Below, in pieces: positions 1 to 64,000 of a stretch of DNA of 64,000 bases. The position numbers and the translations under genes were made by a program. The stretch is from positions 449,476 to 513,475 of the forward strand of contig OZ241920.1 of the NCBI GenBank assembly GCA_965203885.1. Reading direction: 5' to 3'. Under the pieces are notes generated by a model. The model made no database searches and was not told where the DNA came from. It was given only the letters and a program-made list of their open reading frames with translations. Every line of letters begins with the position of its first letter. Within the stretch, counting starts at the first letter, position 1. This DNA is from a bacterium (lineage in GTDB: Bacteria > JAAXHH01).

Positions 1-651
1 GCTGGCCCTTGGCATCCGTGAAGGCGCCTTTTTCGTGGCCGAACAGCTCGCTTTCCAGCACGCCCTCGGCAATGGCGCCGCAGTTGATCGGAATGAAGGG
101 TCCGTCCCGCCGGCCGCTGAAGTGGTGTATCGCCCGGGCGAAACCCTCCTTCCCGGTGCCGCTCTCGCCGGTGAGCAGGACCTGGATGCCCGTCGGCGCC
201 ACCTGGAGCACGGATTCCATGGCGGCGATGAAGCGCTCGTTCCGGCCCACGAGCTGGAACCGCCGGTGAAACTCGCCGCGCAGGTCCAGCGCGCGCATCT
301 TCGTCAGCAGTTCCCCGGCATCGACCGGTTTCTCGATATAGTCGCTGACGTCGAGGCGGCGGTACGGGCCGGGCGCCTGGCGCTGCCGCGTGGTGAGGAT
401 GATATCGGTATCGGGGTGCTTTCCCGAAATCGTGCGGATCAGCCGCTCGGGATCGGTGTCGTTCAGGCCGAGATCGACGAGGACGGCGTCCGGCGGTTCC
501 TTCCTCATCGCGCTCAGCGCCTCGGCTGCGGCGCCGGTCTCCCGCACGTCATACCCCGCATCCCGCAGGATGCGCGCCGCGTGGCGCCGGCTGTCGGTTT
601 CGCCGTCGACGACAAGAATCGTCCGGCCTTCCAATCCGGGACTGCTTGGCA
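1..651 (-). CDS. sigma-54-dependent response regulator (NtrC family), 3' end truncated by the window edge
   Basis: The minus-strand translation gives an N-terminal receiver domain ([10 protein letters not shown]...[11 protein letters not shown]). It continues into a sigma-54 interaction AAA+ domain ([11 protein letters not shown]...[26 protein letters not shown]). It probably starts at a TTG at 649-651, just after the stop of the upstream paralog. It is not in the ORF track because it runs off the window. Confidence 0.7.
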
Positions 652-655
652 ATCG

Positions 656-2386
<1,731 letters not shown>

Positions 2387-2424
2387 GGAAAAGGTCGACG
2401 CGGCTTCCGCACCGGGCGCGGATT

Positions 2425-2484
2425 CAGGCCCGTGCGCGGCTTCGTGCCAGGGCGCAGGCCCGTGCGCGGCTTCGTGCCAGGGCG
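2425..2484. repeat. 30-bp direct tandem repeat x2 in the leader of the sigma-54 regulator operon
   Basis: caggcccgtgcgcggcttcgtgccagggcg occurs twice back-to-back at 2425-2454 and 2455-2484. The minus-strand reading contains CTGGCACGAAGCCGCG, which resembles a sigma-54 -24 element. Confidence 0.85.
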
Positions 2485-2500
2485 GTTCGGCGCCCTTTCG

Positions 2501-2529
2501 AAATTACGCCAACGCCGGGTTGATGTCAA
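2501..2529 (-). promoter_or_regulatory. candidate sigma-70 promoter for the response-regulator operon (TTGACA-N17-TAATTT)
   Basis: On the minus strand, TTGACA (complement of 2524-2529) is followed by a 17-nt spacer and TAATTT (complement of 2501-2506). This lies about 110 nt upstream of the start codon at 2386. Confidence 0.35.
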
Positions 2530-2577
2530 TCGTTAACGGGGCGTTCCGCCGCCCCGGGAGCGACTTGCCGCCGCGCA

Positions 2578-2667
2578 CCGCGATGGTCTGGCCGCGTGAC
2601 CCGGAGCGCCCGCCGCCGCGATCCGCGATGGTCTGGCCGCGTGCCGCGGGAGCGTTCCGATGCCGCG
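2578..2667. repeat. roughly 45-bp direct tandem repeat x2
   Basis: ccgcgatggtctggccgcgtg occurs at 2578 and again at 2623 with similar flanks. The position is intergenic between the regulator operon and the SDR gene. Confidence 0.7.
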
Positions 2668-2691
2668 CCCGGCACCGCGCTCCGGGCGGGG

Positions 2692-3453
2692 TCATGGAAG
2701 CGGTTGCGCCGAGACCTGGTAGGCGGGCATGACCCACATCTCCGGTATGACCACGCGGGCGGGCTGGCAGAGCACGAATACGACGGTATCCGCGATGTCT
2801 TCGGGCGTGAGCATCAGGGACAGCCGCTTCTCCGACACGGGCCGGGGACGGTTCCTGAGGATGGGCGTCTTCACCTCGCCCGGCAGGATGGCGCAGGCGC
2901 GGAGCCCGAATTCGGCGGCTTCCAGGTTGATTGAATGGGTCAGCGACACCATGCCGTGCTTGGACGCGCAGTAGGCGGCCCCGCCGAGGAGGGACACCTG
3001 GCGTCCGGCCATGGACGCCACGTTGACGATGTTGCCCTCGCCGCGGGCTTTCATCTGTTCGTAGACCGCGCGAAAACAGTTGAACGCCCCCGTCAGGTTG
3101 ATGTCCACCACCAGGTCCCAGTCCTCCTCCGCCATCTCGGTGGCCGTGCGCAGCGGCGTATTGACCCCCGCGTTGTTCACCAGGACCGAAACGGGTCCCA
3201 GCCGATCCGCCGCTTCGCCTACCGCTTCGCGTACCTGTTCCCGGTCGGTCACGTCCATGGGGGCGACGGCCGCGCGCCGTCCGGCGGCCTCCACCTCCGC
3301 GGCGACCTTCTCCAGGGGCTCCCGCCGCCTGCTGGAGAGGATCACGTCCGCTCCTTCGCGGGCCAGGGCCAGCGCGATGCCCCGTCCGATGCCGGTCCCC
3401 GCGCCGGTGATCCAGGCCACCTGTCCTTCGAGTCTGTGCATGACAAGCTCCAT
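2692..3453 (-). CDS. SDR-family oxidoreductase (3-oxoacyl-ACP reductase-like)
   Basis: TGAGTGIG Rossmann motif, NNAG, and the catalytic YCASK (YxxxK). Confidence 0.85.
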   Translation of the reverse strand: MELVMHRLEGQVAWITGAGTGIGRGIALALAREGADVILSSRRREPLEKVAAEVEAAGRRAAVAPMDVTDREQVREAVGEAADRLGPVSVLVNNAGVNTPLRTATEMAEEDWDLVVDINLTGAFNCFRAVYEQMKARGEGNIVNVASMAGRQVSLLGGAAYCASKHGMVSLTHSINLEAAEFGLRACAILPGEVKTPILRNRPRPVSEKRLSLMLTPEDIADTVVFVLCQPARVVIPEMWVMPAYQVSAQPLP

Positions 3454-3582
3454 TCCGTGGGTAGTTTTGGCGCCGGCCCGACTTCCGTGGCCGGCCAGGT
3501 TACATGCTGAGTGTGGGTGCCCGCCGCTGCGGCCGGCCAGGCGCCGTTCCCTGCGATCACAGATACCTATCGTACATGCCGG

Positions 3583-4551
3583 TCAGGTCCCCGCCAGTTC
3601 GTCGTGCATCGACCGGGTGTCGATGCCCAGCCCGCCGAGCAGGTCTTTCCGGATCTTGCACACCATGGTGTACGCGGGGTCGAAGACGTTGCCCATGTCG
3701 TACTCGACGCATTGCCCGAGCAGCGTGTGTGCGGCCCGCGGATCGAGGCCGTAGTCGGCCTGCAGCCACCTCAGCATCTCGGTGGTCGCGTGCTGGACGC
3801 ACTGGTCGAGGGGCCGGGCGTTGCCCGCCGTGAAAATGTACTCCGCGTTCTCGCCGCGGGGCCAGGCGCTGCGCTTGCCCTTGAGCACGCGGAAGGTGAA
3901 CCGCACGTCGAAGGAGATCTCGACCCCGGTGCCGACGATCTCCCCGTCTCCCTGCACGGCGTGGCCGTCGCCGATGTGAAACAGCGCGCCGGGCGCGAAC
4001 ACGGGGAAGTACGCGGTGATACCTTCCACGAACCCCCGGTAGTCCATGTTCCCGCCGTGACTCGCGGACGTGGCCGTCGAAATCGCCTGGCCCTTGTCCG
4101 GCGCCACGCCGAAGCATCCCGTCATGGGCGCCATGGGCAGGGCCATCCGGCCGAGCCGGGTGTCTTCCGGTTCGACCAGCGTGACCGTCCGGCGGTCCGG
4201 GTCCACCTCCCAGCGGCACAGTTCGTCCCGGCCCGGGATTTCCCCGGCGGTCTCCCGCACGTAATCCGGATCGAGCACGTTGGGCGCAACGGACGGCCGG
4301 GTCCAGCCGAACGGGCGGTTCGGCGTCAGCCTGTCCAGGTGCACGGCGAGCGTATCCCCGGGTTCCGCGCCCTCGACGTGAAAGGGTCCGGTCTGCGGAT
4401 TGCCCGGGGGCGTGACGGGCGTGTCGGTGCGGTCCTTTCCCCGGGCGTCGACCGTCGACGTGACGACCGTATCCCCGTCCTGCACGCGCAGGGCGGGTTC
4501 GTGGGTACCCATATTGGTGTAATAGCGCACGGGTTCGAAGTGGTGGACCAT
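3583..4551 (-). CDS. acetamidase/formamidase family protein (FmdA/AmdA)
   Basis: 322 aa. Carries the characteristic GGNMD and DGHAVQGDGE motifs of the FmdA_AmdA family. Confidence 0.8.
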   Translation of the reverse strand: MVHHFEPVRYYTNMGTHEPALRVQDGDTVVTSTVDARGKDRTDTPVTPPGNPQTGPFHVEGAEPGDTLAVHLDRLTPNRPFGWTRPSVAPNVLDPDYVRETAGEIPGRDELCRWEVDPDRRTVTLVEPEDTRLGRMALPMAPMTGCFGVAPDKGQAISTATSASHGGNMDYRGFVEGITAYFPVFAPGALFHIGDGHAVQGDGEIVGTGVEISFDVRFTFRVLKGKRSAWPRGENAEYIFTAGNARPLDQCVQHATTEMLRWLQADYGLDPRAAHTLLGQCVEYDMGNVFDPAYTMVCKIRKDLLGGLGIDTRSMHDELAGT

Positions 4552-4845
4552 GATCGCTCCTGGATTGCTGGTTTTATCGGCAAGGCATACGGACCGGTTT
4601 ACGCCGGTTAGAATAACCCGGCACGGCGCGGACGGTCAAGGTGAATCCGGTGTCGCCGGCACCGGGATGCGCGCCGCGCGCAGGCGTCGTCCCGCGGTCC
4701 CGGGCGGTGTCGAGAGTCCACGGTCCGTCCGTGGACCGGGACCGCCGGTCCCCATCGGGATATCCCTTGACACGAAGGCGGGTCCGGCCTATAAAGTACA
4801 CTGGATTTCACACCGGCAATCCGTCACTCGCCTGGATCGCATGAC

Positions 4846-5172
4846 ATGCCCATCCGTCCCTATGAAGACGCCATCGTCGGCCTGACGCCCGCGGACGACA
4901 AGGTCCATCACATCCTCCCCGACTTCCAGCGGACCCGGACGGGCTGTCCGCACGGCGTGGAGTTCTGGGTAACGATCCGCACGGTCTCGCGGGATGACGA
5001 ACCGCTGATCCTGCAGTGGTGCATGACGTGCCGGCAGGTGGATGTCCTCAGGCTGGAAGAATACGACTGGCGCACGCGCCTAGAGGAGCTGCGGACGGAT
5101 GAGGTCGCGGACCGCCTGGACCGCCCGGACGGCCCGGACCGGCCGGACTGGCGGGAGCCGGACCTGGCGTAA
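4846..5172 (+). CDS. hypothetical protein (108 aa) with two Cys pairs (CPHG...CMTC)
   Basis: Intact ORF divergent from the formamidase gene. It has no obvious SD sequence. Its last 30 nt plus the stop codon are tandemly duplicated just downstream. Confidence 0.4.
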   Translation: MPIRPYEDAIVGLTPADDKVHHILPDFQRTRTGCPHGVEFWVTIRTVSRDDEPLILQWCMTCRQVDVLRLEEYDWRTRLEELRTDEVADRLDRPDGPDRPDWREPDLA

Positions 5173-5220
5173 ACGGAACCGGCCGGACGGCCGGACTGGC
5201 GGGAGCCGGACCTGGCGTAA
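5130..5220. repeat. 48-bp tandem duplication that includes the stop codon of the upstream ORF
   Basis: ccggactggcgggagccggacctggcgtaa occurs at 5143-5172 and again at 5191-5220. Confidence 0.85.
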
Positions 5221-5322
5221 ATGGATAGCCCGGATGGACTGGCGGATAGCCCGGACGGAACCGCCGGGCAGTCGACGACGAGAAATCTGGATCACGAATC
5301 AACCCTTCGAAGGAGCGCGGGC

Positions 5323-6264
5323 ATGGCCAAGAAGAAAATGTGGGGCGAGGAGCATTCCAAGTACATCTGGCTGGACGGGGAGCAGGTTCCCTGGGACCAG
5401 GGTACGGTACACGTCACCCAGGGTCATATTTTCGCCCACGCCATTTTCGAGGGGATCAGGGCCTACTGGAACGGCGACCGGGGAAAACTCTACGTCTTCC
5501 GCTTCGAAGATCACCTGAAACGCCTGTACAGGTCGATCAAGCTGATGCGGATGGAAACGCCGTACACGCTGGAAGACGTGACGAACGGCTCCCTCGAGCT
5601 GTGCCGGGTCCACGGGTACCGGGAGGACGTCTACGTCTTCCCGACCGTGTATTTCTCGCCGGACGTGTATCTCAACAAGATGGCCGGTCCGGCCCATGTA
5701 TACGTCCACACTTTTCCCTACGGATCCAACCTGCACAGGAAGGACGGCGCCCGGTGTTCGGTCAGTTCCTGGACGCGTATTTCGGACAACACGCTCCCGG
5801 CCCGCATCAAGTGCTGGGCCAACTACCGCAACAGCGCCATCGCGTGGACGGACGCCACGCTCAAGGGATTCGACGAAGCGATCATGCTGAACAACCGCGG
5901 CAAGGTCTGCGAGGCGCCGGGCGCCTGCCTGATGATGATCCAGGACGGCGTCCTCATCACCCCGCCGGTCACGGCCGATATCCTGGTGAGCGTCACCCGG
6001 GATACCATATTGAAGATCGGGCGTGAAGTGCTCGGGATGCCGGTCGTGGAAAGGGAGGTCGACCGGACGGAGCTGTATACGGCCGACGAGGTGTTCCTGT
6101 GCGGTACCGGCGCGGAGGTGACGCCGGTCGCTTCGATCGACAACTACGACGTCGGGGACGGTGCCATCGGTCCGTTCACGCAGCGGTTCCGCACGGCCTA
6201 CAACGATCTCATCCGGGGGATCGACGAACGCTTCCCCGAATGGCGCACCGAGGTGCCCCTGTAG
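5323..6264 (+). CDS. ilvE: branched-chain amino acid aminotransferase (class IV PLP aminotransferase)
   Basis: FEGIRAY and the class IV fold signature. An AGGAG sits 7 nt upstream of the ATG at 5323. The track ORF starting at 5221 adds a non-coding repeat-rich leader. Confidence 0.8.
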   Translation: MAKKKMWGEEHSKYIWLDGEQVPWDQGTVHVTQGHIFAHAIFEGIRAYWNGDRGKLYVFRFEDHLKRLYRSIKLMRMETPYTLEDVTNGSLELCRVHGYREDVYVFPTVYFSPDVYLNKMAGPAHVYVHTFPYGSNLHRKDGARCSVSSWTRISDNTLPARIKCWANYRNSAIAWTDATLKGFDEAIMLNNRGKVCEAPGACLMMIQDGVLITPPVTADILVSVTRDTILKIGREVLGMPVVEREVDRTELYTADEVFLCGTGAEVTPVASIDNYDVGDGAIGPFTQRFRTAYNDLIRGIDERFPEWRTEVPL

Positions 6265-6317
6265 CGCCCGCGGCGCGAACGGCGCAGGTAGTGCGGCGGC
6301 GCATGTAGAGCCCGAGG

Positions 6318-6396
6318 CGCGGCGGCTCAGGGGTTCCGGTTTTCGGCGGCTCAGGGGTTCCGGTTTTCGGCGGCTCAGGGGTTCCGGTTTTCGGCG
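6318..6396. repeat. 24-bp direct tandem repeat x3 at a convergent gene junction
   Basis: cggcggctcaggggttccggtttt x3. It overlaps the last codons of the PIG-L gene. Confidence 0.85.
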
Positions 6397-9044
6397 GCCG
6401 GCTGCGCCAGGCCGATCAGGTTGGCGAACAGCCTCACGGCCCCGGGCACGCCCGCGGGCAGCTGGCGGAACCAGGCGTAGCCCGTGTAGATATATCGCCC
6501 CTTGCCGTAGCGGGCTTCGACGAGTCCGCCGGCCCTGGGCGTCTCCCCCGGGTCCTGCGAGGCCATGAGCGGCGTGTAGCGGGGATCCCATTCTCCCAGG
6601 AAATACAGGCCGCGTTCCTGCACCCACCCTTCGAAATCGGTGTCCGTGATCCGGTTGGGCCGGTTGAATACGGGATGGTCCGGCACCAGGATGTCCACCG
6701 GCGCGTCTTCCCGCGTAACCCGGTCGTGGGGACGGTTTATCCGGAAGGGGTAGGGTCCGTACCGGTCCCGGTTGAAGGCGTACTTGTTGTACTGGACGAT
6801 GTAGACGCCTCCCGCCTCCACGTAGTCCAGCAGGCGCCGGTTCACGGCGACGAGATCCGGCCGGACTTCGTAGGCGCGGATGCCCGCGATGATCAGGTCG
6901 AAGGCCCCCAGGTCCGCCGAAGACAGGTCCTCCTCCGTCAGCAGCCGCACCCCCACGCCCATCTGCTCCAGCACGAGCGGCACCTGGTCGCCGGTGCCCA
7001 TGATGTAGCCCACGCTCAGCCCGTCCGGCAGTTCGACGGGCGTGACCTGCACGGTGGAGGCCGCGTCGCGGTACAGGTGCCTGGGTTCGATATGGGGATA
7101 GGCGATCACTTCGTATCCCTCGCGGTACGTCTTCCCGCCGGCCCTCGCCACCGCCCGCACCTCGTGGGCGCCTTCCGGCGCGCCGCCTGCCGGGACGATA
7201 GTGAAGTTGAACGTGGCGGCCTGTCCCTTCCCGGCGAACGACAGGGGCACTTCCCCGGGCGCGACTTCCCAGCCGTCCGGCGCCTCGAGCGCCAGTCCGC
7301 CTTCGATCCCGCCGTTCACGTTGCTGACCACGGTCGCGCTGAAGCGCAGGGGGCTTTCCCGCCCGGCCGCGGCGACCGCGACCCGCGGGTCCAGCGTGAC
7401 CGACAGCGCAGGCACCACCTGGAGTTCGCGGCGGATTTCGCCGAAGGCCCGGTCGGCGAAACGGTACTGCGCGGGCCGGCGGATTTCGATCTCGACGCCG
7501 TCCACGAGAACCCGGGCCCGTCCGGCCACGGGCTGGGGGCTCCAGGGCAGACCGATCAGCGACGTATCGTCGACCACGACCCGCCGGTCGTTCAGGGAGC
7601 GCCGATGCCAGTAGGGCCGGGTGAGCCGGGCGTCGGGGGGAACGGATACCCACCAGTCGCTTCGCACGCTTTCATTGTAGCCGATTTCCGCGGCCGGCTC
7701 GATCGGTCCGGCCGGTTTGTTCGGGACCGGATCGGTCGTGGCGGACCATCCCCCGGGCACGTCCAGGCCGAGGTGGGTGACGCGGACGGTCCGGTTGCTG
7801 CGGTTCAGCAGTTCCAGGTTGATCCCGAGCGTGTCGCCCGGGACCACCCGGTCCTCGTAGGTCAGCACCTCGAAGGCCAGGCCGAGAGCCCGTGCCGCCA
7901 CGACGGCGAAATCTTCTTCCTTCAGATCGAGCAGAAAAAGGATATCGGCGAGGGTGCCGGCCGGAAGCGTGCTTCGATCGAGATCGTCGCGAAGGGCCCG
8001 GATCGTCTTCAGGCCTTCCAGCACGGGATCCAGCAGGGCGGGCGGGTCCAGCGGCCGGTAGGCTTCCACCGCCTCGCGGGCCAGCGCGTCCAGCCGGCCG
8101 AGCCGGGCGGCGAATCCCGGGATCGCTTCGGCATCCGGACCGGCCATGGCATGCAGCCGCATGAAGGTCGTGTCGAGGCCGTCGAAGAGGTGGCCGTCCC
8201 CTTCCGTATCCGTCATGCCCGCGCGGGCCACCAGCTTGATCTTCGTGGTCGCCGGTCCCTTCGGCTGGATGGTCCCCATGTCCTGCGACCGATGCATGCT
8301 GCGGCCCGCCAGGCCGAGTTCGCGGTAGGACCGGTCCAGCACGGAGCTGTACGTCCCCACGTCGACCACCAGGGAATCGATGCTGTCGAATGACGCGCGG
8401 GTGTTGTTGATGTACAGCTTGCGGGCCTGCCAGGGACGCAGCCCTTCCCGCAGGTGTTCCGGGAACCGTTCCGGGTCGGCCGCGGCGTGGAACGCTTCCC
8501 GCGTGATCCTCCCCGATGCCTGGTGATGGCCGTGGCCGTCGCGGGGCGAATCGGCGAAGACGGATACGATCACGTCGGGGCGAAAGCGCCGTATGACGCG
8601 CACCACGTCCGACAGGACCATCTCATCCCCGTTCCAGAAGTCCAGGGTCTCCTCGGCGGACTTGGAAAAACCGAAGTCGTAGGTCCGGGTAAAATACTGC
8701 AGCGCCCCGTCGAATCGGCGCGCTGCCAGCAGCTCTTCCGTCCGGATCACACCGATGGCGTCGTACAGTTCGGGTCCGATCAGGTTCTGGCCGCCCTCGC
8801 CGCGATTGAGCGACAGGTAGGCCGTCCGCGCGTGCAGGCCGCGGCTGACATAGGCGACCAGGGCGCTGTTCTCGTCATCGGGGTGGGCGCCGGTGTGCAG
8901 CAGGCTGGCGACGACCGGCAGGCGAAGGACCGCCTGGGCGAGCGTGGCCGTCCCCTTGCCGTCGGGCACGGGCCGGATGGGTCCGGCCTCGGCACGGGTG
9001 GCGGAGCAGGCAAGCAGGATACACAGGATCAGACGCATAGGCAT
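6375..9044 (-). CDS. secreted PIG-L/LmbE-family deacetylase fused to large C-terminal domains (GATase1/ThuA-like)
   Basis: 889 aa. Signal peptide MPMRLILCILLACSATRA. The LmbE-type HPDDE motif is in the N-terminal domain. Confidence 0.75.
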   Translation of the reverse strand: MPMRLILCILLACSATRAEAGPIRPVPDGKGTATLAQAVLRLPVVASLLHTGAHPDDENSALVAYVSRGLHARTAYLSLNRGEGGQNLIGPELYDAIGVIRTEELLAARRFDGALQYFTRTYDFGFSKSAEETLDFWNGDEMVLSDVVRVIRRFRPDVIVSVFADSPRDGHGHHQASGRITREAFHAAADPERFPEHLREGLRPWQARKLYINNTRASFDSIDSLVVDVGTYSSVLDRSYRELGLAGRSMHRSQDMGTIQPKGPATTKIKLVARAGMTDTEGDGHLFDGLDTTFMRLHAMAGPDAEAIPGFAARLGRLDALAREAVEAYRPLDPPALLDPVLEGLKTIRALRDDLDRSTLPAGTLADILFLLDLKEEDFAVVAARALGLAFEVLTYEDRVVPGDTLGINLELLNRSNRTVRVTHLGLDVPGGWSATTDPVPNKPAGPIEPAAEIGYNESVRSDWWVSVPPDARLTRPYWHRRSLNDRRVVVDDTSLIGLPWSPQPVAGRARVLVDGVEIEIRRPAQYRFADRAFGEIRRELQVVPALSVTLDPRVAVAAAGRESPLRFSATVVSNVNGGIEGGLALEAPDGWEVAPGEVPLSFAGKGQAATFNFTIVPAGGAPEGAHEVRAVARAGGKTYREGYEVIAYPHIEPRHLYRDAASTVQVTPVELPDGLSVGYIMGTGDQVPLVLEQMGVGVRLLTEEDLSSADLGAFDLIIAGIRAYEVRPDLVAVNRRLLDYVEAGGVYIVQYNKYAFNRDRYGPYPFRINRPHDRVTREDAPVDILVPDHPVFNRPNRITDTDFEGWVQERGLYFLGEWDPRYTPLMASQDPGETPRAGGLVEARYGKGRYIYTGYAWFRQLPAGVPGAVRLFANLIGLAQPAAENRNP

Positions 9045-9207
9045 GGACGGGTCCCGGTTGGTGCGTGCGTGGATGCCGCGGTTGCGCCCGGTTGCGGCGC
9101 CCGGCGCCCGGACCGGCTGCGGGCTCTCCTAAGGTCGATTGTCATGACGGCGACCGGCGCCCGGCAGCGCCCGTCGGCGCCCGATCCGGCTGCGGGCTAC
9201 CGCCGGA

Positions 9208-10104
9208 TCAATCGTCCGGCAGCGCCCGGCGGTACAGCCAGAGGACGCCCGCCAGCGCGAGGAACAGGCCGATGAACATCCAGCCGAACCTGCGCCGGGT
9301 ATCGACCTCGGTGCGCGCGGTATCTACTTCTTTTCTGATATCCGGATAGATCTGTTCCAGCGAATCGACGACGGCGACCATTTTCTCGAGCACGAATACG
9401 TGGGAGGCCTGTTCGATATAGGCGTTCCGCGCCAGGGACGCCTGGTCCAGGATCAGGTCGACCGGGACGCCCGCGGCCCTGATCTCCTCTGCCTCCCGCC
9501 GGAATGCGTTGATCGGCTCGAGCCCCCGGTCCGATAGGGCGATGAAATCGTCCATGATTTCCTGCTCGTGGCAGTCTTCGCAGTTATCGGGAATGGAAAT
9601 CAGGGACGCCTGGGGATAGACCACTTCATGGTGATCGTGGCAGTCCACGCAGTTGGGCCAGAAATCCCCCTCGAGGCCATGGGGGCTGGGCACGTAGTTT
9701 ACCATCTGGACCTGGTGGCACTCGCCGCACAGTTCATGGACCACATAGGGGTCGGGCAGGCCCACAAAATCCCGTTCAAGATCGTGCGCCTCGTCCTCCA
9801 CCATGGTGGCGGGGTTCCCGCCGTGGCAGTCCTGGCAGGAGATGTCCGCGGGAAGGTGCGCGCTCCGCCGCCATTCGGCCACGGGCAGGCTCATGTCCTC
9901 GTCGTCCAGGCCGGCGTGACAGGTGACGCAGGTGTTGGTCGACGCGGCCGGTTGGGCCGCCGCGGGACCGGCGGCCGCCACGAAAAAGAACAACAGGGCC
10001 AGGAGGATGAGGGCCGTCAGCCCGGGGCGTTGCGCGGTCCGGTCCTGCAGGGCGGTACGCGGAACGTTCCCGGCGCCGTACCCGGCGTGCGTCCGTGCGC
10101 TCAT
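9208..10104 (-). CDS. pentaheme c-type cytochrome with C-terminal membrane anchor, subunit of a Rieske/cytochrome b complex
   Basis: Five CxxCH motifs (CVTCH, CQDCH, CGECH, CVDCH, CEDCH). An N-terminal signal/TM (LTALILLALLFFFVAAAGPAAA) and a C-terminal TM. Start assigned to the ATG at 10104 (MSARTHAGYG), which overlaps an upstream stop as ATGA. The track's longer start at 10242 lies inside a 77-bp duplication. Confidence 0.8.
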   Translation of the reverse strand: MSARTHAGYGAGNVPRTALQDRTAQRPGLTALILLALLFFFVAAAGPAAAQPAASTNTCVTCHAGLDDEDMSLPVAEWRRSAHLPADISCQDCHGGNPATMVEDEAHDLERDFVGLPDPYVVHELCGECHQVQMVNYVPSPHGLEGDFWPNCVDCHDHHEVVYPQASLISIPDNCEDCHEQEIMDDFIALSDRGLEPINAFRREAEEIRAAGVPVDLILDQASLARNAYIEQASHVFVLEKMVAVVDSLEQIYPDIRKEVDTARTEVDTRRRFGWMFIGLFLALAGVLWLYRRALPDD

Positions 10105-10255
10105 TCGTCCTCCCCGCCGTCCGTGGCCGGTCCGGCCGCCGGTTCCTCGACGGTCGCGATGGCATGGGTCCGTGCGCTCATTCGTCCTCCCCGCCGCCCG
10201 TGGCCGGTCCGGCCGCCGGCTCCTCGACGGTCGCGATGGCATGGGGCCAGCCGTA
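10101..10255. repeat. 77-bp tandem duplication spanning the cytochrome b stop / cytochrome c start junction
   Basis: Copy at 10101-10177 and copy at 10178-10254. The duplicate reproduces the last 22 codons of cytochrome b as a 26-codon mini-ORF (MSARTHAIATVEEPAAGPATDGGEDE) bounded by ATGA overlaps. Confidence 0.85.
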
Positions 10256-11377
10256 GATGTCGAAATGATACCTCGTGCCCAGGATGGTCATCTCCGTTTC
10301 AGAAACCTTGCCGAGCAGCGCAAGCACGATGTTCAGCACGATGAACAGGATGCCCAGGGAGGTCGCGACGGGACGGCGGGACGGCCTGCGGGCGGGCGTC
10401 CTGTCCCAGAAGGGCAGCAGGCAGATGGCCAGGACGACCAGGCCGGACCCGATGATGCCGATGGTCTTGGGCAGGTATTTCAAGGCCTGGTACGAGGAGA
10501 GGAAATACCATTCCGGCCTGACCCCGACGGGCGTATTGAAGGGATCGGCCTTCTCGTGCAGCGGCAATGGATAGTAGATGATCATGAGGATCATGGACAC
10601 CAGCACCAGGAGCACCACGATGAGTTCCTTCATGACGTGATGGGGATAGAAGGGCTTGCCGCCGGCTTTTTTGAGTTCATCCGGCGTCTTCTCCGGCACG
10701 TCGGTGCCCTCGAGGGGCGAAATGCCCTTGTACCGGATGAGGACCAGGTGTACGGCCACCAGGCCGACGAACACCCAGGGCAGCAGCACCACGTGTACCA
10801 TGAAGAACCGGGTGAGCGTCACGTCGGAGATGATCTCGCCGCCCCGCAGGAGGATCAGGAGATACTCGCCGACGACCGGGGTCGCGGCGGCGATTTCCGT
10901 GCCCACGGTGGTGCCCCAGTAGGACAACTGGTCCCAGGGCAGGAGATAGCCCGTGAAGCCGAAGGCCAGGGTCACGACCAGCAGGCCGAACCCGAAGAGC
11001 CAGGTTAGCTCCCTGGGTTTCTTGTAACCCCCGTAGAAGAAGACGCGGACCGAGTGCAGCAGCAGGAAGGCGATCATGAAGTTGGCGCCGTAGGAATGCA
11101 CCTGGCGCATGAGCCAGCCGAAGCGCACCTGCTCCATGATGTACCTGACGCTCTCGTAGGCCGTATCGGCGGAGGCCTCGTAATAGATCATCAGGAATAC
11201 GCCCGAGACGGCCTGGGACAGGAAGAACATCAGGGTGACCGTCCCGAAGGAGAACAGCCAGTTGAGATGGCGGGGCACGGGCTTGACCAGCTGGCGGCGG
11301 CAGAAATCGATGACGATCGATATTTCCACGCGGTCGTCGAGCCAGCGGTACAGCGCGTTGGACAGGCGTCTGATCAT
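10178..11377 (-). CDS. cytochrome b (fused b6 + subunit IV type)
   Basis: 399 aa with multiple TM helices. Conserved His ligands and the b/b6 PEWY-like region (RPEWYFL). Confidence 0.9.
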   Translation of the reverse strand: MIRRLSNALYRWLDDRVEISIVIDFCRRQLVKPVPRHLNWLFSFGTVTLMFFLSQAVSGVFLMIYYEASADTAYESVRYIMEQVRFGWLMRQVHSYGANFMIAFLLLHSVRVFFYGGYKKPRELTWLFGFGLLVVTLAFGFTGYLLPWDQLSYWGTTVGTEIAAATPVVGEYLLILLRGGEIISDVTLTRFFMVHVVLLPWVFVGLVAVHLVLIRYKGISPLEGTDVPEKTPDELKKAGGKPFYPHHVMKELIVVLLVLVSMILMIIYYPLPLHEKADPFNTPVGVRPEWYFLSSYQALKYLPKTIGIIGSGLVVLAICLLPFWDRTPARRPSRRPVATSLGILFIVLNIVLALLGKVSETEMTILGTRYHFDIYGWPHAIATVEEPAAGPATGGGEDE

Positions 11378-11423
11378 GGTGGCAGGTTCACGCTCCGCGT
11401 AGATGGGATCGTCCGGGGACCGG

Positions 11424-11924
11424 CTACGCCCCGATGATGATCTTGTCGTCGCTGACGGACAGTTCGACCGCGGTCAGGGGGCCGGGAATCGGTCCGCCCT
11501 GGACGCTGCCGTCCATGCCGAACTTCCCGCCGTGACAGGGACAGATCAGGCTCTGCGTTCCGCCCTCCCACTTGACGACGCAGCCCAGGTGCGGGCATAC
11601 GGCGTTGTAGGCGATGTACCCGTCGGACGTGTTTACCACGATGGTCGGCCGGCCCCGGTAGATCACCGTCCGGGACGTGCCCTCGGGAAGGGAGGCCCGG
11701 TCGATCTCGACCCGGTCGCCGCCTTCGGCTTCGGGGGGCGGTTCGATGTACCGGATGAGCGGATAGGCGGCCATCAGGAAACCGAGACCGCCCAGCGCGC
11801 CGAGGCACCTGCGCAGGAACCGGCGGCGGCGGACCGGGTCGGGACGCTTCTCGACGGGCGCTTTTGGGGGCTTCCCGGCGGGGACTTCGGACCCGGGTGG
11901 TTTCGGTGTAGAGGACATGTACAA
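11424..11924 (-). CDS. Rieske 2Fe-2S protein with Tat signal
   Basis: CPHLGC and CPCHGG cluster-binding boxes. Twin-arginine RRRFLRR followed by a TM segment. Confidence 0.9.
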   Translation of the reverse strand: MYMSSTPKPPGSEVPAGKPPKAPVEKRPDPVRRRRFLRRCLGALGGLGFLMAAYPLIRYIEPPPEAEGGDRVEIDRASLPEGTSRTVIYRGRPTIVVNTSDGYIAYNAVCPHLGCVVKWEGGTQSLICPCHGGKFGMDGSVQGGPIPGPLTAVELSVSDDKIIIGA

Positions 11925-11957
11925 TAACCCGTACGGACTTGGCTTGTGGTCAAGCGT

Positions 11958-11986
11958 AGACTAAGGCCGGCCGGCCGGATTGTCAA
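11958..11986 (-). promoter_or_regulatory. candidate sigma-70 promoter of the Rieske/cyt b/cyt c operon (TTGACA-N17-TAGTCT)
   Basis: Minus-strand TTGACA (complement of 11981-11986), a 17-nt GC-rich spacer, then TAGTCT (complement of 11958-11963). Confidence 0.3.
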
Positions 11987-12116
11987 CCAGTTTCGGGGCG
12001 ATCCGGGGCGTGCGCGCGCGCCTCGAATCGGCTTGACATATCGTGATAAAACCGCGACCTATACAGATACCATGGCCGCTTTACTATACAGAACGGTGGC
12101 CGCTTCAATATACAGC

Positions 12117-13121
12117 ATGGCGGCCGCTTCATTCAACAGAACGGTCCTGCCGCTCCTGGCCGCCGCAACCCTTGTGCACGTCCCCGGATGCGCCGCTTCC
12201 TCGCTCTCCGTCCGGTTCGACGTCTACCGGTCGCCCATGCTCGGCCTCCCCGGCGAAGACGGGAAGATCGCCCTGCTGGGATTCAACGGGACCGACCTGG
12301 CCCTGAACAACCTGACCGGGTACCTGCTGGCCCGCGCCCTGGTGTCGGAACCCACGCTGACGGCCATTGAAATGAGACCGGTGCTCCGGACGCTGTCCTT
12401 CCACGTCTATGAAGCCGGACAGGTCTCCGATTCTCTCGCGCTGCTCGTAGGCAGTGAAATAAACGCCGATGTCATCCTGGTGGGCGATCTCGAAAGGGCC
12501 TACACGCAAGCGTACGGGGAGGTCAAGGTCTTTCGGGAGGAGGAGGCCATGGAGGTGGGACTCGGCCGAACGGACATCAAGCTGTTCAACAAGTCCTACA
12601 TCGTGCCGCATATCGACCAGACGGCGGATATGACGGTTACGCTCAGGGCCTACGACGTCCGTTCGAACGAACTCCTCGGCCGCTATGCCGTAACGGAGAC
12701 TGCGTCCTATCGCACGGTGCTGTCCGATCCCATCGAATCACCGCCGCAAGAGGCGGTCTCCGTCGAGATCGTCTCGCCGGTGCTTGCCGAGGTCGTGGCC
12801 AGGCGCATCGTGGACCGGCTGATGGCCGCCATGGTAAGGGAACAGGTCCAGGTGACGCGGCGGCTGGTAGACACCGCCGACCGCCGGGCCGTCTCGGCGG
12901 CAAGAGAAGGACAATGGGCCCGGGCGGTGGCGATCTGGGAAGGCGCCGTGGAAGCGGACCCGGACGACGGGGCGTCGTGGAACAACCTGGCGGTCGCCTA
13001 CGAACGGTCGGGCCGGCGGTCCGATGCCGCGGCGGCCTACCGGAACGCCCTCTCTTCGCGTCCCCGCGACCGGTCCATACAGTCCAACATCCAAGCGTTC
13101 GGACTCCCCGCGGACCGCTAG
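12117..13121 (+). CDS. putative lipoprotein with C-terminal TPR-like repeats
   Basis: Lipoprotein-like signal MAAASFNRTVLPLLAAATLVHVPGC. The C-terminus has AVAIWEGAVEADPDDGASWNNLAVAYERSGRRSDAAAAYRNAL. Start chosen at the second ATG; 12072 is an alternative. Confidence 0.5.
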   Translation: MAAASFNRTVLPLLAAATLVHVPGCAASSLSVRFDVYRSPMLGLPGEDGKIALLGFNGTDLALNNLTGYLLARALVSEPTLTAIEMRPVLRTLSFHVYEAGQVSDSLALLVGSEINADVILVGDLERAYTQAYGEVKVFREEEAMEVGLGRTDIKLFNKSYIVPHIDQTADMTVTLRAYDVRSNELLGRYAVTETASYRTVLSDPIESPPQEAVSVEIVSPVLAEVVARRIVDRLMAAMVREQVQVTRRLVDTADRRAVSAAREGQWARAVAIWEGAVEADPDDGASWNNLAVAYERSGRRSDAAAAYRNALSSRPRDRSIQSNIQAFGLPADR

Positions 13122-14137
13122 TCGATGCGGACCATCCGGTTGCCCTCGGCCGATGCGTAGATACCGTCCAGGATCTGCATGATTTCGACGCCCTGCTCGC
13201 CCGTGGACATGGGCGTGCGCCCGGCCCGGACGCAGTCCACGAAATGGGCGATCTCGGCGGCGACGCAATCCGACCACTCCCGCGGGGTGTAGGCGGGCGT
13301 GATATCCACCTGCTCGCCGTGCAGGTCGGTATAGACGGTCAGGTCGTTTCCCGTGATCCCGGCGCCGCCCCGGGTGCCCATCAGCTTGACGTACGATCCC
13401 TCCGAGGGAACGTGGGAGGCCCAGCTCGTCTCCGCGACGAGCGTGGCGCCGTCTTCGAACCGGATGAAGGCGGCGGCGAGGTCTTCCACGTCGAAGACGC
13501 CCTCCACCGAATCGCTCAGCCGGGCATAGGTGGCGCCCACCACGGACTCCGGGCGGGGGTTGCCCATCAGCCAGCGCGTGAGATCGATCATGTGGACGCC
13601 GAGGTCGATCAAGGGGCCGCCGCCGGCCTGGGACTTGCGCGTGAACCACGTCCCGGGTCCCGGAACGCCGCTCCGCCTGAGCCAGCCCGTTTTGGCATAG
13701 TAGATCTCGCCCAGCACGTCCTGCTCGATGAGCTTCTTCAGGATCCGGGTCTCGGTGCGGAACCGGTTGTTCAGGGCGATCATCAGGAACCGGCCGTTGC
13801 GCCGGGCGGCCGCGGCCATGTCCCGCGCCTGCCCCGCGTTCAGCGCCATGGGCTTTTCGCACAGCACGTGGGCGTCGGCGTCCAGGACGTCGATGGTCAC
13901 CGGCGCGTGGAGGAAATTCGGGAGGCAGACGCTGACCAGGTCGGGACCCAGGGCGGCCAGGTCCCTGTAGTCGGTGAACGCGTGGGGCACGTCGTGCCTC
14001 GACGCGGTTTCCCCGGCCAGCCCGGCATCGAGGTCGGCCAGTCCGATGACCTCGACCCGCTCATCCTTCAGGTAGCCGGCGAGATGGGCCTGCCCGAGCC
14101 CCAGCCCGATCACGCCGGCCGTCGTTTTCTCGTTCAT
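13118..14137 (-). CDS. Gfo/Idh/MocA-family NAD(P)-dependent oxidoreductase
   Basis: N-terminal Rossmann GVIGLGLGQAHLAGY and the EKPMA motif typical of the family. Confidence 0.8.
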   Translation of the reverse strand: MNEKTTAGVIGLGLGQAHLAGYLKDERVEVIGLADLDAGLAGETASRHDVPHAFTDYRDLAALGPDLVSVCLPNFLHAPVTIDVLDADAHVLCEKPMALNAGQARDMAAAARRNGRFLMIALNNRFRTETRILKKLIEQDVLGEIYYAKTGWLRRSGVPGPGTWFTRKSQAGGGPLIDLGVHMIDLTRWLMGNPRPESVVGATYARLSDSVEGVFDVEDLAAAFIRFEDGATLVAETSWASHVPSEGSYVKLMGTRGGAGITGNDLTVYTDLHGEQVDITPAYTPREWSDCVAAEIAHFVDCVRAGRTPMSTGEQGVEIMQILDGIYASAEGNRMVRID

Positions 14138-14162
14138 TCGCCTGTCCGGAAGGGTCCGTCCA

Positions 14163-14681
14163 CTATCGTCCACCGCGGTAGGCGATCAGGTCGATCTCGA
14201 TCCCGGCGTTGAGGACGACCCCCGACTGGATGGTGGATCGGGCGGGCGGATCGCCCGTGTAGTAGGACCGGTACACTTCGTTCATGGCGGAGAAATCATC
14301 CAGGTCGTCCAGGAACACCGTGGCCTTGACGACGTCGTCCATCGTCAGGCCGGACTTGGCCAGCGCCTTCTGCAGGTTGTCCATGACCATCTTCGTTTCC
14401 GCCTGGATGCCGCCGGGGATGATCCGGCCACGGACGGCCGCGATCTTGCCCGAAAGGAACACGAAGTCGCCCGCCTCGATGGCCTCGCTGTAGTTCTGGC
14501 CGGGCGCGATGGCCTTGCGTCCCCGGTCGTCCTGCGACTGGGCGGGCAGGACGGCGTAACCCAGCGAGACGACGGCGACGAGCAGCGCCGCGAAGCCGGC
14601 GAACAGCCACTTTGAAACCACGATGTTCAACTCGAAAGATTCCTCTTTTCTACCGCCCCTGATGCGTATGGTCGAGCCCAT
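14163..14681 (-). CDS. RidA/YjgF-family protein with N-terminal signal/TM segment
   Basis: Only the C-terminal 172 codons of the track ORF 14163..15761 are credible (MGSTIRI...). They carry the RidA fold signature (GDFVFLSG ... TVFLDDLDDFSAMNEVY). The upstream 360 codons are antisense to the 14931..15647 gene. Confidence 0.7.
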   Translation of the reverse strand: MGSTIRIRGGRKEESFELNIVVSKWLFAGFAALLVAVVSLGYAVLPAQSQDDRGRKAIAPGQNYSEAIEAGDFVFLSGKIAAVRGRIIPGGIQAETKMVMDNLQKALAKSGLTMDDVVKATVFLDDLDDFSAMNEVYRSYYTGDPPARSTIQSGVVLNAGIEIDLIAYRGGR

Positions 14682-14930
14682 GACTGCCTCCCCTGATTTT
14701 GGTTGACACAACATGCCTTCGGTTTTATCTTTATGACCTATGATCGAAAAATCAAGTAGTATTGGGAAAAGGATGGATATGTCGACGAGCCCGATTGTCT
14801 GTATGGTCCGACTCCAATTGCCTCTTCGGACCCGGGGCCCGGTAAAAACAGATTGAAGCGAAAGGAAATGCACGGTCAGCGTGCATTTTTTTTTGTCCGC
14901 CTTTTCTTCTCCATGGAGGGTTAGGGTCGC

Positions 14931-15647
14931 ATGCAGGAAAGCTTGAGGGCGTTGCTGGAATTGCAGAAGACGGACCAGGACCTGCACGAGCTCGAACAGT
15001 TCAAGGTAGACATTCCGAATCAGCTGGAGACGATGAAAACCGTCCAGTCCGAGGCGGAGAGCCGGCTCGGGGACCAGGAAACGAAGGTCGAGGACATCGA
15101 TAAGGACCGGCGCCGGCACGAACGGGACCTGCAGGCCGCGCAGGAACAGGTCAAGAAGTACCAGGGGCAGTTGTACAGCGTCAAGACCAACAAGGAATAC
15201 GACGCCCTTCAGATGGAGATCCAGGCGCAGAAGAACCGCATCTCCGAACTCGAAGACGCGATTCTGCAGTTGATCTCCGAAGCCGAGGCCGAGCAGGAGA
15301 CGCTGGGGACCATGCGCGGCGAAACCGAAACGCTCGTCGAGCGCTTCGGCGAAGAACGCACGGCGCTCGAGTCCAGGCTTTCGGCGGTGGACGAAGACGT
15401 CGCCGTCAAAATGGACGAGCGCAAGCGAATGGCCATGCGCGTGGAGAACCGGGTCCTGAAGGTATACGACCGCATCCGGCGCAACCTGCGGGGGATGACC
15501 GTCGTACCGGTGAAGAAGGGGGCCTGCTCCGGCTGTTTCTACGTGATACCGCTCCAGGTCGTCATGCAGATCCGCCAGGGGCGCAGGCTGGTGTCCTGTG
15601 AGAGCTGCGGCAGGATCCTGATCCTGGAAGAAGGCCTGGAGTACTGA
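14931..15647 (+). CDS. C4-type zinc-ribbon domain protein with long N-terminal coiled coil (COG1579-like)
   Basis: Coiled-coil-rich N-terminus. The C-terminus has CSGC...17...CESCGRIL. Confidence 0.7.
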   Translation: MQESLRALLELQKTDQDLHELEQFKVDIPNQLETMKTVQSEAESRLGDQETKVEDIDKDRRRHERDLQAAQEQVKKYQGQLYSVKTNKEYDALQMEIQAQKNRISELEDAILQLISEAEAEQETLGTMRGETETLVERFGEERTALESRLSAVDEDVAVKMDERKRMAMRVENRVLKVYDRIRRNLRGMTVVPVKKGACSGCFYVIPLQVVMQIRQGRRLVSCESCGRILILEEGLEY

Positions 15648-15654
15648 GATCCGT

Positions 15655-15740
15655 CCGGCCGTGTCCGCCCGCGCCAGGCCGGGCCGCCCGCGCCAGGCCG
15701 TGTCCGCCCGCGCCAGGCCGGGCCGCCCGCGCCAGGCCAC
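15655..15740. repeat. 40-bp direct tandem repeat x2 (or 20 bp x4)
   Basis: ccgtgtccgcccgcgccaggccgggccgcccgcgccaggc occurs twice in tandem, immediately upstream of rnpB. Confidence 0.85.
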
Positions 15741-15827
15741 TTCCGGCCGTCCGGCAGTCATTTCTTCGGCCGCCGGGGTTGAACCGCGCCGCGTCCCTGG
15801 TTATATTGTAACTGTAAAACGTCCCAA

Positions 15828-16203
15828 GTCGTCCAGGCGATCGCGTTCGCCGGCAAGGCGGACGAGGAAAGTCCGAGCACCGCAGGGCGGGATGCCTGCT
15901 AACGGCAGGGGGCAGTGATGCCACGGAAAGTGTCACAGAAAACACACGGCCGATCCCTTCGGGGAGGCAAAGGTGAAAAGGTGAGGTAAGAGCTCACCGC
16001 GGTCCGGGTAACCGGTCCGGCAGGACAAACCCCATCCGGTGCAAGACCGAATAGGAGAGGAGAGACGGCCCGTCTCGACCGCCGGGAAACCGGAGACTCT
16101 CGGGTAAGGTCGCACGAGGCGGCTGGCGACAGCCGTCCCAGATAGATGATCGCCACCTTCACCGCGAAGGCACAGAACTCGGCTTACGGCCGGCTTGGAC
16201 GTT
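15828..16203 (+). ncRNA. rnpB: RNase P RNA, bacterial type A
   Basis: Conserved regions are present in order. CR-I GAGGAAAGUCCG. The P10-P12 block AAGGUGAAAAGGUGAGGUAAGAGCUCACC. CR-IV/V ACAGAACUCGGCUUA. P1 pairing between 15830-15838 and 16193-16201. An AT-rich patch (ttatattgtaactgtaaaac) lies just upstream. The ORFs overlapping this interval are spurious. Confidence 0.85.
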
Positions 16204-16278
16204 TTACGATTCCCGGTGTTCCCGCGGTCCGCCCGCCATCCCGGGCGCCGCGATCACCCTCAACATCCGACAGGTTGC

Positions 16279-17988
16279 ATGAACAGCCGCTGGGTCCTAC
16301 ACGACGAACATCCCCAGGTTCCCCGGATGATGGAGCAGATCAACGTTCCGCGCGTGATCGCGCAGATCCTGCTCAACCGGGGCGTTTCGACCTTCGATGA
16401 CGCCCGGTACTTCCTGAAGCCCACGCTGGACGATCTGCACAGCCCGTTCCTCATGGAGGACATGGACCTGGCCGTCGAACGGATCGCCGAGGCCATCGAA
16501 CGCAAGGAACACATCATGGTCTTCGGCGACTACGACGTGGACGGGACCACGGCCACCACGCTGCTGTACCTCACGATCAAGTTGCTGACGGACCGGATTT
16601 CCTCCTACATACCCAACCGCCTGACCGATGGCTACGGACTGTCCATCGAAGGCCTGCAGGAAGCCCAAAACCGCGGCGTAACGCTGATCCTGGCCGTCGA
16701 CTGCGGGATTACCGCCAACGCGGAGGTGGACCGGGCCCGCGAGATGGGCATCGACATCGTCATCATCGATCACCACGTGCCGGGCGATACCCTTCCCAAC
16801 GGCGTCGCCATTCTGAACCCGAAACGGGCCGACTGCGGATACCCGTTCAAGGAACTCTGCGGCGTCGGCCTGGCGTACAAGGTGGCGCAGGCGCTGGCCG
16901 AGCACGTGGGGCTGCCGGAGAACGCGGTATATACGCACATGGACCTCGTGGCCCTGGGCACGACGGCGGACATCGTCCCCCTGCGCGACGAGAACAGGGT
17001 GCTGACCAAGTACGGCCTGGACATGATGCAGCAGACGCACAAATCGGGCCTGCAGGCGCTGCTGGACGTATCGGGGCTGCGGGAGAAGGAACTGTCCACG
17101 GGCCACATGCTTTTCCTGCTGGCGCCGCGTATAAATGCCGCCGGCCGCATGGGCGACGCCACGCGCGTGGTCGACCTCCTGATCACGGAGGACCAGCACA
17201 GGGCGGCCCAACTGGCCGAAGAGTTGAACCAGGAGAACCAGAGACGGCGCAAGGAGGACACGCTTACTTTCGAAGCGGCCCGGGAGGTCGTGGAGAAGGA
17301 CCCGTTCCTCCGGGAGGCGAAGGGGCTCGTCCTCGATTCGGAGACCTGGCATCCCGGCATCATCGGCATCGTCGCCTCCCGCATGGTGGAAGCCTTCAAC
17401 CGGCCGGTCGTGATGATCTCGACCGCGGGCGAGAAGGGACGGGGCTCGGCGCGCACCGTGGGCGATTTCCACCTCTACAACGCCATCAAGGAGTGCTCCG
17501 ACCTGCTGATTCAATTCGGCGGCCACCACCACGCGGCAGGCCTGTCCATCGAGAAGGACCGCATCGAGGCCTTCCGGCGGAAGTTCCACGAGGTGGTCGC
17601 GGCGCGCGCGACGCCGGCCGATTTCATACCCAGGCTCGAAATCGACTCGGAAATCGAGCTCGAAGAAGTGACTCCGCGCATGGTACGGCTGATGAAGATG
17701 ATCGGGCCCTTCGGACCGGCGAACCACCACCCCGTGCTCGTGTCGCGCGACCTGAGCGTCGTCGGAAAGCCGAGGACGATCGGGATGGACAACAAGCACC
17801 TGAGGTTCCGGGTAAGGCAGAAAGGCCGCGTCATGGACGCCATCGGCTTCGGCATGGCGCACTTCGCCGACAAGCTGAAGGACAGCCGGGACCACCTGGA
17901 CCTGGCGTACACCCTCGAGGAAAACACCTTTCGGGGCGAGACCAGCCTCCAGTTGCGCATTAAAGACATCAAACTCGGCACGGCATAG
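16279..17988 (+). CDS. recJ: single-stranded-DNA-specific exonuclease RecJ
   Basis: DHH phosphoesterase motifs (VFGDYDVDGTTAT, DHHV) and DHHA1. Start trimmed to the ATG at 16279 so it does not overlap rnpB. Confidence 0.9.
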   Translation: MNSRWVLHDEHPQVPRMMEQINVPRVIAQILLNRGVSTFDDARYFLKPTLDDLHSPFLMEDMDLAVERIAEAIERKEHIMVFGDYDVDGTTATTLLYLTIKLLTDRISSYIPNRLTDGYGLSIEGLQEAQNRGVTLILAVDCGITANAEVDRAREMGIDIVIIDHHVPGDTLPNGVAILNPKRADCGYPFKELCGVGLAYKVAQALAEHVGLPENAVYTHMDLVALGTTADIVPLRDENRVLTKYGLDMMQQTHKSGLQALLDVSGLREKELSTGHMLFLLAPRINAAGRMGDATRVVDLLITEDQHRAAQLAEELNQENQRRRKEDTLTFEAAREVVEKDPFLREAKGLVLDSETWHPGIIGIVASRMVEAFNRPVVMISTAGEKGRGSARTVGDFHLYNAIKECSDLLIQFGGHHHAAGLSIEKDRIEAFRRKFHEVVAARATPADFIPRLEIDSEIELEEVTPRMVRLMKMIGPFGPANHHPVLVSRDLSVVGKPRTIGMDNKHLRFRVRQKGRVMDAIGFGMAHFADKLKDSRDHLDLAYTLEENTFRGETSLQLRIKDIKLGTA

Positions 17989-18002
17989 CCGCCGATCCCG
18001 CT

Positions 18003-18941
18003 ATGAAACTACTCGACCGTTTCCTCGACGGCGACCGGACCGCCCTGTCCCGCGTGATTACCCTGCTGGAAAACGACCGGAGCCGCAGGTCCGCGATCAT
18101 GGACCGGCTGTATCCCCGTTCCGGCAAGGCCCGCCGCATCGGGATCACGGGTCCGCCAGGTTCCGGAAAGAGCACCCTGGCGGACCGCCTCACCATCCTG
18201 CTGCGGAACAGCGGCAGCACGGTGGGCATCGTGGCGGTGGACCCGACCAGTCCCTTCACCGGCGGGGCGTTGCTCGGCGACCGGTTCCGCATGCAGGGGT
18301 CGTGGGACGACCCCCAGGTCTTCCTGCGCAGCCTGGCCGACCGGAGCCATGCCGGCGGCCTTTCGGAGGCGACTCCCCACGCGATGACGGCCCTTGACGC
18401 CTTCGGCAAAGACGTTATCATTGTGGAGACCGTAGGCGTGGGCCAGTCCACGCTCGACGTGTCCGACGTCAGCGATACCACGGTCGTCCTGCTCACGCCG
18501 GAGTCGGGCGACAGCATCCAGGCCATGAAGGCCGGCCTCATGGAGATCGCCGACGTCCTGGTCGTCAACAAGTCCGACCGGGACGGGGCGGACCGGTTCG
18601 CCGCGGAGCTCAGGACCATCGTGGACCTGGGGCGGTGGGAGGAAGGCTGGAAACCGCCCGTCCTCAGCGTCAGCGCGCGGGACGATATCGGCGTGGACGG
18701 CGTGTGCGAACAGCTGGACGCCCACGGGGACTATCTCGCCGCGGAAGGAAGGCTGGAGAAGCGCCGGCTGCGCCAGGGCCGTTCGGCGATCGAAAAGGCG
18801 CTCGGCGAAATGTGGCGGGGCAGGCTGACCGAATTACGGGGCGCCGACGGGACCATGGACGGCCTGTCCGAACGCGTCGCCCGCAGGGAGATCCATCCCC
18901 TCGCGGCCGCGCGGGAGATGATGGACAGGCTGGAAATCTGA
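18003..18941 (+). CDS. meaB: methylmalonyl-CoA mutase-associated GTPase MeaB/ArgK
   Basis: P-loop [12 protein letters not shown], Dxx[10 protein letters not shown], and NKSD. Confidence 0.85.
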
Positions 18942-18942
18942 C

Positions 18943-19064
18943 GCGGCCGGGGCCCGGCCGACTGACGCGGCGGTGCCCCGATTTGCGGCCGGGGCCTGGC
19001 CGATTGACGCGGCGGTGCCCCGATTTGCGGCCGGGGCCTGGCCGATTGACGCGGCGGTGCCGCC
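18943..19064. repeat. 42-bp direct tandem repeat x about 2.9 between meaB and the B12-binding gene
   Basis: gcggccggggcc[c/t]ggccga[c/t]tgacgcggcggtgccccgattt repeats at 18943, 18985 and 19027. Confidence 0.85.
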
Positions 19065-19099
19065 CCGCGGTCCCGCGCGTCGGGAGAGCACGATCGATC

Positions 19100-19516
19100 A
19101 TGGCAGAAAACATACGCGTTCTCGTAGCCAAACCGGGTCTGGACGGCCATGACCGGGGCGCCAAGGTGGTGGCCGGCGCCTTGCGCGACGCCGGCATGGA
19201 AGTGATCTACACCGGACTGAGGCAGACGCCGGAAATGATCGTGGAGGCGGCCGTACAGGAAGACGTGGACGTGGTCGCGCTGAGCATCCTCTCGGGCGCC
19301 CACATGACCATCTTCCCCCGCGTCATGGCACTGCTGCGGGAAAGGGGCGTCGGCCACATGCTCCTCACCGGCGGCGGGATCATTCCGAAATCCGACGCGG
19401 CCGAACTCGCGGACCTGGGCGTGGGAAAACTCTTCGGTCCCGGCACGTCGACGCGGGACATCATAGCCTATATCAACGGGGAAGTGGGCCGCCGGCGCGT
19501 GGAGGACGAGTTGTAG
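19100..19516 (+). CDS. cobalamin (B12)-binding domain protein (methylmalonyl-CoA mutase C-terminal / small subunit type)
   Basis: Carries [11 protein letters not shown], the DxHxxG B12-binding motif, and a Rossmann-like fold signature. The track ORF from 18635 adds an Arg/Gly-rich non-coding extension over the repeats. Confidence 0.8.
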
Positions 19517-19652
19517 CGTGCGCCGGACCCGGGCCGGATCAGGTGCGGACCCGAACGGCCCCGCGCCGGACCCGAACGGACCGGACCCGGGATCCAGGGT
19601 GCGATGAGCCAGGATGTACCATGACGTACGGGACAGAATCCAGGAGGGACAC

Positions 19653-21359
19653 ATGCGAAAGCCATTAAGCATCTTGATCATTGCCGGTATCATGTCCTTG
19701 ACGTGGATCGACGGCGGCGAGGCCCAGGTGCCCAAGTCATCGGCGGACCTGGTGCTGGTCAACGGCACGGTATACACGATGGATGACAGCCGGCCCAAGG
19801 CGCAGGCCGTGGCCGTCATCGGCAACCGGATCGCCGTCGTGGGCGTAAACGAAGACGTGGAGCCCTTTATCGGTCCCGACACCCGGGTGATCGACCTGGA
19901 GGGACAGACCCTGGTGCCCGGATTGAAGGAGAGTCATGGCCACCTCATGGGCATCGGCGTCGCGAAGATGACGGTAAACCTGGTCGGCATATCGGGTTAC
20001 GACGAACTCATCGAACGGGTGCAGGCGGCGGGCGAGGGCATGGAGGAAGGGGAGTGGATCACCGGCCGAGGGTGGCACGAGGAGAAGTGGACGGACCGCA
20101 GTTCGCTCACGGTCCGCGGGTTCATGACCCATCACAGGCTGAGCGAGGCCGTGCCCGACAACCCCGTGTTCGTGCGAAGAGCCGACGGCCACGCCGGCTT
20201 TGCCAACGCCAGGGCCATGGAACTGATGGGCATCGACCGGACGACCCAGTCGCCCGAGGGCGGAGAAATCATCCGGGATGAAGACGGCAATCCCACGGGC
20301 GTACTGGTGGACCGGGCCATGTACCTGGTCGAAGTCCCGCCGTTTACGGAGAACCAGCGGCGGCAGGCCCTCGAACTCGGCATCCAGGAATGCCTGGCGA
20401 ACGGCATTACCATGTTCGACGACGCCGGGGTCGGCATGGCCGGGATCGACCTGTACAAGGAGTACGCGGACGCGGGCAAGCTGGACTTGCGGGTCTACGT
20501 GATGGTCGAGAACCTGTACACCATGCGGGCGCTGCAAAAGCCCTGGTCCCATCCCGACGGGTTCCTGACGGTCCGGGCAGTCAAGATGCGCGGCGACGGG
20601 GCGCTCGGTTCGCGGGGCGCCTGGCTGCTGGAGCCCTACGAGGACGACCCGGGCAATTACGGCTTCTTCACCACCGCGCCCGATTCCATCTACGAGGCGG
20701 CGCGCTACGGGCTGGAGAACGGCTGGCAGGTGTGCACCCACGCCATCGGCGACCGGGGCAACCGCATGATGCTGGACATGTACGAGAAGGCGATGAAGGA
20801 GTTTCCCCACGTGAAAGACCACCGTTACCGGGATGAGCACTCCCAGATCCTGGACCAGGCCGATATCCCCCGGTTCGCCGAGCTGGGCGTGATCGCGTCG
20901 ATGCAGGGGATTCACGCGACCTCGGACCTTCCCTGGGCGCCGGCCCGGCTTGGCTACGCCCGCACAGAGGAAGGCGGCTATGTCTGGCAGAAACTGCTGA
21001 AGGAAGGCGTCAAGATCATCAACGGGACCGACGCGCCGGTGGAAGGCATCAGCGCCATCGCGTCGTATTATGCCAGCGTGACCCGTGAGCTGCCGGACGG
21101 GACCCCGGAGGGCGGGATGTTCGGCGACCAGCGCATGTCGCGCCATGAGGCCCTTCGATCCTATACGCTGGACGCTGCCTTCGGCTCGTTCCACGAAGAC
21201 GTGCTCGGTTCCATCGAGCAGGGCAAGCTCGCGGATTTCACCGTGCTGTCGAAGGACATCATGACCGTACCGGAGAACGAGATCCTGGATACGGAAGTCG
21301 TGTATACCATCGTGGACGGAAAGGTGCGGTATGAAAGAGGGCGGGCAGCGACGCAGTGA
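19653..21359 (+). CDS. secreted amidohydrolase-family (Amidohydro_3-like) metal-dependent hydrolase
   Basis: Signal peptide MRKPLSILIIAGIMSLTWIDGGEA. Metal-ligand motifs HGH and a conserved Asp/His pattern of the amidohydrolase 3 family. Confidence 0.75.
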   Translation: MRKPLSILIIAGIMSLTWIDGGEAQVPKSSADLVLVNGTVYTMDDSRPKAQAVAVIGNRIAVVGVNEDVEPFIGPDTRVIDLEGQTLVPGLKESHGHLMGIGVAKMTVNLVGISGYDELIERVQAAGEGMEEGEWITGRGWHEEKWTDRSSLTVRGFMTHHRLSEAVPDNPVFVRRADGHAGFANARAMELMGIDRTTQSPEGGEIIRDEDGNPTGVLVDRAMYLVEVPPFTENQRRQALELGIQECLANGITMFDDAGVGMAGIDLYKEYADAGKLDLRVYVMVENLYTMRALQKPWSHPDGFLTVRAVKMRGDGALGSRGAWLLEPYEDDPGNYGFFTTAPDSIYEAARYGLENGWQVCTHAIGDRGNRMMLDMYEKAMKEFPHVKDHRYRDEHSQILDQADIPRFAELGVIASMQGIHATSDLPWAPARLGYARTEEGGYVWQKLLKEGVKIINGTDAPVEGISAIASYYASVTRELPDGTPEGGMFGDQRMSRHEALRSYTLDAAFGSFHEDVLGSIEQGKLADFTVLSKDIMTVPENEILDTEVVYTIVDGKVRYERGRAATQ

Positions 21360-21430
21360 AGGGTTTGGTTGAAGATAACGTGATGAAAGTGACGTGAAGG
21401 GTTTGGCCGAAGGTAATTGGCAGCGTAAGG

Positions 21431-21472
21431 GAACGGGGAGGGAACCCTTGGGGGCTTTCCCCGTTCTTTATA
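21431..21472 (+). terminator. candidate rho-independent terminator downstream of the amidohydrolase gene
   Basis: GAACGGGGA at 21431-21439 pairs with TCCCCGTTC at 21458-21466 (9-bp GC-rich stem), followed by TTTATAT. Confidence 0.35.
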
Positions 21473-21606
21473 TCAGGACACCTGCAACAGCGGTCGTCCA
21501 CAGTCCGCTTACCGATGGTAGAACTTGACGCGGACCCGTTTACAGTGCATATTTTCGGGCTTGCGTCCGCAGTGACCGGCATGGGGATTCCGCGAAGGGA
21601 GGCGGC

Positions 21607-22284
21607 GTGGCCGCGCATTGGTGTATCTGCCTGTTGACCGGCCTGATGGCGTTCCAGGGAGATGGATCCCCGAAGGAGATTCATTCGGCGGAAACCGTCA
21701 CGGGCAAGATGCGGCAGCGCCTGGACGGCGTTACGTCGCTGGCGGCGCGGTACACGGTGACGACCTACGCGGCCGTGCTCGAACAGCGAAACGAGACCGA
21801 GGGCCGCCTGTACCTGCAGCGGGACGAGAACCGTCTGCGCCTCGAAGAAGCCGGCCAGACCATCGTGTCCGACGGTGAATCCATGTGGACCTACGTGCCC
21901 GGCAACCGGCAGGTGATTGTGTCGCCGGCGGGGGACGAGGCGTCGGAGGCGCGGACCGGCGGACTGGGCCGGCCAGGCCGGCCGGACGATTTCATCTTCA
22001 ATTACTCGAACCGGTACCGGTACGACCTGGAGGGACGACAACGGATCGACGATTCCGGCTGTTACATTCTCAAGCTCACGGCCGTCGCGGCCGGCGAGGG
22101 TATTCCCGAGTTGCGTATCTGGGTCGAAGACGGCACCTGGCTCACGAAGAAAGTGGTTTATACGGACGACATGGGTTCCATGACCACGTTGCGTTTCATG
22201 GATTACCGGCTGAACGAGAAACTCGATCCCGGGCTGTTCGAAATGACGACGCCCGAGGATGTCGAATGGGTCGACCTGCGCTGA
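21607..22284 (+). CDS. LolA-like outer-membrane lipoprotein carrier / sorting protein
   Basis: GTG start with a GGGAGG box 5 nt upstream. It has LolA-family beta-barrel signature segments (LYLQRDENRLRLEE ... MWTYVP ... YILKLT). Confidence 0.55.
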   Translation: MAAHWCICLLTGLMAFQGDGSPKEIHSAETVTGKMRQRLDGVTSLAARYTVTTYAAVLEQRNETEGRLYLQRDENRLRLEEAGQTIVSDGESMWTYVPGNRQVIVSPAGDEASEARTGGLGRPGRPDDFIFNYSNRYRYDLEGRQRIDDSGCYILKLTAVAAGEGIPELRIWVEDGTWLTKKVVYTDDMGSMTTLRFMDYRLNEKLDPGLFEMTTPEDVEWVDLR

Positions 22285-22314
22285 AGGGCGCCGGGTAGAA
22301 AAGGGAGAAAGGTC

Positions 22315-23724
22315 TTGCCCAATATCAGCCTCGCCAGCCTGGGCTGTTCGAAGAACCTGGTGGATTCCGAGGTCATGCTGGGCCAGCTCACCCGGGCGGG
22401 CTACAACGTGGTGGCCGACCATGGGGACGCGGACGTCATCATCGTGAACACCTGCGCGTTCATCGGTCCCGCCAAGGAAGAGTCCATCGAGACCATCCTG
22501 GACCTCGCGCGGTTCAAGGAAGACGGCCGGTGCGATTCGCTCGTGGTCACGGGGTGCATGGCGCAGCGGTACGCCCACGACGTGGTCGCCGGGATGCCGG
22601 AAGTGGACGCCGTCATCGGCGTGCATCAGTACCCGCGTATCGTCCAGTTGCTGGACCGCCTGCGCGACCGGAGCGAGACCCTGCGGGAGATACGCAGGCA
22701 GCCGCTGCCCACCGACTATTCCTATCCCAGGGTCATCACCACGCCCCGTCACTCCGTCTACCTCAAGATCGCCGAGGGGTGCGACCGCAGGTGCACGTTC
22801 TGCATCATCCCGGCCATCCGGGGCGGCCAGCGCAGCCGGACCGTGGACTCCCTGGTGGAGGAGGCCCGGACGCTCGCCGGCCAGGGCGCCGTCGAACTGA
22901 ACCTGATCTCGCAGGACACCACCTGGTACGGCAAGGACCTGGCGGAACCGGCCAGGCTGGAAGACCTGCTTGCCGCGCTGAACGCCGTGGAGGGCGTGCG
23001 CTGGATCCGGGCGCTGTACAACCACCCCGTGCGGTTCACCGACGGGCTGATCGGCGCCTTCGCCGACCTGGAACGGGTCTGCAACTACGTCGATATGCCG
23101 CTGCAGCACATTTCGGACCCCATGCTCGAGCGCATGAACCGCGAGACCACCTCGAAGAAGACGCGCGCGCTCATGGAACGGATCCGCGCCCGGATACCGG
23201 ACGTGACGCTGAGAACCACCTTCATCGTGGGCTTTCCGGGGGAGACGGACGAGGATTTCGAACAACTCTGCGACTTCGTGGAGGAGACGCGGTTCGACCG
23301 CATGGGCGTGTTCATGTATTCGAGGGAGGAGAACACCCCGGCCGCCCGGTACGACCGGCAGGTACCCGAGGCCGTCAAGCAGGAGCGGTACAACCGGCTC
23401 ATGGCGCTGCAGCGCGAGATCTCGCTCGATCGGAACCGGTCCCTGGTGGGGAAGACGGTCGACGTGCTGATCGACGAAGCAACCGATGACGGGAAGTATA
23501 CCGGGCGAACCGCCGCGGACGCGCCGGAGGTCGACAACGAGGTGCTGGTCGCCGGCGGCGTCGGCCTGACCCCCGGCGGCGAACTGGCTCCCGGAGACTT
23601 CGTGTCCGTCGACATCACCGACGCCATGGAATACGATCTGGTCGGCGCGGTCTCGACAGGAACCCCCATACCCGGCGGGCGGGACCGGCAGACGTTCCCC
23701 GCCCGTTTTGGAACACCGGCATGA
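22315..23724 (+). CDS. rimO: ribosomal protein S12 methylthiotransferase RimO
   Basis: TTG start with AAGGGAGAAAGG upstream. MTTase N-terminal SLGCSKNLVDSE (RimO-type rather than MiaB-type). Radical-SAM CTFCIIP. TRAM-like C-terminus. Confidence 0.85.
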   Translation: MPNISLASLGCSKNLVDSEVMLGQLTRAGYNVVADHGDADVIIVNTCAFIGPAKEESIETILDLARFKEDGRCDSLVVTGCMAQRYAHDVVAGMPEVDAVIGVHQYPRIVQLLDRLRDRSETLREIRRQPLPTDYSYPRVITTPRHSVYLKIAEGCDRRCTFCIIPAIRGGQRSRTVDSLVEEARTLAGQGAVELNLISQDTTWYGKDLAEPARLEDLLAALNAVEGVRWIRALYNHPVRFTDGLIGAFADLERVCNYVDMPLQHISDPMLERMNRETTSKKTRALMERIRARIPDVTLRTTFIVGFPGETDEDFEQLCDFVEETRFDRMGVFMYSREENTPAARYDRQVPEAVKQERYNRLMALQREISLDRNRSLVGKTVDVLIDEATDDGKYTGRTAADAPEVDNEVLVAGGVGLTPGGELAPGDFVSVDITDAMEYDLVGAVSTGTPIPGGRDRQTFPARFGTPA

Positions 23725-24638
23725 TCACCCCGCGCGTATCCCGCCTCAGGATCCCTGTTACGGGGATCTTCCTTGCCCTGCTCGTGCTTCCGGCGTGCAG
23801 TCCGCCCGATTTCGATCCGGACTGGACCGCGGAAGAGCTCTACGATTACGGGGTGGAGCGCATGGAGCGGGAAGACTGGCTGGACGCCCTGGACGCCTTC
23901 CGGGCCATCACCCTCAGTCATTCCGGCAGCGACATCGTGGACGATGCCCTGTACCACCAGGGCGAGATGCACATCAAGATGGAAGAATACCCGCTCGCCG
24001 TACTCGTCTTCCGCCGGTTGATCAGCGATTTCCCCCAGAGCCCGCACAGCGACGCCAGCCAGTACCAGCTGGCCTATGCCACGTTCCTACAGTCCAATTC
24101 GCCCCATCTCACGCAGGACAAGACCTTCGAGGCCATCCGCGAGCTCCAGTTCTTCCTCGATGAGTACCCCGACAGCAAATGGAGCGCGGAAGTCCACGAA
24201 CTGCTGCAGGAATGTTTCGACAAGGTGGCCGAGAAGGACTACCGGATCGGCAACCTCTATTTCAAACTGAAGGACTGGGAAGCGGCCCGGCTCTATTTCG
24301 AAGAACTGCTGGAAAGGTATCCCATGAGCAACTGGGCTACCCGGGCGCAATACGAAATCGCCGAAAGCTACGCGAAGGAAGGCAAATACCGGGAAGCCAT
24401 CGAACAGTACGAAATCTTCATCCAGAGTTATCCTGAAAACGAACTGTCGGCGGAGGCGGGCAAGCGTCTTTCGGATCTCAGGTCCGACCACCCGGCGCCG
24501 TCTGGTCCGCCTGGTCCGCCTGGTCCGCCCGCGGATTACGGGAATGCCGGGGACGACCAGGCGTCCACGGGCGGGTCCACGGACGGATCCACGAGCGGGT
24601 CCCCGCCGGCGGAATCCGAGAGCGGCAACTCACCGTGA
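23721..24638 (+). CDS. bamD: BamD-like outer-membrane assembly lipoprotein (TPR) with low-complexity C-terminal tail
   Basis: Lipobox LVLPAC. TPR-like helices. The C-terminus has PPGPPGPPADYGNAGDDQASTGGSTDGSTSGSPPAESESGNSP, encoded by 9-bp tandem repeats. Confidence 0.7.
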   Translation: MITPRVSRLRIPVTGIFLALLVLPACSPPDFDPDWTAEELYDYGVERMEREDWLDALDAFRAITLSHSGSDIVDDALYHQGEMHIKMEEYPLAVLVFRRLISDFPQSPHSDASQYQLAYATFLQSNSPHLTQDKTFEAIRELQFFLDEYPDSKWSAEVHELLQECFDKVAEKDYRIGNLYFKLKDWEAARLYFEELLERYPMSNWATRAQYEIAESYAKEGKYREAIEQYEIFIQSYPENELSAEAGKRLSDLRSDHPAPSGPPGPPGPPADYGNAGDDQASTGGSTDGSTSGSPPAESESGNSP

Positions 24639-25246
24639 AAATCCACCGGCTCGGCGTTTTGGGGGGAACGTTCGACCCGATACACTCCGGCCACCTGGTC
24701 ATTGCCCGGGGCGTGATGGACCGCTGCGCCCTCGACCGGCTCCTCTTCGTACCGGCCGCCCGCCCCCCGCACAAGCAGGGCCATGCCATCTCCCCGTCGG
24801 AGGACCGGTACCGCATGGCGGAGCTGGCCGCGCGGCAGGATCCCCGGATCGAGGTTTCGGACCTGGAGATCAACCGCCCGGGCCTGTCTTATACCGTGGA
24901 CACGCTGGATGCGCTGCGGAGGGAATACGGCGCGGCGTGTGAACTCTATCTCGTCCTCGGCGCCGACAGCCTGCTCGAGATCGACACCTGGCATGCGCCG
25001 GACCGCCTGTTCGAACTGGCCACGGTGGTGTCGATCCCGCGGCCGGGCAAGGACCTCACCGGCGTGGATCCCCGCTGGCGGGACCGCGTCGCCGACATCC
25101 CACTTCCCGAAATCGATATCTCTTCAACGGACATTCGCCGTCGCACGGGAGCGGGGCTTCCCATCGGCCACTTGGTCCCGGCGGAAGTGGCGGATTACAT
25201 CGAAGAACGGGGTCTCTACGGGGACCGCGCGGCGCGCGAGGGATAG
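24635..25246 (+). CDS. nadD: nicotinate-nucleotide adenylyltransferase
   Basis: GGTFDPIHSGH (H/T-x-G-H motif), SxxxxR. Confidence 0.9.
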   Translation: MKIHRLGVLGGTFDPIHSGHLVIARGVMDRCALDRLLFVPAARPPHKQGHAISPSEDRYRMAELAARQDPRIEVSDLEINRPGLSYTVDTLDALRREYGAACELYLVLGADSLLEIDTWHAPDRLFELATVVSIPRPGKDLTGVDPRWRDRVADIPLPEIDISSTDIRRRTGAGLPIGHLVPAEVADYIEERGLYGDRAAREG

Positions 25247-25340
25247 GCGGCCCGGCGGGTAGGCAGGCTCGAAATGGGCGGGTCGGTGGTCCAGATGGTC
25301 TGGCGGGCTCGGGAAGGCCAGGCGGCCCGGTGGGTTCTTC

Positions 25341-25934
25341 TCAGGACAGGATCCGTTTCCAGAGCGCCTCGGCCTCTTCGGCCAGTTCCTCCTCGGTCCC
25401 GTTGTTTTCCAGCACGAAATCGGCCCAGCGCGCCTGCTTCGCGTCGGACACCTGGGCGGCGATACGCTGCTCGGCCTCGCGCCCGGTCAGGCCGCTGCGG
25501 AGGATGATCCGTTCTTTTCGCGTGGAGGCGGGGGCGGTTACCAGGATGACCTTGTCGGCGAGATCGGTGGGTCCGGTGTCCACCAGCAGGGGGGCGTCGA
25601 CCACGACGACCCCGTCGTAGCCTTCGCCGCGCATTTCGCCGGTCCGTCGGCGTATTTCCGCGCGTATGGCGGGCCGGACCAGGCAATTCAGCTGCTGCCG
25701 GGCCTTTTCGTCGCCGAAGACCACGCGGCCGAGGGCCTGCCGGTCCACCTCCCCTTCCTCATTCAGGACGTCCTCGCCGAAGGTTTCCCGGATGGCGCTG
25801 CGCAACCGGTCGGTCCGCAACAGGTCGTGGCCGATGGCGTCGGCGTCCAGGACGCGTGCGCCGAGCCGCTCGAAAACCCGGGCCACCGTCGACTTACCCG
25901 AGGCGATGCCGCCGGCTACTCCGATGACGATCAC
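25341..25934 (-). CDS. coaE: dephospho-CoA kinase
   Basis: P-loop GVAGGIASGKST near the N-terminus. Typical length (197 aa). Confidence 0.9.
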   Translation of the reverse strand: MIVIGVAGGIASGKSTVARVFERLGARVLDADAIGHDLLRTDRLRSAIRETFGEDVLNEEGEVDRQALGRVVFGDEKARQQLNCLVRPAIRAEIRRRTGEMRGEGYDGVVVVDAPLLVDTGPTDLADKVILVTAPASTRKERIILRSGLTGREAEQRIAAQVSDAKQARWADFVLENNGTEEELAEEAEALWKRILS

Positions 25935-25941
25935 GTCTCAC

Positions 25942-28900
25942 CTATACCCCGACCGTTCCGGCGCCGTTGGCCTGTTCGCCCGGGGCGGACGCGGGTTCGA
26001 GCACTTCCGACCCGGCGTCCTCGAGACGCACGGAGACCATCTTGGACAGGCCGGGTTCTTCCATGGTAATGCCGTACAGGTAGTCGGCGGCTTCCATGGT
26101 CCGCTTGTTGTGGGTGACCACGAGGAACTGCGTGTCGCTGGTAAACTGGCGCAGGGCGCTCGCGAAACGTCTCACGTTGGCGTCGTCCAGCGGCGCGTCC
26201 ACTTCGTCGAACACGCAGAAGGGGCTGGGCTTCACGAGGTAGATGGCGAAGAGCAGGGCGATGGCCGTGAGGGCCGTCTCGCCGCCCGACAGCAGGGCCA
26301 GGCTCTGCAGCCGCTTCCCGCCCGGCCGCGCCATGATCTCTATGCCCGTTTCGAGGGGGTCGCCTTCCTCGAGCATGAGGTCCGCCTCGCCGCCCTCGAA
26401 AAGCGTCTGGAACGTGGTCATGAAGTTGGTCCGGACCTCTTCGAAGGTGGTCATGAAGCGGGAACGGGCGGCCTTGTTCATCTTGACGATGGTCTTCTCC
26501 AGGTTGTCCTTGGCCTCGATGAGGTCGTTCTGCTGCTGCTGGAGGAAGTCGAGCCGCTCCTTGCCCGCCCGGTACTCCTCCACCGCCGCCATGTTGATGG
26601 GACCCAGGTCGTCCACCTTGCGCTGGAGACCGCTCCTCAGGGTCTGGGCGGCGTCGGGCGTGTATTCGTCCAGTTCCTCGATCGCCGGCAGTTCTTCCAT
26701 GCCCTCGGGATCGGTGTCGTGCTTCTCCATCAACTGCCGCCGGATCTCGTTGCTCTTCATGTACAGCTCGGCGTCTTCCAGCTCGGCCAGGTGCACCTGT
26801 TCCTGCACCTGGGTGAGCGCGTTCCGGTCCTCGCCGAGGCGCTGCTGCATCCCCCGTTCGGCTTCCTGCAGGTCCTGGTGCTCTTCGAGGACGGCGTCGC
26901 GGTCCGCCTCCCGTTTCCGCCTGGACGCGTAGTGCGTCTCCAGCTGTTTCTCGTTCCGTTCCTGCGTCTTCTTCAGCTCCTTCGACTGGCTTCCGGCCTC
27001 CACCGCCTCGGTCTTCCGCTGCGCCAGGAGACTGGCCAGGCGCTCGTTCTCCTGGGTGAGGAACTCATCGGTGGTGCTCAGCTCGTTGCTCCGGCTCTCC
27101 ATGGAGACGAGGGCGACCCGGGCGTCGTTGGCCGCTTCGGCCAGCCGCTGGCGCTCGGCTTCCATCTCGTCCATGGTCTTCTGGTTGCCCCGCTCTTCTT
27201 CTTCGGCCGACCGCCGGTCGCGCTCCAGGGACTCCAGCGCTTTCTTCCGTTTCTCGCGCTCCCCGGCCGCAGCCTTCGCGTCCGCGGCCAGGGAATCGGC
27301 TTCCCGCGCGAGTTCTTCGCCCTGCTCCGTCATCCGGGAGCGCTCGAAATCCAGCTGCCGGTCCCGGGACTCCGTCTCCATCAGCTTGCGCCGGGCTTCG
27401 CCGAGCACCCCTTCGACGGACGCCTGCCGCTCCGTAAGCGAGGCCAGTTCCGCCTCCAGGCCTTCCAGCTCGCCGGCGATCTTCTCCCGTTCCGCGCGGT
27501 TTTCCGCCAGTTCCCCCTCGATCTCCTCGATCCGCTCCGCCCGTCGAAGCAGGTCCGACTCGCCCGCCTCGAAGGATCCGCCGGTCAGCAGTCCGGCCGG
27601 GTCCACGACCTCGCCGGCGGCCGTCAGGAGCCGCCAGTCCTGGTCGGTGTCGAACAGGGGGGACAGGCGGAAGGCCGTTTCCACGTCCTTCACGAGCACG
27701 ACCCGGGAGAGCAGGTGGATCACGGCGGGGTCGAGCGCCTTGTCGGAAGTGACCATCGCGCTCGCGCGGCCGATGATGCCTTCGTCCTCGAAGGGCAGGT
27801 CCGCGGGCGCGGGGCGGGACTTCATCCGGTCGAGGAGGAGGAAGGAAGCCCGTCCGGCGTCCTGTTCCCGGAGGTAGCGGAGGGCCGCCTCGGCATCCTC
27901 CGTGCGGCCGGCCACCACGTACTGCAGCATGTCGTCCAGGTAGGCCGCGATCACCGGTTCGTACGTCTTGTCGATCGTGATCCCGTCCGCCAGCACGCCC
28001 CGGAGTCCATCGATATCCGCGCCGTTGGTGAGCAGCGTCCGGACCCCCTGGCCGAATCCTTCATACTGCCGGTGCATGCGGTCGAGCAGCGCCTTCTCTT
28101 TTTCGGTCGTCGCGATGGTCGTTTCGAGGCCGGTCAGCCCGTCCCGGGCCGACTCGATGCACTCCCGCGCGTCCTGGACGGACTCCGTCAGGTTCGCGTG
28201 CAGGGAGGCGTTTTCCTCCACCCCCCGCCTGAGGCCGCCCAGTTCCTTGTGCACGGCTTCGACGGCCGCCGTCTTCGAATCCAGTTCTTCGGCGAGCCTC
28301 TTCCGTGCGGAGGCCACTTCGGCGCTTCGTTCGCGAAGGGACGCTTCGCGGGCTTCGAGCGAACTGATCTCCGCCAGCTCGCCCGAGTGCTGCCGGATCA
28401 ACGCCATGCTCTGGTCCCGCAGGGCCTGGGTCGCTTCCTTCTGCGCGGCGATCCGGCCGGCGTAGGTCCTGGACGCTTCGTCCCGTTCCGCGAAGGCGGC
28501 GCGCGCCTGCTCCAGCGCCTTATCCAGGGTCTTCCGGTCGTCGCCGATCCGGGTCAGCTGGGACCGGATGCTGCCCTGCTCGGCCTCGGCCTGCTCGGCT
28601 TCCCCGGACGCGGAACTGGCCCGCTGCTCCAGGCCGGTCCGCCGTTCCCTGCTGACCAGGAGCTCCTCTTCCAGCGCCCTGATCTGGTCGTCGATCTTAT
28701 TCACCGCGTCCTGCCGGTCCTGGAGTTTCTCCTCCTTTTCCAGCTGGACGGCCTTGTTCTTCTCGACCTCGGCCTCGGCGGTCCGTATGCGCGTCTGGAT
28801 GGCTTCCTTCCGGTCCCCGTACTCCTTGATCCGGGCGCGGACGGGTTCGGTCCGCCCGCGCAGATCCTGGTACGCGTGACAGGCGACCACGATCTCCACG

Positions 28901-29571
28901 TCCTTCATCTGCCGCATCAGGCGTTCGTAGCGCTCGTACTTGCGCACCTGCCGCCGCAGCGAACTCACGCTGCGATCGACTTCATCCAGGAGATCGGCGA
29001 TGCGCACCAGGTCGTGCTCGGTCCCTTCCAGCTTCCGCTGCGCCAGGCGCCGCCGGGTCTTGTACTTGTTGATGCCGGCGGCTTCCTCGATGAGCTGGCG
29101 GCGTTCCAGCGGACTGCCGTTCACCACCGATTCCACCATGCCCTGCTCGATGATCGAATAGGCGTGGGCGCCCATGCCCGTGTCCAGCAGGAGGTTGGTG
29201 ATGTCCTTGAGGCGGCAGGGCACCTTGTTGATCTGGTACTCGCTCGCGCCCGACCGGAAGTAGCGGCGCGTGATCGTGACTTCGCTGTATTCGACGGGCA
29301 GCATCTGCTCGCTGTTGTCGATCGTCAGCGACACCTCCGCCATGCCGAGAGGTTTGCGGGCCGCCGTCCCGTTGAAGATGATGTCTTCCATCCGGTCGCC
29401 CCGCAGCGAAGTCGCGCGGTGCTCCCCCAGCGCCCAGCGGATCGCGTCGACGATATTGGACTTGCCGCAGCCGTTCGGACCGACCACGGCCGTGATGCCG
29501 TCGCTGAACTTCACCTTCAGCCGGGTGGAGAAGGACTTGAAACCGATCATTTCGAGATGGGACAGACGCAT
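25942..29571 (-). CDS. smc: chromosome segregation protein SMC
   Basis: N-terminal Walker A GPNGCGKSN. Long coiled coils with a central hinge. C-terminal signature LSGGE and Walker B. 1209 aa. Confidence 0.95.
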   Translation of the reverse strand: MRLSHLEMIGFKSFSTRLKVKFSDGITAVVGPNGCGKSNIVDAIRWALGEHRATSLRGDRMEDIIFNGTAARKPLGMAEVSLTIDNSEQMLPVEYSEVTITRRYFRSGASEYQINKVPCRLKDITNLLLDTGMGAHAYSIIEQGMVESVVNGSPLERRQLIEEAAGINKYKTRRRLAQRKLEGTEHDLVRIADLLDEVDRSVSSLRRQVRKYERYERLMRQMKDVEIVVACHAYQDLRGRTEPVRARIKEYGDRKEAIQTRIRTAEAEVEKNKAVQLEKEEKLQDRQDAVNKIDDQIRALEEELLVSRERRTGLEQRASSASGEAEQAEAEQGSIRSQLTRIGDDRKTLDKALEQARAAFAERDEASRTYAGRIAAQKEATQALRDQSMALIRQHSGELAEISSLEAREASLRERSAEVASARKRLAEELDSKTAAVEAVHKELGGLRRGVEENASLHANLTESVQDARECIESARDGLTGLETTIATTEKEKALLDRMHRQYEGFGQGVRTLLTNGADIDGLRGVLADGITIDKTYEPVIAAYLDDMLQYVVAGRTEDAEAALRYLREQDAGRASFLLLDRMKSRPAPADLPFEDEGIIGRASAMVTSDKALDPAVIHLLSRVVLVKDVETAFRLSPLFDTDQDWRLLTAAGEVVDPAGLLTGGSFEAGESDLLRRAERIEEIEGELAENRAEREKIAGELEGLEAELASLTERQASVEGVLGEARRKLMETESRDRQLDFERSRMTEQGEELAREADSLAADAKAAAGEREKRKKALESLERDRRSAEEEERGNQKTMDEMEAERQRLAEAANDARVALVSMESRSNELSTTDEFLTQENERLASLLAQRKTEAVEAGSQSKELKKTQERNEKQLETHYASRRKREADRDAVLEEHQDLQEAERGMQQRLGEDRNALTQVQEQVHLAELEDAELYMKSNEIRRQLMEKHDTDPEGMEELPAIEELDEYTPDAAQTLRSGLQRKVDDLGPINMAAVEEYRAGKERLDFLQQQQNDLIEAKDNLEKTIVKMNKAARSRFMTTFEEVRTNFMTTFQTLFEGGEADLMLEEGDPLETGIEIMARPGGKRLQSLALLSGGETALTAIALLFAIYLVKPSPFCVFDEVDAPLDDANVRRFASALRQFTSDTQFLVVTHNKRTMEAADYLYGITMEEPGLSKMVSVRLEDAGSEVLEPASAPGEQANGAGTVGV

Positions 29572-29879
29572 CGGAAGCGGATCCTGATGTCGTGTAACGC
29601 CTGGTCGAAATACGGTAAAGTGAGATCGGGTCGAAAATGGGTTTCAGGAGACTATTAAGGGGATATATTAGTATATGTAGGGGGCTTGTCAAGCGATTTA
29701 TACACTATGTACGATGGGCCCGGCCGGGCTGAAACCACCGTGAACACGGATCGAACGGGAAATCGAGGAGCTTGAATGGAGTGGTCGACGGGTCTGAAAT
29801 GGATCGGCCTGGGGACCTGCCGCCGATCGCGGGCGTATCCGGTCCATCTCCGGCCGCAACAAGGGATCGACGCACCAAG

Positions 29880-30584
29880 ATGGAAACATCATCCGACAAC
29901 CCGACCATCGTGGTCATCATACCGGTCCTGAACGAAGAGGATTCGATCGGACTGGTCCTGGCGCACATCCCGGAGGGGATGGCCGCGGCCGTGATCGTCG
30001 TGGACAACGGTTCGACGGACCGGACCGGCGCCGTGGCCGCGGAGGCCGGCGCCGTCGTCGTGCAAGAGCCCCGGCGCGGGTACGGGGCCGCGTGCCTGCG
30101 CGGCATGGCCGAGGCCGCCCGGTTCGCCCCGGACGTCATCGTGTTCCTGGACGGCGACTACAGCGATTACCCGGAAGAGATGGGGGACCTCGTGCGGCCG
30201 GTCGTGGAGGAGGGTTGCGACCTGGTGATCGGGTCCCGCATGCTGGGCCGGCGCGCGCCGGGTTCCATGCCGGTCCAGTCCCTGATCGGAAACGTCATGG
30301 TACCCCGGATCATCCGCTGGCTCTACGGCCACCGGTACACCGACCTCGGTCCGTTCCGGGCCATACGCTACGACCGCCTGCTCGAGCTGGACATGGCGGA
30401 TCAGGATTTCGGCTGGACCGTCGAAATGCAGATCAAGGCGGCGCAGAAGAAATACCGCACCCTCGACGTCCCGGTGCGCTACCGCAAGCGGGTCGGGGTT
30501 TCCAAGATCACGGGGACGCTGTCCGGCGCGGTCCGGGCGGGGTTGAAGATCCTGTGGGTGACGTTTCGGTATGCGGTGAGGTAG
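29880..30584 (+). CDS. family 2 glycosyltransferase (DPM1/GtrB-like)
   Basis: VVIIPVLNEE, VDNGSTDRT and a DxD-like FLDGDYSD. Start trimmed to the ATG at 29880. Confidence 0.8.
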   Translation: METSSDNPTIVVIIPVLNEEDSIGLVLAHIPEGMAAAVIVVDNGSTDRTGAVAAEAGAVVVQEPRRGYGAACLRGMAEAARFAPDVIVFLDGDYSDYPEEMGDLVRPVVEEGCDLVIGSRMLGRRAPGSMPVQSLIGNVMVPRIIRWLYGHRYTDLGPFRAIRYDRLLELDMADQDFGWTVEMQIKAAQKKYRTLDVPVRYRKRVGVSKITGTLSGAVRAGLKILWVTFRYAVR

Positions 30585-30638
30585 GGAGGGATTCGGTTGA
30601 TCCGCGATGAAGAGAATTGGATGAATCTCAACCTTCCA

Positions 30639-31490
30639 TCACCCTTCCCCCACTCCAACCGGCCGGTCCTCATCCGTTATCCACTCGCTCCAGGACCCGG
30701 GGTAGAGCACGGCGTCGCCCAGGCCCGCGTGGGCGATGGCGAGCAGGTTGTGGCAGGCCGAGACCCCTGAGCCGCAGTAGTTTACGGCGCGCTCGGCGGG
30801 GATGCCGCCAAGCAGAACCTCGAATCTCCGCTTCAGTTCCTCCGGCGGCAGGAAGCGTCCGTCCTCTCCCAGGTTCCCATCGAAAGAAGCGCAGCGCGCG
30901 CCGGGTATGTGGCCGGCCACGGGGTCGATGGGTTCCTGTTCGCCGCGGAACCGCTCCGGTGTGCGGGCGTCCAGGACGGCCCAGTCCACGTTGACCCGGT
31001 ATCCGTCCACGCCCTCCACGTCGGTGGCCAGGTGCGGCCGGACATCGGCCTTGAAGTCCCGCGGGGCCGCCTGGGGCACATCCCGCGTGACCGGAAGTCC
31101 CTCCCCGGTCCAGGCCGGCCAGCCGCCGTCCACCACGGCGACGGCGTCGTGGCCCAGCCAGCGGAGCATCCACCATACCCGGGCGGCCACCGAACCCCCC
31201 GCGCCGTCGTAGACCGCGACCTGCACGTTTTCGTCGATCCCGAGCCGTGCGAAGACCTCTGCGGCCCGTTCCACGGAAGGCAGCGGGTGGCGGCCCGTCA
31301 CCCCGCGTACGATGGGTCCGGACAGGTCGTCGTCCAGGTGGGCGTACACGGCGCCGGGCACGTGTCCTTCAGCGTATTCCCGGGCGCCCTGGTCCGCGTC
31401 GGCCAGGGAGAACCGCGCGTCGATCACGCGCCAGTCCGGGTCCCGGTGATGGCGGTGCAACGTCCGGACGTCGATCAGGGTGGTGTGCAT
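30639..31490 (-). CDS. sseA: 3-mercaptopyruvate / thiosulfate sulfurtransferase (tandem rhodanese)
   Basis: Two rhodanese domains. Catalytic loop CGSGVSAC in the second. Confidence 0.85.
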   Translation of the reverse strand: MHTTLIDVRTLHRHHRDPDWRVIDARFSLADADQGAREYAEGHVPGAVYAHLDDDLSGPIVRGVTGRHPLPSVERAAEVFARLGIDENVQVAVYDGAGGSVAARVWWMLRWLGHDAVAVVDGGWPAWTGEGLPVTRDVPQAAPRDFKADVRPHLATDVEGVDGYRVNVDWAVLDARTPERFRGEQEPIDPVAGHIPGARCASFDGNLGEDGRFLPPEELKRRFEVLLGGIPAERAVNYCGSGVSACHNLLAIAHAGLGDAVLYPGSWSEWITDEDRPVGVGEG

Positions 31491-31550
31491 GGCCGGCCCT
31501 CCAACTTCAAGGGAATCCTGGTGTCTTCAGTCTAGGGTTTCCCGGTTTCT

Positions 31551-33749
31551 TCAGTCGATTTCGCCGTTCTCGTATACGATCCGGATCGCCCGGATGTTCG
31601 CGATCTTGAAGGCGTGCACGTCGCCCTCGGGTATGCGGTGCGCCTCGACGAAGGGCGCGCCCCGGGTCCGCTCGATGCGGATGGGCTTGATCCGGTGCAG
31701 GAAGCTGCGGCTCCGGTTGCCCAGGTAGTAGTCGATGACGGCCCGGTGGTTGTGCCGCACCGCTATTTCCAGGAGCTCCTGAGTCTGCCCAGGGGACAGG
31801 TACTGCAGGTTGCCGGCCTGCTCGATGTGCGGCGCGTTCGCTTCGGTCCCCCCCGATCCCTTGTGCAGCTGGAACCCGGGCAGGCAGTCCCCGAATCCGA
31901 GCACCGGCTTCTGATCGGAAGGAGGACGTGGTGTATGCTCATGCTCCCCGGCCTCGGAGGTACCGCTTCGATCGCCCTGGCCTGCGCGCGGGCCGTTCGC
32001 GTCGGCGGCGTGGTCCCTTTGGCCGGCATGGCCGGCGTTGGGTACCGAAGCGGGGCCCGACAGTCCGAGGACCCCGGACTTCGGCATGTAACCCTGTTTC
32101 TGGAGCAGGTCCATCAGCTCCCGGTACCGCTTGCGCTCCACGATCAGGGCGTCGGGCGCCACCTCGCCCTTTATGTACGGCGCGAGCTCGCCATGGGCCT
32201 TGATGTGGCTGGCGATCTCGGCGCTGGCGGTCCGCAGGAGAAAAGCGTCCATGAAATACACCTGGCCGTAGGCTTCGCCCCACGACTGGATCGAATACGA
32301 AACGTTCTGGGGCACGTCCTTGTCGGAATGGTCCGCCAGGAAAGCGATGACCTCCTCGCCGGACATGTCCGCGTTGGCGGCCCGGTAGATGGTATTGCGC
32401 GTGACCCGGTAAGTCAGCGCGAAGTCGACCTTCTCGAGGTCGGCGAACCGCTCGAGTCTCTCCCGGATCGCCAGGTCCAGGTCCCTCGGCGCGATGATCT
32501 CGAAGGTCGGCTGGACGATGAAAAACGCGCTCCATGCCTTCTCGTCCGGCCATTCCTGTCCCCCGAACACGTGCCTTCCCGCCGGCGTGATCACCAGGCC
32601 GGCGCCGGACCCGTTCCTGCCGTCGTACCGGCGCAGGAGGCCGATCCATTCGAGTTCGCGCAGCGCGGCGAGGATCTCCGCCCTTTCCTGGTCGCTGAAG
32701 GAATTCGTCTGGATATGGGGCGAGGAACAGGCCAGCACGCAGCGCATGATCTGGTCCAGGTCCACCTGCGCGAATCCCACGCACAGCTGAAGGATCCCGG
32801 GCAGGGCCGACACCGCGGGAGACTGTGCCCGTTCCCTCCCGTGCCAGAAGGCCAGAAGGTCGGCCAGCTTCTCGGAGGTGGACAGTTCCAGCCACGGCTC
32901 GAATTCGACACCGGCGCGGAGGCGCCCGTCCTCCACGCGCGTCAATCCCCGCCAGCGCGCGTACTCCATGACGAAGCCCATCTGTTCCGTGACGTCCTCC
33001 GCCGGGTCCGGCGTGCCGTTCGTCGCCGCTTCCTGCCGCTCCACCATGGCGTCGAGGGCGCGCTTATAGGGCAGTCCCCGGTCCGTGAGCCGCGCCGGAT
33101 TGTGGCGCAGGCCGTTCACGAGGGAGAAGACGTTCCTGACCGCGACGAGGTCCCGGCTCTCGTCTTCCGCCGATCTCGCCGCTTCCGCCTGAAAGAAGCC
33201 CGCCAGCCGGTCCGTGAAGTAGCGGATCAGCATGTCGCGGAGATCTTCCGGAACGATGAAGTCGACGGTGCGGAAAGCGGGGCGCCGCCCGATCACGAGC
33301 GCCCGGGTGAGCAGGCCGTGGAGGTGCTCGTTCAACCGGGCGTTGGCGGGGTTTCTCGTGTCGTAGACCCGTCCCGATTCGCCCGCCGAGAGCACGGCCA
33401 GCAGGACCTCCCGCGCTTCTTCGTCCAGGTCGTCGACGCTTTGATCGATGAAACCGGGCTGGAAGAGCTGGTCCGTGATTTCCCGGATCAGGCGGGCCCG
33501 GGAGATCATGCCGGGCTGCACGCCGAAGGTAAAGGCGATGGTTTTCAGGTCGCCCATGGGCAGAGCGGCGAGGTAGTCCTGGATGATCACGGGTTCATTC
33601 CCACTCGATGGCGAACGAGCGATCTCAACGCTTTGGATATCAAGGGCTTGCTTGTAAGCGGACGGAACGAACGAGGTCGACCATCTGCTGGCGGAAGGCC
33701 GCCGGACAGGTACCATGGCATCCGGGCACGTGGCACTCCTTATAACCAT
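31551..33749 (-). CDS. large conserved hypothetical soluble protein (732 aa), function unknown
   Basis: Intact 732-codon ORF with coding-like composition. It has no TM segment or P-loop. The C-terminal about 90 aa (VIDYYLGNRSRSFLHRIKPIRIE...FKIANIRAIRIVYENGEID) looks like a small beta-rich ligand or DNA-binding module. It sits 60 nt upstream of sseA on the same strand. Confidence 0.55.
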   Translation of the reverse strand: MVIRSATCPDAMVPVRRPSASRWSTSFVPSAYKQALDIQSVEIARSPSSGNEPVIIQDYLAALPMGDLKTIAFTFGVQPGMISRARLIREITDQLFQPGFIDQSVDDLDEEAREVLLAVLSAGESGRVYDTRNPANARLNEHLHGLLTRALVIGRRPAFRTVDFIVPEDLRDMLIRYFTDRLAGFFQAEAARSAEDESRDLVAVRNVFSLVNGLRHNPARLTDRGLPYKRALDAMVERQEAATNGTPDPAEDVTEQMGFVMEYARWRGLTRVEDGRLRAGVEFEPWLELSTSEKLADLLAFWHGRERAQSPAVSALPGILQLCVGFAQVDLDQIMRCVLACSSPHIQTNSFSDQERAEILAALRELEWIGLLRRYDGRNGSGAGLVITPAGRHVFGGQEWPDEKAWSAFFIVQPTFEIIAPRDLDLAIRERLERFADLEKVDFALTYRVTRNTIYRAANADMSGEEVIAFLADHSDKDVPQNVSYSIQSWGEAYGQVYFMDAFLLRTASAEIASHIKAHGELAPYIKGEVAPDALIVERKRYRELMDLLQKQGYMPKSGVLGLSGPASVPNAGHAGQRDHAADANGPRAGQGDRSGTSEAGEHEHTPRPPSDQKPVLGFGDCLPGFQLHKGSGGTEANAPHIEQAGNLQYLSPGQTQELLEIAVRHNHRAVIDYYLGNRSRSFLHRIKPIRIERTRGAPFVEAHRIPEGDVHAFKIANIRAIRIVYENGEID

Positions 33750-33916
33750 AAGAAGTTACATGTCCGTCAAACCGGGTCAACTCCATTCTCACGGGGATGG
33801 GGCAACGGCGGGAACCCCTTGTCTGTCTGCCCGCAGCAACAGCCTTCGCAGAACACGATCTGCCCGAGCACCTCGCCACGGTTCGTAGCCAGTGGTTCGT
33901 GCTTGGCGAGGGTTAC

Positions 33917-34070
33917 GCGGATGCGTTGCGTTTGAGCGTTCACGCTTGTTGTGCTTCCTGCGCTTGTTGCGCGCGATGACGACGTTTCGCGGATGCGTTG
34001 CGTTTGAGCGTTCATGCTTGTTGTGCCTGTTGTGCTTGTCGTGCGTGTTGACGTTTGCGGATGCGAATCA
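33917..34070. repeat. roughly 70-bp direct tandem repeat x about 2.2 overlapping the 3' end of the PepSY gene
   Basis: gcggatgcgttgcgtttgagcgttca[c/t]gcttgttgtgc occurs at 33917 and 33989, with a partial copy at 34057. Confidence 0.8.
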
Positions 34071-35556
34071 GGCGTCGCCAGGAGACGACAACTGCGGTTG
34101 AAGAGAACAGGAATCCGGCGCCGCACAACGCGATCACCACCAGATCCCAGGCGGGGCGATGGTCGATGAGAACACGGAAATCCAGGCTGTGAAGGCCATT
34201 GTACAGCCAGCGGCGCGCGCGTCCTGTCTCAGTGAGTTGGTTAATCAGCTCACCGGTGGTGAGGTCGATGTGGTACCAGGTGGCGTTGGCATCATCGAAG
34301 CGCACCCGCAACACGGGCAGCGTACGCCAGCGCTTGTGGTGGGAGTAATAGTAGATATCGTAATCAGTAAGCCGCTCGACCGAGACGGTCCCGTGGCCTG
34401 CCATGACCTGCTTTATTTGCGCGAGGGCGGATTCCTCGAGACGGCCCTGCTCCAATGAAGTCAGCATTTGACGTCGGCCGTCGCCGGCGACGGCGTATGC
34501 GTAGTGCGATTCACCCAGCCATTGCCACACCAGTTCCCGCGTGTCGGGCGGGAGGTCCAGGTTGCGGCCGGGCGACGCGAAGGCTTCATGAGCCAGGTTG
34601 TCTCCGACGGCGGGAGCGCCTTTGTACGCGGCGAGCCGCGCGCTGAAGGGGATTTCATCGTCGAACACCCCCCAGGGGTTCATCGACAGGAGGCCGCTGA
34701 CCAAGTAAGTCGTCAGCGGTACCAGGAAAATCAGCCCCAGGATGTGGTGCAGTTGCATGGTGCCCCGGTAGGGGGTCATCACGTTGCGGCGATAGCGCTT
34801 GCGAAGCCGCAGGCGCACGAAGCCGATCACCGCACCGGAGACAATGGACACCAACCCGGCGAGTGAGAGTACCACGACGACCCAGTGCCAGATCGAGCTG
34901 TGGCGGCGGAGCTGCAGCGGATAGATCCAGTGCAGGTTCGCCCCTAGCCAGTTCCAGCCCCGTTCCAGCGCGCTGGTATCCCGCACCACTTCCCCGGTCG
35001 CCGAAGAGACATACAGTTCGGTGCCCGCCGGATCGTTCAGCGCCACCGAGTGGAGCGGCCGATGGGGATGGAGGCTGCTGGACACGGACCACTGGTCCAT
35101 GAACAGGAGCGCCTGGTGAACCGGTTGCGTCGGCGGGAGGCCCGCCGAGTGGGCAAAAACCCGGCTCGCGTGGACGGCGTCTTCCGCGTCGATTTCGCCG
35201 ATCCTGGCGCCGGTGTCGGCAAACAGGCCATGGCGCGTGCCGTCGCCGGAGCGCAGAAGCCAGGCGGGCCGTCCAAGCACGGAGGTAAGCCGCAGTTCCT
35301 CGATGATCTGCGACGGATCGAGGCGCTGCAACAGGTCGGCCGGGCCGAACCGCAGTTTATCCTGTTCGAGTTCCGGCAGCGCGGCGAGTCGTTCCGCCCG
35401 TGTCAAGGACGGAAATCCCACATACATCATCACCACGCCGGATAAAAACCACATGGCCACGAGCAGGCACATGAAGATCCCGAGCCAGCGGTGGGTGAGG
35501 TAGAGCCAGCGGCGGGTGCGATACAGGCAGTGGCGGATGTTCAAAGCCAGATTCAA
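34012..35556 (-). CDS. PepSY-associated TM helix protein (PiuB-like membrane protein)
   Basis: Topology typical of PepSY_TM proteins (RWLYLTHRWLGIFMCLLVAMWFLSGVVMMY ... four TM helices with HR/HW motifs). Start assigned to a TTG at 35554-35556 that overlaps the WD40 stop as TTGA. The track's 165-codon N-terminal extension overlaps the WD40 gene and is Arg-rich junk. Confidence 0.75.
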   Translation of the reverse strand: MNLALNIRHCLYRTRRWLYLTHRWLGIFMCLLVAMWFLSGVVMMYVGFPSLTRAERLAALPELEQDKLRFGPADLLQRLDPSQIIEELRLTSVLGRPAWLLRSGDGTRHGLFADTGARIGEIDAEDAVHASRVFAHSAGLPPTQPVHQALLFMDQWSVSSSLHPHRPLHSVALNDPAGTELYVSSATGEVVRDTSALERGWNWLGANLHWIYPLQLRRHSSIWHWVVVVLSLAGLVSIVSGAVIGFVRLRLRKRYRRNVMTPYRGTMQLHHILGLIFLVPLTTYLVSGLLSMNPWGVFDDEIPFSARLAAYKGAPAVGDNLAHEAFASPGRNLDLPPDTRELVWQWLGESHYAYAVAGDGRRQMLTSLEQGRLEESALAQIKQVMAGHGTVSVERLTDYDIYYYSHHKRWRTLPVLRVRFDDANATWYHIDLTTGELINQLTETGRARRWLYNGLHSLDFRVLIDHRPAWDLVVIALCGAGFLFSSTAVVVSWRRLIRIRKRQHARQAQQAQQA

Positions 35557-36599
35557 CTGCTGCCCACCCGCCAGACCGTTACGCCGCCCTGCGCGTCGAG
35601 CGCGGCGAGTGCGCGGCCGTCCGGCCGCCAATACAATCCGGAGACGACGTCCGCCACGGCCCCGGTCCCTATCCGGCCGCCTTTGCCGTCTCGCTTGAGC
35701 GACCACGCAACCACGGCCCCGTCGCGGCCTCCCGATGCCAGGCGCATGGCGCCGGGCGCGAAGGATAGCTTCGTTATGGGCTGAACGTGATACTCCAGGA
35801 CGCCGGGCCGCGTGCCTTCGGGACCCGTTCCCCGGAAGCTCCAGACCGTCACCGCCTCCGCTCCGCCGGTGGCCAGCAGCGTGCCGGTGGCATCGAACGC
35901 CAGGGCCGACGGCTTGTTGGGATATCCGGACATCATGGAGTCCTTCCCCGAGGAGCGACGCCAGAAGTGCACCGAGTTGTCCTGGCTGCCGCAGGCCACG
36001 ATACCCCCGCCCGGACTCAGTACCATCGACACCAGGGATCCCTGCCACTCCAGCGTCTGTTGAGGCTCGCCGGTGTACGCGTCGAAGAACGTGACGCGAC
36101 CGTAACAGGCCGACGCCAGTTCCTCCGCGCTCGACCAGGCGATGGCGCTGACGGTGCTGGGATGATCTTCGGACCGCCAGACCTCCGTGCTGTCCACGTC
36201 ATATACGCGAACCTGCCTGGAGCAGGTGGCCGCCAGCCATTGGCCGTCCGGCGACCACGCCACGTTTTCCACCCAGCCGCTTCCGACGTCGATCGTCCCG
36301 CTTACCTGGCCATCGGCGGCGCTCCAGATCAGGACCCGGCTGTCCTGCCCAGCCGTGGCGAACGTGGTCCCGCCCGGGTGCATCGCCACCGCGAGCAGAC
36401 CGCCCTCATGGATCCCGCGACGTGCCCAGGAGGGCGCGCCGGATTTGCCGTCGAACGCGTAGACACCGCCCGCGGAATCACCGACCATCAGGGCCTCGCC
36501 GCGCAGGCTCCAACCCCCCGCGATGGCGTAGTCGTCGACCGACGCGGACCAACCCCGGCGCAGCGCACCCCTCGAGCTGCCGGCGTTCAGACCAGACAT
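35553..36599 (-). CDS. WD40-repeat beta-propeller protein (cytoplasmic)
   Basis: Repeated GxxDxxVxxW / WS blades across 348 aa. No signal peptide. Overlaps the COG0523 stop by 13 nt and the PepSY start by 4 nt. Confidence 0.8.
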   Translation of the reverse strand: MSGLNAGSSRGALRRGWSASVDDYAIAGGWSLRGEALMVGDSAGGVYAFDGKSGAPSWARRGIHEGGLLAVAMHPGGTTFATAGQDSRVLIWSAADGQVSGTIDVGSGWVENVAWSPDGQWLAATCSRQVRVYDVDSTEVWRSEDHPSTVSAIAWSSAEELASACYGRVTFFDAYTGEPQQTLEWQGSLVSMVLSPGGGIVACGSQDNSVHFWRRSSGKDSMMSGYPNKPSALAFDATGTLLATGGAEAVTVWSFRGTGPEGTRPGVLEYHVQPITKLSFAPGAMRLASGGRDGAVVAWSLKRDGKGGRIGTGAVADVVSGLYWRPDGRALAALDAQGGVTVWRVGSS

Positions 36600-37933
36600 G
36601 CATCGAACCCCTTCCGCATGCTCTGCTCATCGAGATTGCGTCCGATGAAGACGAGCTGATTGCGGCGGGGCTCGTCTCCCCATGGGCGGTCCGGCTGGCC
36701 GTCAAAGAGCATGTGAACGCCCTGGAAGACGAAGCGGCGCGACTCGCCCGCGAGGCTGATGAAGCCCTTCATCCGGAAGATGTCCACCCCCCGTTCCATG
36801 AGCAGTTCACTAAGCCACGCGTTGAGCCGGTCGGGACTGACGTCGCCGTCCCGCTCGATTGCGATCGAGCCCACTTCGTCGTCGTGCTCATGCTGTGCGA
36901 CCCAGGTGCGCTCGGCCTCATGCCCGATGGCCGTGCCTTCCGCGTTCTTCACCTGGAGATCGAACTCATCGGCGGTGTGCTGGGCGAAGAGGCCTACCCG
37001 CTGCCGTGTATCGACTTCCAGGAAGAACGACTTGCGCCCCGGGATATCGAGCTGAAGGTTCACGTGCTTTCCGACAGGAATCTTATCCCCCGGGCTGATC
37101 TGCTCCGCAGGTTCGGCGTACCGCCGCACGCACCACTCCGCGCCCTCGCGGAGGGCAGCGTCATCCGTGTCCTGTTCGGGCACGACGACGAGCGACATCG
37201 CCGGATCAGGCCCTTCAGCGAGGCTGATTTCGTAGCGGCCGGCATCGAGCGAATAGACGCCCGTCCATTCGAAGGGGTATTCCGGCTCGAGGAAGGTGGG
37301 ACGAACCTCGAGCACCTGGTCCAGGTCGAAGGCCTCGAGGTTGAGCACTGTGTCGACGGTGACGTTCGCCCGCTCGCTGCGCACGACTTTCGCCATTCGG
37401 TTCATTTCCCGGAGCCGGGTTTCGAGCCGGTCGAGGGCCTCGTTGTCGACCAGGTCCGTCTTGTTGAGCACCAGGACGTCGGCAAAGGCGATTTGCTCGG
37501 TGCTTTCGTCGCTTCGGCCGAGCTGTTGCTCGATGTGGGCCGCGTCGACGAGCGTGACGATCCCGTCAAGGGCGTACTCCGTGCGAATCTCGTCGTCCAT
37601 GAAGAAGGTCTGGGCGACCGGGCCCGGATCGGCGAGCCCCGTGGTCTCCACCAGCACGTAGTCGAACTTGTCGCGGCGCTTCATGAGATTGCCGAGCACG
37701 CGGATCAGGTCACCGCGCACCGTGCAGCAGATGCAGCCGTTCGACATCTCGAAGATCTCTTCGTCCGCGTCGATGACGAGGGCCTGATCGATGCCGACCT
37801 CCCCGTACTCGTTCTCGATCACGGCGATGCGCTTGCCGTGCTCCTCGGTCAGGATCCGGTTGAGCAGGGTCGTCTTGCCGGATCCGAGGAAGCCGGTGAG
37901 GATGGAAACGGGTACTTTTTGCGGCGTGTTCAT
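36587..37933 (-). CDS. COG0523-family GTPase, putative zinc metallochaperone (CobW/YciC/ZigA-like)
   Basis: P-loop GFLGSGKTT. Metal-binding GCICC (CxCC). NKTD. C-terminal CobW_C-like domain. A His/acidic-rich insertion (AQHEHDDEV). It is adjacent to zur and znuABC. Confidence 0.85.
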   Translation of the reverse strand: MNTPQKVPVSILTGFLGSGKTTLLNRILTEEHGKRIAVIENEYGEVGIDQALVIDADEEIFEMSNGCICCTVRGDLIRVLGNLMKRRDKFDYVLVETTGLADPGPVAQTFFMDDEIRTEYALDGIVTLVDAAHIEQQLGRSDESTEQIAFADVLVLNKTDLVDNEALDRLETRLREMNRMAKVVRSERANVTVDTVLNLEAFDLDQVLEVRPTFLEPEYPFEWTGVYSLDAGRYEISLAEGPDPAMSLVVVPEQDTDDAALREGAEWCVRRYAEPAEQISPGDKIPVGKHVNLQLDIPGRKSFFLEVDTRQRVGLFAQHTADEFDLQVKNAEGTAIGHEAERTWVAQHEHDDEVGSIAIERDGDVSPDRLNAWLSELLMERGVDIFRMKGFISLAGESRRFVFQGVHMLFDGQPDRPWGDEPRRNQLVFIGRNLDEQSMRKGFDACLV

Positions 37934-37976
37934 CTAGTGCTCCTTGGTGAGTGGTTCGTTGGTGAATGGTTTCGTC

Positions 37977-38438
37977 TCAGTCCGCATCGTTTTTCTCCGA
38001 AACGCACTGCGCGCAGGTCCCCAGCAGTTCGACGACCGGCCGCCTGGTACGGAATCCAATCTCATTGCCCGCCGCTTTCAGGCTCATGGCCACGCTGGGG
38101 TCTTCGACCTCGGCCACCTCGCCGCAGTCATCGCAGATCAGGAACTGGCTGGCGTGCGGATGATCCGGATGCGCGCAGCCCACATAGGCGTTCAGGCTCT
38201 CGAGCTTGTGCACCAGGCCCTGGTCGAGCAGGAAATTCAATGCCCTGTAGACCGTAGGCGGCGCGGGATTCCTGACCACGCCGCGCATGCGCTCCAATAG
38301 CTCGTAGGCACTGAGCGGCTTTTCTGATACGCACAGCAGCTCAAGCGCGGCCTTGCGTTGTTCGGTCAACCGCGCGCCGCGCTCACGGCACAGCGCCTCG
38401 GCTCGTTCGAGTACCTGGGAAAGCGTTTTGTTATCCAT
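37977..38438 (-). CDS. zur: Fur-family regulator, most likely Zur
   Basis: Winged-helix N-terminus. Metal sites HPDHPHxxxxICxxC ... CxxC. It lies between znuA and the COG0523 gene. Confidence 0.8.
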   Translation of the reverse strand: MDNKTLSQVLERAEALCRERGARLTEQRKAALELLCVSEKPLSAYELLERMRGVVRNPAPPTVYRALNFLLDQGLVHKLESLNAYVGCAHPDHPHASQFLICDDCGEVAEVEDPSVAMSLKAAGNEIGFRTRRPVVELLGTCAQCVSEKNDAD

Positions 38439-38548
38439 GGGTTTCTCCTCGCCATGCACTTCTTCGTGGCGGCCGGTTGCGAACAGCGGCGATCACGGAC
38501 TGCGGAAATCCTGCGGACAAGACATGTACGCCCGTTCTCCTGAACCGA

Positions 38549-39490
38549 TCAGGCGCCTAAGGCGGCGACTAATGTACGGATGTTGTGCAGCATCATGCCA
38601 AGGTGGGTGCCGGCCGGCCCGTCCTCCCTCGACAGCGCGTCCGAATAGAGCGTGCCGCCGATCCGCGCTCCGGTTTCCCGGACGATCTGGTCGAGCAGGC
38701 GGCGGTCGGAGATGTTGTCGACGAAGACGGCCGGGATCTTTTCCCTTTTTATCTGACGGATCAGCCTGGCGACGTCGCCCGCGGACGCCTCCGCTTCGGT
38801 GCTGAAACCGACCGGCGCATGGAATTCGATGCCATAGGCCGCCGACAGATAGCCGAACGCGTCGTGGGATGTGACCACCTTGCGCCGTTCGGCCGGAAGC
38901 GAATCGACCGCCTTGCGGACCTGTGCCTCCACCGCGTCGATCTCCTCCATGTAGCGCGCCGCGTTGCAGCGATAGATGTCGGCCCCCGCGGGGTCGATCG
39001 CGGCCAGGCCATCGGCGATGTTGCGGACATAGATCCGGGTATTGGCCAGACTCTGCCAGGCATGGGGGTCGATCTCGCCCTGGTCGTGATCCGCCATCCT
39101 GCGGGGTGCGACGCCGGCGGTCGCCGTCACGATGCGTCCCTTGTAGCCGGATGCCTCAGTCAGGCGTTCTATCCAGCCCTCGAAACCCAGTCCATTGATG
39201 ACCAGCAGCCTGGCTCCGGCGACGGCCCGGGCGTCCGCCGGGGTCGGGCGATAGACGTGCGCGTCGGCGTCGGGGCCGACGAGGGTGGTGACGCGTACCC
39301 GGTCCCCGCCTACCTGCCGGACCATATCGCCCAGGATGCTGAAGGAGGCGACGACGTCGACGGCGGCGTGGGCCCGGGCGGTCACCGGCCCCGAAAGGGC
39401 GATCAAGCCGGCGGCGAGTACGTAAGAAAGGACAGCACGTCGGGATATCATGGGATTTCGCTTCAGTTTATGGTGATGTATTGGGATCAT
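38549..39490 (-). CDS. znuA: ZnuA/TroA-family metal ABC transporter substrate-binding protein
   Basis: Cluster 9 SBP fold. The start ATG at 39488-39490 overlaps the znuB stop as ATGA. Tat-like SRRAVLSYVL signal. His-rich extreme N-terminus (IPIHHH). Confidence 0.85.
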   Translation of the reverse strand: MIPIHHHKLKRNPMISRRAVLSYVLAAGLIALSGPVTARAHAAVDVVASFSILGDMVRQVGGDRVRVTTLVGPDADAHVYRPTPADARAVAGARLLVINGLGFEGWIERLTEASGYKGRIVTATAGVAPRRMADHDQGEIDPHAWQSLANTRIYVRNIADGLAAIDPAGADIYRCNAARYMEEIDAVEAQVRKAVDSLPAERRKVVTSHDAFGYLSAAYGIEFHAPVGFSTEAEASAGDVARLIRQIKREKIPAVFVDNISDRRLLDQIVRETGARIGGTLYSDALSREDGPAGTHLGMMLHNIRTLVAALGA

Positions 39491-40362
39491 GCTTCCAGGT
39501 GACGGCGGGGCCTGAGGTGCGTCATGATTACGCCGTCAGGTCCGAAGGAGAGCGAGAACAGATAGAACGCCCCCGCCGTCAGGATGATGGCGGGGCCGGA
39601 AGGCAGACTGGCGTGATAGGACAACAACAGGCCGACGAACCCGCCCAGGAAGGCCGCGAGCATACCGATGACCAGCAGGGGCGTGACGTCGCGCGTCCAG
39701 AACCGGGCGGCGGCGGCGGGCAGGATCATGATCCCCACCGCCATCAGGGTCCCCAGGGCATGAAACCCGCCCACCAGGTTGAGGACCGCCAGGACGAGGA
39801 AGCTGTAATGGGCCACCGGACTCAAGGCGCTGACCGAGCGGAGAAACCCCGGGTCGAAACACTCCATCACCAGTGGCCGGTAGATGATGGCGAGCCCGAA
39901 CAGGGTGACCGTGGCGATACCCGCGACCAGGAATATGGCCGCGTCGTTCAAGGCGAGCACCGTGCCGAACAGGATGTGCAACAGGTCGACATTGCTTCCG
40001 CGCGTCGAGACGATCACGACCCCGACGGCGAGGGAGATCAGGTAGAAGGCGGCCAGGCTGGAATCCTCGCGGGCCACGGTGGTTCGGGCTACCAGTCCGG
40101 AGAGCAAAGCCACCGTCACGCCCGCGATCACCCCGCCGAGCGTCATGGCGCCGAGCGACAGCCCCGCCACGAGGTATCCGAGGGCCGCGCCGGGAAGAAT
40201 GGCATGGGCCATGGCGTCCCCGGTGAGGCTCATCCGCCGCAAGGTCAGGAACACCCCGATGGGGGTCGCCCCCAGCGACAGGGCAAGGCACCCGACGAGG
40301 GCCCTGCGCATGAAGCCGAATTCGACGAAGGGGGCGATAACGGCATCGTACATCACGGACAC
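39487..40362 (-). CDS. znuB: ABC-3 family metal transporter permease
   Basis: 291 aa, eight predicted TM helices, ZnuB/MntB-like. Confidence 0.9.
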   Translation of the reverse strand: MSVMYDAVIAPFVEFGFMRRALVGCLALSLGATPIGVFLTLRRMSLTGDAMAHAILPGAALGYLVAGLSLGAMTLGGVIAGVTVALLSGLVARTTVAREDSSLAAFYLISLAVGVVIVSTRGSNVDLLHILFGTVLALNDAAIFLVAGIATVTLFGLAIIYRPLVMECFDPGFLRSVSALSPVAHYSFLVLAVLNLVGGFHALGTLMAVGIMILPAAAARFWTRDVTPLLVIGMLAAFLGGFVGLLLSYHASLPSGPAIILTAGAFYLFSLSFGPDGVIMTHLRPRRHLEA

Positions 40363-40390
40363 TCCACTGAAAGGACGGAAGTTATGGCGA

Positions 40391-41128
40391 TCATCTCACA
40401 CATACGGCCGCCTCTTCGTCAAAGGCCTCGGTGAGCCGGCGTGCCTGTTCGAGATTCGCCGGAGAAAGCACGTGCTCCGTCGGTCCGGCGGCGATCTGCT
40501 CGCGGGCCAGCAGCAGGGTTTCCGGGAAATCCGTCCGGACCTGGTCCAGGTCGTGTAAGACGGCGACCACCGTCCGCCGCTCCCCGTGCCAGCGACGGAT
40601 GAGTCCTTTGAGATCACGCACCGTCGCCGAATCGATGGACGTGAACGGCTCGTCCAGCAGGATCAGCCGCGCGTCCTGGAGGAGCAGGCGGGCGAACAGG
40701 GCACGTTGCATCTGCCCTCCGGAGAGGGTGCCGATGGGGCGCTTCTCGAAACCACTCAATCCCACGATTTCCAGGGCCTCGCCGATCTTCCGGCGGCCCT
40801 CCCGTCCGAAACGGCGGAAAGCCCCGGTCGTTCGCCAAAGTCCCATGGCCGCCATGTCGTAGACCGAGATCGGGAAACTCTGATCGATTTCGGACTGCTG
40901 CGGAAGGTATGCGATTTCCGACGCATCGATCCCCGTCAACCTGATCTCGCCTCCGAGCGGTGTCAGGCTGCCGACGGTCCCTTTGAGCAGCGTCGACTTT
41001 CCGGCGCCGTTCGGTCCCACCACGGCGACCAGGGCGCCTTCACGGATGGCATAATCGAGATGATGGACCGCGGGGTGGCGGTCGTATCCGAGGGTCAGGT
41101 TATCGAACCGCAGGATCGTACCATCCAT
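40391..41128 (-). CDS. znuC: metal ABC transporter ATP-binding protein
   Basis: Walker A GPNGAGKST, LSGGQ, Walker B. An in-frame upstream extension to 41221 would add (AMSTTP)x4 encoded by the 18-bp repeats. The start is ambiguous. Confidence 0.85.
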   Translation of the reverse strand: MDGTILRFDNLTLGYDRHPAVHHLDYAIREGALVAVVGPNGAGKSTLLKGTVGSLTPLGGEIRLTGIDASEIAYLPQQSEIDQSFPISVYDMAAMGLWRTTGAFRRFGREGRRKIGEALEIVGLSGFEKRPIGTLSGGQMQRALFARLLLQDARLILLDEPFTSIDSATVRDLKGLIRRWHGERRTVVAVLHDLDQVRTDFPETLLLAREQIAAGPTEHVLSPANLEQARRLTEAFDEEAAVCVR

Positions 41129-41136
41129 CGTCGAAC

Positions 41137-41201
41137 TCATAGCGGGTGTCGTACTCATAGCAGGTGTCGTACTCATAGCGGGTGTCGTACTCATAGCAGG
41201 G
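41137..41201. repeat. 18-bp direct tandem repeat x about 3.6 at the 5' end of znuC
   Basis: tcatagc[g/a]ggtgtcgtac x3 plus a partial copy. On the minus strand each copy carries an in-frame ATG. Confidence 0.85.
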
Positions 41202-41354
41202 CCCAGACGACCGCAAACCACAATAGACCGGCGGCGCCGCCGACAAGTGCCAGACGGGCTACGATGCCGGCCCGCAGGGGAGAGAATCCGGATTTATTCA
41301 TTAATTGCGACATGACAATACGCGCGAGTAATCGAGGCGCCGCTCACCTTACGA

Positions 41355-41445
41355 GGCGCCGCCCACGGTTTGGGGCGCGGCCCACAGTCCGTGCCGCCGC
41401 CCACCGTTTGGGGCGCGGTCCACAGTCCAGCCGCCGCCTACCGTT
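41355..41445. repeat. roughly 36-bp direct repeat x about 2.5 between the NicO-like gene and znuC
   Basis: gccgcccac[g/c]gtttggggcgcgg[c/t]ccacagtcc repeats. Confidence 0.75.
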
Positions 41446-42479
41446 TACAAATCCACTATATGATTCAGTACAAAGGACGCGTTCAGCGCCCACAGTCCCA
41501 TAAGCAACAGTAGGGCACCGCCCACCGCGCCCAGGCCGGCGGCCGCGAGTGTCCACAACGGCGACCGGTGCGCGACCATCTCACTCGCCAGGTCTCGCGC
41601 CTTCGTCGCGATAACGGCCAGGGTTACGATGGTGATCGCGGTACCTGTGGACATGGCGATAACGGAAAGCGCGCCATGCCAGATCAAATCCATCACGGCG
41701 GCAATGACCAGCACGAACACCGCTCCGGTGCAAGGGCGCAGTCCAATGGCCAGCACCAGGCCGGCCGCCGCGTGCCGGCTGCCGGCCGTATCTATCTCGG
41801 CAGCGCTCGGCAGATGCCGGCAGCTGCCACCTTCCCCTTCCGCTTGATCGGCATGGTCGTGGCGGACTTCGCCGGGTTCGCCCCGCAACTGGCGAACACA
41901 CGCGGGCACGGCGCGCGCGGCGCGTATCAGCAAGTAGAGTCCGACCAATGCCAGCATGGCGAAACTGACTCGCGTAGCCCACAAGGATGCGGATTCCGTC
42001 TCAATCGGCAGCCGACCAGCCAGACCAATCGGAACGTAAACAATCAACAGCGCCGTCACGCCTTGCAGAAACGCAGCTGCCGCGCCCATGGCGATACCGC
42101 GGTTCAGCCGGCTTCGATGGGTCATCAGGTAGGTCGTCAGCACGACTTTCCCGTGCCCGGGCCCCGCGGCGTGCAAGACCCCGTAAACAAAGCTCATCAG
42201 CACCAAAGCCCAGCCGACGCTGTTCTGGCCGCGCATCGAGCCCAGCTCCTGCGTCAGTTGCAGGAGGAATTCGTTCTGCTTTGTCCAGATCCAGGTCGCC
42301 GTCTGATCCCAGATCGCAACCGCCTGTGGGGTGCCGGCGAGACTTTCAGCGCTGGGTTGTCCGGCGTCGACAGGCTCGCCCGGCAGCATCGTTGTCGCGT
42401 AGAGATCCGCCGAGCATGCGATGGCGCATAGCCATGCGAGACAGACTGCCATGTACCCACTCACGCGCATCATATGCAT
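41445..42479 (-). CDS. NicO/RcnA/HoxN-family metal-cation permease with signal peptide and His-rich loop
   Basis: The family signature HAAGPGHGK. A second half-site motif. His-rich loop HDHADQAEGEGGSCRH. Start set at the ATG cluster MHMM at about 42479. The track start at 42551 lies inside the 34-bp repeat leader. Confidence 0.75.
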   Translation of the reverse strand: MHMMRVSGYMAVCLAWLCAIACSADLYATTMLPGEPVDAGQPSAESLAGTPQAVAIWDQTATWIWTKQNEFLLQLTQELGSMRGQNSVGWALVLMSFVYGVLHAAGPGHGKVVLTTYLMTHRSRLNRGIAMGAAAAFLQGVTALLIVYVPIGLAGRLPIETESASLWATRVSFAMLALVGLYLLIRAARAVPACVRQLRGEPGEVRHDHADQAEGEGGSCRHLPSAAEIDTAGSRHAAAGLVLAIGLRPCTGAVFVLVIAAVMDLIWHGALSVIAMSTGTAITIVTLAVIATKARDLASEMVAHRSPLWTLAAAGLGAVGGALLLLMGLWALNASFVLNHIVDL

Positions 42480-42510
42480 CGAACAGTCACCTTTAAAACA
42501 AACGGAATGC

Positions 42511-42630
42511 CGGGTCATCGCCGATCGCTTCATTGCAGCCAGTCGGGTCATCGCCGATCGCTTTCATTGCAGCCAGTCGGGTCATCGCCGATCGCTTTCA
42601 TTGCAGCCAGTCGGGTCATCGCCGATCGCT
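42511..42630. repeat. 34-bp direct tandem repeat x about 3.6 in the 5' leader between the Zur box and the NicO-like start codon
   Basis: cgggtcatcgccgatcgctttcattgcagccagt occurs at 42511, 42544 and 42578, with a partial copy at 42612. Confidence 0.9.
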
Positions 42631-42634
42631 GACT

Positions 42635-42654
42635 GTAATGTTATAACATAACAA
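42635..42654. promoter_or_regulatory. Zur box (perfect palindrome ATGTTATAACAT within TGTAATGTTATAACATAACA)
   Basis: A 12-bp perfect inverted repeat matches the core of the proteobacterial Zur consensus (GTTAT-A-ATAAC). It lies immediately downstream of the -10 of the promoter at 42664-42691. Confidence 0.7.
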
Positions 42655-42663
42655 AACAGACAC

Positions 42664-42691
42664 ATAATAGCATGTCGAGATTCGTTGTCAA
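42664..42691 (-). promoter_or_regulatory. sigma-70-type promoter TTGACA-N16-TATTAT driving the Zur-controlled minus-strand cluster
   Basis: Minus-strand TTGACA (complement of 42686-42691), a 16-nt spacer, then TATTAT (complement of 42664-42669). The Zur box starts 10 nt downstream of the -10. Confidence 0.55.
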
Positions 42692-42765
42692 GCCCAAGAT
42701 TAAATACTGCGTTAAAAAAGGCTGCCCGTGGAGGGTCATTCGTGCCGGCAAAGTACCCGCCTGAC

Positions 42766-42791
42766 ACAAAAAAGCCGCTCTTACGAGGGCT
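42766..42791 (-). terminator. candidate rho-independent terminator downstream of guaA
   Basis: Minus-strand AGCCCTC-GTAA-GAGCGGCT hairpin followed by TTTTTT (complement of 42768-42773). Confidence 0.4.
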
Positions 42792-42868
42792 GATCAGATA
42801 TTCGATGTAATCAGGTGCGGGGCGTTGCTGGAGGTGGGTTCAGTTGCCGGGCGTTGCTGGAGGTGGAA

Positions 42869-44410
42869 TCACTCCCATTCAATGGTGCCGGGCGGCTTGG
42901 AGCTGAGGTCGTAGACCACGCGGTTCACGCCCCTTACTTCGTTGATGATGCGGTTTGACACGTGCGCGAGGAAGTCGGCGGGCAGACGGGCCCAGTCTGC
43001 CGTCATGAAGTCCAGCGTGGTCACCGCACGGAGGGCGATGACGCGCTCGTAGGTCCGGGCGTCGCCCATTACGCCGACGGTCTTGACCGGGAGCAGCACG
43101 GCCAGCGCCTGGGAGACCTCGCCGTAGAGGCCCGCCGCGCGCAGCTCGTCGATGAAGATCTTGTCCGCGTCCTGCAGCATGGCCACCCGTTCCCGGGTCA
43201 CTTCCCCCAGCACGCGGATGCCCAGGCCCGGTCCGGGGAAGGGATGCCGGTCGATGATCTCGTCCGGCAGGCCGAGCTCCCGCCCTACGGTGCGCACCTC
43301 GTCCTTGAACAGGTTTCGGACCGGCTCCAGCAGTTCGAGTTCCAGGTCGTCGGGCAACCCGCCCACGTTGTGATGGGTCTTGATGACGCTGGCCGGTCCC
43401 TTCACGGAGGCGCTTTCGATCACGTCGGGGTAGAGCGTGCCCTGGGCCAGGATGCGCACGCCGCGCAGGGAGGTCAGTTCGCTTTCAAGCACCCGGATGA
43501 ACTCGTCCCCGATGATCCTGCGCTTCTGCTCGGGTTCCTCCACGCCTTTCAGCCGGTCGAGGAACCGGTCCGATGCGTCCACGAAGCGGAAGCGGGCGTT
43601 GATGGTCCGGCGGTAGGTCTCTTCGACCTGCCTGGCCTCGTCCTTCCGGAGCATGCCCGTGTCCACGAAGACACAGGTCAGACGGTCCCCGATGGCCCGG
43701 CCGATCAGCGCGGCCACGACCGAGGAGTCCACGCCGCCGCTCGCGAAACAGGCCACGCGCCGCTCGCCCACGGTCTCCCGGATGGAGGCCAGGGCCTCGT
43801 CGATGAAGGTCCGCGGCGTCCAGTTCCCCTCACAGCCGCATATGGCGAATACGAAGTTCTCCAGGATCTCGCGGCCATGAACCGTGTGCACCACTTCGGG
43901 ATGGAACTGCACGCCGTATATCCGTCGATCGGGCCGGGCGACGGCGGCGATGTGTCCGTTGTCGGATCGGGCGATGACGTCGAAATCCGGCGGCGGCGCC
44001 TTGAGCTCGTCGCCGTGACTCATCCAGACCGTCATCCGTTCGGGCAGGTCGCGGAACAGGGGCGTGCCGCCCGTCGTCCGGATCCCCGCGTTACCGTATT
44101 CCCGGGTCCCGGCGTGGGCGACCTCGCCTTCGTGGTAATGCCCCATCAACTGCAGGCCGTAGCAGATCCCCAGGATCGGCCTGCCCGTCTCGAATATGGC
44201 GGGATCGGGATGGGGCGCATCCTTTCCGTATACACTGGCCGGGCCGCCCGACAGGACGATGCCGGTGACGTTGCGTTCCGTTAATTCGGACGCCGGCGTG
44301 TCGTAGGGGAGCACCTCGCAGTAGACGTGGCTTTCCCGTATGCGCCGCGCGATGAGCTGCGTGTACTGCGCGCCGAAATCGAGGATGGCAATCCAGTTCG
44401 AGTCAGCCAT
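42869..44410 (-). CDS. guaA: GMP synthase (glutamine-hydrolysing)
   Basis: GATase1 with catalytic Cys (GICYGLQLM). The PP-loop SGGVDSSV. C-terminal dimerisation domain ending GTIEWE. Confidence 0.95.
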   Translation of the reverse strand: MADSNWIAILDFGAQYTQLIARRIRESHVYCEVLPYDTPASELTERNVTGIVLSGGPASVYGKDAPHPDPAIFETGRPILGICYGLQLMGHYHEGEVAHAGTREYGNAGIRTTGGTPLFRDLPERMTVWMSHGDELKAPPPDFDVIARSDNGHIAAVARPDRRIYGVQFHPEVVHTVHGREILENFVFAICGCEGNWTPRTFIDEALASIRETVGERRVACFASGGVDSSVVAALIGRAIGDRLTCVFVDTGMLRKDEARQVEETYRRTINARFRFVDASDRFLDRLKGVEEPEQKRRIIGDEFIRVLESELTSLRGVRILAQGTLYPDVIESASVKGPASVIKTHHNVGGLPDDLELELLEPVRNLFKDEVRTVGRELGLPDEIIDRHPFPGPGLGIRVLGEVTRERVAMLQDADKIFIDELRAAGLYGEVSQALAVLLPVKTVGVMGDARTYERVIALRAVTTLDFMTADWARLPADFLAHVSNRIINEVRGVNRVVYDLSSKPPGTIEWE

Positions 44411-44481
44411 TTAAGGGAGTTCAAAGGGATGGAATGCCGGGCGTCGTGAACCGTATGAACAGGTTGTGGAATATACGCCGT

Positions 44482-46953
44482 TCAACGTGCTTCGTCCAGC
44501 GTAGAAAGTAGTTTTTCAAGGGCGTTCTCACCCGAAGTCACCCGGAGTTCGATATCCACCGCGGCCAGGTGGTTGACGATGGCGTGGTCCGGCGGGATCC
44601 GTACGGCGTCCTTCTCCGTCGTGACGATGCATTCCGCGCCCGATCCTTCCGCCAGGGACACCGCCCGGTCCAGCTCGGAAGGGGTGAAGGGGTGGTGATC
44701 CGGGTAGGCCAGGACCCGGGTCACGCGTGCCCCGGCATCGGCGACCGTTCGCGCGAAGGAGGCGGGATTGGCGATACCGCAGAGGACAAGGACGTTGCGT
44801 CCGGCCAGCCACTCCACCGGCAGCGTCCCGTCGTCCGAAGACAGCGTCCCGTCGTCCGAAGACAGCGTCCCGTCGTCCACCAGCCGCCGCAGTCCCGCGG
44901 GGTGGTAGACTGTTTCGATCAGGGCCAGGTGGGGGAATTCGCCCTTGATGCGCGCCGTATCTACAACCGCGGAACGGGCCTGGTCCGTCCGTGTCAGGAC
45001 CAGTGCGTGTGCCCGGCCGAGCGAGGATGCCGGTTCGCGGAAGGGACCCGCCGGGAGCAGGCTCACGGGGGACAGCCGGTTGGACGCGTCGTGTACCACG
45101 ATGTCTATCTCGCGGCCGGTCCTCCGGTGCTGGAATCCGTCGTCCAGAATCAGCACGTCCGCGCCATGCCGGTCAATGGCCAGCCGTCCCGACGCGGTGC
45201 GGCTCGGGCCTACGATCACCGGCACGTCGGGAAGCGCCGAGGCCAGGAAGGCCGGTTCGTCGCCGACTTCCTGCCAGGTGGCGCCCGGTGCAGCGGCCCG
45301 GGTCGCGCGGGAGTTTCTTCCGTAGCCCCGGCTCAGGACGGCGGGCCGGTAACCGGCCTGCTTCAGCCGGCCGGTGAGGAATCGCACCACGGGCGTCTTG
45401 CCCGCGCCGCCCGCGGTCAGTGCGCCGACGCTGACCACTGGGACAGAAAGCCGGTCGGAATCCATCAACTTCATGTCGTACAGACAGTTGCGGAGCCTGA
45501 CCACCATACCCATCAGCAGGGACGGGGGGAGGAGCGCGGTGCGCATGAGACGAATGCCCGGGGCGCGCTCGCCGGGGTCCATCAGCCGGGTAATGAACGG
45601 GGTGCCTTGCGGGAAGCGCGACGGATAGCTCGACGAGTAACGCGATGTGTAACGCGGCAACCCGGATTCGCTTAGATCCGGGTCCAATATCCACCTGTCG
45701 ACCAGGTCCAGGGTGCGGTCCACGGCCCTCGAGCTTTCGCGTACGGCCTGGCCGGCGGCCGCACCCGTCCGCGCACGCTTCTGCGGGTCTTCCAGCAATT
45801 CGAGCCATTGCCTTGCGAGTTCGTCGCCGTCGCGTACGACCAGGCCTCCGCCGGTTCGCAGCAGGGCCGCCTCGCTTGCCCGGACGTTCTCGGTGTGGGG
45901 GCCGAACAGAACCGGTATGGAGCAGGCCGCGGGCTCCAGCAGGTTGTGCCCGCCGAGGGGGACCAGCGTGGCGCCGACGAAGGCCATGTCCGCGGCGGCG
46001 TACATGGCCGAAAGTTCGCCCATGGTGTCCAGGATGATTACATCGAAATGGACGGGGTCCCGCGTGTCCTGGCGGGTTCGGTGGGCGTACGCGAGTCCCG
46101 CCCCCCGCAGCATCTCCTCTACCTCCGGTACGCGGTTGAGATGCCGCGGCGCCCAGATCAGCCTTACCTCGGGATGCCGTTCGTGGACGCGGGCGAAGGC
46201 CGCCAGGACGGCTCTTTCCTCTTTCACGGGCCGGGGGCATCCCGCCATGATCACCGGTACGGACGCGGAGAGGCCGAGTTCACGGCGCAGCGCTTCTCGC
46301 CCGGGGCCCGCCTGTTCGGCGGCCAGGTCGAATTTTACGTTGCCCGTCACCCGCACCCGTTCCGGGTCCGCGCCATAAGCGATGAGCCGTTCACCGTCGA
46401 GCGCATGCTGGACACCCACGGCGGCCAGGCGCCGCAGCATGTGCCTGAACAGCGGTCTCACGAAACGGTTCCGCGCGAGACTGCGGTCCGACATGCGGCC
46501 GTTGACCAGGGCTACGGGGCAGTCGTGGGCGGCGGCCGCCTCGAGCATACCGGGCCAGAGTTCCCCCTCGAGCAGAATCAGTGCGCGGGGGCGTACCCGT
46601 CCGAATACGCGGCGGACGATGAACGGCGCGTCGAGGGGCGCCAGTCCGTGATACCGTGCCTGCCTTACATGCTGCCTGACATAGGCCAGGCCGGTCTCGG
46701 TCGTGGTGGTCACCAGCACGGCGAAACCGGGATGACGCTCCACGAAGCGGCTAACCACGGCCGCCAGGCCGGTGGCCTCGCCCACGGAGGCGCAGTGGAA
46801 CCAGACGACAGGGCGATTCTCGTCATCGTCGATTAGCGGCCGCTGGCCGAGCCGCTGGCGCATCCCGTAGCAGTCCAGGATGGACAGGCAGGCCAGGACC
46901 GGAGAGAACAGCACGGTCAGCGTGGAATAGAGCAGGATGTAGATTAAGTTCAT
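44482..46953 (-). CDS. bifunctional Kdo transferase (WaaA/KdtA) - tetraacyldisaccharide 4'-kinase (LpxK) fusion
   Basis: The N-terminal half has the WaaA signature WFHCASVGE. The C-terminal half has the LpxK P-loop VVSVGALTAGGAGKTP. The linker contains DDGTLSSDDGTLSSDDGTL from an in-frame 21-bp x3 repeat (about 44820-44880). Confidence 0.85.
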   Translation of the reverse strand: MNLIYILLYSTLTVLFSPVLACLSILDCYGMRQRLGQRPLIDDDENRPVVWFHCASVGEATGLAAVVSRFVERHPGFAVLVTTTTETGLAYVRQHVRQARYHGLAPLDAPFIVRRVFGRVRPRALILLEGELWPGMLEAAAAHDCPVALVNGRMSDRSLARNRFVRPLFRHMLRRLAAVGVQHALDGERLIAYGADPERVRVTGNVKFDLAAEQAGPGREALRRELGLSASVPVIMAGCPRPVKEERAVLAAFARVHERHPEVRLIWAPRHLNRVPEVEEMLRGAGLAYAHRTRQDTRDPVHFDVIILDTMGELSAMYAAADMAFVGATLVPLGGHNLLEPAACSIPVLFGPHTENVRASEAALLRTGGGLVVRDGDELARQWLELLEDPQKRARTGAAAGQAVRESSRAVDRTLDLVDRWILDPDLSESGLPRYTSRYSSSYPSRFPQGTPFITRLMDPGERAPGIRLMRTALLPPSLLMGMVVRLRNCLYDMKLMDSDRLSVPVVSVGALTAGGAGKTPVVRFLTGRLKQAGYRPAVLSRGYGRNSRATRAAAPGATWQEVGDEPAFLASALPDVPVIVGPSRTASGRLAIDRHGADVLILDDGFQHRRTGREIDIVVHDASNRLSPVSLLPAGPFREPASSLGRAHALVLTRTDQARSAVVDTARIKGEFPHLALIETVYHPAGLRRLVDDGTLSSDDGTLSSDDGTLPVEWLAGRNVLVLCGIANPASFARTVADAGARVTRVLAYPDHHPFTPSELDRAVSLAEGSGAECIVTTEKDAVRIPPDHAIVNHLAAVDIELRVTSGENALEKLLSTLDEAR

Positions 46954-46954
46954 G

Positions 46955-47629
46955 TCAGGACGGGTCCAGGCTTCGTCCGGCGGTCTCCCGGGCTTCCAGC
47001 AGGCGTTGCTGGAGTGCTATCCGGTACGGTTCGAGGCGTTCGACCGCCGTGTCGCCGGGCACTTCCAGCGGTTCTCCGAAGGCGATCGCCGCCGTGGAAA
47101 AGGGGCGCGGGACCATGAACCGGTCCCAGCTCGAAAGCTCCCAGGGTTTGCGCGAAGCCACCGCGAAGGGCACGATGGGCAGGCCGGACCTGCCGGCAAT
47201 GAACAGTGTGCCCGGCTTGACCTCCAGGCGGGGACCCCGGGGACCGTCCACGGTTACCCCCAGGTCGTCGCCGGCCGCGCCGGCCGACGCCATGCGGAAC
47301 AGGGCGCGGGTTCCCCCCCGGGTGGAGGACCCGCGTATCGTTCCGTACCCCATGCGCTCGATGGCCCGGGCAATCAACTCGCCGTCCCGGTGCTGGCTGA
47401 CCAGCACCTGTATCCCCTGCCGGCGAAAGGCGTAGGTAGCCACCAGCAGGCCCTCGTGCCAGAAGGCGTACAACACCCTCCGGCCGCCTTCCCGGGCCCG
47501 TTCCAGGTATTCCTCTCCGATCATGCGAATGGTGAGCGTCCCGCCCAGCAGGCCTATGGCGCCGGCGCTCAGTCTGCCCACCAGGGAAAACGCGGCGCCT
47601 TCAATACGCGACATCCGGAGCCCTTTCAA
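46955..47629 (-). CDS. DUF374 / lysophospholipid acyltransferase-like protein commonly linked to waaA
   Basis: 224 aa. Conserved FWHEG and LVSQHRDGE segments typical of the DUF374 family encoded next to Kdo transferase genes. Confidence 0.65.
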   Translation of the reverse strand: MKGLRMSRIEGAAFSLVGRLSAGAIGLLGGTLTIRMIGEEYLERAREGGRRVLYAFWHEGLLVATYAFRRQGIQVLVSQHRDGELIARAIERMGYGTIRGSSTRGGTRALFRMASAGAAGDDLGVTVDGPRGPRLEVKPGTLFIAGRSGLPIVPFAVASRKPWELSSWDRFMVPRPFSTAAIAFGEPLEVPGDTAVERLEPYRIALQQRLLEARETAGRSLDPS

Positions 47630-47686
47630 CTTTGCCTGCCGCCGTCTTCATCTTGTTGATCCTTGTCCCTTTAGATCTTTGCCTCT

Positions 47687-48934
47687 TTAGCTCCTTGTTC
47701 CCGCATCGTCCCCACCTCCCGCAACGTCCCCACCGCCCGCAACGTCCCCGCCGCCCGCATCGTCCCCGCCGCCCGCCAGGCCCAGGGCCAGATCGGCGAC
47801 GCGCGCCGCTGCGCCCGGCGTGCCCAGCCGGTCCTTCACCTCGCTTAGTTGGCGCGTCATCTCAGACCGCTTATCCGCGTCCTTGAGCAGCTCGAGGACC
47901 ACGGGCGCCAGGGTATTCGGTTCGACCGCGTCCTGGAGGAATTCGGGTGCGATGCGCCGGCCGGCGACCACGTTTACGAGACCGATGTCCGGTATGCGGA
48001 CCAGGCGCCGGGCGATCCACCAGGACAGGCGGGACATGCGGTACAGGACCAGCAGGGGCGTGCCGAAACAGGCGGACTCCAGGGTCGCCGTTCCGGACGT
48101 GACCAGCAGCAGGTCGGCGTGACGCATGACCTGGTAGGTGCTGTTTTCTACAACGGGCACGCCTCGTACGCCATCATCCAGGCGCAGTTCCCCCTCGAGG
48201 ATTCCGGCCAGTCCGTCGCGCGGTACGGTGGGCGCCAGTCCGATGACGCCCTGGACCCCGGGCAGATCCACCCGAACCTTCTCCAGGGTGCCGGCCATGG
48301 CGGGCAGCATGCGCTCCACTTCCAGGACCCGGCTGCCCGGGAGCATCCCGATGATCGGACGATCGGGATCGAGTCCCGCCCCTTCGCAGAATTCGGCCCG
48401 GGTCTGCCGGCTTTCCAGCGCTTCCGGCATGGGATGGCCGGCGTCGAGCATGGGATGGCCGACGAAGACCGCCTTCCCCCCCGCATTCTCGTACAGTTCC
48501 ACTTCGAAAGGGAAGACCACGGCCATAAGGTCGACGAGCCGAACGATGGCGTGGACCCGCCGGGACCGCCAGGCCCAGACCTGGGGACTGATGTAATACA
48601 GGACCGGTATCCCCCGCCTGCGCGCCTTGCGGGCGAGACGGAGATTGAAATCGGGATAGTCGATGAGGATCATGAGATCGGGCCGCCGGGACTCGAGGAG
48701 ACCGTCCAGCCGCTGCAGCGCCTTGCGAATGAAGGGCAGATGCCGGACGACCTCGGTGATGCCCATGACCGAGAAGCGTTCGATATGGTAGATCAACTCG
48801 CAACCGGCCCGTGCCATGCGGTCCCCGCCGACTCCGTATACGTCGATATCCGGGCGCCTGGCCTTGAGCGCGGCCACGACGCCCGCTCCGTGCATCTCGC
48901 CCGACGCCTCGCCGGCGACGATCATCACTCGCAA
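47687..48934 (-). CDS. lpxB: lipid-A-disaccharide synthase
   Basis: N-terminal VAGEASGEMHGAG... and GT-B fold. The C-terminus ends with GGGDDAGGGDVAGGGDVAGGGDDAG from an in-frame 18-bp x4 repeat (47701-47772). The start is uncertain: TTG at 48934 or ATG at 48925. Confidence 0.85.
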   Translation of the reverse strand: MRVMIVAGEASGEMHGAGVVAALKARRPDIDVYGVGGDRMARAGCELIYHIERFSVMGITEVVRHLPFIRKALQRLDGLLESRRPDLMILIDYPDFNLRLARKARRRGIPVLYYISPQVWAWRSRRVHAIVRLVDLMAVVFPFEVELYENAGGKAVFVGHPMLDAGHPMPEALESRQTRAEFCEGAGLDPDRPIIGMLPGSRVLEVERMLPAMAGTLEKVRVDLPGVQGVIGLAPTVPRDGLAGILEGELRLDDGVRGVPVVENSTYQVMRHADLLLVTSGTATLESACFGTPLLVLYRMSRLSWWIARRLVRIPDIGLVNVVAGRRIAPEFLQDAVEPNTLAPVVLELLKDADKRSEMTRQLSEVKDRLGTPGAAARVADLALGLAGGGDDAGGGDVAGGGDVAGGGDDAGTRS

Positions 48935-49234
48935 TGGTCCAGTCTCCTGTACATATACCCGCGCGACTCGCCAGGTCATGGATGCGGCCGACCCTGAGAT
49001 GGATGCGGCTGGCCTTGAGCGCGGCCTGCCATGCCATGAACGCAACCTGCCAAGTCGTTTCAACCGACCCTGCAATAAATTCGGTCGGCCCCGGCCTGTC
49101 CGCCGCGCATTGCGACGACCGGGTCGGGGGAGTCTAAATTCCAAAATACACTTTGAGGCCGCAACCTCTGAGTTTATTTTAGAGTCTTACCTATTAAGGC
49201 GGACATTAACGTGAAACAGGAGGTCGGAAATAGC

Positions 49235-50266
49235 ATGGCTGATTCCCCGTCAGGGCGCACCGTCGTATTCGTTTCGTTGACCGGCGACGAGCAGGTGAAG
49301 GCTTACGACCAGGACCGGGAGACGGGCTCCCTTACGCTCCGGTCCACCAGCGACGCCCACGGTCCGTCCGGGGCGCTGTGCCTGCATCCGGCGGGCAACC
49401 TCATGTACAACGCCCACGTGGAATCCACCACGCTGGCGTCCTATCGGCTGGACACGGGCTCCGGGGAACTTTCCCTGGTCAACCTGGTGGATACGGGCAT
49501 CGGGATCCCCGCGCACCTCGTTACGGACCGGCGCGGCCGGTTCCTGCTGACGGTGTACTACGGGGGCGGCGGCATCACCGTGCACCGCCTGGGCGAGGAC
49601 GGCGCGATCGGCGAGCTCGTCCAGTACATCGACACGGGCGAGAAGGCCCACGCGGTCAGCCTGGTGGTCGAGGACCGGTTCGTGATCGTACCTCACGTCT
49701 GTCCCACCAACAAGACCAACCAGTTTCGATTCGACGCGGATACCGGTCAGTTGACCCCCAATGATCCTGCAATCTTGGACCCGCCGGACGGCGAGACGGG
49801 GCCGAGGCATATCTGCTTCCGGCCCGGGGGCGACGTCGCCTACATCGTCAATGAACAGGGCAACACGGTAACGGCCCACCATTTCGACGCGGACAACGGA
49901 ACCCTCGAGATCTTCCAGAATGTTTCCACCCTGCCCGGAGACTGGGAGGAGGGCGGATTCACCGCCCACGTGGAGGTGCACCGGAACGGGAAATGGGCCT
50001 ACGCCTCCAACCGGGGGCACGACAGCATCGTGGGATACAACGTGGCGGACGACGGCTCGCTGAGCGCCTTCGGACACGTTTCCGTCCCCGCCAGTCCGCG
50101 GTCCTTCAACGTCGACCCGGACGGCCGGTTTCTCTACTGCGCCGGCGAGGCGGCGGGCGTGATGACGGCCTATAGCGTGAACCAGTCGGACGGCACCCTG
50201 CATCCGATCCGGGATTATAATGTAGGAGACAAGCCATTCTGGGTGATGGCGACGACCCTGGGCTGA
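49235..50266 (+). CDS. pgl: 6-phosphogluconolactonase-type 7-bladed beta-propeller lactonase (LVIVD-repeat family)
   Basis: AGGAGG sits 11 nt upstream of the ATG at 49235. Repeated beta-propeller blades with conserved GP / HxxxxxPxG patterns of the 3-carboxymuconate cyclase/Pgl family. Confidence 0.7.
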   Translation: MADSPSGRTVVFVSLTGDEQVKAYDQDRETGSLTLRSTSDAHGPSGALCLHPAGNLMYNAHVESTTLASYRLDTGSGELSLVNLVDTGIGIPAHLVTDRRGRFLLTVYYGGGGITVHRLGEDGAIGELVQYIDTGEKAHAVSLVVEDRFVIVPHVCPTNKTNQFRFDADTGQLTPNDPAILDPPDGETGPRHICFRPGGDVAYIVNEQGNTVTAHHFDADNGTLEIFQNVSTLPGDWEEGGFTAHVEVHRNGKWAYASNRGHDSIVGYNVADDGSLSAFGHVSVPASPRSFNVDPDGRFLYCAGEAAGVMTAYSVNQSDGTLHPIRDYNVGDKPFWVMATTLG

Positions 50267-50270
50267 GCAC

Positions 50271-51605
50271 ATGAGCGACAAGCGGAAAAACGGCGAAGAA
50301 TCCAAGGGCCTGGTGGATATGTTCACGGAGGAGCGGCAACGTGAGCAGGACAACACCATGGACCGCCGTATCGAGAAGAAGCGCTTCACCCCGCGCCGGA
50401 TCGCCATGTACGGCGCGGCGGCCGTGGCGGTCGCGTTCATCGCCTATCAGCTGCTCACGATCAACCCGTCCTCGCTGAACGTGGACGCCGAGAAGCTGAC
50501 CCTGGCCCAGGTGACCCACGGTCCCTTCCTCGAGTATATCGTGGAGCAGGGCGAGGTGATGCCGCTCCGGACGATCTACCTGGATGCCGTGGAAGGCGGA
50601 CGGGTGGAGGAAGTCTTCGTCCTGGAGGGTTCGCAGATCGAGCAGGGCACGCCCATCCTGCGCCTGTCCAACGCCACGCTCCAGCTGAGCGTCATGCAGC
50701 GCGAGGCCGACCTGTTCCGCGAGGTGAACCGGCTCCGGGAGACGCGGGTTACCATGGAACAGCGGCGCCTGAGCCTGCGCGCCACGCTGGTGGAGCTGGA
50801 CTACAGGGTGCGGCAGGCCGAGCGGGAGTACGGGCGGCAGGACGAGATGTTCAAGGCGGACCTGACCTCGCGCAAGGAATACGACGAGGCGAAGGACAAC
50901 CTCGAATACCTGACGCGCAACCGGGACGTTACCGTCGAGACGCTGCGCCAGGATTCGCTCTACCAGACGATCCAGATCCAGCAGCTGGAAGAATCGATCG
51001 ACCGGCTGCGCCTTAACCTGGAACTCATCAAGCAGAACCAGGAGAACCTGACGATCCGCGCGCCGATCACGGGCCTGCTCTCCTCGCTCATCGCCGAGGT
51101 GGGCGAGTCGAAGCCCGGCGGGGAGCGGCTGGGGCAGATCGACGTGGAGGACGAGTTCAAGGTGCGCGCGGCCATCGACGAGCATTACATCGCCCGCATC
51201 CGGACGGGCCAGGCCGGTTCCTTCGATTTCGCGGGCGGGACCTACGACCTGGTGATCGACCGGGTGTATCCCGAGGTGATCGAAGGCCAGTTCGAGGCGG
51301 ACATGGTGTTCCCCGAAGGCATGCCGGACGGCCTGCGCCGCGGCCAGACGCTGCAGGTGCGCGTCGCGCTGGGCGAACTGGCCGACGCCATGCAGGTGCC
51401 CCGGGGCGGATTCTACCAGAAGACGGGCGGGCGCTGGATCTACGTGCTGGATCCCACGGGCGAGTTCGCCGTGCAGCGGCAGATACGGCTCGGCCGGCAG
51501 AACAGCCAGTACTTCGAGGTCCTCGAAGGGCTTGAAGAGGGCGAAACGGTCATTACCTCCATGTACGACAACTTCGGCGACATGGAAAGGCTTGTGTTGC
51601 AGTAG
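50271..51605 (+). CDS. HlyD-family membrane fusion (periplasmic adaptor) protein
   Basis: N-terminal TM (IAMYGAAAVAVAFIAYQLL). Long coiled-coil hairpin. Lipoyl and beta-barrel segments. Confidence 0.8.
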   Translation: MSDKRKNGEESKGLVDMFTEERQREQDNTMDRRIEKKRFTPRRIAMYGAAAVAVAFIAYQLLTINPSSLNVDAEKLTLAQVTHGPFLEYIVEQGEVMPLRTIYLDAVEGGRVEEVFVLEGSQIEQGTPILRLSNATLQLSVMQREADLFREVNRLRETRVTMEQRRLSLRATLVELDYRVRQAEREYGRQDEMFKADLTSRKEYDEAKDNLEYLTRNRDVTVETLRQDSLYQTIQIQQLEESIDRLRLNLELIKQNQENLTIRAPITGLLSSLIAEVGESKPGGERLGQIDVEDEFKVRAAIDEHYIARIRTGQAGSFDFAGGTYDLVIDRVYPEVIEGQFEADMVFPEGMPDGLRRGQTLQVRVALGELADAMQVPRGGFYQKTGGRWIYVLDPTGEFAVQRQIRLGRQNSQYFEVLEGLEEGETVITSMYDNFGDMERLVLQ

Positions 51606-51731
51606 CGGGTACGGACATTTATCGACGATTTTCTCGACGGCGATTTACCAGATCGGCTGCGGCGGCGCGCGGCGGCGCACCAGGAATCGCGCCCGGCCCG
51701 CCCGGAGCATCATCACATTACGGGAGCGCAC

Positions 51732-52407
51732 CATGATACGGACGCAGAATCTCAAGAAGCTCTACGCGACAGAAGAGGTGGAGACGACGGCACTGAACGA
51801 CGTGACCATGGCCGTGGACGAAGGCGAGTTCGTGGCGGTCATGGGGCCGTCCGGCTGCGGCAAGTCCACCCTGCTCAACATCCTCGGCCTCCTCGACAAC
51901 CCCTCGGGCGGGGAATACCACTTCGTTGGCGAGGAAGTGTCCGGCCACTCCGAGCGGCAACGCGCCAACCTGCGCAAGAACAACATCGGTTTCGTCTTCC
52001 AGAGCTTCAACCTGATCGACGAGCTGACCGTGTACGAGAACATCGAACTGCCGCTGATCTACCTGGGCACTTCGAAGCAGGAGCGCAAGGAACGGGTGGA
52101 CGCGGCGATGGAGCACATGCAGATCCCCCACCGCCGGAACCACTTCCCGCAGCAACTCTCCGGCGGGCAGCAGCAGCGCGTGGCCGTGGCGCGGGCGGTC
52201 ATCGGCAACCCCAAGCTGATCCTGGCGGACGAGCCGACGGGTAACCTGGACTCGGCCAACGGCGCGGAGGTGATGGAACTGCTCAACGGCCTCAACGAGG
52301 CGGGCACGACCATCATCATGGTGACCCACGACCAGGCGCTGGCCGACCACGCGCACCGGATCATACGCCTTTTCGACGGGCGGATTGTGACAGAGGCTGC
52401 AGCGTAG
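51732..52407 (+). CDS. ABC transporter ATP-binding protein (MacB/LolD/DevA-type, ATPase only)
   Basis: Walker A GPSGCGKST, Q-loop, LSGGQQQR, Walker B LILADEPTG, H-loop. GGGAG sits upstream of the ATG at 51732. The track start at 51532 adds a non-coding leader. Confidence 0.9.
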
Positions 52408-52546
52408 GAGAAGCGGACAGGAAATTCGGCGTAGGAGGCGTCCCGGTTATTCCGGCGTTAGAAGCGTCCAGGGATTCGGTGAGGACGCACGCCAGCTATT
52501 CAGTCAGGACGCACGCCGGCGCCTCGGTGCTCATGCACACCGGGAC

Positions 52547-54523
52547 CTACCTCGAAGTCAACCAGTCCCAGAAGCCGGTGGACTCCTGCTCATCGGCCGA
52601 TTCCAGGACATCCTCCGAGATATACAGCGTCGGCATCAGGTTCAGCATCTGGTTGCCCCGCCACGCCTTGTATCCCCAATTGTTGGTCTCCAGCGCGGCG
52701 CCGCGCACGTAGGGCCGCCACATCTCATTGATCAGGGTGTACCAGAGGAACACGCCGCCCACGTCGCGGACGAGGATCTCCTCCGCCTCCTGGTATAGCG
52801 CGGTGCGCCGGACCGGGTCTCCCACCAGCACGTTCGCCCGAAGCACCAGGTCTTCGAAGCGCTTGTTGTACCAGGGATGCCTGCCGTTCGACAGCCACAG
52901 CGTGAGCAGGTTGCTCGCGTCGACGTAATCGTAACGGTAGGGGATGAGCGCCAGGGTGATTTCCCGGGCATTCATCGCCTCCGTAAACACCTTCCGCTCC
53001 ACGTTCCGTACGCCGACTTCGACGTTCAGGTTCTGTTTGAGCATGGCCTGTACCGCCTCGGCGGCCGTGGCGTTCACGATCGTTTCTCCCCTGAGCCACA
53101 TGCTAACGGCGGGGAATCCCCTGCCGTCCGGGTAACCGGCTTCAGCCAGGAACCTGCGAGCCAGGTCCGGATCGTACCGTTGTATGGAGGCCAGCGCTTC
53201 CGTGTTGGCCGCGGGGAACCCCGGCTGCAGCATGGACGAAGCCGGCAGCCCGATATCCCGCAGGGCGGAGTTCATGAGCGAGGCCTGGTCGACGGCGTGG
53301 CTGAATGCCTGGCGGACCCGCAGGTCGTTGAAGGGAGGATTGTGGGTGTCCAGCATCAGGTAATAGGTCTGAAAATCCACGTAGGTGTTCAGGTGGTCCT
53401 TCAGCGAAGGGATGGACTTGACCCGGTTGATCTCGGCCTGGTTGCTCAGCACGATGTAGTCGACTTCGCCGGCCTCGTAGGCGGCGAGGTAGGGCGGCTG
53501 CGCGGCGGCGTTGAAGAGCTGCGCCGTGATGCGTTCCAGGTAGGGCTTGTTGGGGCCCCGGTACGTGGGACTCGGCTCGAGGACGATGTGGCCGTTGATC
53601 GTCCATTCCCTGAGCCGGAAGGGTCCGTTGCCCATGTGGGTCTCCGGTCGGGTCGACCAGGCCGGCCCGTATTTCTCGAACAGGTGGGTGGGGGTCACCC
53701 AGCTGTAGTTGAGCAGCTCCGGCGCGTAGGGCGTCGGCTGGGTCGTGGTGAAGGCGATCGTATGCTCGTCCAGCGCTTCGACGCCCAGGGAATCCAGGGG
53801 CATGCGGCCGGCCACGACCTCGCCCCAGTTCCTGATGGGCCGGTAGTACCATTCGAAATCGAACCCGGTCTTCGGATCGGCCCAGCGAAGGAACGAAGCC
53901 TCGTAGTCGTAGGCCGTGACGGGCCGGCCGTCGCCGAAGACCAGGTCCCGCTGCAGATGGAAAATCCACGTGTGGCCGTCTTCGGTCACCTCCCAGTGCG
54001 TCGCCGCGGCGGGGAGCAGGTTGAAGTCCCGGTCGACCCGGGTCAGCGGCTCGTTGGTCAGGGCGAAGCCGAAGATCTTCTGGTACGAGGACGTGGCCCG
54101 GTCCATGAACCGGTTGTTCAGCTCGAAGGTGCGCAGGTGCTGGTATTCCGGCGGCGCGGCGTCCGCGGGAAGGGGGACGCCCACGGAGTTGACGTGGATC
54201 GATTCATCCTGGTCGGGAGGGTCATCGCGGGAACTGGCGCGCTCCCCGACGGAGTTGGCGCGCTCCCCGACGGAGTTGACACGCTCCCCGACGGTGTTGA
54301 CGCGCTCCCCGACGGTGTTGACGCGCTCCCCGACGGTGGCGCGCGCGGGCTGTTCCTGGTCATCCGGGCTGGTGACGGAATCAACCCGAGGCGGCTGATC
54401 CTGGTCATCTGGCTCGCTATCGGAAGCGCCCAACAGGGTGGCGCACATAAGCGCCATCGAACCAGTCAACATCGTCGCCAGGGCGAGGATGCTCCATTTT
54501 TTTATGTTTAATGGCATAGGCAT
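52547..54523 (-). CDS. family 5 (OppA/DppA-type) ABC transporter substrate-binding lipoprotein, paralog 1
   Basis: SBP_bac_5 fold across about 520 aa. The N-terminal linker contains (VGERVNT)x5 from in-frame 21-bp tandem repeats (about 54230-54320). Confidence 0.85.
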   Translation of the reverse strand: MPMPLNIKKWSILALATMLTGSMALMCATLLGASDSEPDDQDQPPRVDSVTSPDDQEQPARATVGERVNTVGERVNTVGERVNSVGERANSVGERASSRDDPPDQDESIHVNSVGVPLPADAAPPEYQHLRTFELNNRFMDRATSSYQKIFGFALTNEPLTRVDRDFNLLPAAATHWEVTEDGHTWIFHLQRDLVFGDGRPVTAYDYEASFLRWADPKTGFDFEWYYRPIRNWGEVVAGRMPLDSLGVEALDEHTIAFTTTQPTPYAPELLNYSWVTPTHLFEKYGPAWSTRPETHMGNGPFRLREWTINGHIVLEPSPTYRGPNKPYLERITAQLFNAAAQPPYLAAYEAGEVDYIVLSNQAEINRVKSIPSLKDHLNTYVDFQTYYLMLDTHNPPFNDLRVRQAFSHAVDQASLMNSALRDIGLPASSMLQPGFPAANTEALASIQRYDPDLARRFLAEAGYPDGRGFPAVSMWLRGETIVNATAAEAVQAMLKQNLNVEVGVRNVERKVFTEAMNAREITLALIPYRYDYVDASNLLTLWLSNGRHPWYNKRFEDLVLRANVLVGDPVRRTALYQEAEEILVRDVGGVFLWYTLINEMWRPYVRGAALETNNWGYKAWRGNQMLNLMPTLYISEDVLESADEQESTGFWDWLTSR

Positions 54524-54697
54524 CGAAGAGTAATTGGCCGAACGTCGCCGCGCGGATGCTGCCGCGAAACTCCTCCGCCGTCACCGGCCGGCCAGCGCAC
54601 ACCGCGGTCCGCCGGAATTCCGTGTCGCGAAACGCCTCTGCCGCTGCCGCGAAACGCCTCTAACGTCATCGGCCGGCCAGCGCACACCGCGGTCCCG

Positions 54698-56536
54698 TCA
54701 TCGGCCGGTGAGCCAGCTCCACGGTCCGCCGGGCTTCCGTGCCGCCTTTTCCCGGGTTACATCCTCGGTAATGTAAATCGTCGTCATCAGGTTCAGCATC
54801 TGGTTTCCCCGCCATGCCCGGTATCCGGATTCGTTCGGTTCGAGCGCGTCGCCGCGGATGTAGGGACGCCACATCTCGTTGACCAGGTCGTGCCAGAGGA
54901 ACACGCCGCCCACGTCGCGGACCAGGATCTCCTCCGCTTCCTGGTAGAGCCGCGTACGGCGATCGGGGTCGCCCACCAGTTGGTTGGCCTGCTCGATGAG
55001 TTCTTCGTATCGTTCGTTGCGCCACGGATGGCGGCCCCGGGACAGAAACAGGTTGAGCAGGTTGCTGGGGTCCAGGTAGTCCCATCCGTAGGCGATCATG
55101 GACAAGGGGATTTCCTTGGCGTTCATCGCTTCCGTGTAGACTTTCCGTTCCACGTTCAGGACCTCGACGTCGATATTCAGGTTCTGCTTCAGCATGGCCT
55201 GTATGGCCTCGGCAGCCACCTTTCTCAGGTATGCTTCGCCGCGCAGCCACATGTCCATGACTGGGAATCCCCTGCCGTCGGGATAACCCGCTTCCGCGAG
55301 CAGGCGGCGGGCCCTTTCCGGGTCGTACCGTTGTATATGCGCGAGCGCTTCGGTATTGGCGGCCGGGAATCCCGCCGGCATCAGGGATACGGCGGGGACC
55401 GCGATGTCCTTCAGGGCGGACTTCATGATGGCCGGCTGGTCGATGGCGTGGCTAATGGCCTGGCGGACGCGCAGGTCGCTGAAGGGCGGGACCCGGGTGT
55501 CCATGAAGAGATAGTACGTGGTGAAATTGGTATAGGTGTTCAGGTGGCTGCGCAGCACCGGGTCGGAACGGGCCCGGTTGATCTCGGCCGGGTTGTTCAG
55601 CGGGACGTAGTCGACCTCGTTCGCCTCGTAGGAGGCCAGGAAGGGCGGCTGGGCGGCCGCGTTGTACAGCCGGGCGATGATCCGTTCGAGGTAGGGCGTG
55701 CTGGGACCGGGGTAGGTGGGACTCGGTTCCAGGACGATGCGGTCGTTGATCGTCCACTCCTTGAGCCGGTAGGGACCGCTCCCGATGTGCGTTTCGGGCT
55801 TGGTGGACCAGGCCGCGCCATGCTTCTCGAACTGATGCGTGGGCGTCACCCAGCTGTAATTGAGCAGCAGCGGCGCGAAAGGCGCGGGCCGCGTGGTCAT
55901 GAAGGCCAGGGTATGCGGGTCCAGCGCTTCGACGCCCAGCGAATCCAGCGGCATCTTCCGCGCGACGACGGCGCCCCAGTTCCTGATGGGCCGGTAATAC
56001 CATTCGAAATCGAATCCGATGTCCGGGTCCGCCCACCTGCGGAACGTGTCCTCGTAGTCATAGGCGGTGACGGGCTTCCCGTCTCCGAAAACCATGTCCT
56101 TCCGGAGATGAAAGACCCAGGTGTGGCCGTCATCGGTCACCTCCCAGTGGGTGGCGGCGGCGGGCACCAGGTTGAAATTGCGATCTACCCGGTTGAGGGG
56201 CTCGTTCGTCAGGGCGAACCCGAAGGACTTCTGGTAGGAGGACGTGGCCCGGTCCATGTACCGGTTGTTCAGTTCGAAAGTCCGCAGGACCTGCAAGGCG
56301 GGCGGCGCGGCGTCCGGGGGCAGCGTCACGCCGACGGAATTCACCCGGCCGGACGGACCTTGCGCACTGGGCGGACCAGGCTGACCGGGCTGACCGGGCT
56401 GACTGGGCTGACCGGGGGTTTCAGGCGGACCAGGCGGACCAGGCGCACCAGGCGGTTCGGTGGGATAGCCCGATGCCAGGGCAACGGCGACCGTGAGGAT
56501 ACAGGCAGGAAGTACCAGGAGGATCTTCGACCGCAT
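54698..56536 (-). CDS. family 5 ABC transporter substrate-binding lipoprotein, paralog 2
   Basis: About 70 percent identical to paralog 1 in the SBP domain. Lipobox LVLPAC. Collagen-like linker PGAPGPPGPPETPGQPSQPGQPGQPGPP from 9-bp repeats. Confidence 0.85.
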   Translation of the reverse strand: MRSKILLVLPACILTVAVALASGYPTEPPGAPGPPGPPETPGQPSQPGQPGQPGPPSAQGPSGRVNSVGVTLPPDAAPPALQVLRTFELNNRYMDRATSSYQKSFGFALTNEPLNRVDRNFNLVPAAATHWEVTDDGHTWVFHLRKDMVFGDGKPVTAYDYEDTFRRWADPDIGFDFEWYYRPIRNWGAVVARKMPLDSLGVEALDPHTLAFMTTRPAPFAPLLLNYSWVTPTHQFEKHGAAWSTKPETHIGSGPYRLKEWTINDRIVLEPSPTYPGPSTPYLERIIARLYNAAAQPPFLASYEANEVDYVPLNNPAEINRARSDPVLRSHLNTYTNFTTYYLFMDTRVPPFSDLRVRQAISHAIDQPAIMKSALKDIAVPAVSLMPAGFPAANTEALAHIQRYDPERARRLLAEAGYPDGRGFPVMDMWLRGEAYLRKVAAEAIQAMLKQNLNIDVEVLNVERKVYTEAMNAKEIPLSMIAYGWDYLDPSNLLNLFLSRGRHPWRNERYEELIEQANQLVGDPDRRTRLYQEAEEILVRDVGGVFLWHDLVNEMWRPYIRGDALEPNESGYRAWRGNQMLNLMTTIYITEDVTREKAARKPGGPWSWLTGR

Positions 56537-56547
56537 GCCTACTCCGT

Positions 56548-57624
56548 TCAACCGTCATTCGGTTTGCGCACCTCGACGGGCTTCTGGTACAGCATGGTAA
56601 GGATCTCGGTGAACTGCAGCGGGCTGACCCCCACGCCGTCTACGTGTACCTCCCAGTGGAGGTGCGCGGCGGTCACCCGGCCCGTGGCTCCCGACAGTCC
56701 CAGCAACTGTCCCCGGGATACCTCGTCCCCTGGCTTCACGTACAGCCTGCTCATGTGAGAGTACCCGGTGTGGATGCCCATGCCGTGCTCGATCAGGACA
56801 TGGTTTCCTGAGTAGAACAGGTTCTGCGCCAGCTTGACCACGCCGGACTGCGCGGCGTACAGGGGCGTCCCTTCGTAGGCCCGCAGGTCGAGGCCGCCGT
56901 GAAAACTCCGGAGCTGCCCGTTGAACACCCGGCGGGTCCCGTACGGACTGGTGATCGTTTTCTTCTCCACGGGATAGCGGAACGTGTCTACCATCATGGC
57001 CGTGTCACGGACCGCCTCGTATGCCGCCGCGATGATCCTGCGTTCCCGCGCAATGCGCCGGAAGTCCGCGGCCGAGGGTGTAACCCGGTTCTGCGGCACG
57101 CCGCGGATCTGCTCCGACCGGTATGGCCCGGCCACCACGCTGAAGGGCAGATCCCGGCCGAAGATCCGGTCGCTTTCGGTCCACTCCACGTGCAGGGTAT
57201 CCGGGCCCGGCGCCGCGCCATAGGGTATGCCGATGAGGGTGAACAAGGTGCCGTCGGATTCAGTAGGATGAGGGTACAGGCGATGGATCCGGTCACCCGT
57301 CGAAACGGTCAGATCAGCCACGGGACCTGCCGGACCAGCGAGATCGTCCCGCGCCGAAGGAAGATCAGCCTGCATCCCGGGATAGTCCGCCGACCCGTCT
57401 ACTTCACGGTCCGGCGCGCCGACTTTCCTATCGGAGGAAGGACCGGCCTTCGCGCCGGGATCGTCCGGGATATACTCCAGCAAAAGGGTGTGACCGTTCG
57501 CCACCCGCTCATCGGAAAGGCGGAGCGAGAATGCTCCCTCTCCCAGATAGGCCCGTGGTGCGTGGAAGAAGGGCTCGCCGCCCAGGCAGACGGCGGTCAG
57601 AACCAGGGTAAGCACTAGATTCAT
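56548..57624 (-). CDS. M23-family metallopeptidase (lysostaphin/LytM-like), secreted
   Basis: Signal peptide. C-terminal M23 domain with HxxxD (FHGGLD) and HxH (HLHWEVH) zinc ligands. Confidence 0.8.
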   Translation of the reverse strand: MNLVLTLVLTAVCLGGEPFFHAPRAYLGEGAFSLRLSDERVANGHTLLLEYIPDDPGAKAGPSSDRKVGAPDREVDGSADYPGMQADLPSARDDLAGPAGPVADLTVSTGDRIHRLYPHPTESDGTLFTLIGIPYGAAPGPDTLHVEWTESDRIFGRDLPFSVVAGPYRSEQIRGVPQNRVTPSAADFRRIARERRIIAAAYEAVRDTAMMVDTFRYPVEKKTITSPYGTRRVFNGQLRSFHGGLDLRAYEGTPLYAAQSGVVKLAQNLFYSGNHVLIEHGMGIHTGYSHMSRLYVKPGDEVSRGQLLGLSGATGRVTAAHLHWEVHVDGVGVSPLQFTEILTMLYQKPVEVRKPNDG

Positions 57625-57859
57625 GGAACAGGGCGGGAGTCCGGGTCGATCAGCGTTTACACAGGGACTGGTCCGGCTGATATCACCGGCGTGGGCGACA
57701 TCACCGGCCAGGGCGATACCACCGAACCACGGTATACTTTATCATTATACCCCATTTGCGAATCCCAAAACAGTTTTTTGAACCGGCTGGTCAATCCGCC
57801 GGCCGCGGGGGCTTCGGCGGGCAACCCTCGCTACCGGGCAACCCTCGCTACCGTGGATG

Positions 57860-64000: not shown

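Follow-up and report, generated by a model that had tools for sequence, protein, structure and literature searches.

Tandem duplications were described at many loci in an initial annotation of a 64-kb stretch of bacterial DNA (the window). This raises the question of whether such repeats are genuine, whether they exceed what is usual in bacteria, and how they arose. They were searched with Tandem Repeats Finder and with direct-repeat scans in the window and in pieces of about 21 kb from its relatives (loci L001, L002 and so on); this is the DNA covered, and any genome-wide statement is an extrapolation from it.

Number and density of the arrays

Tandem Repeats Finder detected 31 arrays with a score of at least 50 in the window, two of which are ordinary repeats of LRR proteins. 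Every locus listed in the initial annotation was recovered by one or the other approach (Table 1), with weaker repeats seen by direct-repeat scan near 9100, 21360 and 48960. Most of the unit sizes given there agree with ours, while those of 40, 70, 36 and 22 bp had to be corrected to 39, 72, 38 and 29 bp, respectively. Copy-to-copy identity spans from 100% down to about 62%, and 10 arrays have units of at least 20 bp with copies at least 90% identical. About 25 genuine arrays of the minisatellite/VNTR type, with units of 9–77 bp present in 2 to 5 copies, are found in the window.

The density of arrays in the window is 3.3 per 10 kb. The background, composed entirely of guaA neighbourhoods, the majority from short-read MAGs, gave 0.32 per 10 kb in 77 bacterial loci (1.27 Mb), 0.43 in the subset of these with a GC content of at least 0.60, and 0.29 in 80 additional bacterial loci. 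Against these 157 unrelated loci (0.29–0.32 per 10 kb), the Poisson probability of the window is about 1e-14. With period at least 12 and score at least 70, 21 arrays were observed and about 2.1 were expected from the 77-locus rate (P ~ 1e-14), while 20 third-order Markov simulations of the window gave no array of this kind.

Table 1. Tandem arrays in the window, found with Tandem Repeats Finder (TRF) unless otherwise indicated; identity is between copies.
Position	Strand	Repeat	Location	Relatives
823–871	-	9 bp x5.4, in frame	within sigma-54 activator gene (656–2386, minus strand)	9, 18 and 27 bp strain indels at 857–883
2425–2484		perfect 30 bp x2.0, 100%, no end microhomology	~40–100 bp 5' of sigma-54 activator start codon	found in L002; internal 19-bp deletion in L001
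2567–2656		45 bp x2, 89% (direct-repeat scan, pair 2567/2612)	same spacer as 2425, farther upstream	45 bp missing in L001, different 59 bp in L002
5108–5225		9 bp x4.6, then 48 bp x2, 97% (TRF and direct-repeat scan, 48-bp pair 5140/5188)	3' end of small ORF, upstream of class IV aminotransferase gene	39 bp and 20 bp missing in L002
6320–6398		perfect 24 bp x3.3, 100%	between convergent genes; terminal TGA of PIG-L-domain gene in every unit	copies: L002 2.3, window 3.3, L001 5.3
9084–9198		diverged 42-nt repeat at 73-bp spacing; 10 bp x2.7 (TRF and direct-repeat scan)	PIG-L / cytochrome c spacer	10 and 5 bp indels among strains
10084–10245	-	77 bp x2.1, 95%	cytochrome b stop / cytochrome c start junction (ATGA overlap); yields 26-codon mini-ORF with ATGA overlap at each end	two copies in both L001 and L002
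12059–12145		24 bp x3.6, 77%	5' end of TPR protein gene	
15657–15738		perfect 39 bp x2.1, 100%, 19/20-bp sub-units	between CT398-like gene stop and RNase P RNA gene	1–3 copies across strains
18939–19061		42 bp x2.8, 97% (TRF 18943–19061)	begins at MeaB stop codon, upstream of B12-binding-domain gene	L001 shorter by 18 bp
19522–19590		10/11/21-bp arrays	upstream of amidohydrolase gene	9–62 bp extra in L001 and L002
33912–34065		72 bp x2.2, 84%, nested 9/18-bp periodicity	3' end of PepSY_TM gene	72 bp x2.2 in L084
41130–41200	-	18 bp x3.8, 94%, 36-bp higher order (TRF 41130–41197)	covers znuC start codon; each unit has ATGA overlap (upstream small ORF stop, znuC start); in-frame translation MSTTPA x4	3–4 copies in L084, L083, L168
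41352–41446		38 bp x2.5, 87%	immediately 3' of NicO-like gene stop	one 38-bp unit difference in L084
42511–42630	-	34 bp x3.6, 98%	5' leader of NicO-like gene, flanked by strong promoter with palindromic operator and by the start codon	68 bp (2 units) missing in L084; 34 bp x2.6 in L083
42811–42866		29 bp x1.9, 92%	directly after GuaA stop	see text
44821–44878	-	perfect 21 bp x2.8, in frame	linker of KdtA-LpxK fusion protein	none in L083, L168; older diverged repeat in L085
47700–47776	-	18 bp x4.3, in frame	LpxB C-terminal tail, (GGGD[DV]A)n	36 bp (2 units) missing in L084; different units at this junction in other species: 33 bp x3.9 (L085), 48 bp x2 (L083), 30 bp x2.2 (L003)
52468–52521		24 bp x2.2	between convergent genes	near-single-copy L083 allele retains 12-bp direct repeat at unit spacing
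54238–54338	-	21 bp x4.8, in frame (VGERVNT x5)	N-terminal linker of solute-binding protein	L169 orthologue: unrelated perfect 21 bp x4, N-terminal region
54664–54727		32 bp x2.0, 81%	across 3' end of second solute-binding protein gene	
56349–56455	-	9/18/27 bp, in frame	PGQ-rich linker following signal peptide	
57682–57853		18 bp x2.4 (TRF 57682–57724); perfect 17 bp x2.1 (TRF 57818–57853)	M23 peptidase / LRR protein gene spacer	

Variation between strains and identity of the units

The possibility that the arrays are assembly artefacts, i.e. false tandem copies from mis-joined reads or linearised strain bubbles, had been left as an alternative in the initial annotation. The window and its relatives are indeed metagenome assemblies, and the MeaB gene is split in L001, which may reflect a sequencing error. 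However, independent and differently named assemblies from different samples (L001/L084, L002, L083 and L168), also of strains 97–99% identical, carry these arrays at corresponding loci and differ from one another by whole units. In addition, units of 17–77 bp are below typical read length, and point substitutions that separate the copies are common to several strains. An artefact is therefore so improbable that we regard it as ruled out.

The arrays are polymorphic between strains, as was evident from three-way and pairwise strain alignments. The comparison of copy number proposed in the initial annotation did reveal whole-unit differences, for instance at 6320. L001 and L002 lost parts of the 45-bp array independently. 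At a divergence of 1–2.7%, there are 5–12 indels of at least 4 bp per ~20 kb, as compared with 0–7 indels of 1–3 bp. All nine indels of at least 4 bp between the window and L001 fall within repeat tracts, as do most of those in the other strain pairs, with exceptions such as 46 bp at 3472 and 92 bp at 51610. Overall, the arrays change by about one event per array per 1–3% sequence divergence.

As had been proposed, each locus has its own unit. An all-against-all comparison of the doubled units on both strands revealed no shared core, only 8–9 bp matches at the level of chance (E 0.25–1), and elsewhere in the window the units have only short matches, of at most 21 bp, at the level of chance. 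CRISPR was rejected, in agreement with the initial annotation, because the units are contiguous, head-to-tail and devoid of spacers. A single dispersed mobile family (REP/BIME, MITE or MIRU-like) whose kinship had been overlooked, which the initial annotation also dismissed, is hardly credible. The intergenic or intercistronic placement does recall REP and MIRU elements, and the 77-bp array keeps stop/start overlaps in the fashion of MIRUs. Nevertheless, besides the lack of a common core or recurrence, the orthologous junctions of sister species hold arrays of unrelated units, and single-copy orthologues reveal that the unit is local sequence, gene ends included. Each array thus appears to have been made from its own local sequence.

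MIRUs are tandem units of 40–100 bp in the intercistronic spacers of operons, with small ORFs whose ends overlap with the neighbouring stop and start codons. Such small-ORF overlaps are also seen in the 77-bp array, and the 18-bp znuC array repeats its ATGA junction. However, all MIRUs belong to a single dispersed family and have a consensus in common, whereas the units described here are locus-specific and derive from the local gene junction.

The closest likeness is with bacterial minisatellites, or VNTRs, as used in MLVA typing (e.g. the ETR, QUB and MIRU-VNTR loci of Mycobacterium tuberculosis and the loci of Yersinia pestis and Bacillus anthracis). These too are head-to-tail units of roughly 10–100 bp, which lie mainly between genes or in frame inside them, differ by whole copies among close strains and are attributed to slipped-strand misalignment. 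A multi-genome comparison of E. coli found 18 variable non-PU minisatellite loci in one strain set (PMC2884548). The arrays described here differ in their far higher density and in the limitation of the excess to one genus-level uncultured clade. They are quite probably repeats of this known kind at an approximately 10-fold excess density, rather than a new system.

Placement relative to genes

The initial annotation had described the arrays as intergenic and concentrated at gene boundaries. The concentration holds, with 18 of the 31 arrays lying mostly in non-coding DNA, which makes up 13.4% of the window (P = 7e-9), but the other 13 lie mostly within genes. In addition, several arrays described as intergenic span a stop or start codon, the locus at 41130 among them. 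The periods of the arrays within genes are multiples of 3 in 12 cases out of 13; these arrays are in frame, and their translations are low-complexity or disordered linkers. At least two arrays scored as non-coding, at 41130 and 56349, are actually coding.

A selection filter would by itself suffice to give this boundary bias. Arrays would survive only where an insertion is harmless, i.e. in spacers, across stop or start codons, and in frame in disordered linkers and tails. Those spanning a junction would be tolerated because, when a gene end is duplicated in tandem, one complete version of that end always remains. The excess of multiples of 3 (12 of 18) among the arrays scored as non-coding is, however, not predicted by a purely neutral-spacer model.

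The latter excess would fit a different view, in which selection maintains the arrays as contingency or regulatory elements. Leader length, promoter spacing or translational coupling would be adjusted through the number of copies, and the variability itself would be adaptive. Several arrays do lie in 5' leaders or beside promoters, such as the 34-bp array, which extends from promoter and operator to the NicO start. The znuC start-codon array stays at 3–4 copies over lineages 89–97% identical, and the 77-bp junction array is retained in three strains. Even so, we consider this distinctly improbable. The arrays follow no common rule of sequence or position, and some follow stop codons or separate convergent genes, positions at which regulation is not expected; in related species the units are replaced rather than conserved. 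Moreover, classical phase-variable loci switch far faster than these arrays appear to do at their observed pace.

Origin of the arrays and their distribution in the clade

The 3' end of guaA offers a view of how arrays are founded. In the outgroup L085 the site is single-copy and CGCCCGGCAC occurs twice, at a distance of 41 bp; a 41-bp duplication between these 10-bp repeats is present in L083 and L168, while the window and L084 have a different duplication, of 29 bp, at the same spot. Two different duplications therefore arose independently at this site. Elsewhere, the perfect two-copy duplications have end homologies of 0, 2 and 4 bp, and the single-copy alleles mostly have no more than 6 bp of homology at unit spacing, so that classical microhomology-primed slippage is demonstrated for only two events, between direct repeats of 10–12 bp.

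We infer that slippage or misalignment is the mechanism, in two steps. Unique DNA would first be duplicated in tandem, mostly with 0–6 bp of end homology and in two cases between 10–12 bp repeats. Misalignment between the copies during replication or recombination would then add, remove or partly delete units. This second step would account for the nested higher-order periods (19 into 39, 18 into 36, 38 into 77) and for the whole-unit differences between strains. The unusually active duplication or slippage suggested in the initial annotation is supported by the approximately 10-fold density, the recurrent duplications at the GuaA site and the predominance of arrays among the indels, the rate being deduced from density and polymorphism. 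Among the repair genes listed there for checking, the analysis covered recJ; it is present in the window, and the RecJ it encodes is intact.

The microhomology-mediated tandem duplications (MTDs) of Schizosaccharomyces pombe arise locally in unique sequence, with short direct repeats at their ends, and readily revert (PMC8639346). The GuaA 3'-end event between 10-bp repeats 41 bp apart resembles them. Unlike MTDs, most events here have no more than 6 bp of end homology, and many arrays exceed two copies and last across species-level divergence.

It is possible, though doubtful, that the founding duplications come instead from homology-independent repair, by fill-in of staggered breaks and end-joining (Ku/LigD-type) or by ligation of unprocessed displaced flaps. 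The flap variant would involve a weak Pol I 5'-nuclease or FEN-type activity. Yeast rad27/FEN1 mutants and E. coli polA 5'-exonuclease mutants produce mainly tandem duplications of tens of bp with very short flanking repeats. The unit range of 15–80 bp resembles theirs, which may be taken as an analogy of mechanism only. The short end homologies point in the same direction, but microhomology is eroded by divergence, which makes the limit of 6 bp weak evidence, and the two events between 10–12 bp repeats argue for slippage.

The excess might also result from ordinary input combined with better retention, if purifying selection were relaxed or deletion bias weak in a host-restricted organism of small effective population. 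The organism does look like a sponge symbiont, encoding LRR, WD40 and TPR proteins; proteins of these types are reported from sponge-associated Latescibacterota MAGs (PMC12993501). Array ages also vary, with inter-copy identity as the measure. This explanation nevertheless appears rather unlikely, considering that coding density remains near 86%, with genes that appear undamaged where observed, that the arrays turn over quickly rather than merely accumulate, with different deletions in two strains, and that array-poor relatives come from similar sample series and may share its ecology. The excess seems to reflect raised mutational input rather than better retention.

Among the relatives, density falls with distance from the window. 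Loci that share at least 88% identity with it have 2.3–4.5 arrays per 10 kb, those at about 83–85% identity 1.4, and those at about 78–79% identity 0–0.46; one contig of this last group appears from its name to be a circular long-read assembly. Sister species have equal density and different units, sometimes at identical junctions. The preference for certain positions and the confinement of the high density to one clade are both genuine. The approximately 10-fold excess is a trait inherited within a single genus-level subclade of uncultured bacteria, which are labelled Latescibacterota or Gemmatimonadota and are probably sponge-associated. Its abrupt appearance inside a genus-level clade is also compatible with homology-independent repair; if that were the origin of the duplications, the excess in this clade would result from such an activity having been gained or lost.

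Census and class of the tandem arrays

Tandem Repeats Finder (TRF), run on the whole window, returned 80 rows that merge into 31 arrays with a score of at least 50, with periods of 9–77 bp and 1.9–5.9 copies; many of the arrays are 92–100% matched, and eight contain perfect periodic stretches of at least two units. Twenty-one arrays have a period of at least 12 bp together with a score of at least 70, and none of this kind was found in 20 third-order Markov simulations of the window. The initial annotation had listed at least 15 tandem-duplication loci from the sequence alone. All of these were recovered by TRF and direct-repeat scans, and the unit sizes were right except for four small corrections (39 bp instead of 40, 72 instead of 70, 38 instead of 36, and 29 instead of 22). 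These results refer to 64 kb of one genome, and to call them genome-wide would be an extrapolation. It should also be noted that the two 72-bp arrays in the gene for a leucine-rich repeat (LRR) protein are a different phenomenon from the other arrays, being the 24-residue repeats of that protein.

When the doubled unit consensuses were compared all-against-all on both strands, only matches of 8–9 bp were observed, with E values of 0.25–1, and outside its own locus no unit has more than short matches at chance level in the window. A shared core or mobile family is rejected on this basis. The copies of MIRU, REP, BIME, ERIC and MITE families have a consensus in common from locus to locus, either a palindromic core or terminal inverted repeats, whereas the arrays of the window do not, as had been claimed initially for REP and MITE families. 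The resemblance to MIRU, an intercistronic unit with a small ORF overlapping the upstream stop and the downstream start, is limited to the 77-bp array at the cytochrome b/c junction and, in part, to the znuC array, and extends to none of the other loci. The further claim that the arrays are not CRISPRs also holds: CRISPR repeats are separated by unique spacers of similar length, whereas here the units abut one another and the period equals the unit length, and no Cas domains were found when 46 of the window's larger ORFs were scanned against Pfam. Phase-variable simple-sequence loci, in turn, have units of 1–9 bp that shift the reading frame or the promoter spacing. Most units in the window are 15–77 bp long, and the period is a multiple of 3 in 12 of the 13 coding arrays, so that, unlike in phase-variable contingency loci, the frame is kept. 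Known structured RNAs were likewise rejected as the basis of the arrays, because the only Rfam match in the window, an RNase P RNA (bacterial class A, 274 bits), adjoins the 39-bp array without overlapping it. No tRNAs were found in the window.

With contiguous head-to-tail units, which in bacterial minisatellite (VNTR) loci measure about 10–100 bp, and with whole-unit copy differences between strains, the arrays are locus-specific loci of this known kind, and taken singly they are ordinary bacterial minisatellites. No function-based reading is supported as an explanation for the arrays in general. The initial reading was essentially right, and the finding is real.

Coordinates of the arrays and of the neighbouring features in the window
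Feature	Position	Unit (bp)	Observation
30-bp array	2425–2484 (minus)	30	Upstream of sigma-54 activator gene; each unit contains CTGGCACGAAGCCGCGCA
45-bp array	2567–2656	45	L001 lost 45 bp; L002 lost a different 59 bp
24-bp array	6320	24	Unit carries stop codon of PIG-L-domain gene; 2.3, 3.3 and 5.3 copies among strains
77-bp array	10084–10245	77	Duplicates ATGA overlap of cytochrome b stop and cytochrome c start
26-codon mini-ORF MSARTHAIATVEEPAAGPATDGGEDE	10101–10181 (minus)		Starts at cytochrome b stop (ATGA); ends at cytochrome c start (ATGA)
RNase P RNA	15825–16201 (plus)
RecJ gene	~16279–17988		DHH, DHHA1 and RecJ_OB domains
Zinc-homeostasis cluster	33612–42868		~9.2 kb, between guaA and Helicase_C_3 gene
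Fur-family regulator	37977–38459
18-bp array (znuC)	41130	18	Repeats ATGA overlap of small ORF stop and znuC start; strains differ by 18 bp
38-bp array	41352	38	Strains differ by 38 bp (one unit)
34-bp array	42511	34	Strains differ by 68 bp (two units)
Promoter region of NicO-like gene	42638–42691 (minus)		TTGACA-16-TG-TATTAT
Palindrome ATGTTATAACAT	42638–42649
18-bp array (LpxB)	47700	18	Strains differ by 36 bp (two units)
52468 locus	52468		12-bp repeat at unit spacing survives
SBP_bac_5 gene pair	52547–56551
LRR arrays	59573–59912; 60995–61144	72
HepT-like/nucleotidyltransferase pair	62355–63022 (minus)		PF01934 and PF01909

Density in the clade and variation between strains

The window is chromosomal DNA of 65% GC with ordinary housekeeping genes, among them those for a sigma-54 activator, a cytochrome bc-type complex, RecJ, MeaB, SMC, GuaA, LpxB, LpxK, the ZnuABC/CobW/Fur cluster, solute-binding proteins and the LRR protein of 1362 aa. 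Of the species-representative genomes found through GuaA, the closest, at 96% amino-acid identity, is a MAG that carries the label Candidatus Latescibacterota, and other close relatives are labelled Gemmatimonadota. These labels, along with the presence of LRR, WD40 and TPR proteins, which have been reported from sponge Latescibacterota MAGs (PMC12993501), suggest that the organism is a sponge symbiont.

Comparators were obtained by exact-protein look-ups, in which five proteins of the window had no identical counterpart in the collection, and a GuaA homologue search. They include two to three conspecific strains at 97–99% nucleotide identity (L001/L084, i.e. ERZ26693420 contig_2, and L002), the sister species L083 (~92%), L168 and L085–L087 (~88–89%; L086 is GCA_022822725.1), and the more distant relatives L003 and L169 (~83–85%), L004 (CBDAUD01) and L170–L172 (~78–79%; L170 is ERZ26694896 ctg117998). 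A further relative, L005 (CAZQGS010000048.1), has 81% amino-acid identity in GuaA, yet its GC content is 40% vs 65% in the window, a very large shift for fairly close relatives.

With one TRF setting and one filter for all sequence sets, 3.3 arrays per 10 kb were counted in the window, 2.8–3.8 in the same-species strains, 2.3–4.5 in the sister species, 1.4 in L003 and L169, 0.46 in L004, and 0 in L170–L172, which include a contig of 3.76 Mb that, judging by its name, may be a circular long-read assembly. In the background loci, mostly short-read MAGs around the single gene guaA, the density was 0.32 per 10 kb (77 unrelated guaA-centred loci; 0.43 in the subset with GC of at least 0.60) and 0.29 per 10 kb in 80 further metagenomic loci; a GuaA scan of metagenome contigs, which gave no match closer than 61% identity, was used as the second background set. 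The background rate predicts 2.1 arrays in 64 kb vs the 21 present in the window (P ~ 1e-14). Arrays are about ten times as dense as usual, an excess that is restricted to a single genus-level clade of an uncultured lineage and has a sharp onset in the phylogeny. For comparison, a multi-genome study of E. coli found, in one of its strain sets, 18 variable non-PU minisatellite loci with units of at least 20 bp and at least 90% identity (PMC2884548); 10 arrays with units and identity in this range are present in the window alone. The sister species have other units, in many cases at the same tolerant junctions; where the LpxB tail meets the DUF374 start, for example, there are 4.3 copies of 18 bp in the window, 3.9 of 33 bp in L085, 2 of 48 bp in L083 and 2.2 of 30 bp in L003.

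Assembly artefacts had been considered as an alternative, and a comparison of copy number between strains had been proposed. This comparison revealed whole-unit differences (see Table), and since independent assemblies of other samples carry the same arrays in the same places, the artefact explanation is rejected. In five pairwise strain comparisons (1.0–2.7% substitution divergence), there were 5–12 indels of at least 4 bp per ~20 kb vs 0–7 indels of 1–3 bp. Between the window and L001, all nine indels of at least 4 bp fall inside repeat tracts, as do most of them, with few exceptions, in the other pairs, and the arrays change between strains at about one event per array per 1–3% divergence. 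The 45-bp array is older than the strain split. Copy-number differences at such arrays are not to be taken for assembly errors, and the arrays are ready-made markers for strain typing of an uncultured symbiont.

Two further differences were observed among the comparators. L085 and L086 (~99% identical) differ by 75 bp, or five 15-bp units, in a GHDHA repeat that is in frame (L085 12479–12591); because this repeat forms a histidine-rich tract of the NicO-like metal permease, function could be affected. L002 and the window have an intact MeaB gene, which in L001 (2417–3356) is split into two calls, reflecting either a frameshift error in the assembly or a strain-specific pseudogene.

Position of the arrays relative to genes

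Gene models were built in-house from a codon-usage score with Pfam support, and they leave 13.4% of the window as non-coding. The arrays had been described as lying in intergenic regions and at gene boundaries. This is true in part, as at least half of the sequence is non-coding in 18 of the 31 arrays (binomial P = 7e-9) and 16% of all non-coding bases belong to arrays; the other 13, however, are coding, and several of the supposedly intergenic ones span gene ends. The coding arrays translate to low-complexity linkers or tails, namely five copies of VGERVNT following a signal peptide, a PGQ-rich tract, (GGGD[DV]A)n in the C-terminal tail of LpxB, and the KdtA-LpxK inter-domain linker. Periods divisible by 3 also occur in 12 of the 18 arrays scored as non-coding, where about 6 would be expected; two arrays, at 41130 and 56349, are really coding, which leaves an excess among the rest. 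The starts of our gene models tended to be truncated at arrays, which could also mislead automated start-codon choice.

At gene ends, the repeated segment may include the end itself (see Table), and the 42-bp array begins at the MeaB stop. The mini-ORF at the cytochrome b/c junction is the product of the 77-bp duplication; it is ATGA-coupled at both ends because 77 is 2 modulo 3, and the arrangement is conserved in three strains. A duplication across a gene end would always leave one intact copy of that end, so the distribution is that expected from positionally unbiased duplication followed by a selection filter, and no targeting mechanism appears to be needed.

Some of the neighbouring loci deserve mention. 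The zinc-homeostasis cluster encodes PepSY_TM, WD40 and CobW proteins, the Fur-family regulator, ZnuA/B/C, a small ORF and the NicO-like permease. It is found in the array-rich clade (L084, L085, L086 and L168, with the NicO end also in L083), while in L003, L004, L169 and L170 guaA directly adjoins the helicase gene; no integrase was seen. The NicO-like gene is preceded by a near-consensus promoter (11 of 12 matches) and then by a perfect palindrome that looks like a putative Zur/Fur-type operator, and the 34-bp array sits between these and the start codon. Upstream of the sigma-54 activator gene, the motif carried by every 30-bp unit resembles, as a weak match by eye, a sigma-54 -24/-12 element, with GG and GC at the right spacing. 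A TTGACA-17-TAATTT promoter upstream of the same gene, also read by eye, was not called by the promoter scan and is not relied on. The HepT-like ribonuclease and nucleotidyltransferase genes form a toxin-antitoxin-type pair and lie in the one part of the window where GC is low (57% between 62 and 64 kb). The two tandem SBP_bac_5 solute-binding genes, apparently also present in L170 and represented by one gene in L085 and L086, are a gene-scale tandem duplication alongside the short arrays.

Origin of the arrays

The 3' end of guaA is the clearest case and shows recurrent independent events, one of them microhomology-mediated. In the outgroup L085 this region is single-copy and contains two copies of CGCCCGGCAC at a distance of 41 bp; the duplication in L083 and L168 is precisely the 41-bp one between these repeats, and the window and L084 carry a different duplication, of 29 bp, in the same place. 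Microhomology-mediated duplication calls for short direct repeats at precisely both endpoints of the allele before duplication. Direct repeats at unit spacing measure 10 bp here, 12 bp at the 52468 locus and 1–6 bp in other single-copy alleles, and end homology in perfect two-copy arrays is 0, 2 and 4 bp. With such short end homology elsewhere, a homology-poor origin is possible, for which flap ligation, fill-in and end-joining of staggered breaks, and template switching would be candidates. Periods nested in the TRF output (19 into 39, 18 into 36, 19 into 38 and 38 into 77), along with the gain and loss of whole units, fit later slipped misalignment between copies.

A repair-deficient lineage had been put forward initially, with recJ among the genes to be checked. 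The window encodes this gene, which appears intact: its product aligns to solved RecJ structures (8y30, E = 4e-95) and has both the DHH and the GGHH motif where they should be; loss of RecJ is consequently rejected as the cause of the arrays. The longest RecJ ORF, starting at 16195, overlaps the RNase P RNA, which makes a start near 16279 more likely.

One conceivable explanation, which we regard as doubtful, is that a genus-level clade of uncultured bacteria, probably sponge-associated, acquired a heritable 'tandem-duplication mutator' state, involving flap processing, end-joining or polymerase template-switching, that makes homology-poor duplications of 15–80 bp throughout the genome, at a level raised roughly tenfold or more. 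If this were true, about a sixth of the intergenic DNA would now be minisatellites, and linkers, junctions and leaders would be continuously reshaped. Real discovery potential lies only in the cause of the excess, i.e. raised input or relaxed removal, and in the gene responsible. If the density holds genome-wide, the comparison of array-rich with array-poor sister genomes could reveal which gene change governs short tandem duplication in bacteria.

Follow-up and report, generated by a model that had tools for sequence, protein, structure and literature searches.

In this study, a 77-bp tandem duplication was characterized at the junction between the cytochrome b and cytochrome c genes of a bacterial bc-type operon. 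The duplication is a real, strain-polymorphic minisatellite of two copies (a variable-number tandem repeat, VNTR). It probably originated by slippage or recombination, it left a filler ORF that may serve as a relay between the two genes, and it is most likely near-neutral.

The window, that is, the whole 64-kb stretch of DNA that was analyzed, contains adjacent and co-oriented genes for a Rieske protein, a cytochrome b with both its N- and C-terminal domains, and a haem c protein, which together identify the operon as bc-type:

11424 to 11918, minus strand: Rieske [2Fe-2S] subunit gene, first in the operon (Pfam PF00355, E 8.9e-13)
10178 to 11377, minus strand: cytochrome b gene, 399 aa (Pfam PF00033 and PF00032; Cytochrome_B 4.2e-56, Cytochrom_B_C 5.2e-17)
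9208 to 10104, minus strand: cytochrome c gene, 298 aa, with its ATG at 10104 (Pfam Paired_CXXCH_1/Cytochrome_C7, PF09699/PF14522)

The gene order Rieske-cytochrome b-cytochrome c is common to the independently assembled alleles L001, L002 and L003, and a 164-aa gene is called at the Rieske position in L001 and L002 too. The C-terminus of cytochrome b reads ...HAIATVEEPAAGPATGGGEDE, with the stop codon and the last 64 coding nucleotides lying inside the repeat (copy A below), and other contigs encode a protein identical to it. The translated cytochrome c contains five CxxCH motifs, corresponding to five haems. It has a basic tail at the N-terminus, followed by a hydrophobic segment that bears an AAA-Q motif, and a second hydrophobic segment is found at the C-terminus. 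Among genomes, the cytochrome b is matched best (84-94% identity) by MAGs that carry the label Gemmatimonadota, Gemmatimonadetes or 'Candidatus Latescibacterota', and the bacterium is an uncultured, Gemmatimonadota-like organism. The labels IRC1_bin_16, SB0665_bin_8 and PANK22-1 suggest that the relatives come from sponge metagenomes; the bacterium hosting the duplication is probably sponge-associated.

A 77-bp tandem duplication at the cytochrome b/cytochrome c junction had been proposed in the original prediction, and the repeat searches bear it out. TRF reports a single array at 10084-10245 (period 77, 2.1 copies, 95% matches, no indels, score 296). A search of the minus strand for the 77-mer, allowing up to 3 mismatches, returns exactly two adjacent copies, head to tail and with no spacer, where 100 dinucleotide shuffles give a chance expectation of 0.00. 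No further copy of the unit is found in the 64-kb window, the best other match being 17 nt long (blastn-short). The components of the array are as follows:

10168 to 10244, minus strand: repeat copy A, 77 bp, running from the cytochrome b tail across the TGA/ATG overlap into the initial 14 nt of a cytochrome c-type start (0 mismatches)
10091 to 10167, minus strand: repeat copy B, 77 bp, forming the body of the mini-ORF and ending with the true cytochrome c start (2 mismatches, 75/77 identical to copy A)
10084 to 10090, minus strand: GCACGCC in cytochrome c codons 5-7, a diverged third copy of the CCATGCC junction motif

Copies A and B differ by GAG/GAA (10220 versus 10143) and GGC/GAC (10197 versus 10120), and the longest run identical between them is 29 nt. 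Each unit consists of the last 64 coding nucleotides of cytochrome b, the stop codon and 10 nt; a GGAGG motif and the ATGA stop/start overlap thus fall inside it, together with 14 nt from the start of cytochrome c. The earlier description of the unit as about the last 70 nt of cytochrome b plus the ATGA is made precise by this composition, while the span then given, 10101-10255, was slightly offset from the true repeat at 10091-10244. The count of 2.1 copies arises because the 7 nt at 10084-10090 resemble the unit start: GCACGCC matches CCATGCC at 5 of 7 positions. The single-copy alleles L003, L083 and L084 have CCATGCC where the window has GCACGCC.

Because the unit carries the whole junction, the 3' end of cytochrome b and the 5' end of cytochrome c are both regenerated intact, and a short chimeric ORF is placed between them:

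10101 to 10181, minus strand: mini-ORF of 26 codons, MSARTHAIATVEEPAAGPATDGGEDE, made of 5 cytochrome c-start codons and 21 cytochrome b-tail codons
10178 to 10181, minus strand: first ATGA overlap, cytochrome b stop and mini-ORF start (sequence)
10101 to 10104, minus strand: second ATGA overlap, mini-ORF stop and cytochrome c start (sequence)
10186 to 10190, minus strand: GGAGG, Shine-Dalgarno-like motif 4 nt upstream of the mini-ORF ATG
10109 to 10113, minus strand: duplicated GGAGG motif 4 nt upstream of the cytochrome c ATG
10240 to 10242, minus strand: internal ATG of copy A, start of a spurious 344-aa ORF (9208-10242), with no SD-like motif upstream

The anatomy expected from the original prediction was recovered. 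Cytochrome b (10178-11377) closes in copy A, which is the second copy in plus-strand order; the first copy encodes the anticipated 26-aa peptide in the ORF at 10101-10181; and the TGA of this ORF overlaps the real cytochrome c ATG in the ATGA at 10101-10104, the cytochrome c start itself being conserved. At both junctions the sequence is GAATGA, with stop and start sharing 4 nt on the same strand, and the upstream context ggcggggaggacgaATGAGCGCACGG is common to the mini-ORF ATG and the cytochrome c ATG. The peptide reads MSART, from cytochrome c codons, followed by HAIATVEEPAAGPATDGGEDE, from cytochrome b-tail codons. Its frame is set by the length of the unit. The cytochrome c ATG lies one base ahead of the cytochrome b TGA (A-TGA), and for a junction-spanning duplication of length L the ORF opened by the first ATG keeps the cytochrome b frame only if L = 2 mod 3. 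Since 77 = 2 mod 3, the mini-ORF reads copy B in the cytochrome b frame and therefore ends at the TGA overlapping the true cytochrome c ATG.

The duplication also accounts for a misleading 344-aa cytochrome c ORF call, as had been suggested for its long N-terminus. This ORF begins at an ATG of copy A, which the duplication alone brings into the cytochrome c frame (61+77 = 138 nt); the equivalent ATG of single-copy alleles is out of frame. The 344-aa call is an artefact that arises from choosing the 'first ATG after a stop', and its long N-terminus is spurious.

Wherever copy B is fully sequenced (the window allele, WIN, and L001, L002 and L088), the mini-ORF is intact; in L085 it is broken by a scaffold gap. 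Its few changes are non-synonymous, namely G to D and, in L002, V to G, the latter caused by a private T-to-G substitution in copy B. The peptide has no Pfam match and probably has no function in itself.

The anatomy of the two junctions suggests that translational coupling is maintained through the mini-ORF. The mini-ORF is expected to be translated because its initiation region is the same as that of cytochrome c. Ribosomes that finish cytochrome b, or that bind the duplicated GGAGG, would translate the 26 codons, stop on the cytochrome c start codon, and then re-initiate at the cytochrome c ATG. Cytochrome b is unchanged by the duplication; cytochrome c retains its native context from -63 to +14, apart from the two copy differences, as well as an upstream frame that terminates on its own start codon (-4 nt). 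Among coupled genes the -4 nt NTGA overlap is the most frequent arrangement, and a downstream gene can have its ribosomes 'delivered' by a short ORF (PMC12548453). In a crude first-ATG test, SD-like 4-mers were found upstream of 13 of the 60 long ORFs of the window, compared with 14% of random sites; Shine-Dalgarno use looks weak in this genome, so that any role of the duplicated GGAGG is tentative. A structured RNA at the repeat was also considered and ruled out, as the fold is no more stable than that of shuffled sequences (z = +1.76 with the duplication and +0.76 without it) and Rfam gives no match in the repeat region.

Exact-protein look-up of independent assemblies provided a population sample of 11 alleles, including that of the window. 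Within this one species-level population, whose eight closest alleles diverge by about 0.1-3% in their flanks, 5 of the 11 alleles have at least two copies:

WIN: two copies, window junction
L001: two copies, window junction (1.22-Mb contig, sample ERZ26693420)
L002: two copies, window junction (1.08-Mb scaffold, SAMN12291211)
L088: two copies, window junction (SAMN12290325)
L085: two or more copies, with a different junction, ACGGAC-GCACGCC-ATCGCG (SAMN12290088)

The other 6 alleles (L003, L083, L084, L087, L090 and L092) have one copy. In L085, copy B is identical to copy A and is followed by a 100-N scaffold gap inside the array; this allele could be a strain chimera.

The comparison of orthologous loci recommended with the original prediction was carried out, and only single-copy loci were found. 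All 18 related species (L004-L021) and all three related metagenome contigs (L093-L095) have one copy and keep the GAATGA overlap, which is therefore ancestral and conserved. Among the loci compared, the duplication is confined to one species-level population. The exact 22-mer GAGGACGAATGAGCGCACGGAC across the junction had 0 matches in metagenome contigs, and a protein-based scan of the same contigs returned only three close relatives, all single-copy. No junction-spanning tandem repeat was detected in a crude screen of about 60 cytochrome b loci of other lineages, in which the sole repeat was an in-frame 30-bp repeat in the cytochrome b tail of L100.

Short direct repeats are a classic substrate for slippage or unequal recombination, and such a repeat is found at the boundaries of the unit. 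L003, L083 and L084, all of them single-copy, have the octamer CCCATGCC at two places exactly 77 bp apart, the cytochrome b tail (W-P-H-A) and cytochrome c codons 5-7 (T-H-A); L087 and L092 have an imperfect form of the repeat. The duplication would result from replication slippage or unequal recombination between these short repeats, and the slippage-type origin proposed earlier is supported by the presence of the 8-bp repeat in several single-copy alleles.

Copies may also have been lost. Removing exactly 77 bp from WIN gives the sequence of L003, with no further difference nearby, and L003 encodes a cytochrome c identical to that of the window directly after cytochrome b. Its left (cytochrome b) flank differs from the duplication-bearing L001 at 1 of 1120 positions, its right (cytochrome c) flank differs from WIN at 1 of 740 positions, and four-taxon informative sites place WIN and L003 against L001 and L002 by 11:1:0. 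Because both flanks and the informative sites match them, L003 is nested among duplication-bearing haplotypes, and a secondary 77-bp deletion or recombination accounts for it best. The possibility that L003 is an assembler collapse of a two-copy genome was rejected, as its junction string GACCCATGCCGGG is absent from window-type sequence; the same string is present in L083, and a matching one, GACCCATGCCGGT, in L084. The three alleles that diverge most within the population (L087, L090 and L092) have one copy, and the crown group mixes one- and two-copy alleles. Two junction types and a nested one-copy allele show more than one event, and the locus behaves as a small VNTR whose copies are gained and lost.

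Two histories would fit the data. The window-type GCACGCC and CCATGCC represent two synonymous differences in cytochrome c. The nearest species, L004, has ACT CAC GCC, as in the duplication alleles, and the other species and L092 have CAT. As for the states of copy B, GAA is common in other species, and GAC is the common state of the cytochrome b tail within the population. Under one history, duplication at the 8-bp repeat would have been followed by two synonymous substitutions; under the other, duplication would have been followed by register-shifted deletions, and CCATGCC would be a synonymous scar. The CCCATGCC motif may be either a cause of the duplication or a deletion scar.

The sequence next to the junction is also prone to indels. 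The cytochrome c cluster at 90% identity contains 11 sequences of 228-324 aa, with the 228-aa entry coming from the gapped scaffold L091, and the allele lengths are 273, 298, 306, 307, 308 and 324 aa. All the length differences are located in the basic N-terminal tail, ahead of the hydrophobic segment, and result from independent in-frame tandem repeats and one deletion:

27 bp x2 in the cytochrome c tail: L001, L002 and L085
30 bp x2 in the cytochrome c tail: L088
39 bp x3 in the cytochrome c tail: L083
24 bp x2 in the cytochrome c tail: L087
75-bp deletion in the cytochrome c tail, apparently between CGGACG repeats: L090

After the tail, the sequence ...AGPAAA-QP... resembles a signal-peptidase site; a signal peptide may be cleaved off there, with the tail as its n-region, and if so, this would be why the tail is free to vary. 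In the 64-kb window as a whole, about 19 tandem arrays are present, many of them perfect. Those with periods divisible by 3 occur in stop-free, high-GC3 frames, and those with other periods occur at or between genes. Far from being an isolated curiosity, the junction duplication has many other tandem indels around it, in a hypervariable stretch of a repeat-rich genome.

Several other explanations of the duplication were weighed. Mis-assembly, or the stitching of strain variants in tandem, could have doubled a junction that is single in the real genome. Short-read scaffolds are fragile at this point, with 100-N gaps in L085 and L091 and breaks in the Logan contigs. However, the junction of ACGGAC with CCATGCCATCGCG and the same copy-B substitutions are shared by four assemblies of different samples, in two of which the contig exceeds 1 Mb, and copy B of L002 has its own private substitution. 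The longest run shared by the two copies is short enough for ordinary assemblers, and one-copy alleles assemble cleanly in other samples of the same studies. In the Logan data, two continuations diverge after GCGCACGGAC, and contigs L086 and L089 both have their first base exactly 30 nt ahead of that divergence. This distance is k-1 for a Logan graph whose k we take to be 31, and with that value it indicates a repeat branch in the reads. Since the duplication recurs across independent assemblies (five in total) and is accompanied by this branch pattern, an assembly artefact, the objection raised with the original prediction, is very unlikely. It is extremely improbable that a mobile, MIRU-type intercistronic repeat was inserted instead of a local duplication. 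The 77-bp size, the intercistronic site, the tandem copy variation and an ORF coupled at -4 nt would all suit such an element (PMC12548453; PMC3184786), but the unit is composed of the cytochrome b tail (HAIATVEE...) and the cytochrome c start, both of which are conserved in all single-copy relatives. The 17-nt match noted above is the best elsewhere in the window, where the absence of further copies rules out a dispersed element, and the RNA-structure analysis of the repeat gave no sign of terminal or internal inverted repeats.

The duplication might also be a selected device, with the 77-bp copy number acting, in the manner of a contingency-type VNTR, as a reversible switch or tuner of cytochrome c relative to cytochrome b, or with the 26-aa peptide being functional. 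In keeping with this, the duplication is common among the alleles sampled, none of the duplication alleles with a fully sequenced mini-ORF has it disrupted, two junction types and at least one probable loss amount to repeated change, and an added step of termination and re-initiation would plausibly alter cytochrome c output (PMC12548453). Such a device is nevertheless unlikely: the duplication is absent from the 18 related species, the three metagenome relatives and the divergent alleles L087, L090 and L092; the few, non-synonymous changes of the mini-ORF are as expected without constraint, and its peptide lacks a family match; the stretch and the window are full of apparently neutral tandem indels; and the copy number is only 1 or 2, with no graded series. 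The duplication is most likely near-neutral. It would be tolerated because it is self-healing and because the affected stretch, consisting of the cytochrome b C-tail and the probable n-region of the cytochrome c signal peptide, is under little constraint. In a genome prone to tandem duplication, copies would be gained and lost within the population. A 77-nt, out-of-frame duplication in an essential respiratory operon would be harmless because it spans the stop/start overlap.

In sum, the junction duplication is a modest polymorphism of a known kind and a clean illustration of it; it reveals no new mechanism and does not change what is known of translation or of bc complexes. Both gene ends are rebuilt by it, and the filler ORF left behind preserves the -4 nt arrangement; junction duplication is thus a simple, possible route to intercistronic coupled mini-ORFs and MIRU-like units. 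The duplication also accounts for the scaffold gaps and contig breaks seen here in short-read metagenomes. For the symbiont population, the presence of one or two copies, together with the length variants of the cytochrome c tail, provides a strain marker. More speculatively, the duplication could mark an early step in the emergence of a coupling-competent intercistronic repeat of the MIRU-like kind, or a reversible switch tuning cytochrome c/cytochrome b that is kept in the symbiont population by frequent gain and loss, but either is quite unlikely.

Replication slippage in bacteria produces short tandem duplications and deletions flanked by microhomology. The junction duplication resembles such events in its head-to-tail copies, the 8-bp boundary repeat of single-copy alleles, its reversibility and the similar events next door. 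Most slippage events inside operons are in frame or disruptive, whereas this one is out of frame (77 nt) and yet appears harmless.

A parallel may also be drawn with synthetic bicistronic designs, which are reportedly the work of Mutalik et al. 2013. In these designs, ribosomes reach the gene of interest by way of a short leader cistron (PMC12548453). Here, too, a short upstream cistron has the (putative) SD of the downstream gene in its own coding sequence and ends on an overlapping stop/start. Unlike the leader cistrons, the mini-ORF is natural and born of a duplication, and lies inside an operon rather than at its 5' end.

The MIRUs of mycobacteria (Supply et al. 1997) are intercistronic units of 40-100 bp that are often arranged in tandem and vary in copy number among strains (PMC12548453, PMC3184786). 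The short ORF of a MIRU overlaps the stop and start of its neighbours at -4 nt, and insertion of the unit barely disturbs downstream translation (PMC12548453). MIRUs form a dispersed family, with about 40-50 loci per genome, and are thought to insert at start codons (PMC12548453, PMC3184786). The 77-bp unit is likewise intercistronic, tandem and copy-variable, with an ORF overlapping the stop and start of both neighbours. Unlike a MIRU, it is a single local copy made from the ends of the flanking genes themselves, undispersed within the 64-kb window and absent from the related species examined.

The two junctions are also similar to -4 nt NTGA coupled gene pairs (PMC12548453): both are ATGA, the genes are co-oriented in one operon, and the overlap is conserved in the clade. 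The difference from the usual pairs is that the partner of cytochrome c is a 26-codon filler ORF instead of cytochrome b, so that two predicted coupling steps stand in series.

The cytochrome c protein varies in length from 273 to 324 aa among the alleles of the same species-level population (L001, L002, L083, L085, L087, L088 and L090), and its N-terminal tail (window ~10010-10090, minus strand) is the variable part. This variation is due to tandem repeats that arose independently and keep the reading frame (27 bp x2, 30 bp x2, 39 bp x3 and 24 bp x2) and to one 75-bp deletion, all of which lie N-terminal to the hydrophobic segment and the AAA-Q motif. Short-read assemblies are systematically broken at the junction of cytochrome b and cytochrome c. 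Gaps of 100 Ns were found exactly at this junction in the short-read scaffolds L085 (~1400-1500) and L091 (~1320-1420), and the 5' ends of the Logan contigs L086 and L089 fall exactly 30 nt ahead of the repeat branch point.

Across the 64 kb of the window, about 19 distinct short tandem arrays were found. Several of these show 100% identity: they are the first four entries below, which are followed by the other features:

2425-2484: perfect tandem array, 30 bp x2, 100% identity
6320-6398: perfect tandem array, 24 bp x3.3, 100% identity
15657-15738: perfect tandem array, 39 bp x2.1, 100% identity
44821-44878: perfect tandem array, 21 bp x2.8, 100% identity
12059-12145: imperfect tandem array CTATACAGAACGGTGGCCGCTTCA, 24 bp x3.6
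6375-9044, minus strand: PIG-L-domain gene, 889 aa, next after the cytochrome c gene
15825-16201, plus strand: RNase P RNA, bacterial class A (RF00010 in Rfam, score 273.7 bits)
59573-59912 and 60995-61144, minus strand: 72-bp repeats, 24 aa per unit

Arrays with a period divisible by 3 lie within coding-like frames, often close to gene ends; those with other periods are located at genes or between genes. The arrays of the window suggest a genome-wide tendency toward tandem duplication.

The imperfect array lies immediately upstream of the Rieske/cytochrome b/cytochrome c operon, in the interval that separates the operon from a divergent plus-strand ORF, and its position may be promoter-proximal. 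The array at 6320 spans the 3' end of the PIG-L-domain gene, and that at 15657 is located ~90 bp upstream of the RNase P RNA. The 72-bp repeats are enclosed by a stop-free frame of ~4.1 kb (57860-62008), which probably encodes a large repeat protein; a 24-aa unit is typical of leucine-rich repeats.

In the related species L007 and L012, the cytochrome c N-terminal region (first ~100 nt past the cytochrome b stop) looked internally repetitive by eye, with GGCA.A.CGGG.GCGGGCG-like units; a screen set to detect repeats ≥15 bp long with an identity of 90% or more found none there. In a cytochrome b of another lineage (L100, 70% identity), the C-terminal tail contains an in-frame tandem repeat of 30 bp (~644-724), whose units translate as GESKTPSDEK and GESETPSDET. 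Repeats are tolerated in the cytochrome b tail outside the window's lineage also.

Follow-up and report, generated by a model that had tools for sequence, protein, structure and literature searches.

What does a permease of the NicO/RcnA clan do when its gene follows a Zur-type box and heads a unit that includes znuCBA: does it carry zinc, in which direction, and from which periplasmic partner? Such a gene, here called zevB, lies in the window, i.e. the whole 64-kb stretch of DNA that was analysed, and its position is given with those of its neighbours in Table 1. The zevB ORF encodes 344 aa, with a Shine-Dalgarno sequence AGGTG located 8 nt 5' of the ATG at 42479. A longer in-frame ORF extends to 42551; since its start falls inside a tandem repeat without counterpart in the orthologues, 42479 is likely the zevB start. 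A common MHMMR/MQMMR start is found in the orthologues. An HMM search, proposed in the first-pass annotation as a way to place the protein, matched Pfam NicO (PF03824) in two stretches (86.5 bits, gathering threshold 27.7, E 2.5e-24).

Table 1. Positions of the features of the zevB locus in the window
Feature	Position	Strand	Remarks
Predicted sigma-70-type promoter	42664..42691	minus	TTGACA, 16-nt spacer, extended -10 TG-n-TATTAT; 11/12 positions
Candidate Zur box, TGTAATGTTATAACATAACA (+ strand)	42634..42653		perfect 12-bp palindromic core, 42638-42649
34-bp x 3.6 tandem repeat	42511..42630		5' UTR, Zur box to start codon; TRF score 233, 98% matches
Vestige of DUF1007 (zevA-type) 3' end	42480..42525	minus	last ~12 codons, in 5' UTR; carries the zevB ribosome-binding site
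zevB-like gene	41445..42479	minus	ORF from ATG (42479) to stop (41445), 344 aa; predicted NicO-clan inner-membrane permease
ABC transporter ATPase, ZnuC/AztA-like	40391..41221	minus	NCBIfam AztA 222 bits (cutoff 220); Pfam ABC_tran
ABC-3 permease, ZnuB/AztB-like	39487..40362	minus	Pfam ABC-3, E 1e-46; AztB 257 bits, below cutoff 280
Cluster A-I metal-binding protein, ZnuA/AztC-like	38549..39490	minus	Pfam ZnuA, E 4.7e-85; AztC 306 bits, below cutoff 350
Zur, Fur-family zinc uptake repressor	37977..38459	minus	Pfam FUR; best NCBIfam Zur PRK11639, 135 bits, below cutoff 167
COG0523-family GTPase	36587..37933	minus	Pfam cobW, E 3.5e-62; CobW_C, E 2.1e-27; ZigA model 200 bits, below cutoff
WD40 beta-propeller protein	35553..36599	minus	Pfam WD40 families

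The protein had been assigned to the NicO/HoxN/RcnA superfamily on the basis of its HAAGPGHGK signature and a His-rich loop. Membership of the NicO/RcnA clan holds, and the motif is present at residues 103-111, but the loop is only moderately His-rich: its cytoplasmic stretch 189-236 contains 4 His, 2 Cys and 8 Asp/Glu, with a mean of 8.5 His plus Cys in the same loop over 22 homologues. It is instead closest to ZevB, the membrane subunit of the ZevAB zinc system. In a BLASTP comparison it matched P. canis ZevB (P0380) across 266 aa with 28% identity (E 3e-30), the homology extending over the full length, and a profile built from the relatives of the window protein gave 188-205 bits for the Pasteurellaceae ZevB proteins, but 67 bits for RcnA of E. 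coli. NCBI lists these Pasteurellaceae homologues under the name "zinc transporter permease subunit ZevB". Several features are shared with ZevB and absent from RcnA, namely an N-terminal helix followed by an amphipathic W-Q...F helix, and the motifs SFxYGVxHAxGPGHGK, MQGV, a CxC-H-x-HLP loop and IGxRPC(S/T)GA. In the window copy, the last of these reads RPCTGA (248-253, with RPC at 248-250) and the loop motif reads ...GGSCRHLPS, the first Cys of CGC being replaced. Like ZevB, the window protein has a predicted amphipathic helix on the periplasmic side and a six-helix core; it differs by an acidic periplasmic linker of ~30 extra residues.

The similarity to RcnA (YohM), the Ni(II)/Co(II) exporter of E. 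coli with partner RcnB and repressor RcnR, is more limited. Both proteins match Pfam NicO and have H-x3-PGH-x-K in TM1, PC in TM4 and a central metal-binding loop. Moreover, RcnA/RcnB resembles ZevAB-type systems in pairing a permease with a periplasmic partner. However, RcnA is only 21% identical to the window protein, lacks the N-terminal and amphipathic helices, and has a loop far richer in His; the NCBIfam RcnA model PRK10019 gave 42.1 bits on the window protein, against a cutoff of 195. Whereas RcnA is induced by metal excess via RcnR, zevB is predicted to be derepressed by metal starvation, and neither rcnR nor rcnB, both present at the E. coli locus used for comparison, was found near zevB, whose neighbours are guaA, znuCBA, zur and the COG0523 gene. 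The NiCoT proteins (HoxN/NixA/NhlF, TC 2.A.52), grouped with NicO/RcnA in the first-pass annotation, are secondary carriers of metal ions, but they are characterized by an HX4DH signature in TM2 and an eight-helix core, while the window protein has no such H....DH motif and six predicted core helices. Judged by these scores and motifs, the window protein is neither an RcnA nor a HoxN/NiCoT protein, and the predicted product of zevB belongs, as a genuine membrane permease, to the ZevB family.

The first-pass annotation had further considered the family poorly characterised for zinc, which the ZevB precedent and the NCBI naming contradict. ZevAB of H. influenzae (HI1248/HI1249), described in 2011, is reported to be a zinc system required under severe zinc restriction, its phenotype being a growth defect when zinc is restricted; zevAB is also reported as FNR/oxygen-responsive and not zinc-responsive (PMC3417392). 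Elsewhere, HI1248 carries the annotation of a nickel/cobalt-transporter type protein (PMC3877243). A context of zinc limitation is common to ZevAB and the window gene, but their genetic organization differs. ZevAB keeps its zevA (DUF1007) partner, of which the window locus has a vestige of ~12 codons only, while zevB of the window, unlike zevAB, shares an operon with znuCBA, zur and the COG0523 gene behind a Zur-type box; for instance, P. canis zevAB does not adjoin znu genes. ZevAB is among the least understood zinc systems of bacteria: to our knowledge, it rests on one genetic study of HI1248/HI1249, that of Rosadini et al. 2011 (Infect Immun 79:3366), and we know of no transport assay or structure.

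The topology predicted by the positive-inside rule comprises a TM0 or signal segment (9-27), a periplasmic linker with the amphipathic helix (28-84) and the six-helix core. The hydrophobic N-terminal segment 9-27, previously read as a signal peptide, is real and conserved, and could be either a signal peptide or a membrane anchor. Of the two roles proposed earlier, a zinc importer or a trans-envelope metal handler, the second finds no support here, the predicted topology being that of an ordinary six-helix inner-membrane core; a zinc-related role is the best supported. A profile search among PDB sequences found no homologue. The AlphaFold model, built with 22 sequences, is weak (mean pLDDT 60, pTM 0.49), and a Foldseek search of the PDB with this weak model, aimed at a LysE/DsbD-like fold (3+3 inverted-repeat carriers), gave nothing with E < 1, CcdA (5vkv) coming third with a TM-score of 0.38.

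That zevB is the promoter-proximal gene of a predicted unit with znuCBA, and follows a Zur-type box, was confirmed by a unique palindrome, a strong promoter and the operon content. The core palindrome ATGTTATAACAT occurs once in the 64-kb window, even when one mismatch is allowed, with 0.02 occurrences expected, and the candidate Zur box lies immediately 3' of the -10 element. In the orthologous zevB promoters the -35 CTTGAC is kept, and, although the sequence around it has diverged, L001-L006 and L009 retain the box. With 0-1 mismatch, the 12-mer also marks where related DUF1007/NicO/znu operons from many taxa begin (L001-L011, L017, L018, L024, L033, L035, L036, L040, L046 and L068). Beyond L001-L006 and L009, more than 10 of these loci carry it upstream of a znuA, DUF1007, DUF1826 or zur operon; by chance, ~0.01-0.04 exact matches would be expected in the 734 kb covered. 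No such box was seen in the 240 nt read upstream of the DUF1007-NicO pair of K. pneumoniae, and a NiCo or cobalamin riboswitch was found neither in the window nor in the 20 related loci scanned (upstream of non-Znu DUF1007-NicO loci). In the literature found on DUF1007, NicO, COG2215 or RcnA with Zur, the family is not treated as part of a Zur regulon, and the DUF1007-NicO pair is not mentioned by Haas et al. 2009. The 34-bp tandem repeat of the 5' UTR is genome-specific, being absent from L001-L006. A structured leader formed by this repeat was ruled out by its folding energy (z = 0.93 relative to shuffled controls).

The genes downstream of zevB would complete a zinc-starvation unit. The zevB-znuC spacer measures 223 nt and bears tandem repeats; despite this, the two genes are likely co-transcribed. 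The ZnuC/AztA-like ORF starts with three copies of MSTTPA, encoded by a tandem repeat. These three ABC genes specify an importer of the same kind as AztABCD of Paracoccus denitrificans and ZnuABC of E. coli; ZevB, unlike the parts of those systems, is not an ABC component, though it would share the predicted Zur control of the ABC genes. The zur gene itself sits within the unit that Zur is predicted to control. COG0523 proteins are putative metallochaperones tied to zinc homeostasis and established predicted members of Zur regulons (PMC2770081). Since the WD40 gene overlaps the COG0523 gene by 13 nt and the same gene pair is conserved in L009, it probably belongs to the transcription unit as well. 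The WD40 protein as an AztD zinc chaperone replacing ZevA was ruled out: among PDB sequences it matches nothing but canonical WD40 proteins, and none of the NCBIfam families, AztD included, scored above its cutoff. A comparable linkage, likened here by description, is seen in BP3077-BP3082 of Bordetella pertussis (TonB-dependent receptor, NicO-like protein, DUF1007 protein and ABC transporter), where NicO-like and DUF1007 genes also accompany a cluster A-I-type metal ABC transporter; unlike the window locus, it retains DUF1007 and has an extra outer-membrane receptor. This locus is strongly induced inside macrophages and is considered by its authors a manganese importer (PMC9858536). ZrgD and ZrgE of V. 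cholerae were rejected as relatives, being unrelated DUF2607 and DUF3299 proteins.

The most distinctive trait of the locus, and the only unusual one of zevB, is that the DUF1007/ZevA gene usually found upstream has been deleted from the locus. ZevA of Haemophilus is zinc-binding. Counted with an HMM built from Pfam-verified seeds, a ZevA-type DUF1007 gene lies directly upstream of the permease gene, or is fused to it, in 70 of the 79 related loci with readable upstream sequence; in P. canis, it overlaps the start of zevB. By contrast, a six-frame translation of the whole 64-kb window contained no DUF1007 match with E <= 10. What is left is a putative 3'-end vestige, which translates to GIPFVLKVTVRC, versus GIQFAETVTIRC at the C-terminus of a Thiodiazotropha DUF1007 protein, and which was read from alignments, neither tblastn nor the HMM scan giving a match above threshold. 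At the corresponding position of L002, L006 and L009, the tblastn and HMM matches to DUF1007 are confined to its last 21-27 residues, and the vestige DNA aligns with the 3'-terminal part of DUF1007 in L007. In the window, the vestige has been partly amplified into the 34-bp tandem repeat.

Of the 36 loci flanked on either side by 2.5 kb or more, 18 encode ZnuA or ZnuB within 5 kb. The nine loci without DUF1007 all belong to znu operons, versus 9 of 27 DUF1007-containing loci with good flanks that have ZnuA/B nearby; the other 18 of the 27 adjoin neither znu genes nor this box. In a neighbour-joining (NJ) tree, the nine fall on about three separate branches, namely the window clade with L009, L028, and L056. 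It appears that lineages such as that of the window drop the periplasmic partner only where the permease sits in a znu operon, and this restriction offers a concrete idea of how the permease obtains its metal.

On balance we think it rather probable that zevB encodes a Zur-derepressed inner-membrane permease of the ZevB type, serving zinc uptake within a zinc-starvation regulon. When zinc is sufficient, Zn-Zur would bind the palindrome just 3' of the -10 element and block transcription of a long unit comprising zevB, znuC, znuB, znuA, zur, the COG0523 gene and the WD40 gene; when zinc falls, the unit would be derepressed. ZevB could then provide a second inner-membrane route for Zn(II), beside the ABC importer of the ZnuABC/AztABC type. 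The invariant His-x5-His of TM1 (HAAGPGHGK) and the Cys of TM4 (RPC) may form an intramembrane metal site, and the cytoplasmic His/Cys/acidic loop may receive or gate the ion. In most relatives, the periplasmic DUF1007 protein (ZevA) is predicted to be translationally coupled to ZevB and presumably hands over the metal. Since the ZevA gene appears deleted in the window lineage, ZevB would act alone or use another periplasmic zinc donor, the obvious candidate being the co-expressed ZnuA/AztC-like protein. The sequence itself shows the gene with its family, promoter and box, what the operon holds, that DUF1007 is gone and that purifying selection persists; that Zur binds the box, that the unit is transcribed as one, that the substrate is zinc and moves inward, and which protein is the donor, we infer. 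A bolder proposal, which we consider unlikely, is that orphan ZevBs have been rewired to take zinc from the ZnuA/AztC-type protein of the co-transcribed ABC system. If so, a primary (ABC) and a secondary carrier would draw on the same periplasmic binding protein, and the distribution of the ZevA-less loci, on about three branches and all within znu operons, would be its footprint.

Other functions could be envisaged for a permease in this position. Derepressed zinc importers and empty zinc sites favour mismetallation, a reason for Zur to control an efflux pump as well, and zevB could accordingly encode an RcnA-like exporter that, under zinc starvation, clears competing metals (Ni, Co, possibly Cd). 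The window protein belongs to the Pfam family and clan of RcnA and has the HxxxPGHxK and PC motifs in common with it; RcnA, better characterised than any other relative, carries the annotation of a Ni/Co exporter working with periplasmic RcnB; and the direction of transport is not fixed by sequence alone. We nevertheless regard export as improbable, because RcnA is distant in identity and in both profile scores given above, rcnR and rcnB were not found nearby, the riboswitches sought in the window and the 20 related loci were not found, and the reported ZevAB growth defect under zinc restriction fits acquisition and not efflux (PMC3417392). ZevB might also be no independent transporter but an accessory of the ZnuABC/AztABC importer, acting for example as a membrane zinc relay, a sensor, or a mover of zinc to the periplasmic face, where exported proteins would be loaded. 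Such a role would explain why the DUF1007-less copies, though dispersed over the tree, are all inside znu operons. On the other hand, the conserved intramembrane His/His/Cys motifs and the core of six predicted helices, perhaps similar to that of the LysE/DsbD clan, are features of a carrier, and most members of the ZevB family have no ABC transporter nearby, so this role too seems to us to have little chance of being the right one.

The uptake permease proposed above might, finally, have lost its use: after deletion of ZevA, zevB could be a decaying relic, drifting and kept only by its location between the promoter and the essential znu genes. Relative to five orthologues, the dN/dS of zevB (0.31-0.42) is indeed the highest in the operon, compared with 0.02-0.07 for znuB and 0.04-0.07 for guaA, and ZevB is 67-80% identical to its orthologues, versus 96-99% for the products of the flanking genes. 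The lost first Cys of the CGC loop motif and the expanded tandem repeats of the 5' UTR point in the same direction. However, the dN/dS of zevB is well below 1, and comparable values were obtained for znuA (0.16-0.32, leaving out a value of 1.7 for L002 that is a frame-offset artefact) and zur (0.22-0.27). Furthermore, the ORF is intact in 7/7 related genomes examined and in L009 despite substantial divergence, and the window ZevB keeps every family-invariant residue. Selection on zevB is relaxed but purifying, and we find a mere relic very unlikely. The partner loss, the highest dN/dS of the operon and the missing Cys are all compatible with a weakened ZevB function. The closest relatives of the window lineage are sponge-metagenome MAGs.

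Taken by itself, the window result is modest: a recognisable member of the known ZevB family with an unusual gene loss. The family of the DUF1007 + NicO pair is nevertheless large, with 850 clusters (50% identity) scoring E <= 1e-30, and most genome annotation labels ZevAB members as 'nickel/cobalt transporter' or 'RcnA'. Since the pair recurs under a Zur-type box and beside znu genes in diverse bacteria, these predicted associations support a zinc role well beyond the Pasteurellaceae and suggest that many of the 'Ni/Co' annotations of the DUF1007-NicO family are wrong. Two general observations run against an uptake reading: RcnA, the nearest characterised transporter of the clan, is an exporter, and many members of the family adjoin neither znu genes nor the box. 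Given the latter, metal specificity may vary within the ZevB family. As to the partner itself, the natural DUF1007-permease fusions of L032 and L067 argue that the two proteins probably act together physically.

The first-pass annotation proposed a NicO/RcnA-family permease gene here, and the gene, zevB, is real, a 344-aa open reading frame. An alternative in-frame ORF extends up to 42551, where its start falls in a tandem repeat absent from orthologues. The start at 42479 is favoured, since a conserved AGGTG ribosome-binding site and an MHMMR/MQMMR start are common to the orthologues. The suggested HMM comparison matched Pfam NicO (PF03824; 86.5 bits, cutoff 27.7, E 2.5e-24), and the HAAGPGHGK signature is present at residues 103-111, together with RPC at 248-250. 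The described His-rich loop is only partly so: of the residues in the central loop (189-236), 4 are His, 2 are Cys and 8 are acidic, and the loop is poorer in His than its counterparts in relatives (mean His+Cys 8.5, 22 homologues). In the close homologue P0010 (376 aa), the cytoplasmic loop carries an expanded (GHDHA/V)n repeat, indicating that the length of the metal-binding loop varies by repeat expansion inside the clade. The positive-inside rule, applied to 22 homologues, predicts an N-in helix or signal peptide at residues 9-27, a periplasmic acidic linker and amphipathic helix at 28-84, and a six-helix core after residue 84 with cytoplasmic loops 120-128, 189-236 and 293-309. The AlphaFold model has low confidence (pLDDT 60), and a Foldseek search with it gave nothing significant, CcdA ranking third with a TM-score of 0.38; no solved structure was found among the homologues.

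Comparison with known families indicates that the earlier framing, an uncharacterised family close to RcnA or HoxN, was wrong. With the NCBIfam RcnA model the protein reaches 42 bits where the cutoff is 195, E. coli RcnA shares 21% identity (E 9e-7), and the HX4DH motif of HoxN-type NiCoT proteins is missing. A search seeded with an Orbus homologue led to Pasteurellaceae proteins named by NCBI "zinc transporter permease subunit ZevB"; that of P. canis is 28% identical over 266 residues (E 3e-30), and its gene start is overlapped by a DUF1007 gene. A profile built from relatives of the window protein scores ZevB proteins at 188-205 bits versus 67 bits for RcnA, which is a distant outgroup in the neighbour-joining tree of NicO loci. 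ZevB and the window protein, but not RcnA, share an N-terminal hydrophobic helix, an amphipathic W-Q...F helix, SFxYGVxHAxGPGHGK, MQGV, IGxRPC(S/T)GA, and a Cys/His loop with HLP at its end. The family comprises 850 representatives at 50% clustering (E <= 1e-30). In H. influenzae, ZevAB (HI1249/HI1248) was described as a zinc system needed when zinc is severely restricted and in the mouse lung (PMC3417392), and HI1248 carries the annotation of a nickel/cobalt-transporter-type protein (PMC3877243).

Upstream of zevB, a perfect palindrome directly follows the -10 element of a near-consensus promoter. Its sequence occurs only once in the window even with one mismatch allowed (0.02 expected). The same 12-mer, with 0-1 mismatch, stands at the 5' end of related operons (L001-L011, L017, L018, L024, L033, L035, L036, L040, L046 and L068), ahead of DUF1826, znuA, DUF1007 or zur genes, with about 0.01-0.04 exact matches expected by chance in the 734 kb searched. 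Given this recurrence and an operon in which znuCBA and a COG0523 gene are joined by zur itself, a Zur operator is by far the best reading of this putative site. COG0523 and DUF1826 genes, the latter of unknown function, are predicted Zur-regulon members (PMC2770081). The box is not universal in the family: many alphaproteobacterial loci carry a LysR-type gene upstream instead, the 240 nt upstream of a Klebsiella DUF1007-NicO pair contain no such box, and zevAB of H. influenzae is reported as FNR-responsive (PMC3417392). In the Thiodiazotropha locus L007, two tandem DUF1826 genes (5074-6378) lie behind the box, and a second, weaker box is found 18 nt beyond the first.

Features of the zevB operon and its upstream region (window coordinates)
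Feature	Position	Strand	Remark
zevB	42479 (ATG) to 41445 (stop)	-	344 aa
Promoter TTGACA-16-TGnTATTAT	42691-42664		upstream of zevB; near-consensus
Perfect palindrome ATGTTATAACAT	42638-42649		directly after -10 element
ABC ATPase gene		-	downstream of zevB; AztA model 222 bits, cutoff 220
ABC-3 permease gene		-	downstream of zevB
ZnuA-family binding protein gene		-	downstream of zevB
Fur-family gene		-	downstream of zevB; best match Zur
COG0523 GTPase gene	36587-37933	-	
WD40 protein gene	35553-36599	-	

A metagenome scan added 80 loci, and 92 loci were classed by upstream state with a DUF1007 model built anew on seeds verified with Pfam. The DUF1007 gene lies directly upstream in 66 loci, is fused to NicO in one ORF in 4, and is absent from 9 (the window, L001, L002, L004, L005, L006, L009, L028 and L056); in the other 13 the upstream sequence is cut off. 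The fusions (L032 6209-7876, L067 6269-7942, L050 and L066) encode proteins of about 555 aa, both domains being Pfam-confirmed in L032 and L067. The homologues P0234, P0255 and P0260 have fusion-like lengths (531-570 aa), and at its start P0255 has an AHPHIWIDV motif resembling that of DUF1007. Gene order varies: DUF1826-DUF1826-DUF1007-NicO-znuCBA-ZrgA in Thiodiazotropha, znuA-DUF1007-NicO in one distant locus, NicO-znuCBA-Fur-(unannotated ORF)-COG0523-WD40 in L009. In six loci, L001-L006, several of which come from sponge metagenomes, the gene order guaA / zevB-znuCBA-zur is shared. They are near-identical (GuaA 96-98%) yet labelled Latescibacterota, Caldilineaceae (Chloroflexota) or Gemmatimonadetes, so at least some labels or bins must be wrong. 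In the neighbour-joining tree, L009 is sister to the window clade, both beside DUF1007-containing Thiodiazotropha-like loci, while L028 and L056 form separate branches; this placement implies that DUF1007 would have been lost independently about three times.

A vestige of the partner persists. The roughly 65 nt immediately preceding zevB can be aligned to the 3' end of DUF1007 from Thiodiazotropha, and their translation in L002, L006 and L009 still gives the final 21-27 DUF1007 residues (for example GTSEGGDDDLGIQFAEKVTIRC versus GINESGGDGLGIQFAETVTIRC); the window translation is GIPFVLKVTVRC, and no further DUF1007 signal was found anywhere in the window. In this genome, amplification of part of the vestige has produced a tandem repeat of 34 bp x 3.6 (42511-42630) in the zevB 5' UTR; the repeat is not in orthologues and shows no RNA structure above shuffled controls. 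In H. ducreyi (L095 4337-5007), a zevA-like DUF1007 frame upstream of the ZevB homologue is split in two, with no gene called; this may be another partner decay or a sequencing frameshift.

Judged from these comparisons, zevB is an orphan ZevB in a znu operon under predicted Zur control, that is, a variant of a known family without its partner gene. Its product is probably a zinc-uptake permease, derepressed through Zur and working beside the ABC importer, its direction and specificity of transport being inferred; the zinc role first proposed is likely. The metal site would be formed by His/His of TM1 and Cys of TM4, and the permease would now operate without its periplasmic donor. A Ni/Co efflux pump protecting against mismetallation seems unlikely; neither a cobalamin nor a NiCo riboswitch turned up in the window or the 20 related loci scanned. 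An accessory role in the Znu system is equally doubtful, though in its favour a znu operon is the setting of all nine DUF1007-less loci, and ZnuA/ZnuB are nearby in only 9/27 DUF1007-containing loci with good flanks. A decaying relic is the least probable. Against five orthologues, zevB is the fastest-evolving gene of its operon (dN/dS 0.31-0.42, versus 0.16-0.32 for znuA, 0.22-0.27 for zur, 0.12-0.18 for znuC and 0.02-0.07 for znuB; guaA, 0.04-0.07), but these ratios indicate that it is still under purifying selection, and all family-invariant residues are retained.

The Bordetella pertussis cluster BP3077-BP3082 (TonB-dependent receptor, NicO-like, DUF1007, ABC transporter), strongly induced inside macrophages, was read by its authors as a manganese importer (PMC9858536). 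Since its composition matches that of the Zur-linked clusters found here, a zinc role deserves testing.

Downstream of zur, the COG0523 gene overlaps at its end with the WD40 gene, whose product is a canonical beta-propeller and was rejected as AztD. In L009 these two genes (11692-14165) likewise come after the Fur-family gene. Short tandem duplications are unusually common near zevB (41130-41200, 41352-41446, 42511-42630, 42811-42866, 44821-44878): 18/36 bp x 3.8 at the znuC 5' end (encoding MSTTPA x3), 38 bp x 2.5 between zevB and znuC, 29 bp x 1.9 behind guaA, and 21 bp x 2.8, a perfect repeat (DDGTLSS x3), inside the waaA-lpxK ORF. The latter (44482-46953, minus strand) is one 823-aa frame fusing Kdo transferase (WaaA/KdtA, Glycos_transf_N) and lipid A 4'-kinase (LpxK) domains. 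The sole Rfam family in the window is a class A bacterial RNase P RNA (15825-16201, plus strand, 274 bits).

Follow-up and report, generated by a model that had tools for sequence, protein, structure and literature searches.

The closest described counterparts of the promoter analyzed here are the Zur-regulated promoters of proteobacteria. At znuA/znuCB and ykgM of the gamma-proteobacteria E. coli and Y. pestis, zinc-loaded Zur sits on a palindrome in the core promoter and prevents the transcription of zinc-uptake genes; the Zur box of this group, GAAATGTTATANTATAACATTTC, is palindromic (9-1-9 or 23 bp) and overlaps the -10 hexamer (PMC2706843). Alpha-proteobacterial boxes are 18 bp long, with the consensus GTAATGTAATAACATTAC in the Agrobacterium group and GATATGTTATAACATATC in the Rhodobacter group, in the form in which Panina et al. 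2003 is quoted (PMC2706843). In P. denitrificans, Zur was shown to bind a palindrome of similar sequence, which is found upstream of aztA, of a COG0523 gene and of zur/znuA (PMC5387054).

Apart from its operator, the locus carries a tandem repeat in the leader of its first gene, and two kinds of variable bacterial repeat can be compared with it. VNTRs such as the MIRU-VNTR of M. tuberculosis occur in intergenic regions of operons, vary between strains and are generally treated as near-neutral markers. The contingency loci of Neisseria and Haemophilus consist of units of 1-7 nt placed in a promoter spacer or a reading frame, where copy number switches expression.

Here we analyze such a combination in the window, by which we mean the whole 64-kb stretch of DNA under study. 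We regard it as likely that the locus holds two separate things, a Zur-repressed promoter and a leader minisatellite that is probably neutral. As far as can be read from sequence, the promoter is one of a well-known kind, and the repeat is one instance of a mutational habit seen elsewhere in the same DNA.

The zinc-acquisition operon

All genes of the operon lie on the minus strand. The first one (41445..42479) encodes a NicO-family membrane transporter of 344 aa (PF03824, E = 2e-24), whose homologues adjoin znuCBA in many genomes. Past its stop codon lies a 38-bp (19-bp) tandem array (41352..41446), followed by a conserved small ORF for a hydrophobic protein of 40 aa (41191..41313), the stop of which overlaps the znuC start (ATGA). 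By tblastn this ORF is present in all lineages and in Ca. Thiodiazotropha, and it is called as a gene in two of the related contigs (L013 and L014). The importer itself comprises an AztA/ZnuC-like ABC ATPase (40391..41194), an AztB/ZnuB-like ABC permease (39487..40362) and an AztC/ZnuA-like periplasmic zinc-binding protein (38549..39490), each recognized by Pfam and NCBIfam models; the N-terminus of the ATPase contains MSTTPA three times, encoded by an 18-bp array of 3.8 copies (41130..41200). Further downstream are the genes for a Zur repressor of 160 aa (37977..38459, PF01475), a COG0523 GTPase resembling the zinc metallochaperones CobW/YeiR/ZigA (36587..37933, Pfam and NCBIfam), a WD40 beta-propeller protein (35553..36599) and a PepSY_TM membrane protein (ORF limits 34012..36048), the true start of which is probably near the WD40 stop codon.

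The minus-strand gene list of the initial annotation, which ran from a NicO-like gene over znuCBA, zur, COG0523 and WD40 to PepSY, agrees with these Pfam and NCBIfam assignments, with two amendments. The 40-aa ORF between the NicO-like gene and znuC had been missed, and the transporter scores best as AztABC-like: its best NCBIfam models are AztA, AztB and AztC, of which AztA reaches its cut-off and AztB and AztC fall just below theirs. The WD40 gene was considered as an AztD-type zinc chaperone and this candidate was dropped; the protein has no evident signal peptide, is not AztD-like, and no AztD was found among its solved-structure matches.

The closest solved structures to the repressor are Zur of X. 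campestris (7DH7, 6e-34) and Zur of E. coli (4MTD, 6e-32), with Fur and PerR at about 1e-12. Its best NCBIfam match is likewise Zur, PRK11639, at 135 bits, which is below the equivalog cut-off of 167 bits. Judged by these matches, the repressor encoded in the operon is a Zur of the proteobacterial type. Together with the NicO-family, AztABC/ZnuCBA-like and COG0523 genes, zur makes up a set of zinc-acquisition types. No further promoter-like site and no convincing terminator were detected between 31000 and 42480, so a single long transcript over the whole cluster is plausible.

Promoter and putative Zur operator

Upstream of the operon lies guaA, encoding GMP synthase (42869..44410, minus strand; Pfam GATase and GMP_synt_C), a neighbourhood that is kept in all related loci (L001-L016). 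Read along the minus strand, the end of guaA is followed by a 29-bp tandem duplication, a terminator, an A/T-rich tract, the promoter, the 18-bp box, the 34-bp array, GGCATTCCGTTTGTTTT, the Shine-Dalgarno (SD) sequence and the ATG. The duplication (1.9 copies, 42811..42866) comes directly past the guaA stop codon (42869). The intrinsic terminator of guaA (42768..42790, minus strand) consists of the hairpin GCCCUC-GUAA-GAGCGGC and a run of U6; in the relatives it appears as a perfect stem with a T-run, and it insulates the promoter downstream.

A conserved A/T-rich tract at about 42698..42715 precedes the promoter, a sigma-70-type element of the form TTGACA-N16-TATTAT with a TGn extension (42664..42691, minus strand). 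The -35 hexamer TTGACA occupies 42691..42686 and the -10 hexamer TATTAT 42669..42664, with a spacer of 16 nt and a TG before the -10. This is the promoter that had been read from the sequence at the outset, and it matches the consensus at 11 of 12 positions. Only two sites in the 64-kb window match at 11/12 or better, and there are none in 30 composition-matched simulations.

Translation of the NicO-family gene is assigned to the ATG at 42479..42477, preceded by an SD AAGGTGA at 42493..42487 with a 7-nt spacer (the whole element spanning 42477..42493, minus strand). That the first plausible start lies near 42479 had already been proposed, and it is backed by the conserved N-terminus M[HQ]MMRVS, by the conserved SD and by an upstream in-frame stop in one relative (L006). 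An in-frame ATG further upstream (42551), which would give an ORF of 368 aa, was rejected since its frame hangs on the 33-nt unit of the array, an in-frame stop interrupts it in relatives, and it is at 42479 that the conserved N-terminus begins.

The Zur box, GTTATGTTATAACATTAC, is an 18-bp inverted repeat at 42635..42652 (minus strand 42652..42635). It differs by one mismatch from the perfect palindrome GTTATGTTATAACATAAC. The perfect 12-bp palindrome reported earlier is indeed present inside it as ATGTTATAACAT (42649..42638, that is, 42638..42649 on the forward numbering), and this core is the sole copy in the window even with two mismatches allowed. The full 18-bp box has no second site in the window within three mismatches, and shuffled sequences gave none.

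Two details of the geometry differ from the first description. The palindrome was said to follow the -10 immediately, but 14 nt separate the -10 from the 12-bp core and 11 nt from the 18-bp box. Nor does the box overlap the promoter, as had been stated: it begins 11 nt past the -10 and touches neither hexamer. With this gap of 11 nt the box falls at about +6..+23 of the predicted start, clear of both hexamers. It is predicted to lie across or just downstream of the start site, within the footprint expected for RNA polymerase. The gap between -10 and box measures 2, 5 or 11 nt depending on the lineage and the box never lies over the -10, so the exact geometry of repression is uncertain.

Compared with the alpha-proteobacterial systems, the box has the same build, an AT-rich 18-bp inverted repeat around the core ATGTTATAACAT, and the same setting, ahead of a cluster A-I zinc ABC importer, a COG0523 gene and zur, with very few sites per genome region. 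It differs in its flanks, GTTAT...ATTAC, in its position downstream of the -10 hexamer and in its host, which is non-proteobacterial. In common with the gamma-proteobacterial operators it has a palindrome near the core promoter of zinc-uptake genes and a repressor nearest to Zur of X. campestris and E. coli. Unlike in those operators, the half-sites abut (18 bp) and the box is at about +6..+23; instead of the divergent znuA/znuCB pair there is one unidirectional operon.

Taken together, the following mode of action can be proposed. A strong sigma-70-type promoter just past the guaA terminator would drive the operon in the order NicO-family transporter, 40-aa protein, AztABC/ZnuCBA-type importer, zur, COG0523 GTPase, WD40 and PepSY_TM. 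When zinc is sufficient, the operon-encoded Zur would bind GTTATGTTATAACATTAC, the centre of which lies some 15 nt past the predicted start, and the bound repressor may block open-complex formation or promoter escape, or may exclude the polymerase. When zinc is scarce, Zur would leave and the operon, including zur, would be transcribed.

Conservation of the operator and origin of the operon

Genome contigs were scanned with the NicO-family protein, which gave six loci at 67-80% protein identity, all from MAGs. Several of these relatives are taken from their isolate names to be sponge-derived, and they bear conflicting phylum labels (Gemmatimonadetes, Latescibacterota, Caldilineaceae or just 'bacterium'). 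All six share the order guaA, terminator, promoter, box, leader and NicO-family gene. Scans of metagenome contigs with the NicO-family protein and with a DNA pattern of promoter plus box gave no match in either case.

The box is kept at the equivalent position in 16 of 16 related loci (L001-L016). Its consensus over the clades is the perfect palindrome GTTATGTTATAACATAAC, from which each clade deviates by one base. Conservation was expressed as mean column identity across seven lineages, the window and the six relatives at 67-80% protein identity. It amounts to 0.99 for the -35 block, 0.95 for the Zur box, 0.87 for the stretch from GGCATTCC over the SD to the ATG, 0.85 for the guaA terminator and 0.83 for the -10 hexamer, and it drops to 0.30 in the variable leader and 0.22 between -10 and box. 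Across the seven lineages, intergenic conservation thereby peaks in three blocks, namely the -35 region, the box and the SD/ATG.

Similarity extends to published operators. GTTATGTTATAACATTAC agrees with the 18-bp consensus of the Agrobacterium group at 16/18 and with that of the Rhodobacter group at 15/18 positions, and its 12-bp core is identical to the core of the Rhodobacter-group consensus. Beyond the lineage, Ca. Thiodiazotropha carries GATATGTTATAACATATC, with the same 12-bp core, 47 nt upstream of DUF1826-DUF1826-DUF1007-NicO-znuCBA-zrgA, a homologous operon in a gammaproteobacterium. The proposal that a promoter with a Zur operator heads a zinc-acquisition cluster is supported by the conserved blocks, by the operon-encoded Zur and by the core held in common with the Thiodiazotropha operon. 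We infer Zur binding from this comparative evidence, by which the reading of the box as a Zur operator is well supported.

One might object that the palindrome is the operator of another regulator, or a chance product of AT-rich DNA, and that the promoter is not regulated by zinc; a box downstream of the -10 is indeed less typical than one overlapping the -10 or -35. We consider this very improbable, as the box is unique in 64 kb with none expected by chance, kept in 16 loci as well as in a homologous operon of a distant bacterium, in agreement with published Zur consensus sequences, and placed before zinc-uptake genes and zur itself.

A search with guaA returned only members of the host's own lineage down to 72% identity, and the matches at 58-64% are labelled Gemmatimonadota, KSB1, Calditrichota, Bacteroidota and Acidobacteriota. 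By these labels the host is an uncultured non-proteobacterium, and probably a member of the FCB group. The NicO-family protein, in turn, has relatives at 65-67% that are labelled Gammaproteobacteria. This, and the proximity of the repressor to proteobacterial Zur proteins, suggests that operon, repressor and operator may have been acquired horizontally. The locus provides a comparatively backed Zur site for an uncultured sponge symbiont, probably of the FCB group, and this site could seed the prediction of the Zur regulon in the lineage.

Copy-number alleles of the leader array

The 5' leader, about 178 nt long from the predicted start site, contains a tandem array of 34 bp in 3.6 copies at 42511..42630 (Tandem Repeats Finder: period 34, 98% matches, score 233). 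Its units measure 34, 34 and 33 nt and are followed by a partial unit of 16 nt; the third is 33 nt long because one A is missing. The array described earlier as about 120 nt of perfect 34-bp repeats is therefore there, but near-perfect rather than perfect. Within the 64-kb window the unit has no second copy within three mismatches, which makes it locus-specific and not part of a dispersed, MIRU- or REP-like family.

In the six relatives at 67-80% identity, 68 bp of this sequence are missing, a length of exactly two units; what they have amounts to about 1.6 degenerate units, in the form of two half-repeats of ~16 nt that are 34 nt apart. For comparison within the species we used a cluster of 12 NicO-family sequences at 90% identity, from which ten contigs were retrieved (L007-L016). 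A member of the cluster (P0128), encoded on a 3.93-Mb contig, is identical to the NicO-family protein of the window. Among the same-species contigs, whose NicO-family proteins are 92-100% identical, copy number is 1.6, 2.6 or 3.6. Box and GGCATTCC are separated by 55 nt in L010 and by 88-90 nt in L007 and L011-L015; in the window, as in L008, L009 and L016, the separation is 122-124 nt. These values correspond to one, two or three full units plus a partial unit of 15-16 nt. The distance from the -35 to the box, on the other hand, is 31 nt in 11 of 11 alleles. The suspicion that the repeat is slippage-variable, for which a comparison of copy number among related genomes had been advised, was thus well founded.

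Some alleles tell about their history. L010 differs from the window by three residues in the NicO-family protein and is identical to it in the promoter region and in the flanks of the leader, but its copy number is 1.6. In L015, two units have a private variant in common, GGATGCAAC, which indicates an independent recent duplication. In L009 and L013 the units have diverged from each other, so some multi-copy alleles are old and persist for some time. Such persistence is compatible with neutrality and also with weak selection, and the array is retained in every same-species contig. From these patterns it follows that units were repeatedly gained and lost.

Since short-read assemblers can collapse or expand tandem repeats and most of the same-species contigs stem from short-read metagenome assemblies, the array or its copy-number differences might be assembly artefacts. 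This is scarcely credible for an array of just 120 bp, a length that we assume a single short read would usually exceed. Moreover, the alleles differ in the sequence variants of their units and not in number alone, and separate assemblies agree on the leader allele (L011 with L012, and L013 with L014). Judging by their record names, L010 (1.6 copies) and L016 (3.6 copies) probably come from long-read assemblers, and the window matches a 3.93-Mb single contig.

With its head-to-tail units of high identity and its copy-number differences within a species, the array is a minisatellite or VNTR. It resembles the MIRU-VNTR in having units of tens of base pairs, arranged head to tail in non-coding segments of an operon, with a copy number that varies among strains. 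It is unlike them in that its unit is locus-specific in the window and that the density of unrelated arrays around it, 4.8 per 10 kb, is unusually high. A likely history starts from an ancestral leader with two direct repeats of ~16 nt at a distance of 34 nt (1.6 units), which would have become identical in this species. Replication slippage or unequal exchange would then add or remove whole units and give rise to the alleles seen, with 1.6, 2.6 or 3.6 copies, among which that of the window would be a recent one with two additional units.

Predicted properties of the leader RNA

Post-transcriptional control had been put forward as a role of the repeat, a suggestion that gains no support from Rfam matches, from folding energy, from the consensus structure or from the predicted accessibility of the SD. 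A search of 40000..45000 at E<=1 gave no Rfam match in the leader, and at gathering thresholds the whole window contains only RNase P, outside the leader. The leader has a minimum free energy z-score of +0.48 and folds no better than shuffled sequence. An alifold consensus of the relatives' leaders is weak, at -3.99 kcal/mol, with just one compensatory pattern at the level of clades. According to partition function calculations, accessibility of the SD stays at 0.60-0.63 and that of the start codon at 0.46-0.54 when the array is varied from 1.6 to 6.6 units.

The idea that the repeated leader is a structured cis-regulatory RNA, be it a riboswitch, an attenuator or a protein-binding platform made of repeated modules, could appeal to the length of the leader, ~178 nt from the predicted start, and to the arrangement of about 1.6 units kept in the relatives. 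It is largely refuted by the missing Rfam match at E<=1 and at gathering thresholds and by the z-score and consensus energy given above. It also conflicts with the location of the array in a poorly conserved part of the leader (0.30) and with the coexistence of alleles of 1.6 to 3.6 units. We rate it as extremely improbable.

Two specific structures were also considered. Pairing of GAUGACC with the SD region (AGGU...U), which appears in the weak alifold consensus, was rejected because the computed accessibility of the SD is flat with copy number. A hairpin within each unit, UCGG with CCGA, was discarded as well; variants of the unit disrupt the pairing without compensation. As a side observation, the paired half-repeats seem to co-vary by clade, with GATKAC in one and ACAACC in the other.

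The folding predictions leave room for effects of the array on RNA decay, on protein binding or on transcription elongation.

Tandem arrays across the window

The initial annotation had taken the repetitive leader to be atypical, but within its own surroundings the 34-bp array is not special. Arrays of the Tandem Repeats Finder type with a score >= 50 were counted in the window and in three controls, a sample of E. coli, simulations and the relatives. The 64-kb window has 31 of them (4.8 per 10 kb), which is about 25 times the density in the E. coli sample with its single array in 50 kb; composition-matched simulations yielded 0-1 array each, and the relatives' loci, ~40 kb, five.

At least four arrays at the locus vary between strains, namely the leader array and three others. 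Among same-species contigs the segment with the 29-bp array past guaA is 74 or 127-128 nt long, and that with the 19/38-bp array past the NicO stop codon ranges from 55 to 208 nt. For the 18-bp MSTTPA array at the ZnuC N-terminus, the segment is 140 nt long in some strains and 158 nt in others, a difference of one unit. These three variable arrays and the 31 arrays of the window make the leader repeat one instance of a general mutational habit.

Against this background one has to weigh whether the array nevertheless acts as a tuning or contingency element, with copy number altering mRNA stability, translation or elongation and so setting expression for each symbiont population. In favour of this, contigs of the species differ in copy number, arrays whose units have diverged are maintained (L009, L013), and in the weak consensus fold the GAUGACC of each unit can pair, through its ACC, with GGU in the SD. 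The array does share with the tracts of Neisseria and Haemophilus that it is slippage-prone, adjacent to a promoter and polymorphic in populations. Unlike those tracts, it is composed of 34-bp units between operator and SD, the distance from -35 to box is invariant and no frame is affected. The SD, the start codon and the spacing from -35 to box are the same whatever the copy number. As the array spares promoter spacer, operator, SD and reading frame, the design of a phase-variation switch does not fit, and promoter geometry and frame stay unchanged. The predicted accessibility of SD and AUG is equally unaffected over the range of 1.6 to 6.6 copies, shuffled sequence folds at least as well as the leader, and equally variable arrays without apparent role are found in neighbouring segments, among 31 in the window. 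We therefore regard a tuning role as unlikely.

We favour a probably neutral minisatellite beside a Zur-repressed promoter. The array sits where constraint on the 5' leader is weakest and would represent a local case of a genome-wide tendency towards short tandem duplication; any regulatory effect that it has is most likely small. The case advises caution in that a striking repeat in a leader need not be regulatory.

The more interesting lead is that short tandem duplications seem to be abundant and polymorphic throughout the genome, of which the window is a sample. Such a habit bears on the mutational mechanism, on the typing of symbiont strains and on possible effects in proteins, as with the MSTTPA repeats at the ZnuC N-terminus. 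A bolder version, which we hold to be decidedly unlikely, is that short tandem duplications arise at an unusually high rate in this sponge-symbiont lineage and that leader copy number measurably sets the expression of zinc uptake. If so, many repeats, the leader array among them, would tune expression or protein sequence and provide standing variation across host populations. A period divisible by three is seen in 23 of the window's 31 arrays, which would fit arrays that are tolerated inside genes.

Origin and composition of the zinc operon

Outside its own lineage, the upstream housekeeping gene guaA (42869..44410) has only relatives of 58-64% identity, which carry the labels Gemmatimonadota, KSB1, Calditrichota and Bacteroidota, whereas the zinc-operon proteins (34012..42479) have relatives at 65-67% with the label Gammaproteobacteria. 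This difference, together with a Zur and a Zur box of the proteobacterial type, suggests that the entire regulated zinc operon was acquired horizontally. The phylum labels of the related MAGs conflict with one another.

Between the NicO-family gene and znuC lies an unannotated ORF on the minus strand (41191..41313), whose stop codon overlaps the znuC ATG. It encodes a hydrophobic protein of 40 residues, MSQLMNKSGFSPLRAGIVARLALVGGAAGLLWFAVVWALL, that found no match in a family search, and it is kept in every related locus as well as, at 68% identity, in Ca. Thiodiazotropha, a gammaproteobacterium with a homologous zinc operon. The operon also contains a gene for a eukaryote-like WD40 propeller protein (35553..36599, minus strand), which shares 13 nt with the COG0523 gene. 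The protein has no evident signal peptide, and a comparison with solved structures revealed no resemblance to the propeller zinc chaperone AztD.

Tandem repeats in the window

The whole window holds 31 distinct tandem arrays in 64 kb, a very high density compared with one array in a 50-kb sample of E. coli and none or one in simulated sequences. Copies are 95-100% identical in many of these arrays, and the period is divisible by three in 23 of the 31. Examples are found in the first half (2425..2484, 6320..6398, 10084..10253, 15657..15738 and 18939..19061) and in the second (44821..44878, 54238..54338 and 57818..57853).

On the minus strand, an 18-bp x3.8 array (41130..41200) encodes MSTTPA three times at the extreme N-terminus of the ABC ATPase; every unit contains an ATG, gene callers set the start downstream of the array, and the segment is 140 or 158 nt long in same-species contigs, a difference of one unit. 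A 38-bp (19-bp) array (41352..41446) starts exactly at the NicO stop codon, and this stop and the small ORF lie between 55 and 208 nt apart in same-species contigs; in the relative L006, the equivalent position is occupied by a 19-bp x3.5 array. Directly after the guaA stop codon, a segment has been duplicated independently in several lineages (42811..42866 in the window, 2639..2733 in the related locus L002 and 142..192 in L003), extending in L002 into the final codons of guaA; within the species it measures 74 or 127-128 nt. Across the PepSY_TM stop codon runs a 72-bp x2.2 array (33767..34065, minus strand), which continues into a small downstream ORF with the Cys-rich motif FCEGCCCG.

In the leader of the six relatives, the two ancestral half-repeats apparently change together between clades, as GATTAC/GATGAC(C) or ACAACC/ACAACC (for example L006 2926..2975 and L003 366..415). 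Gene conversion between the half-repeats or a common constraint could account for this.

Elsewhere, two arrays of 24-codon units (period 72 bp, 82% identity; 59573..59912 and 60995..61144) look like coding repeats of the leucine-rich-repeat type; eukaryote-like proteins of such types are common in sponge symbionts. A class A bacterial RNase P RNA was located on the plus strand (15825..16201, 274 bits), and directly upstream of it lies a perfect 39-bp x2.1 array (15657..15738).
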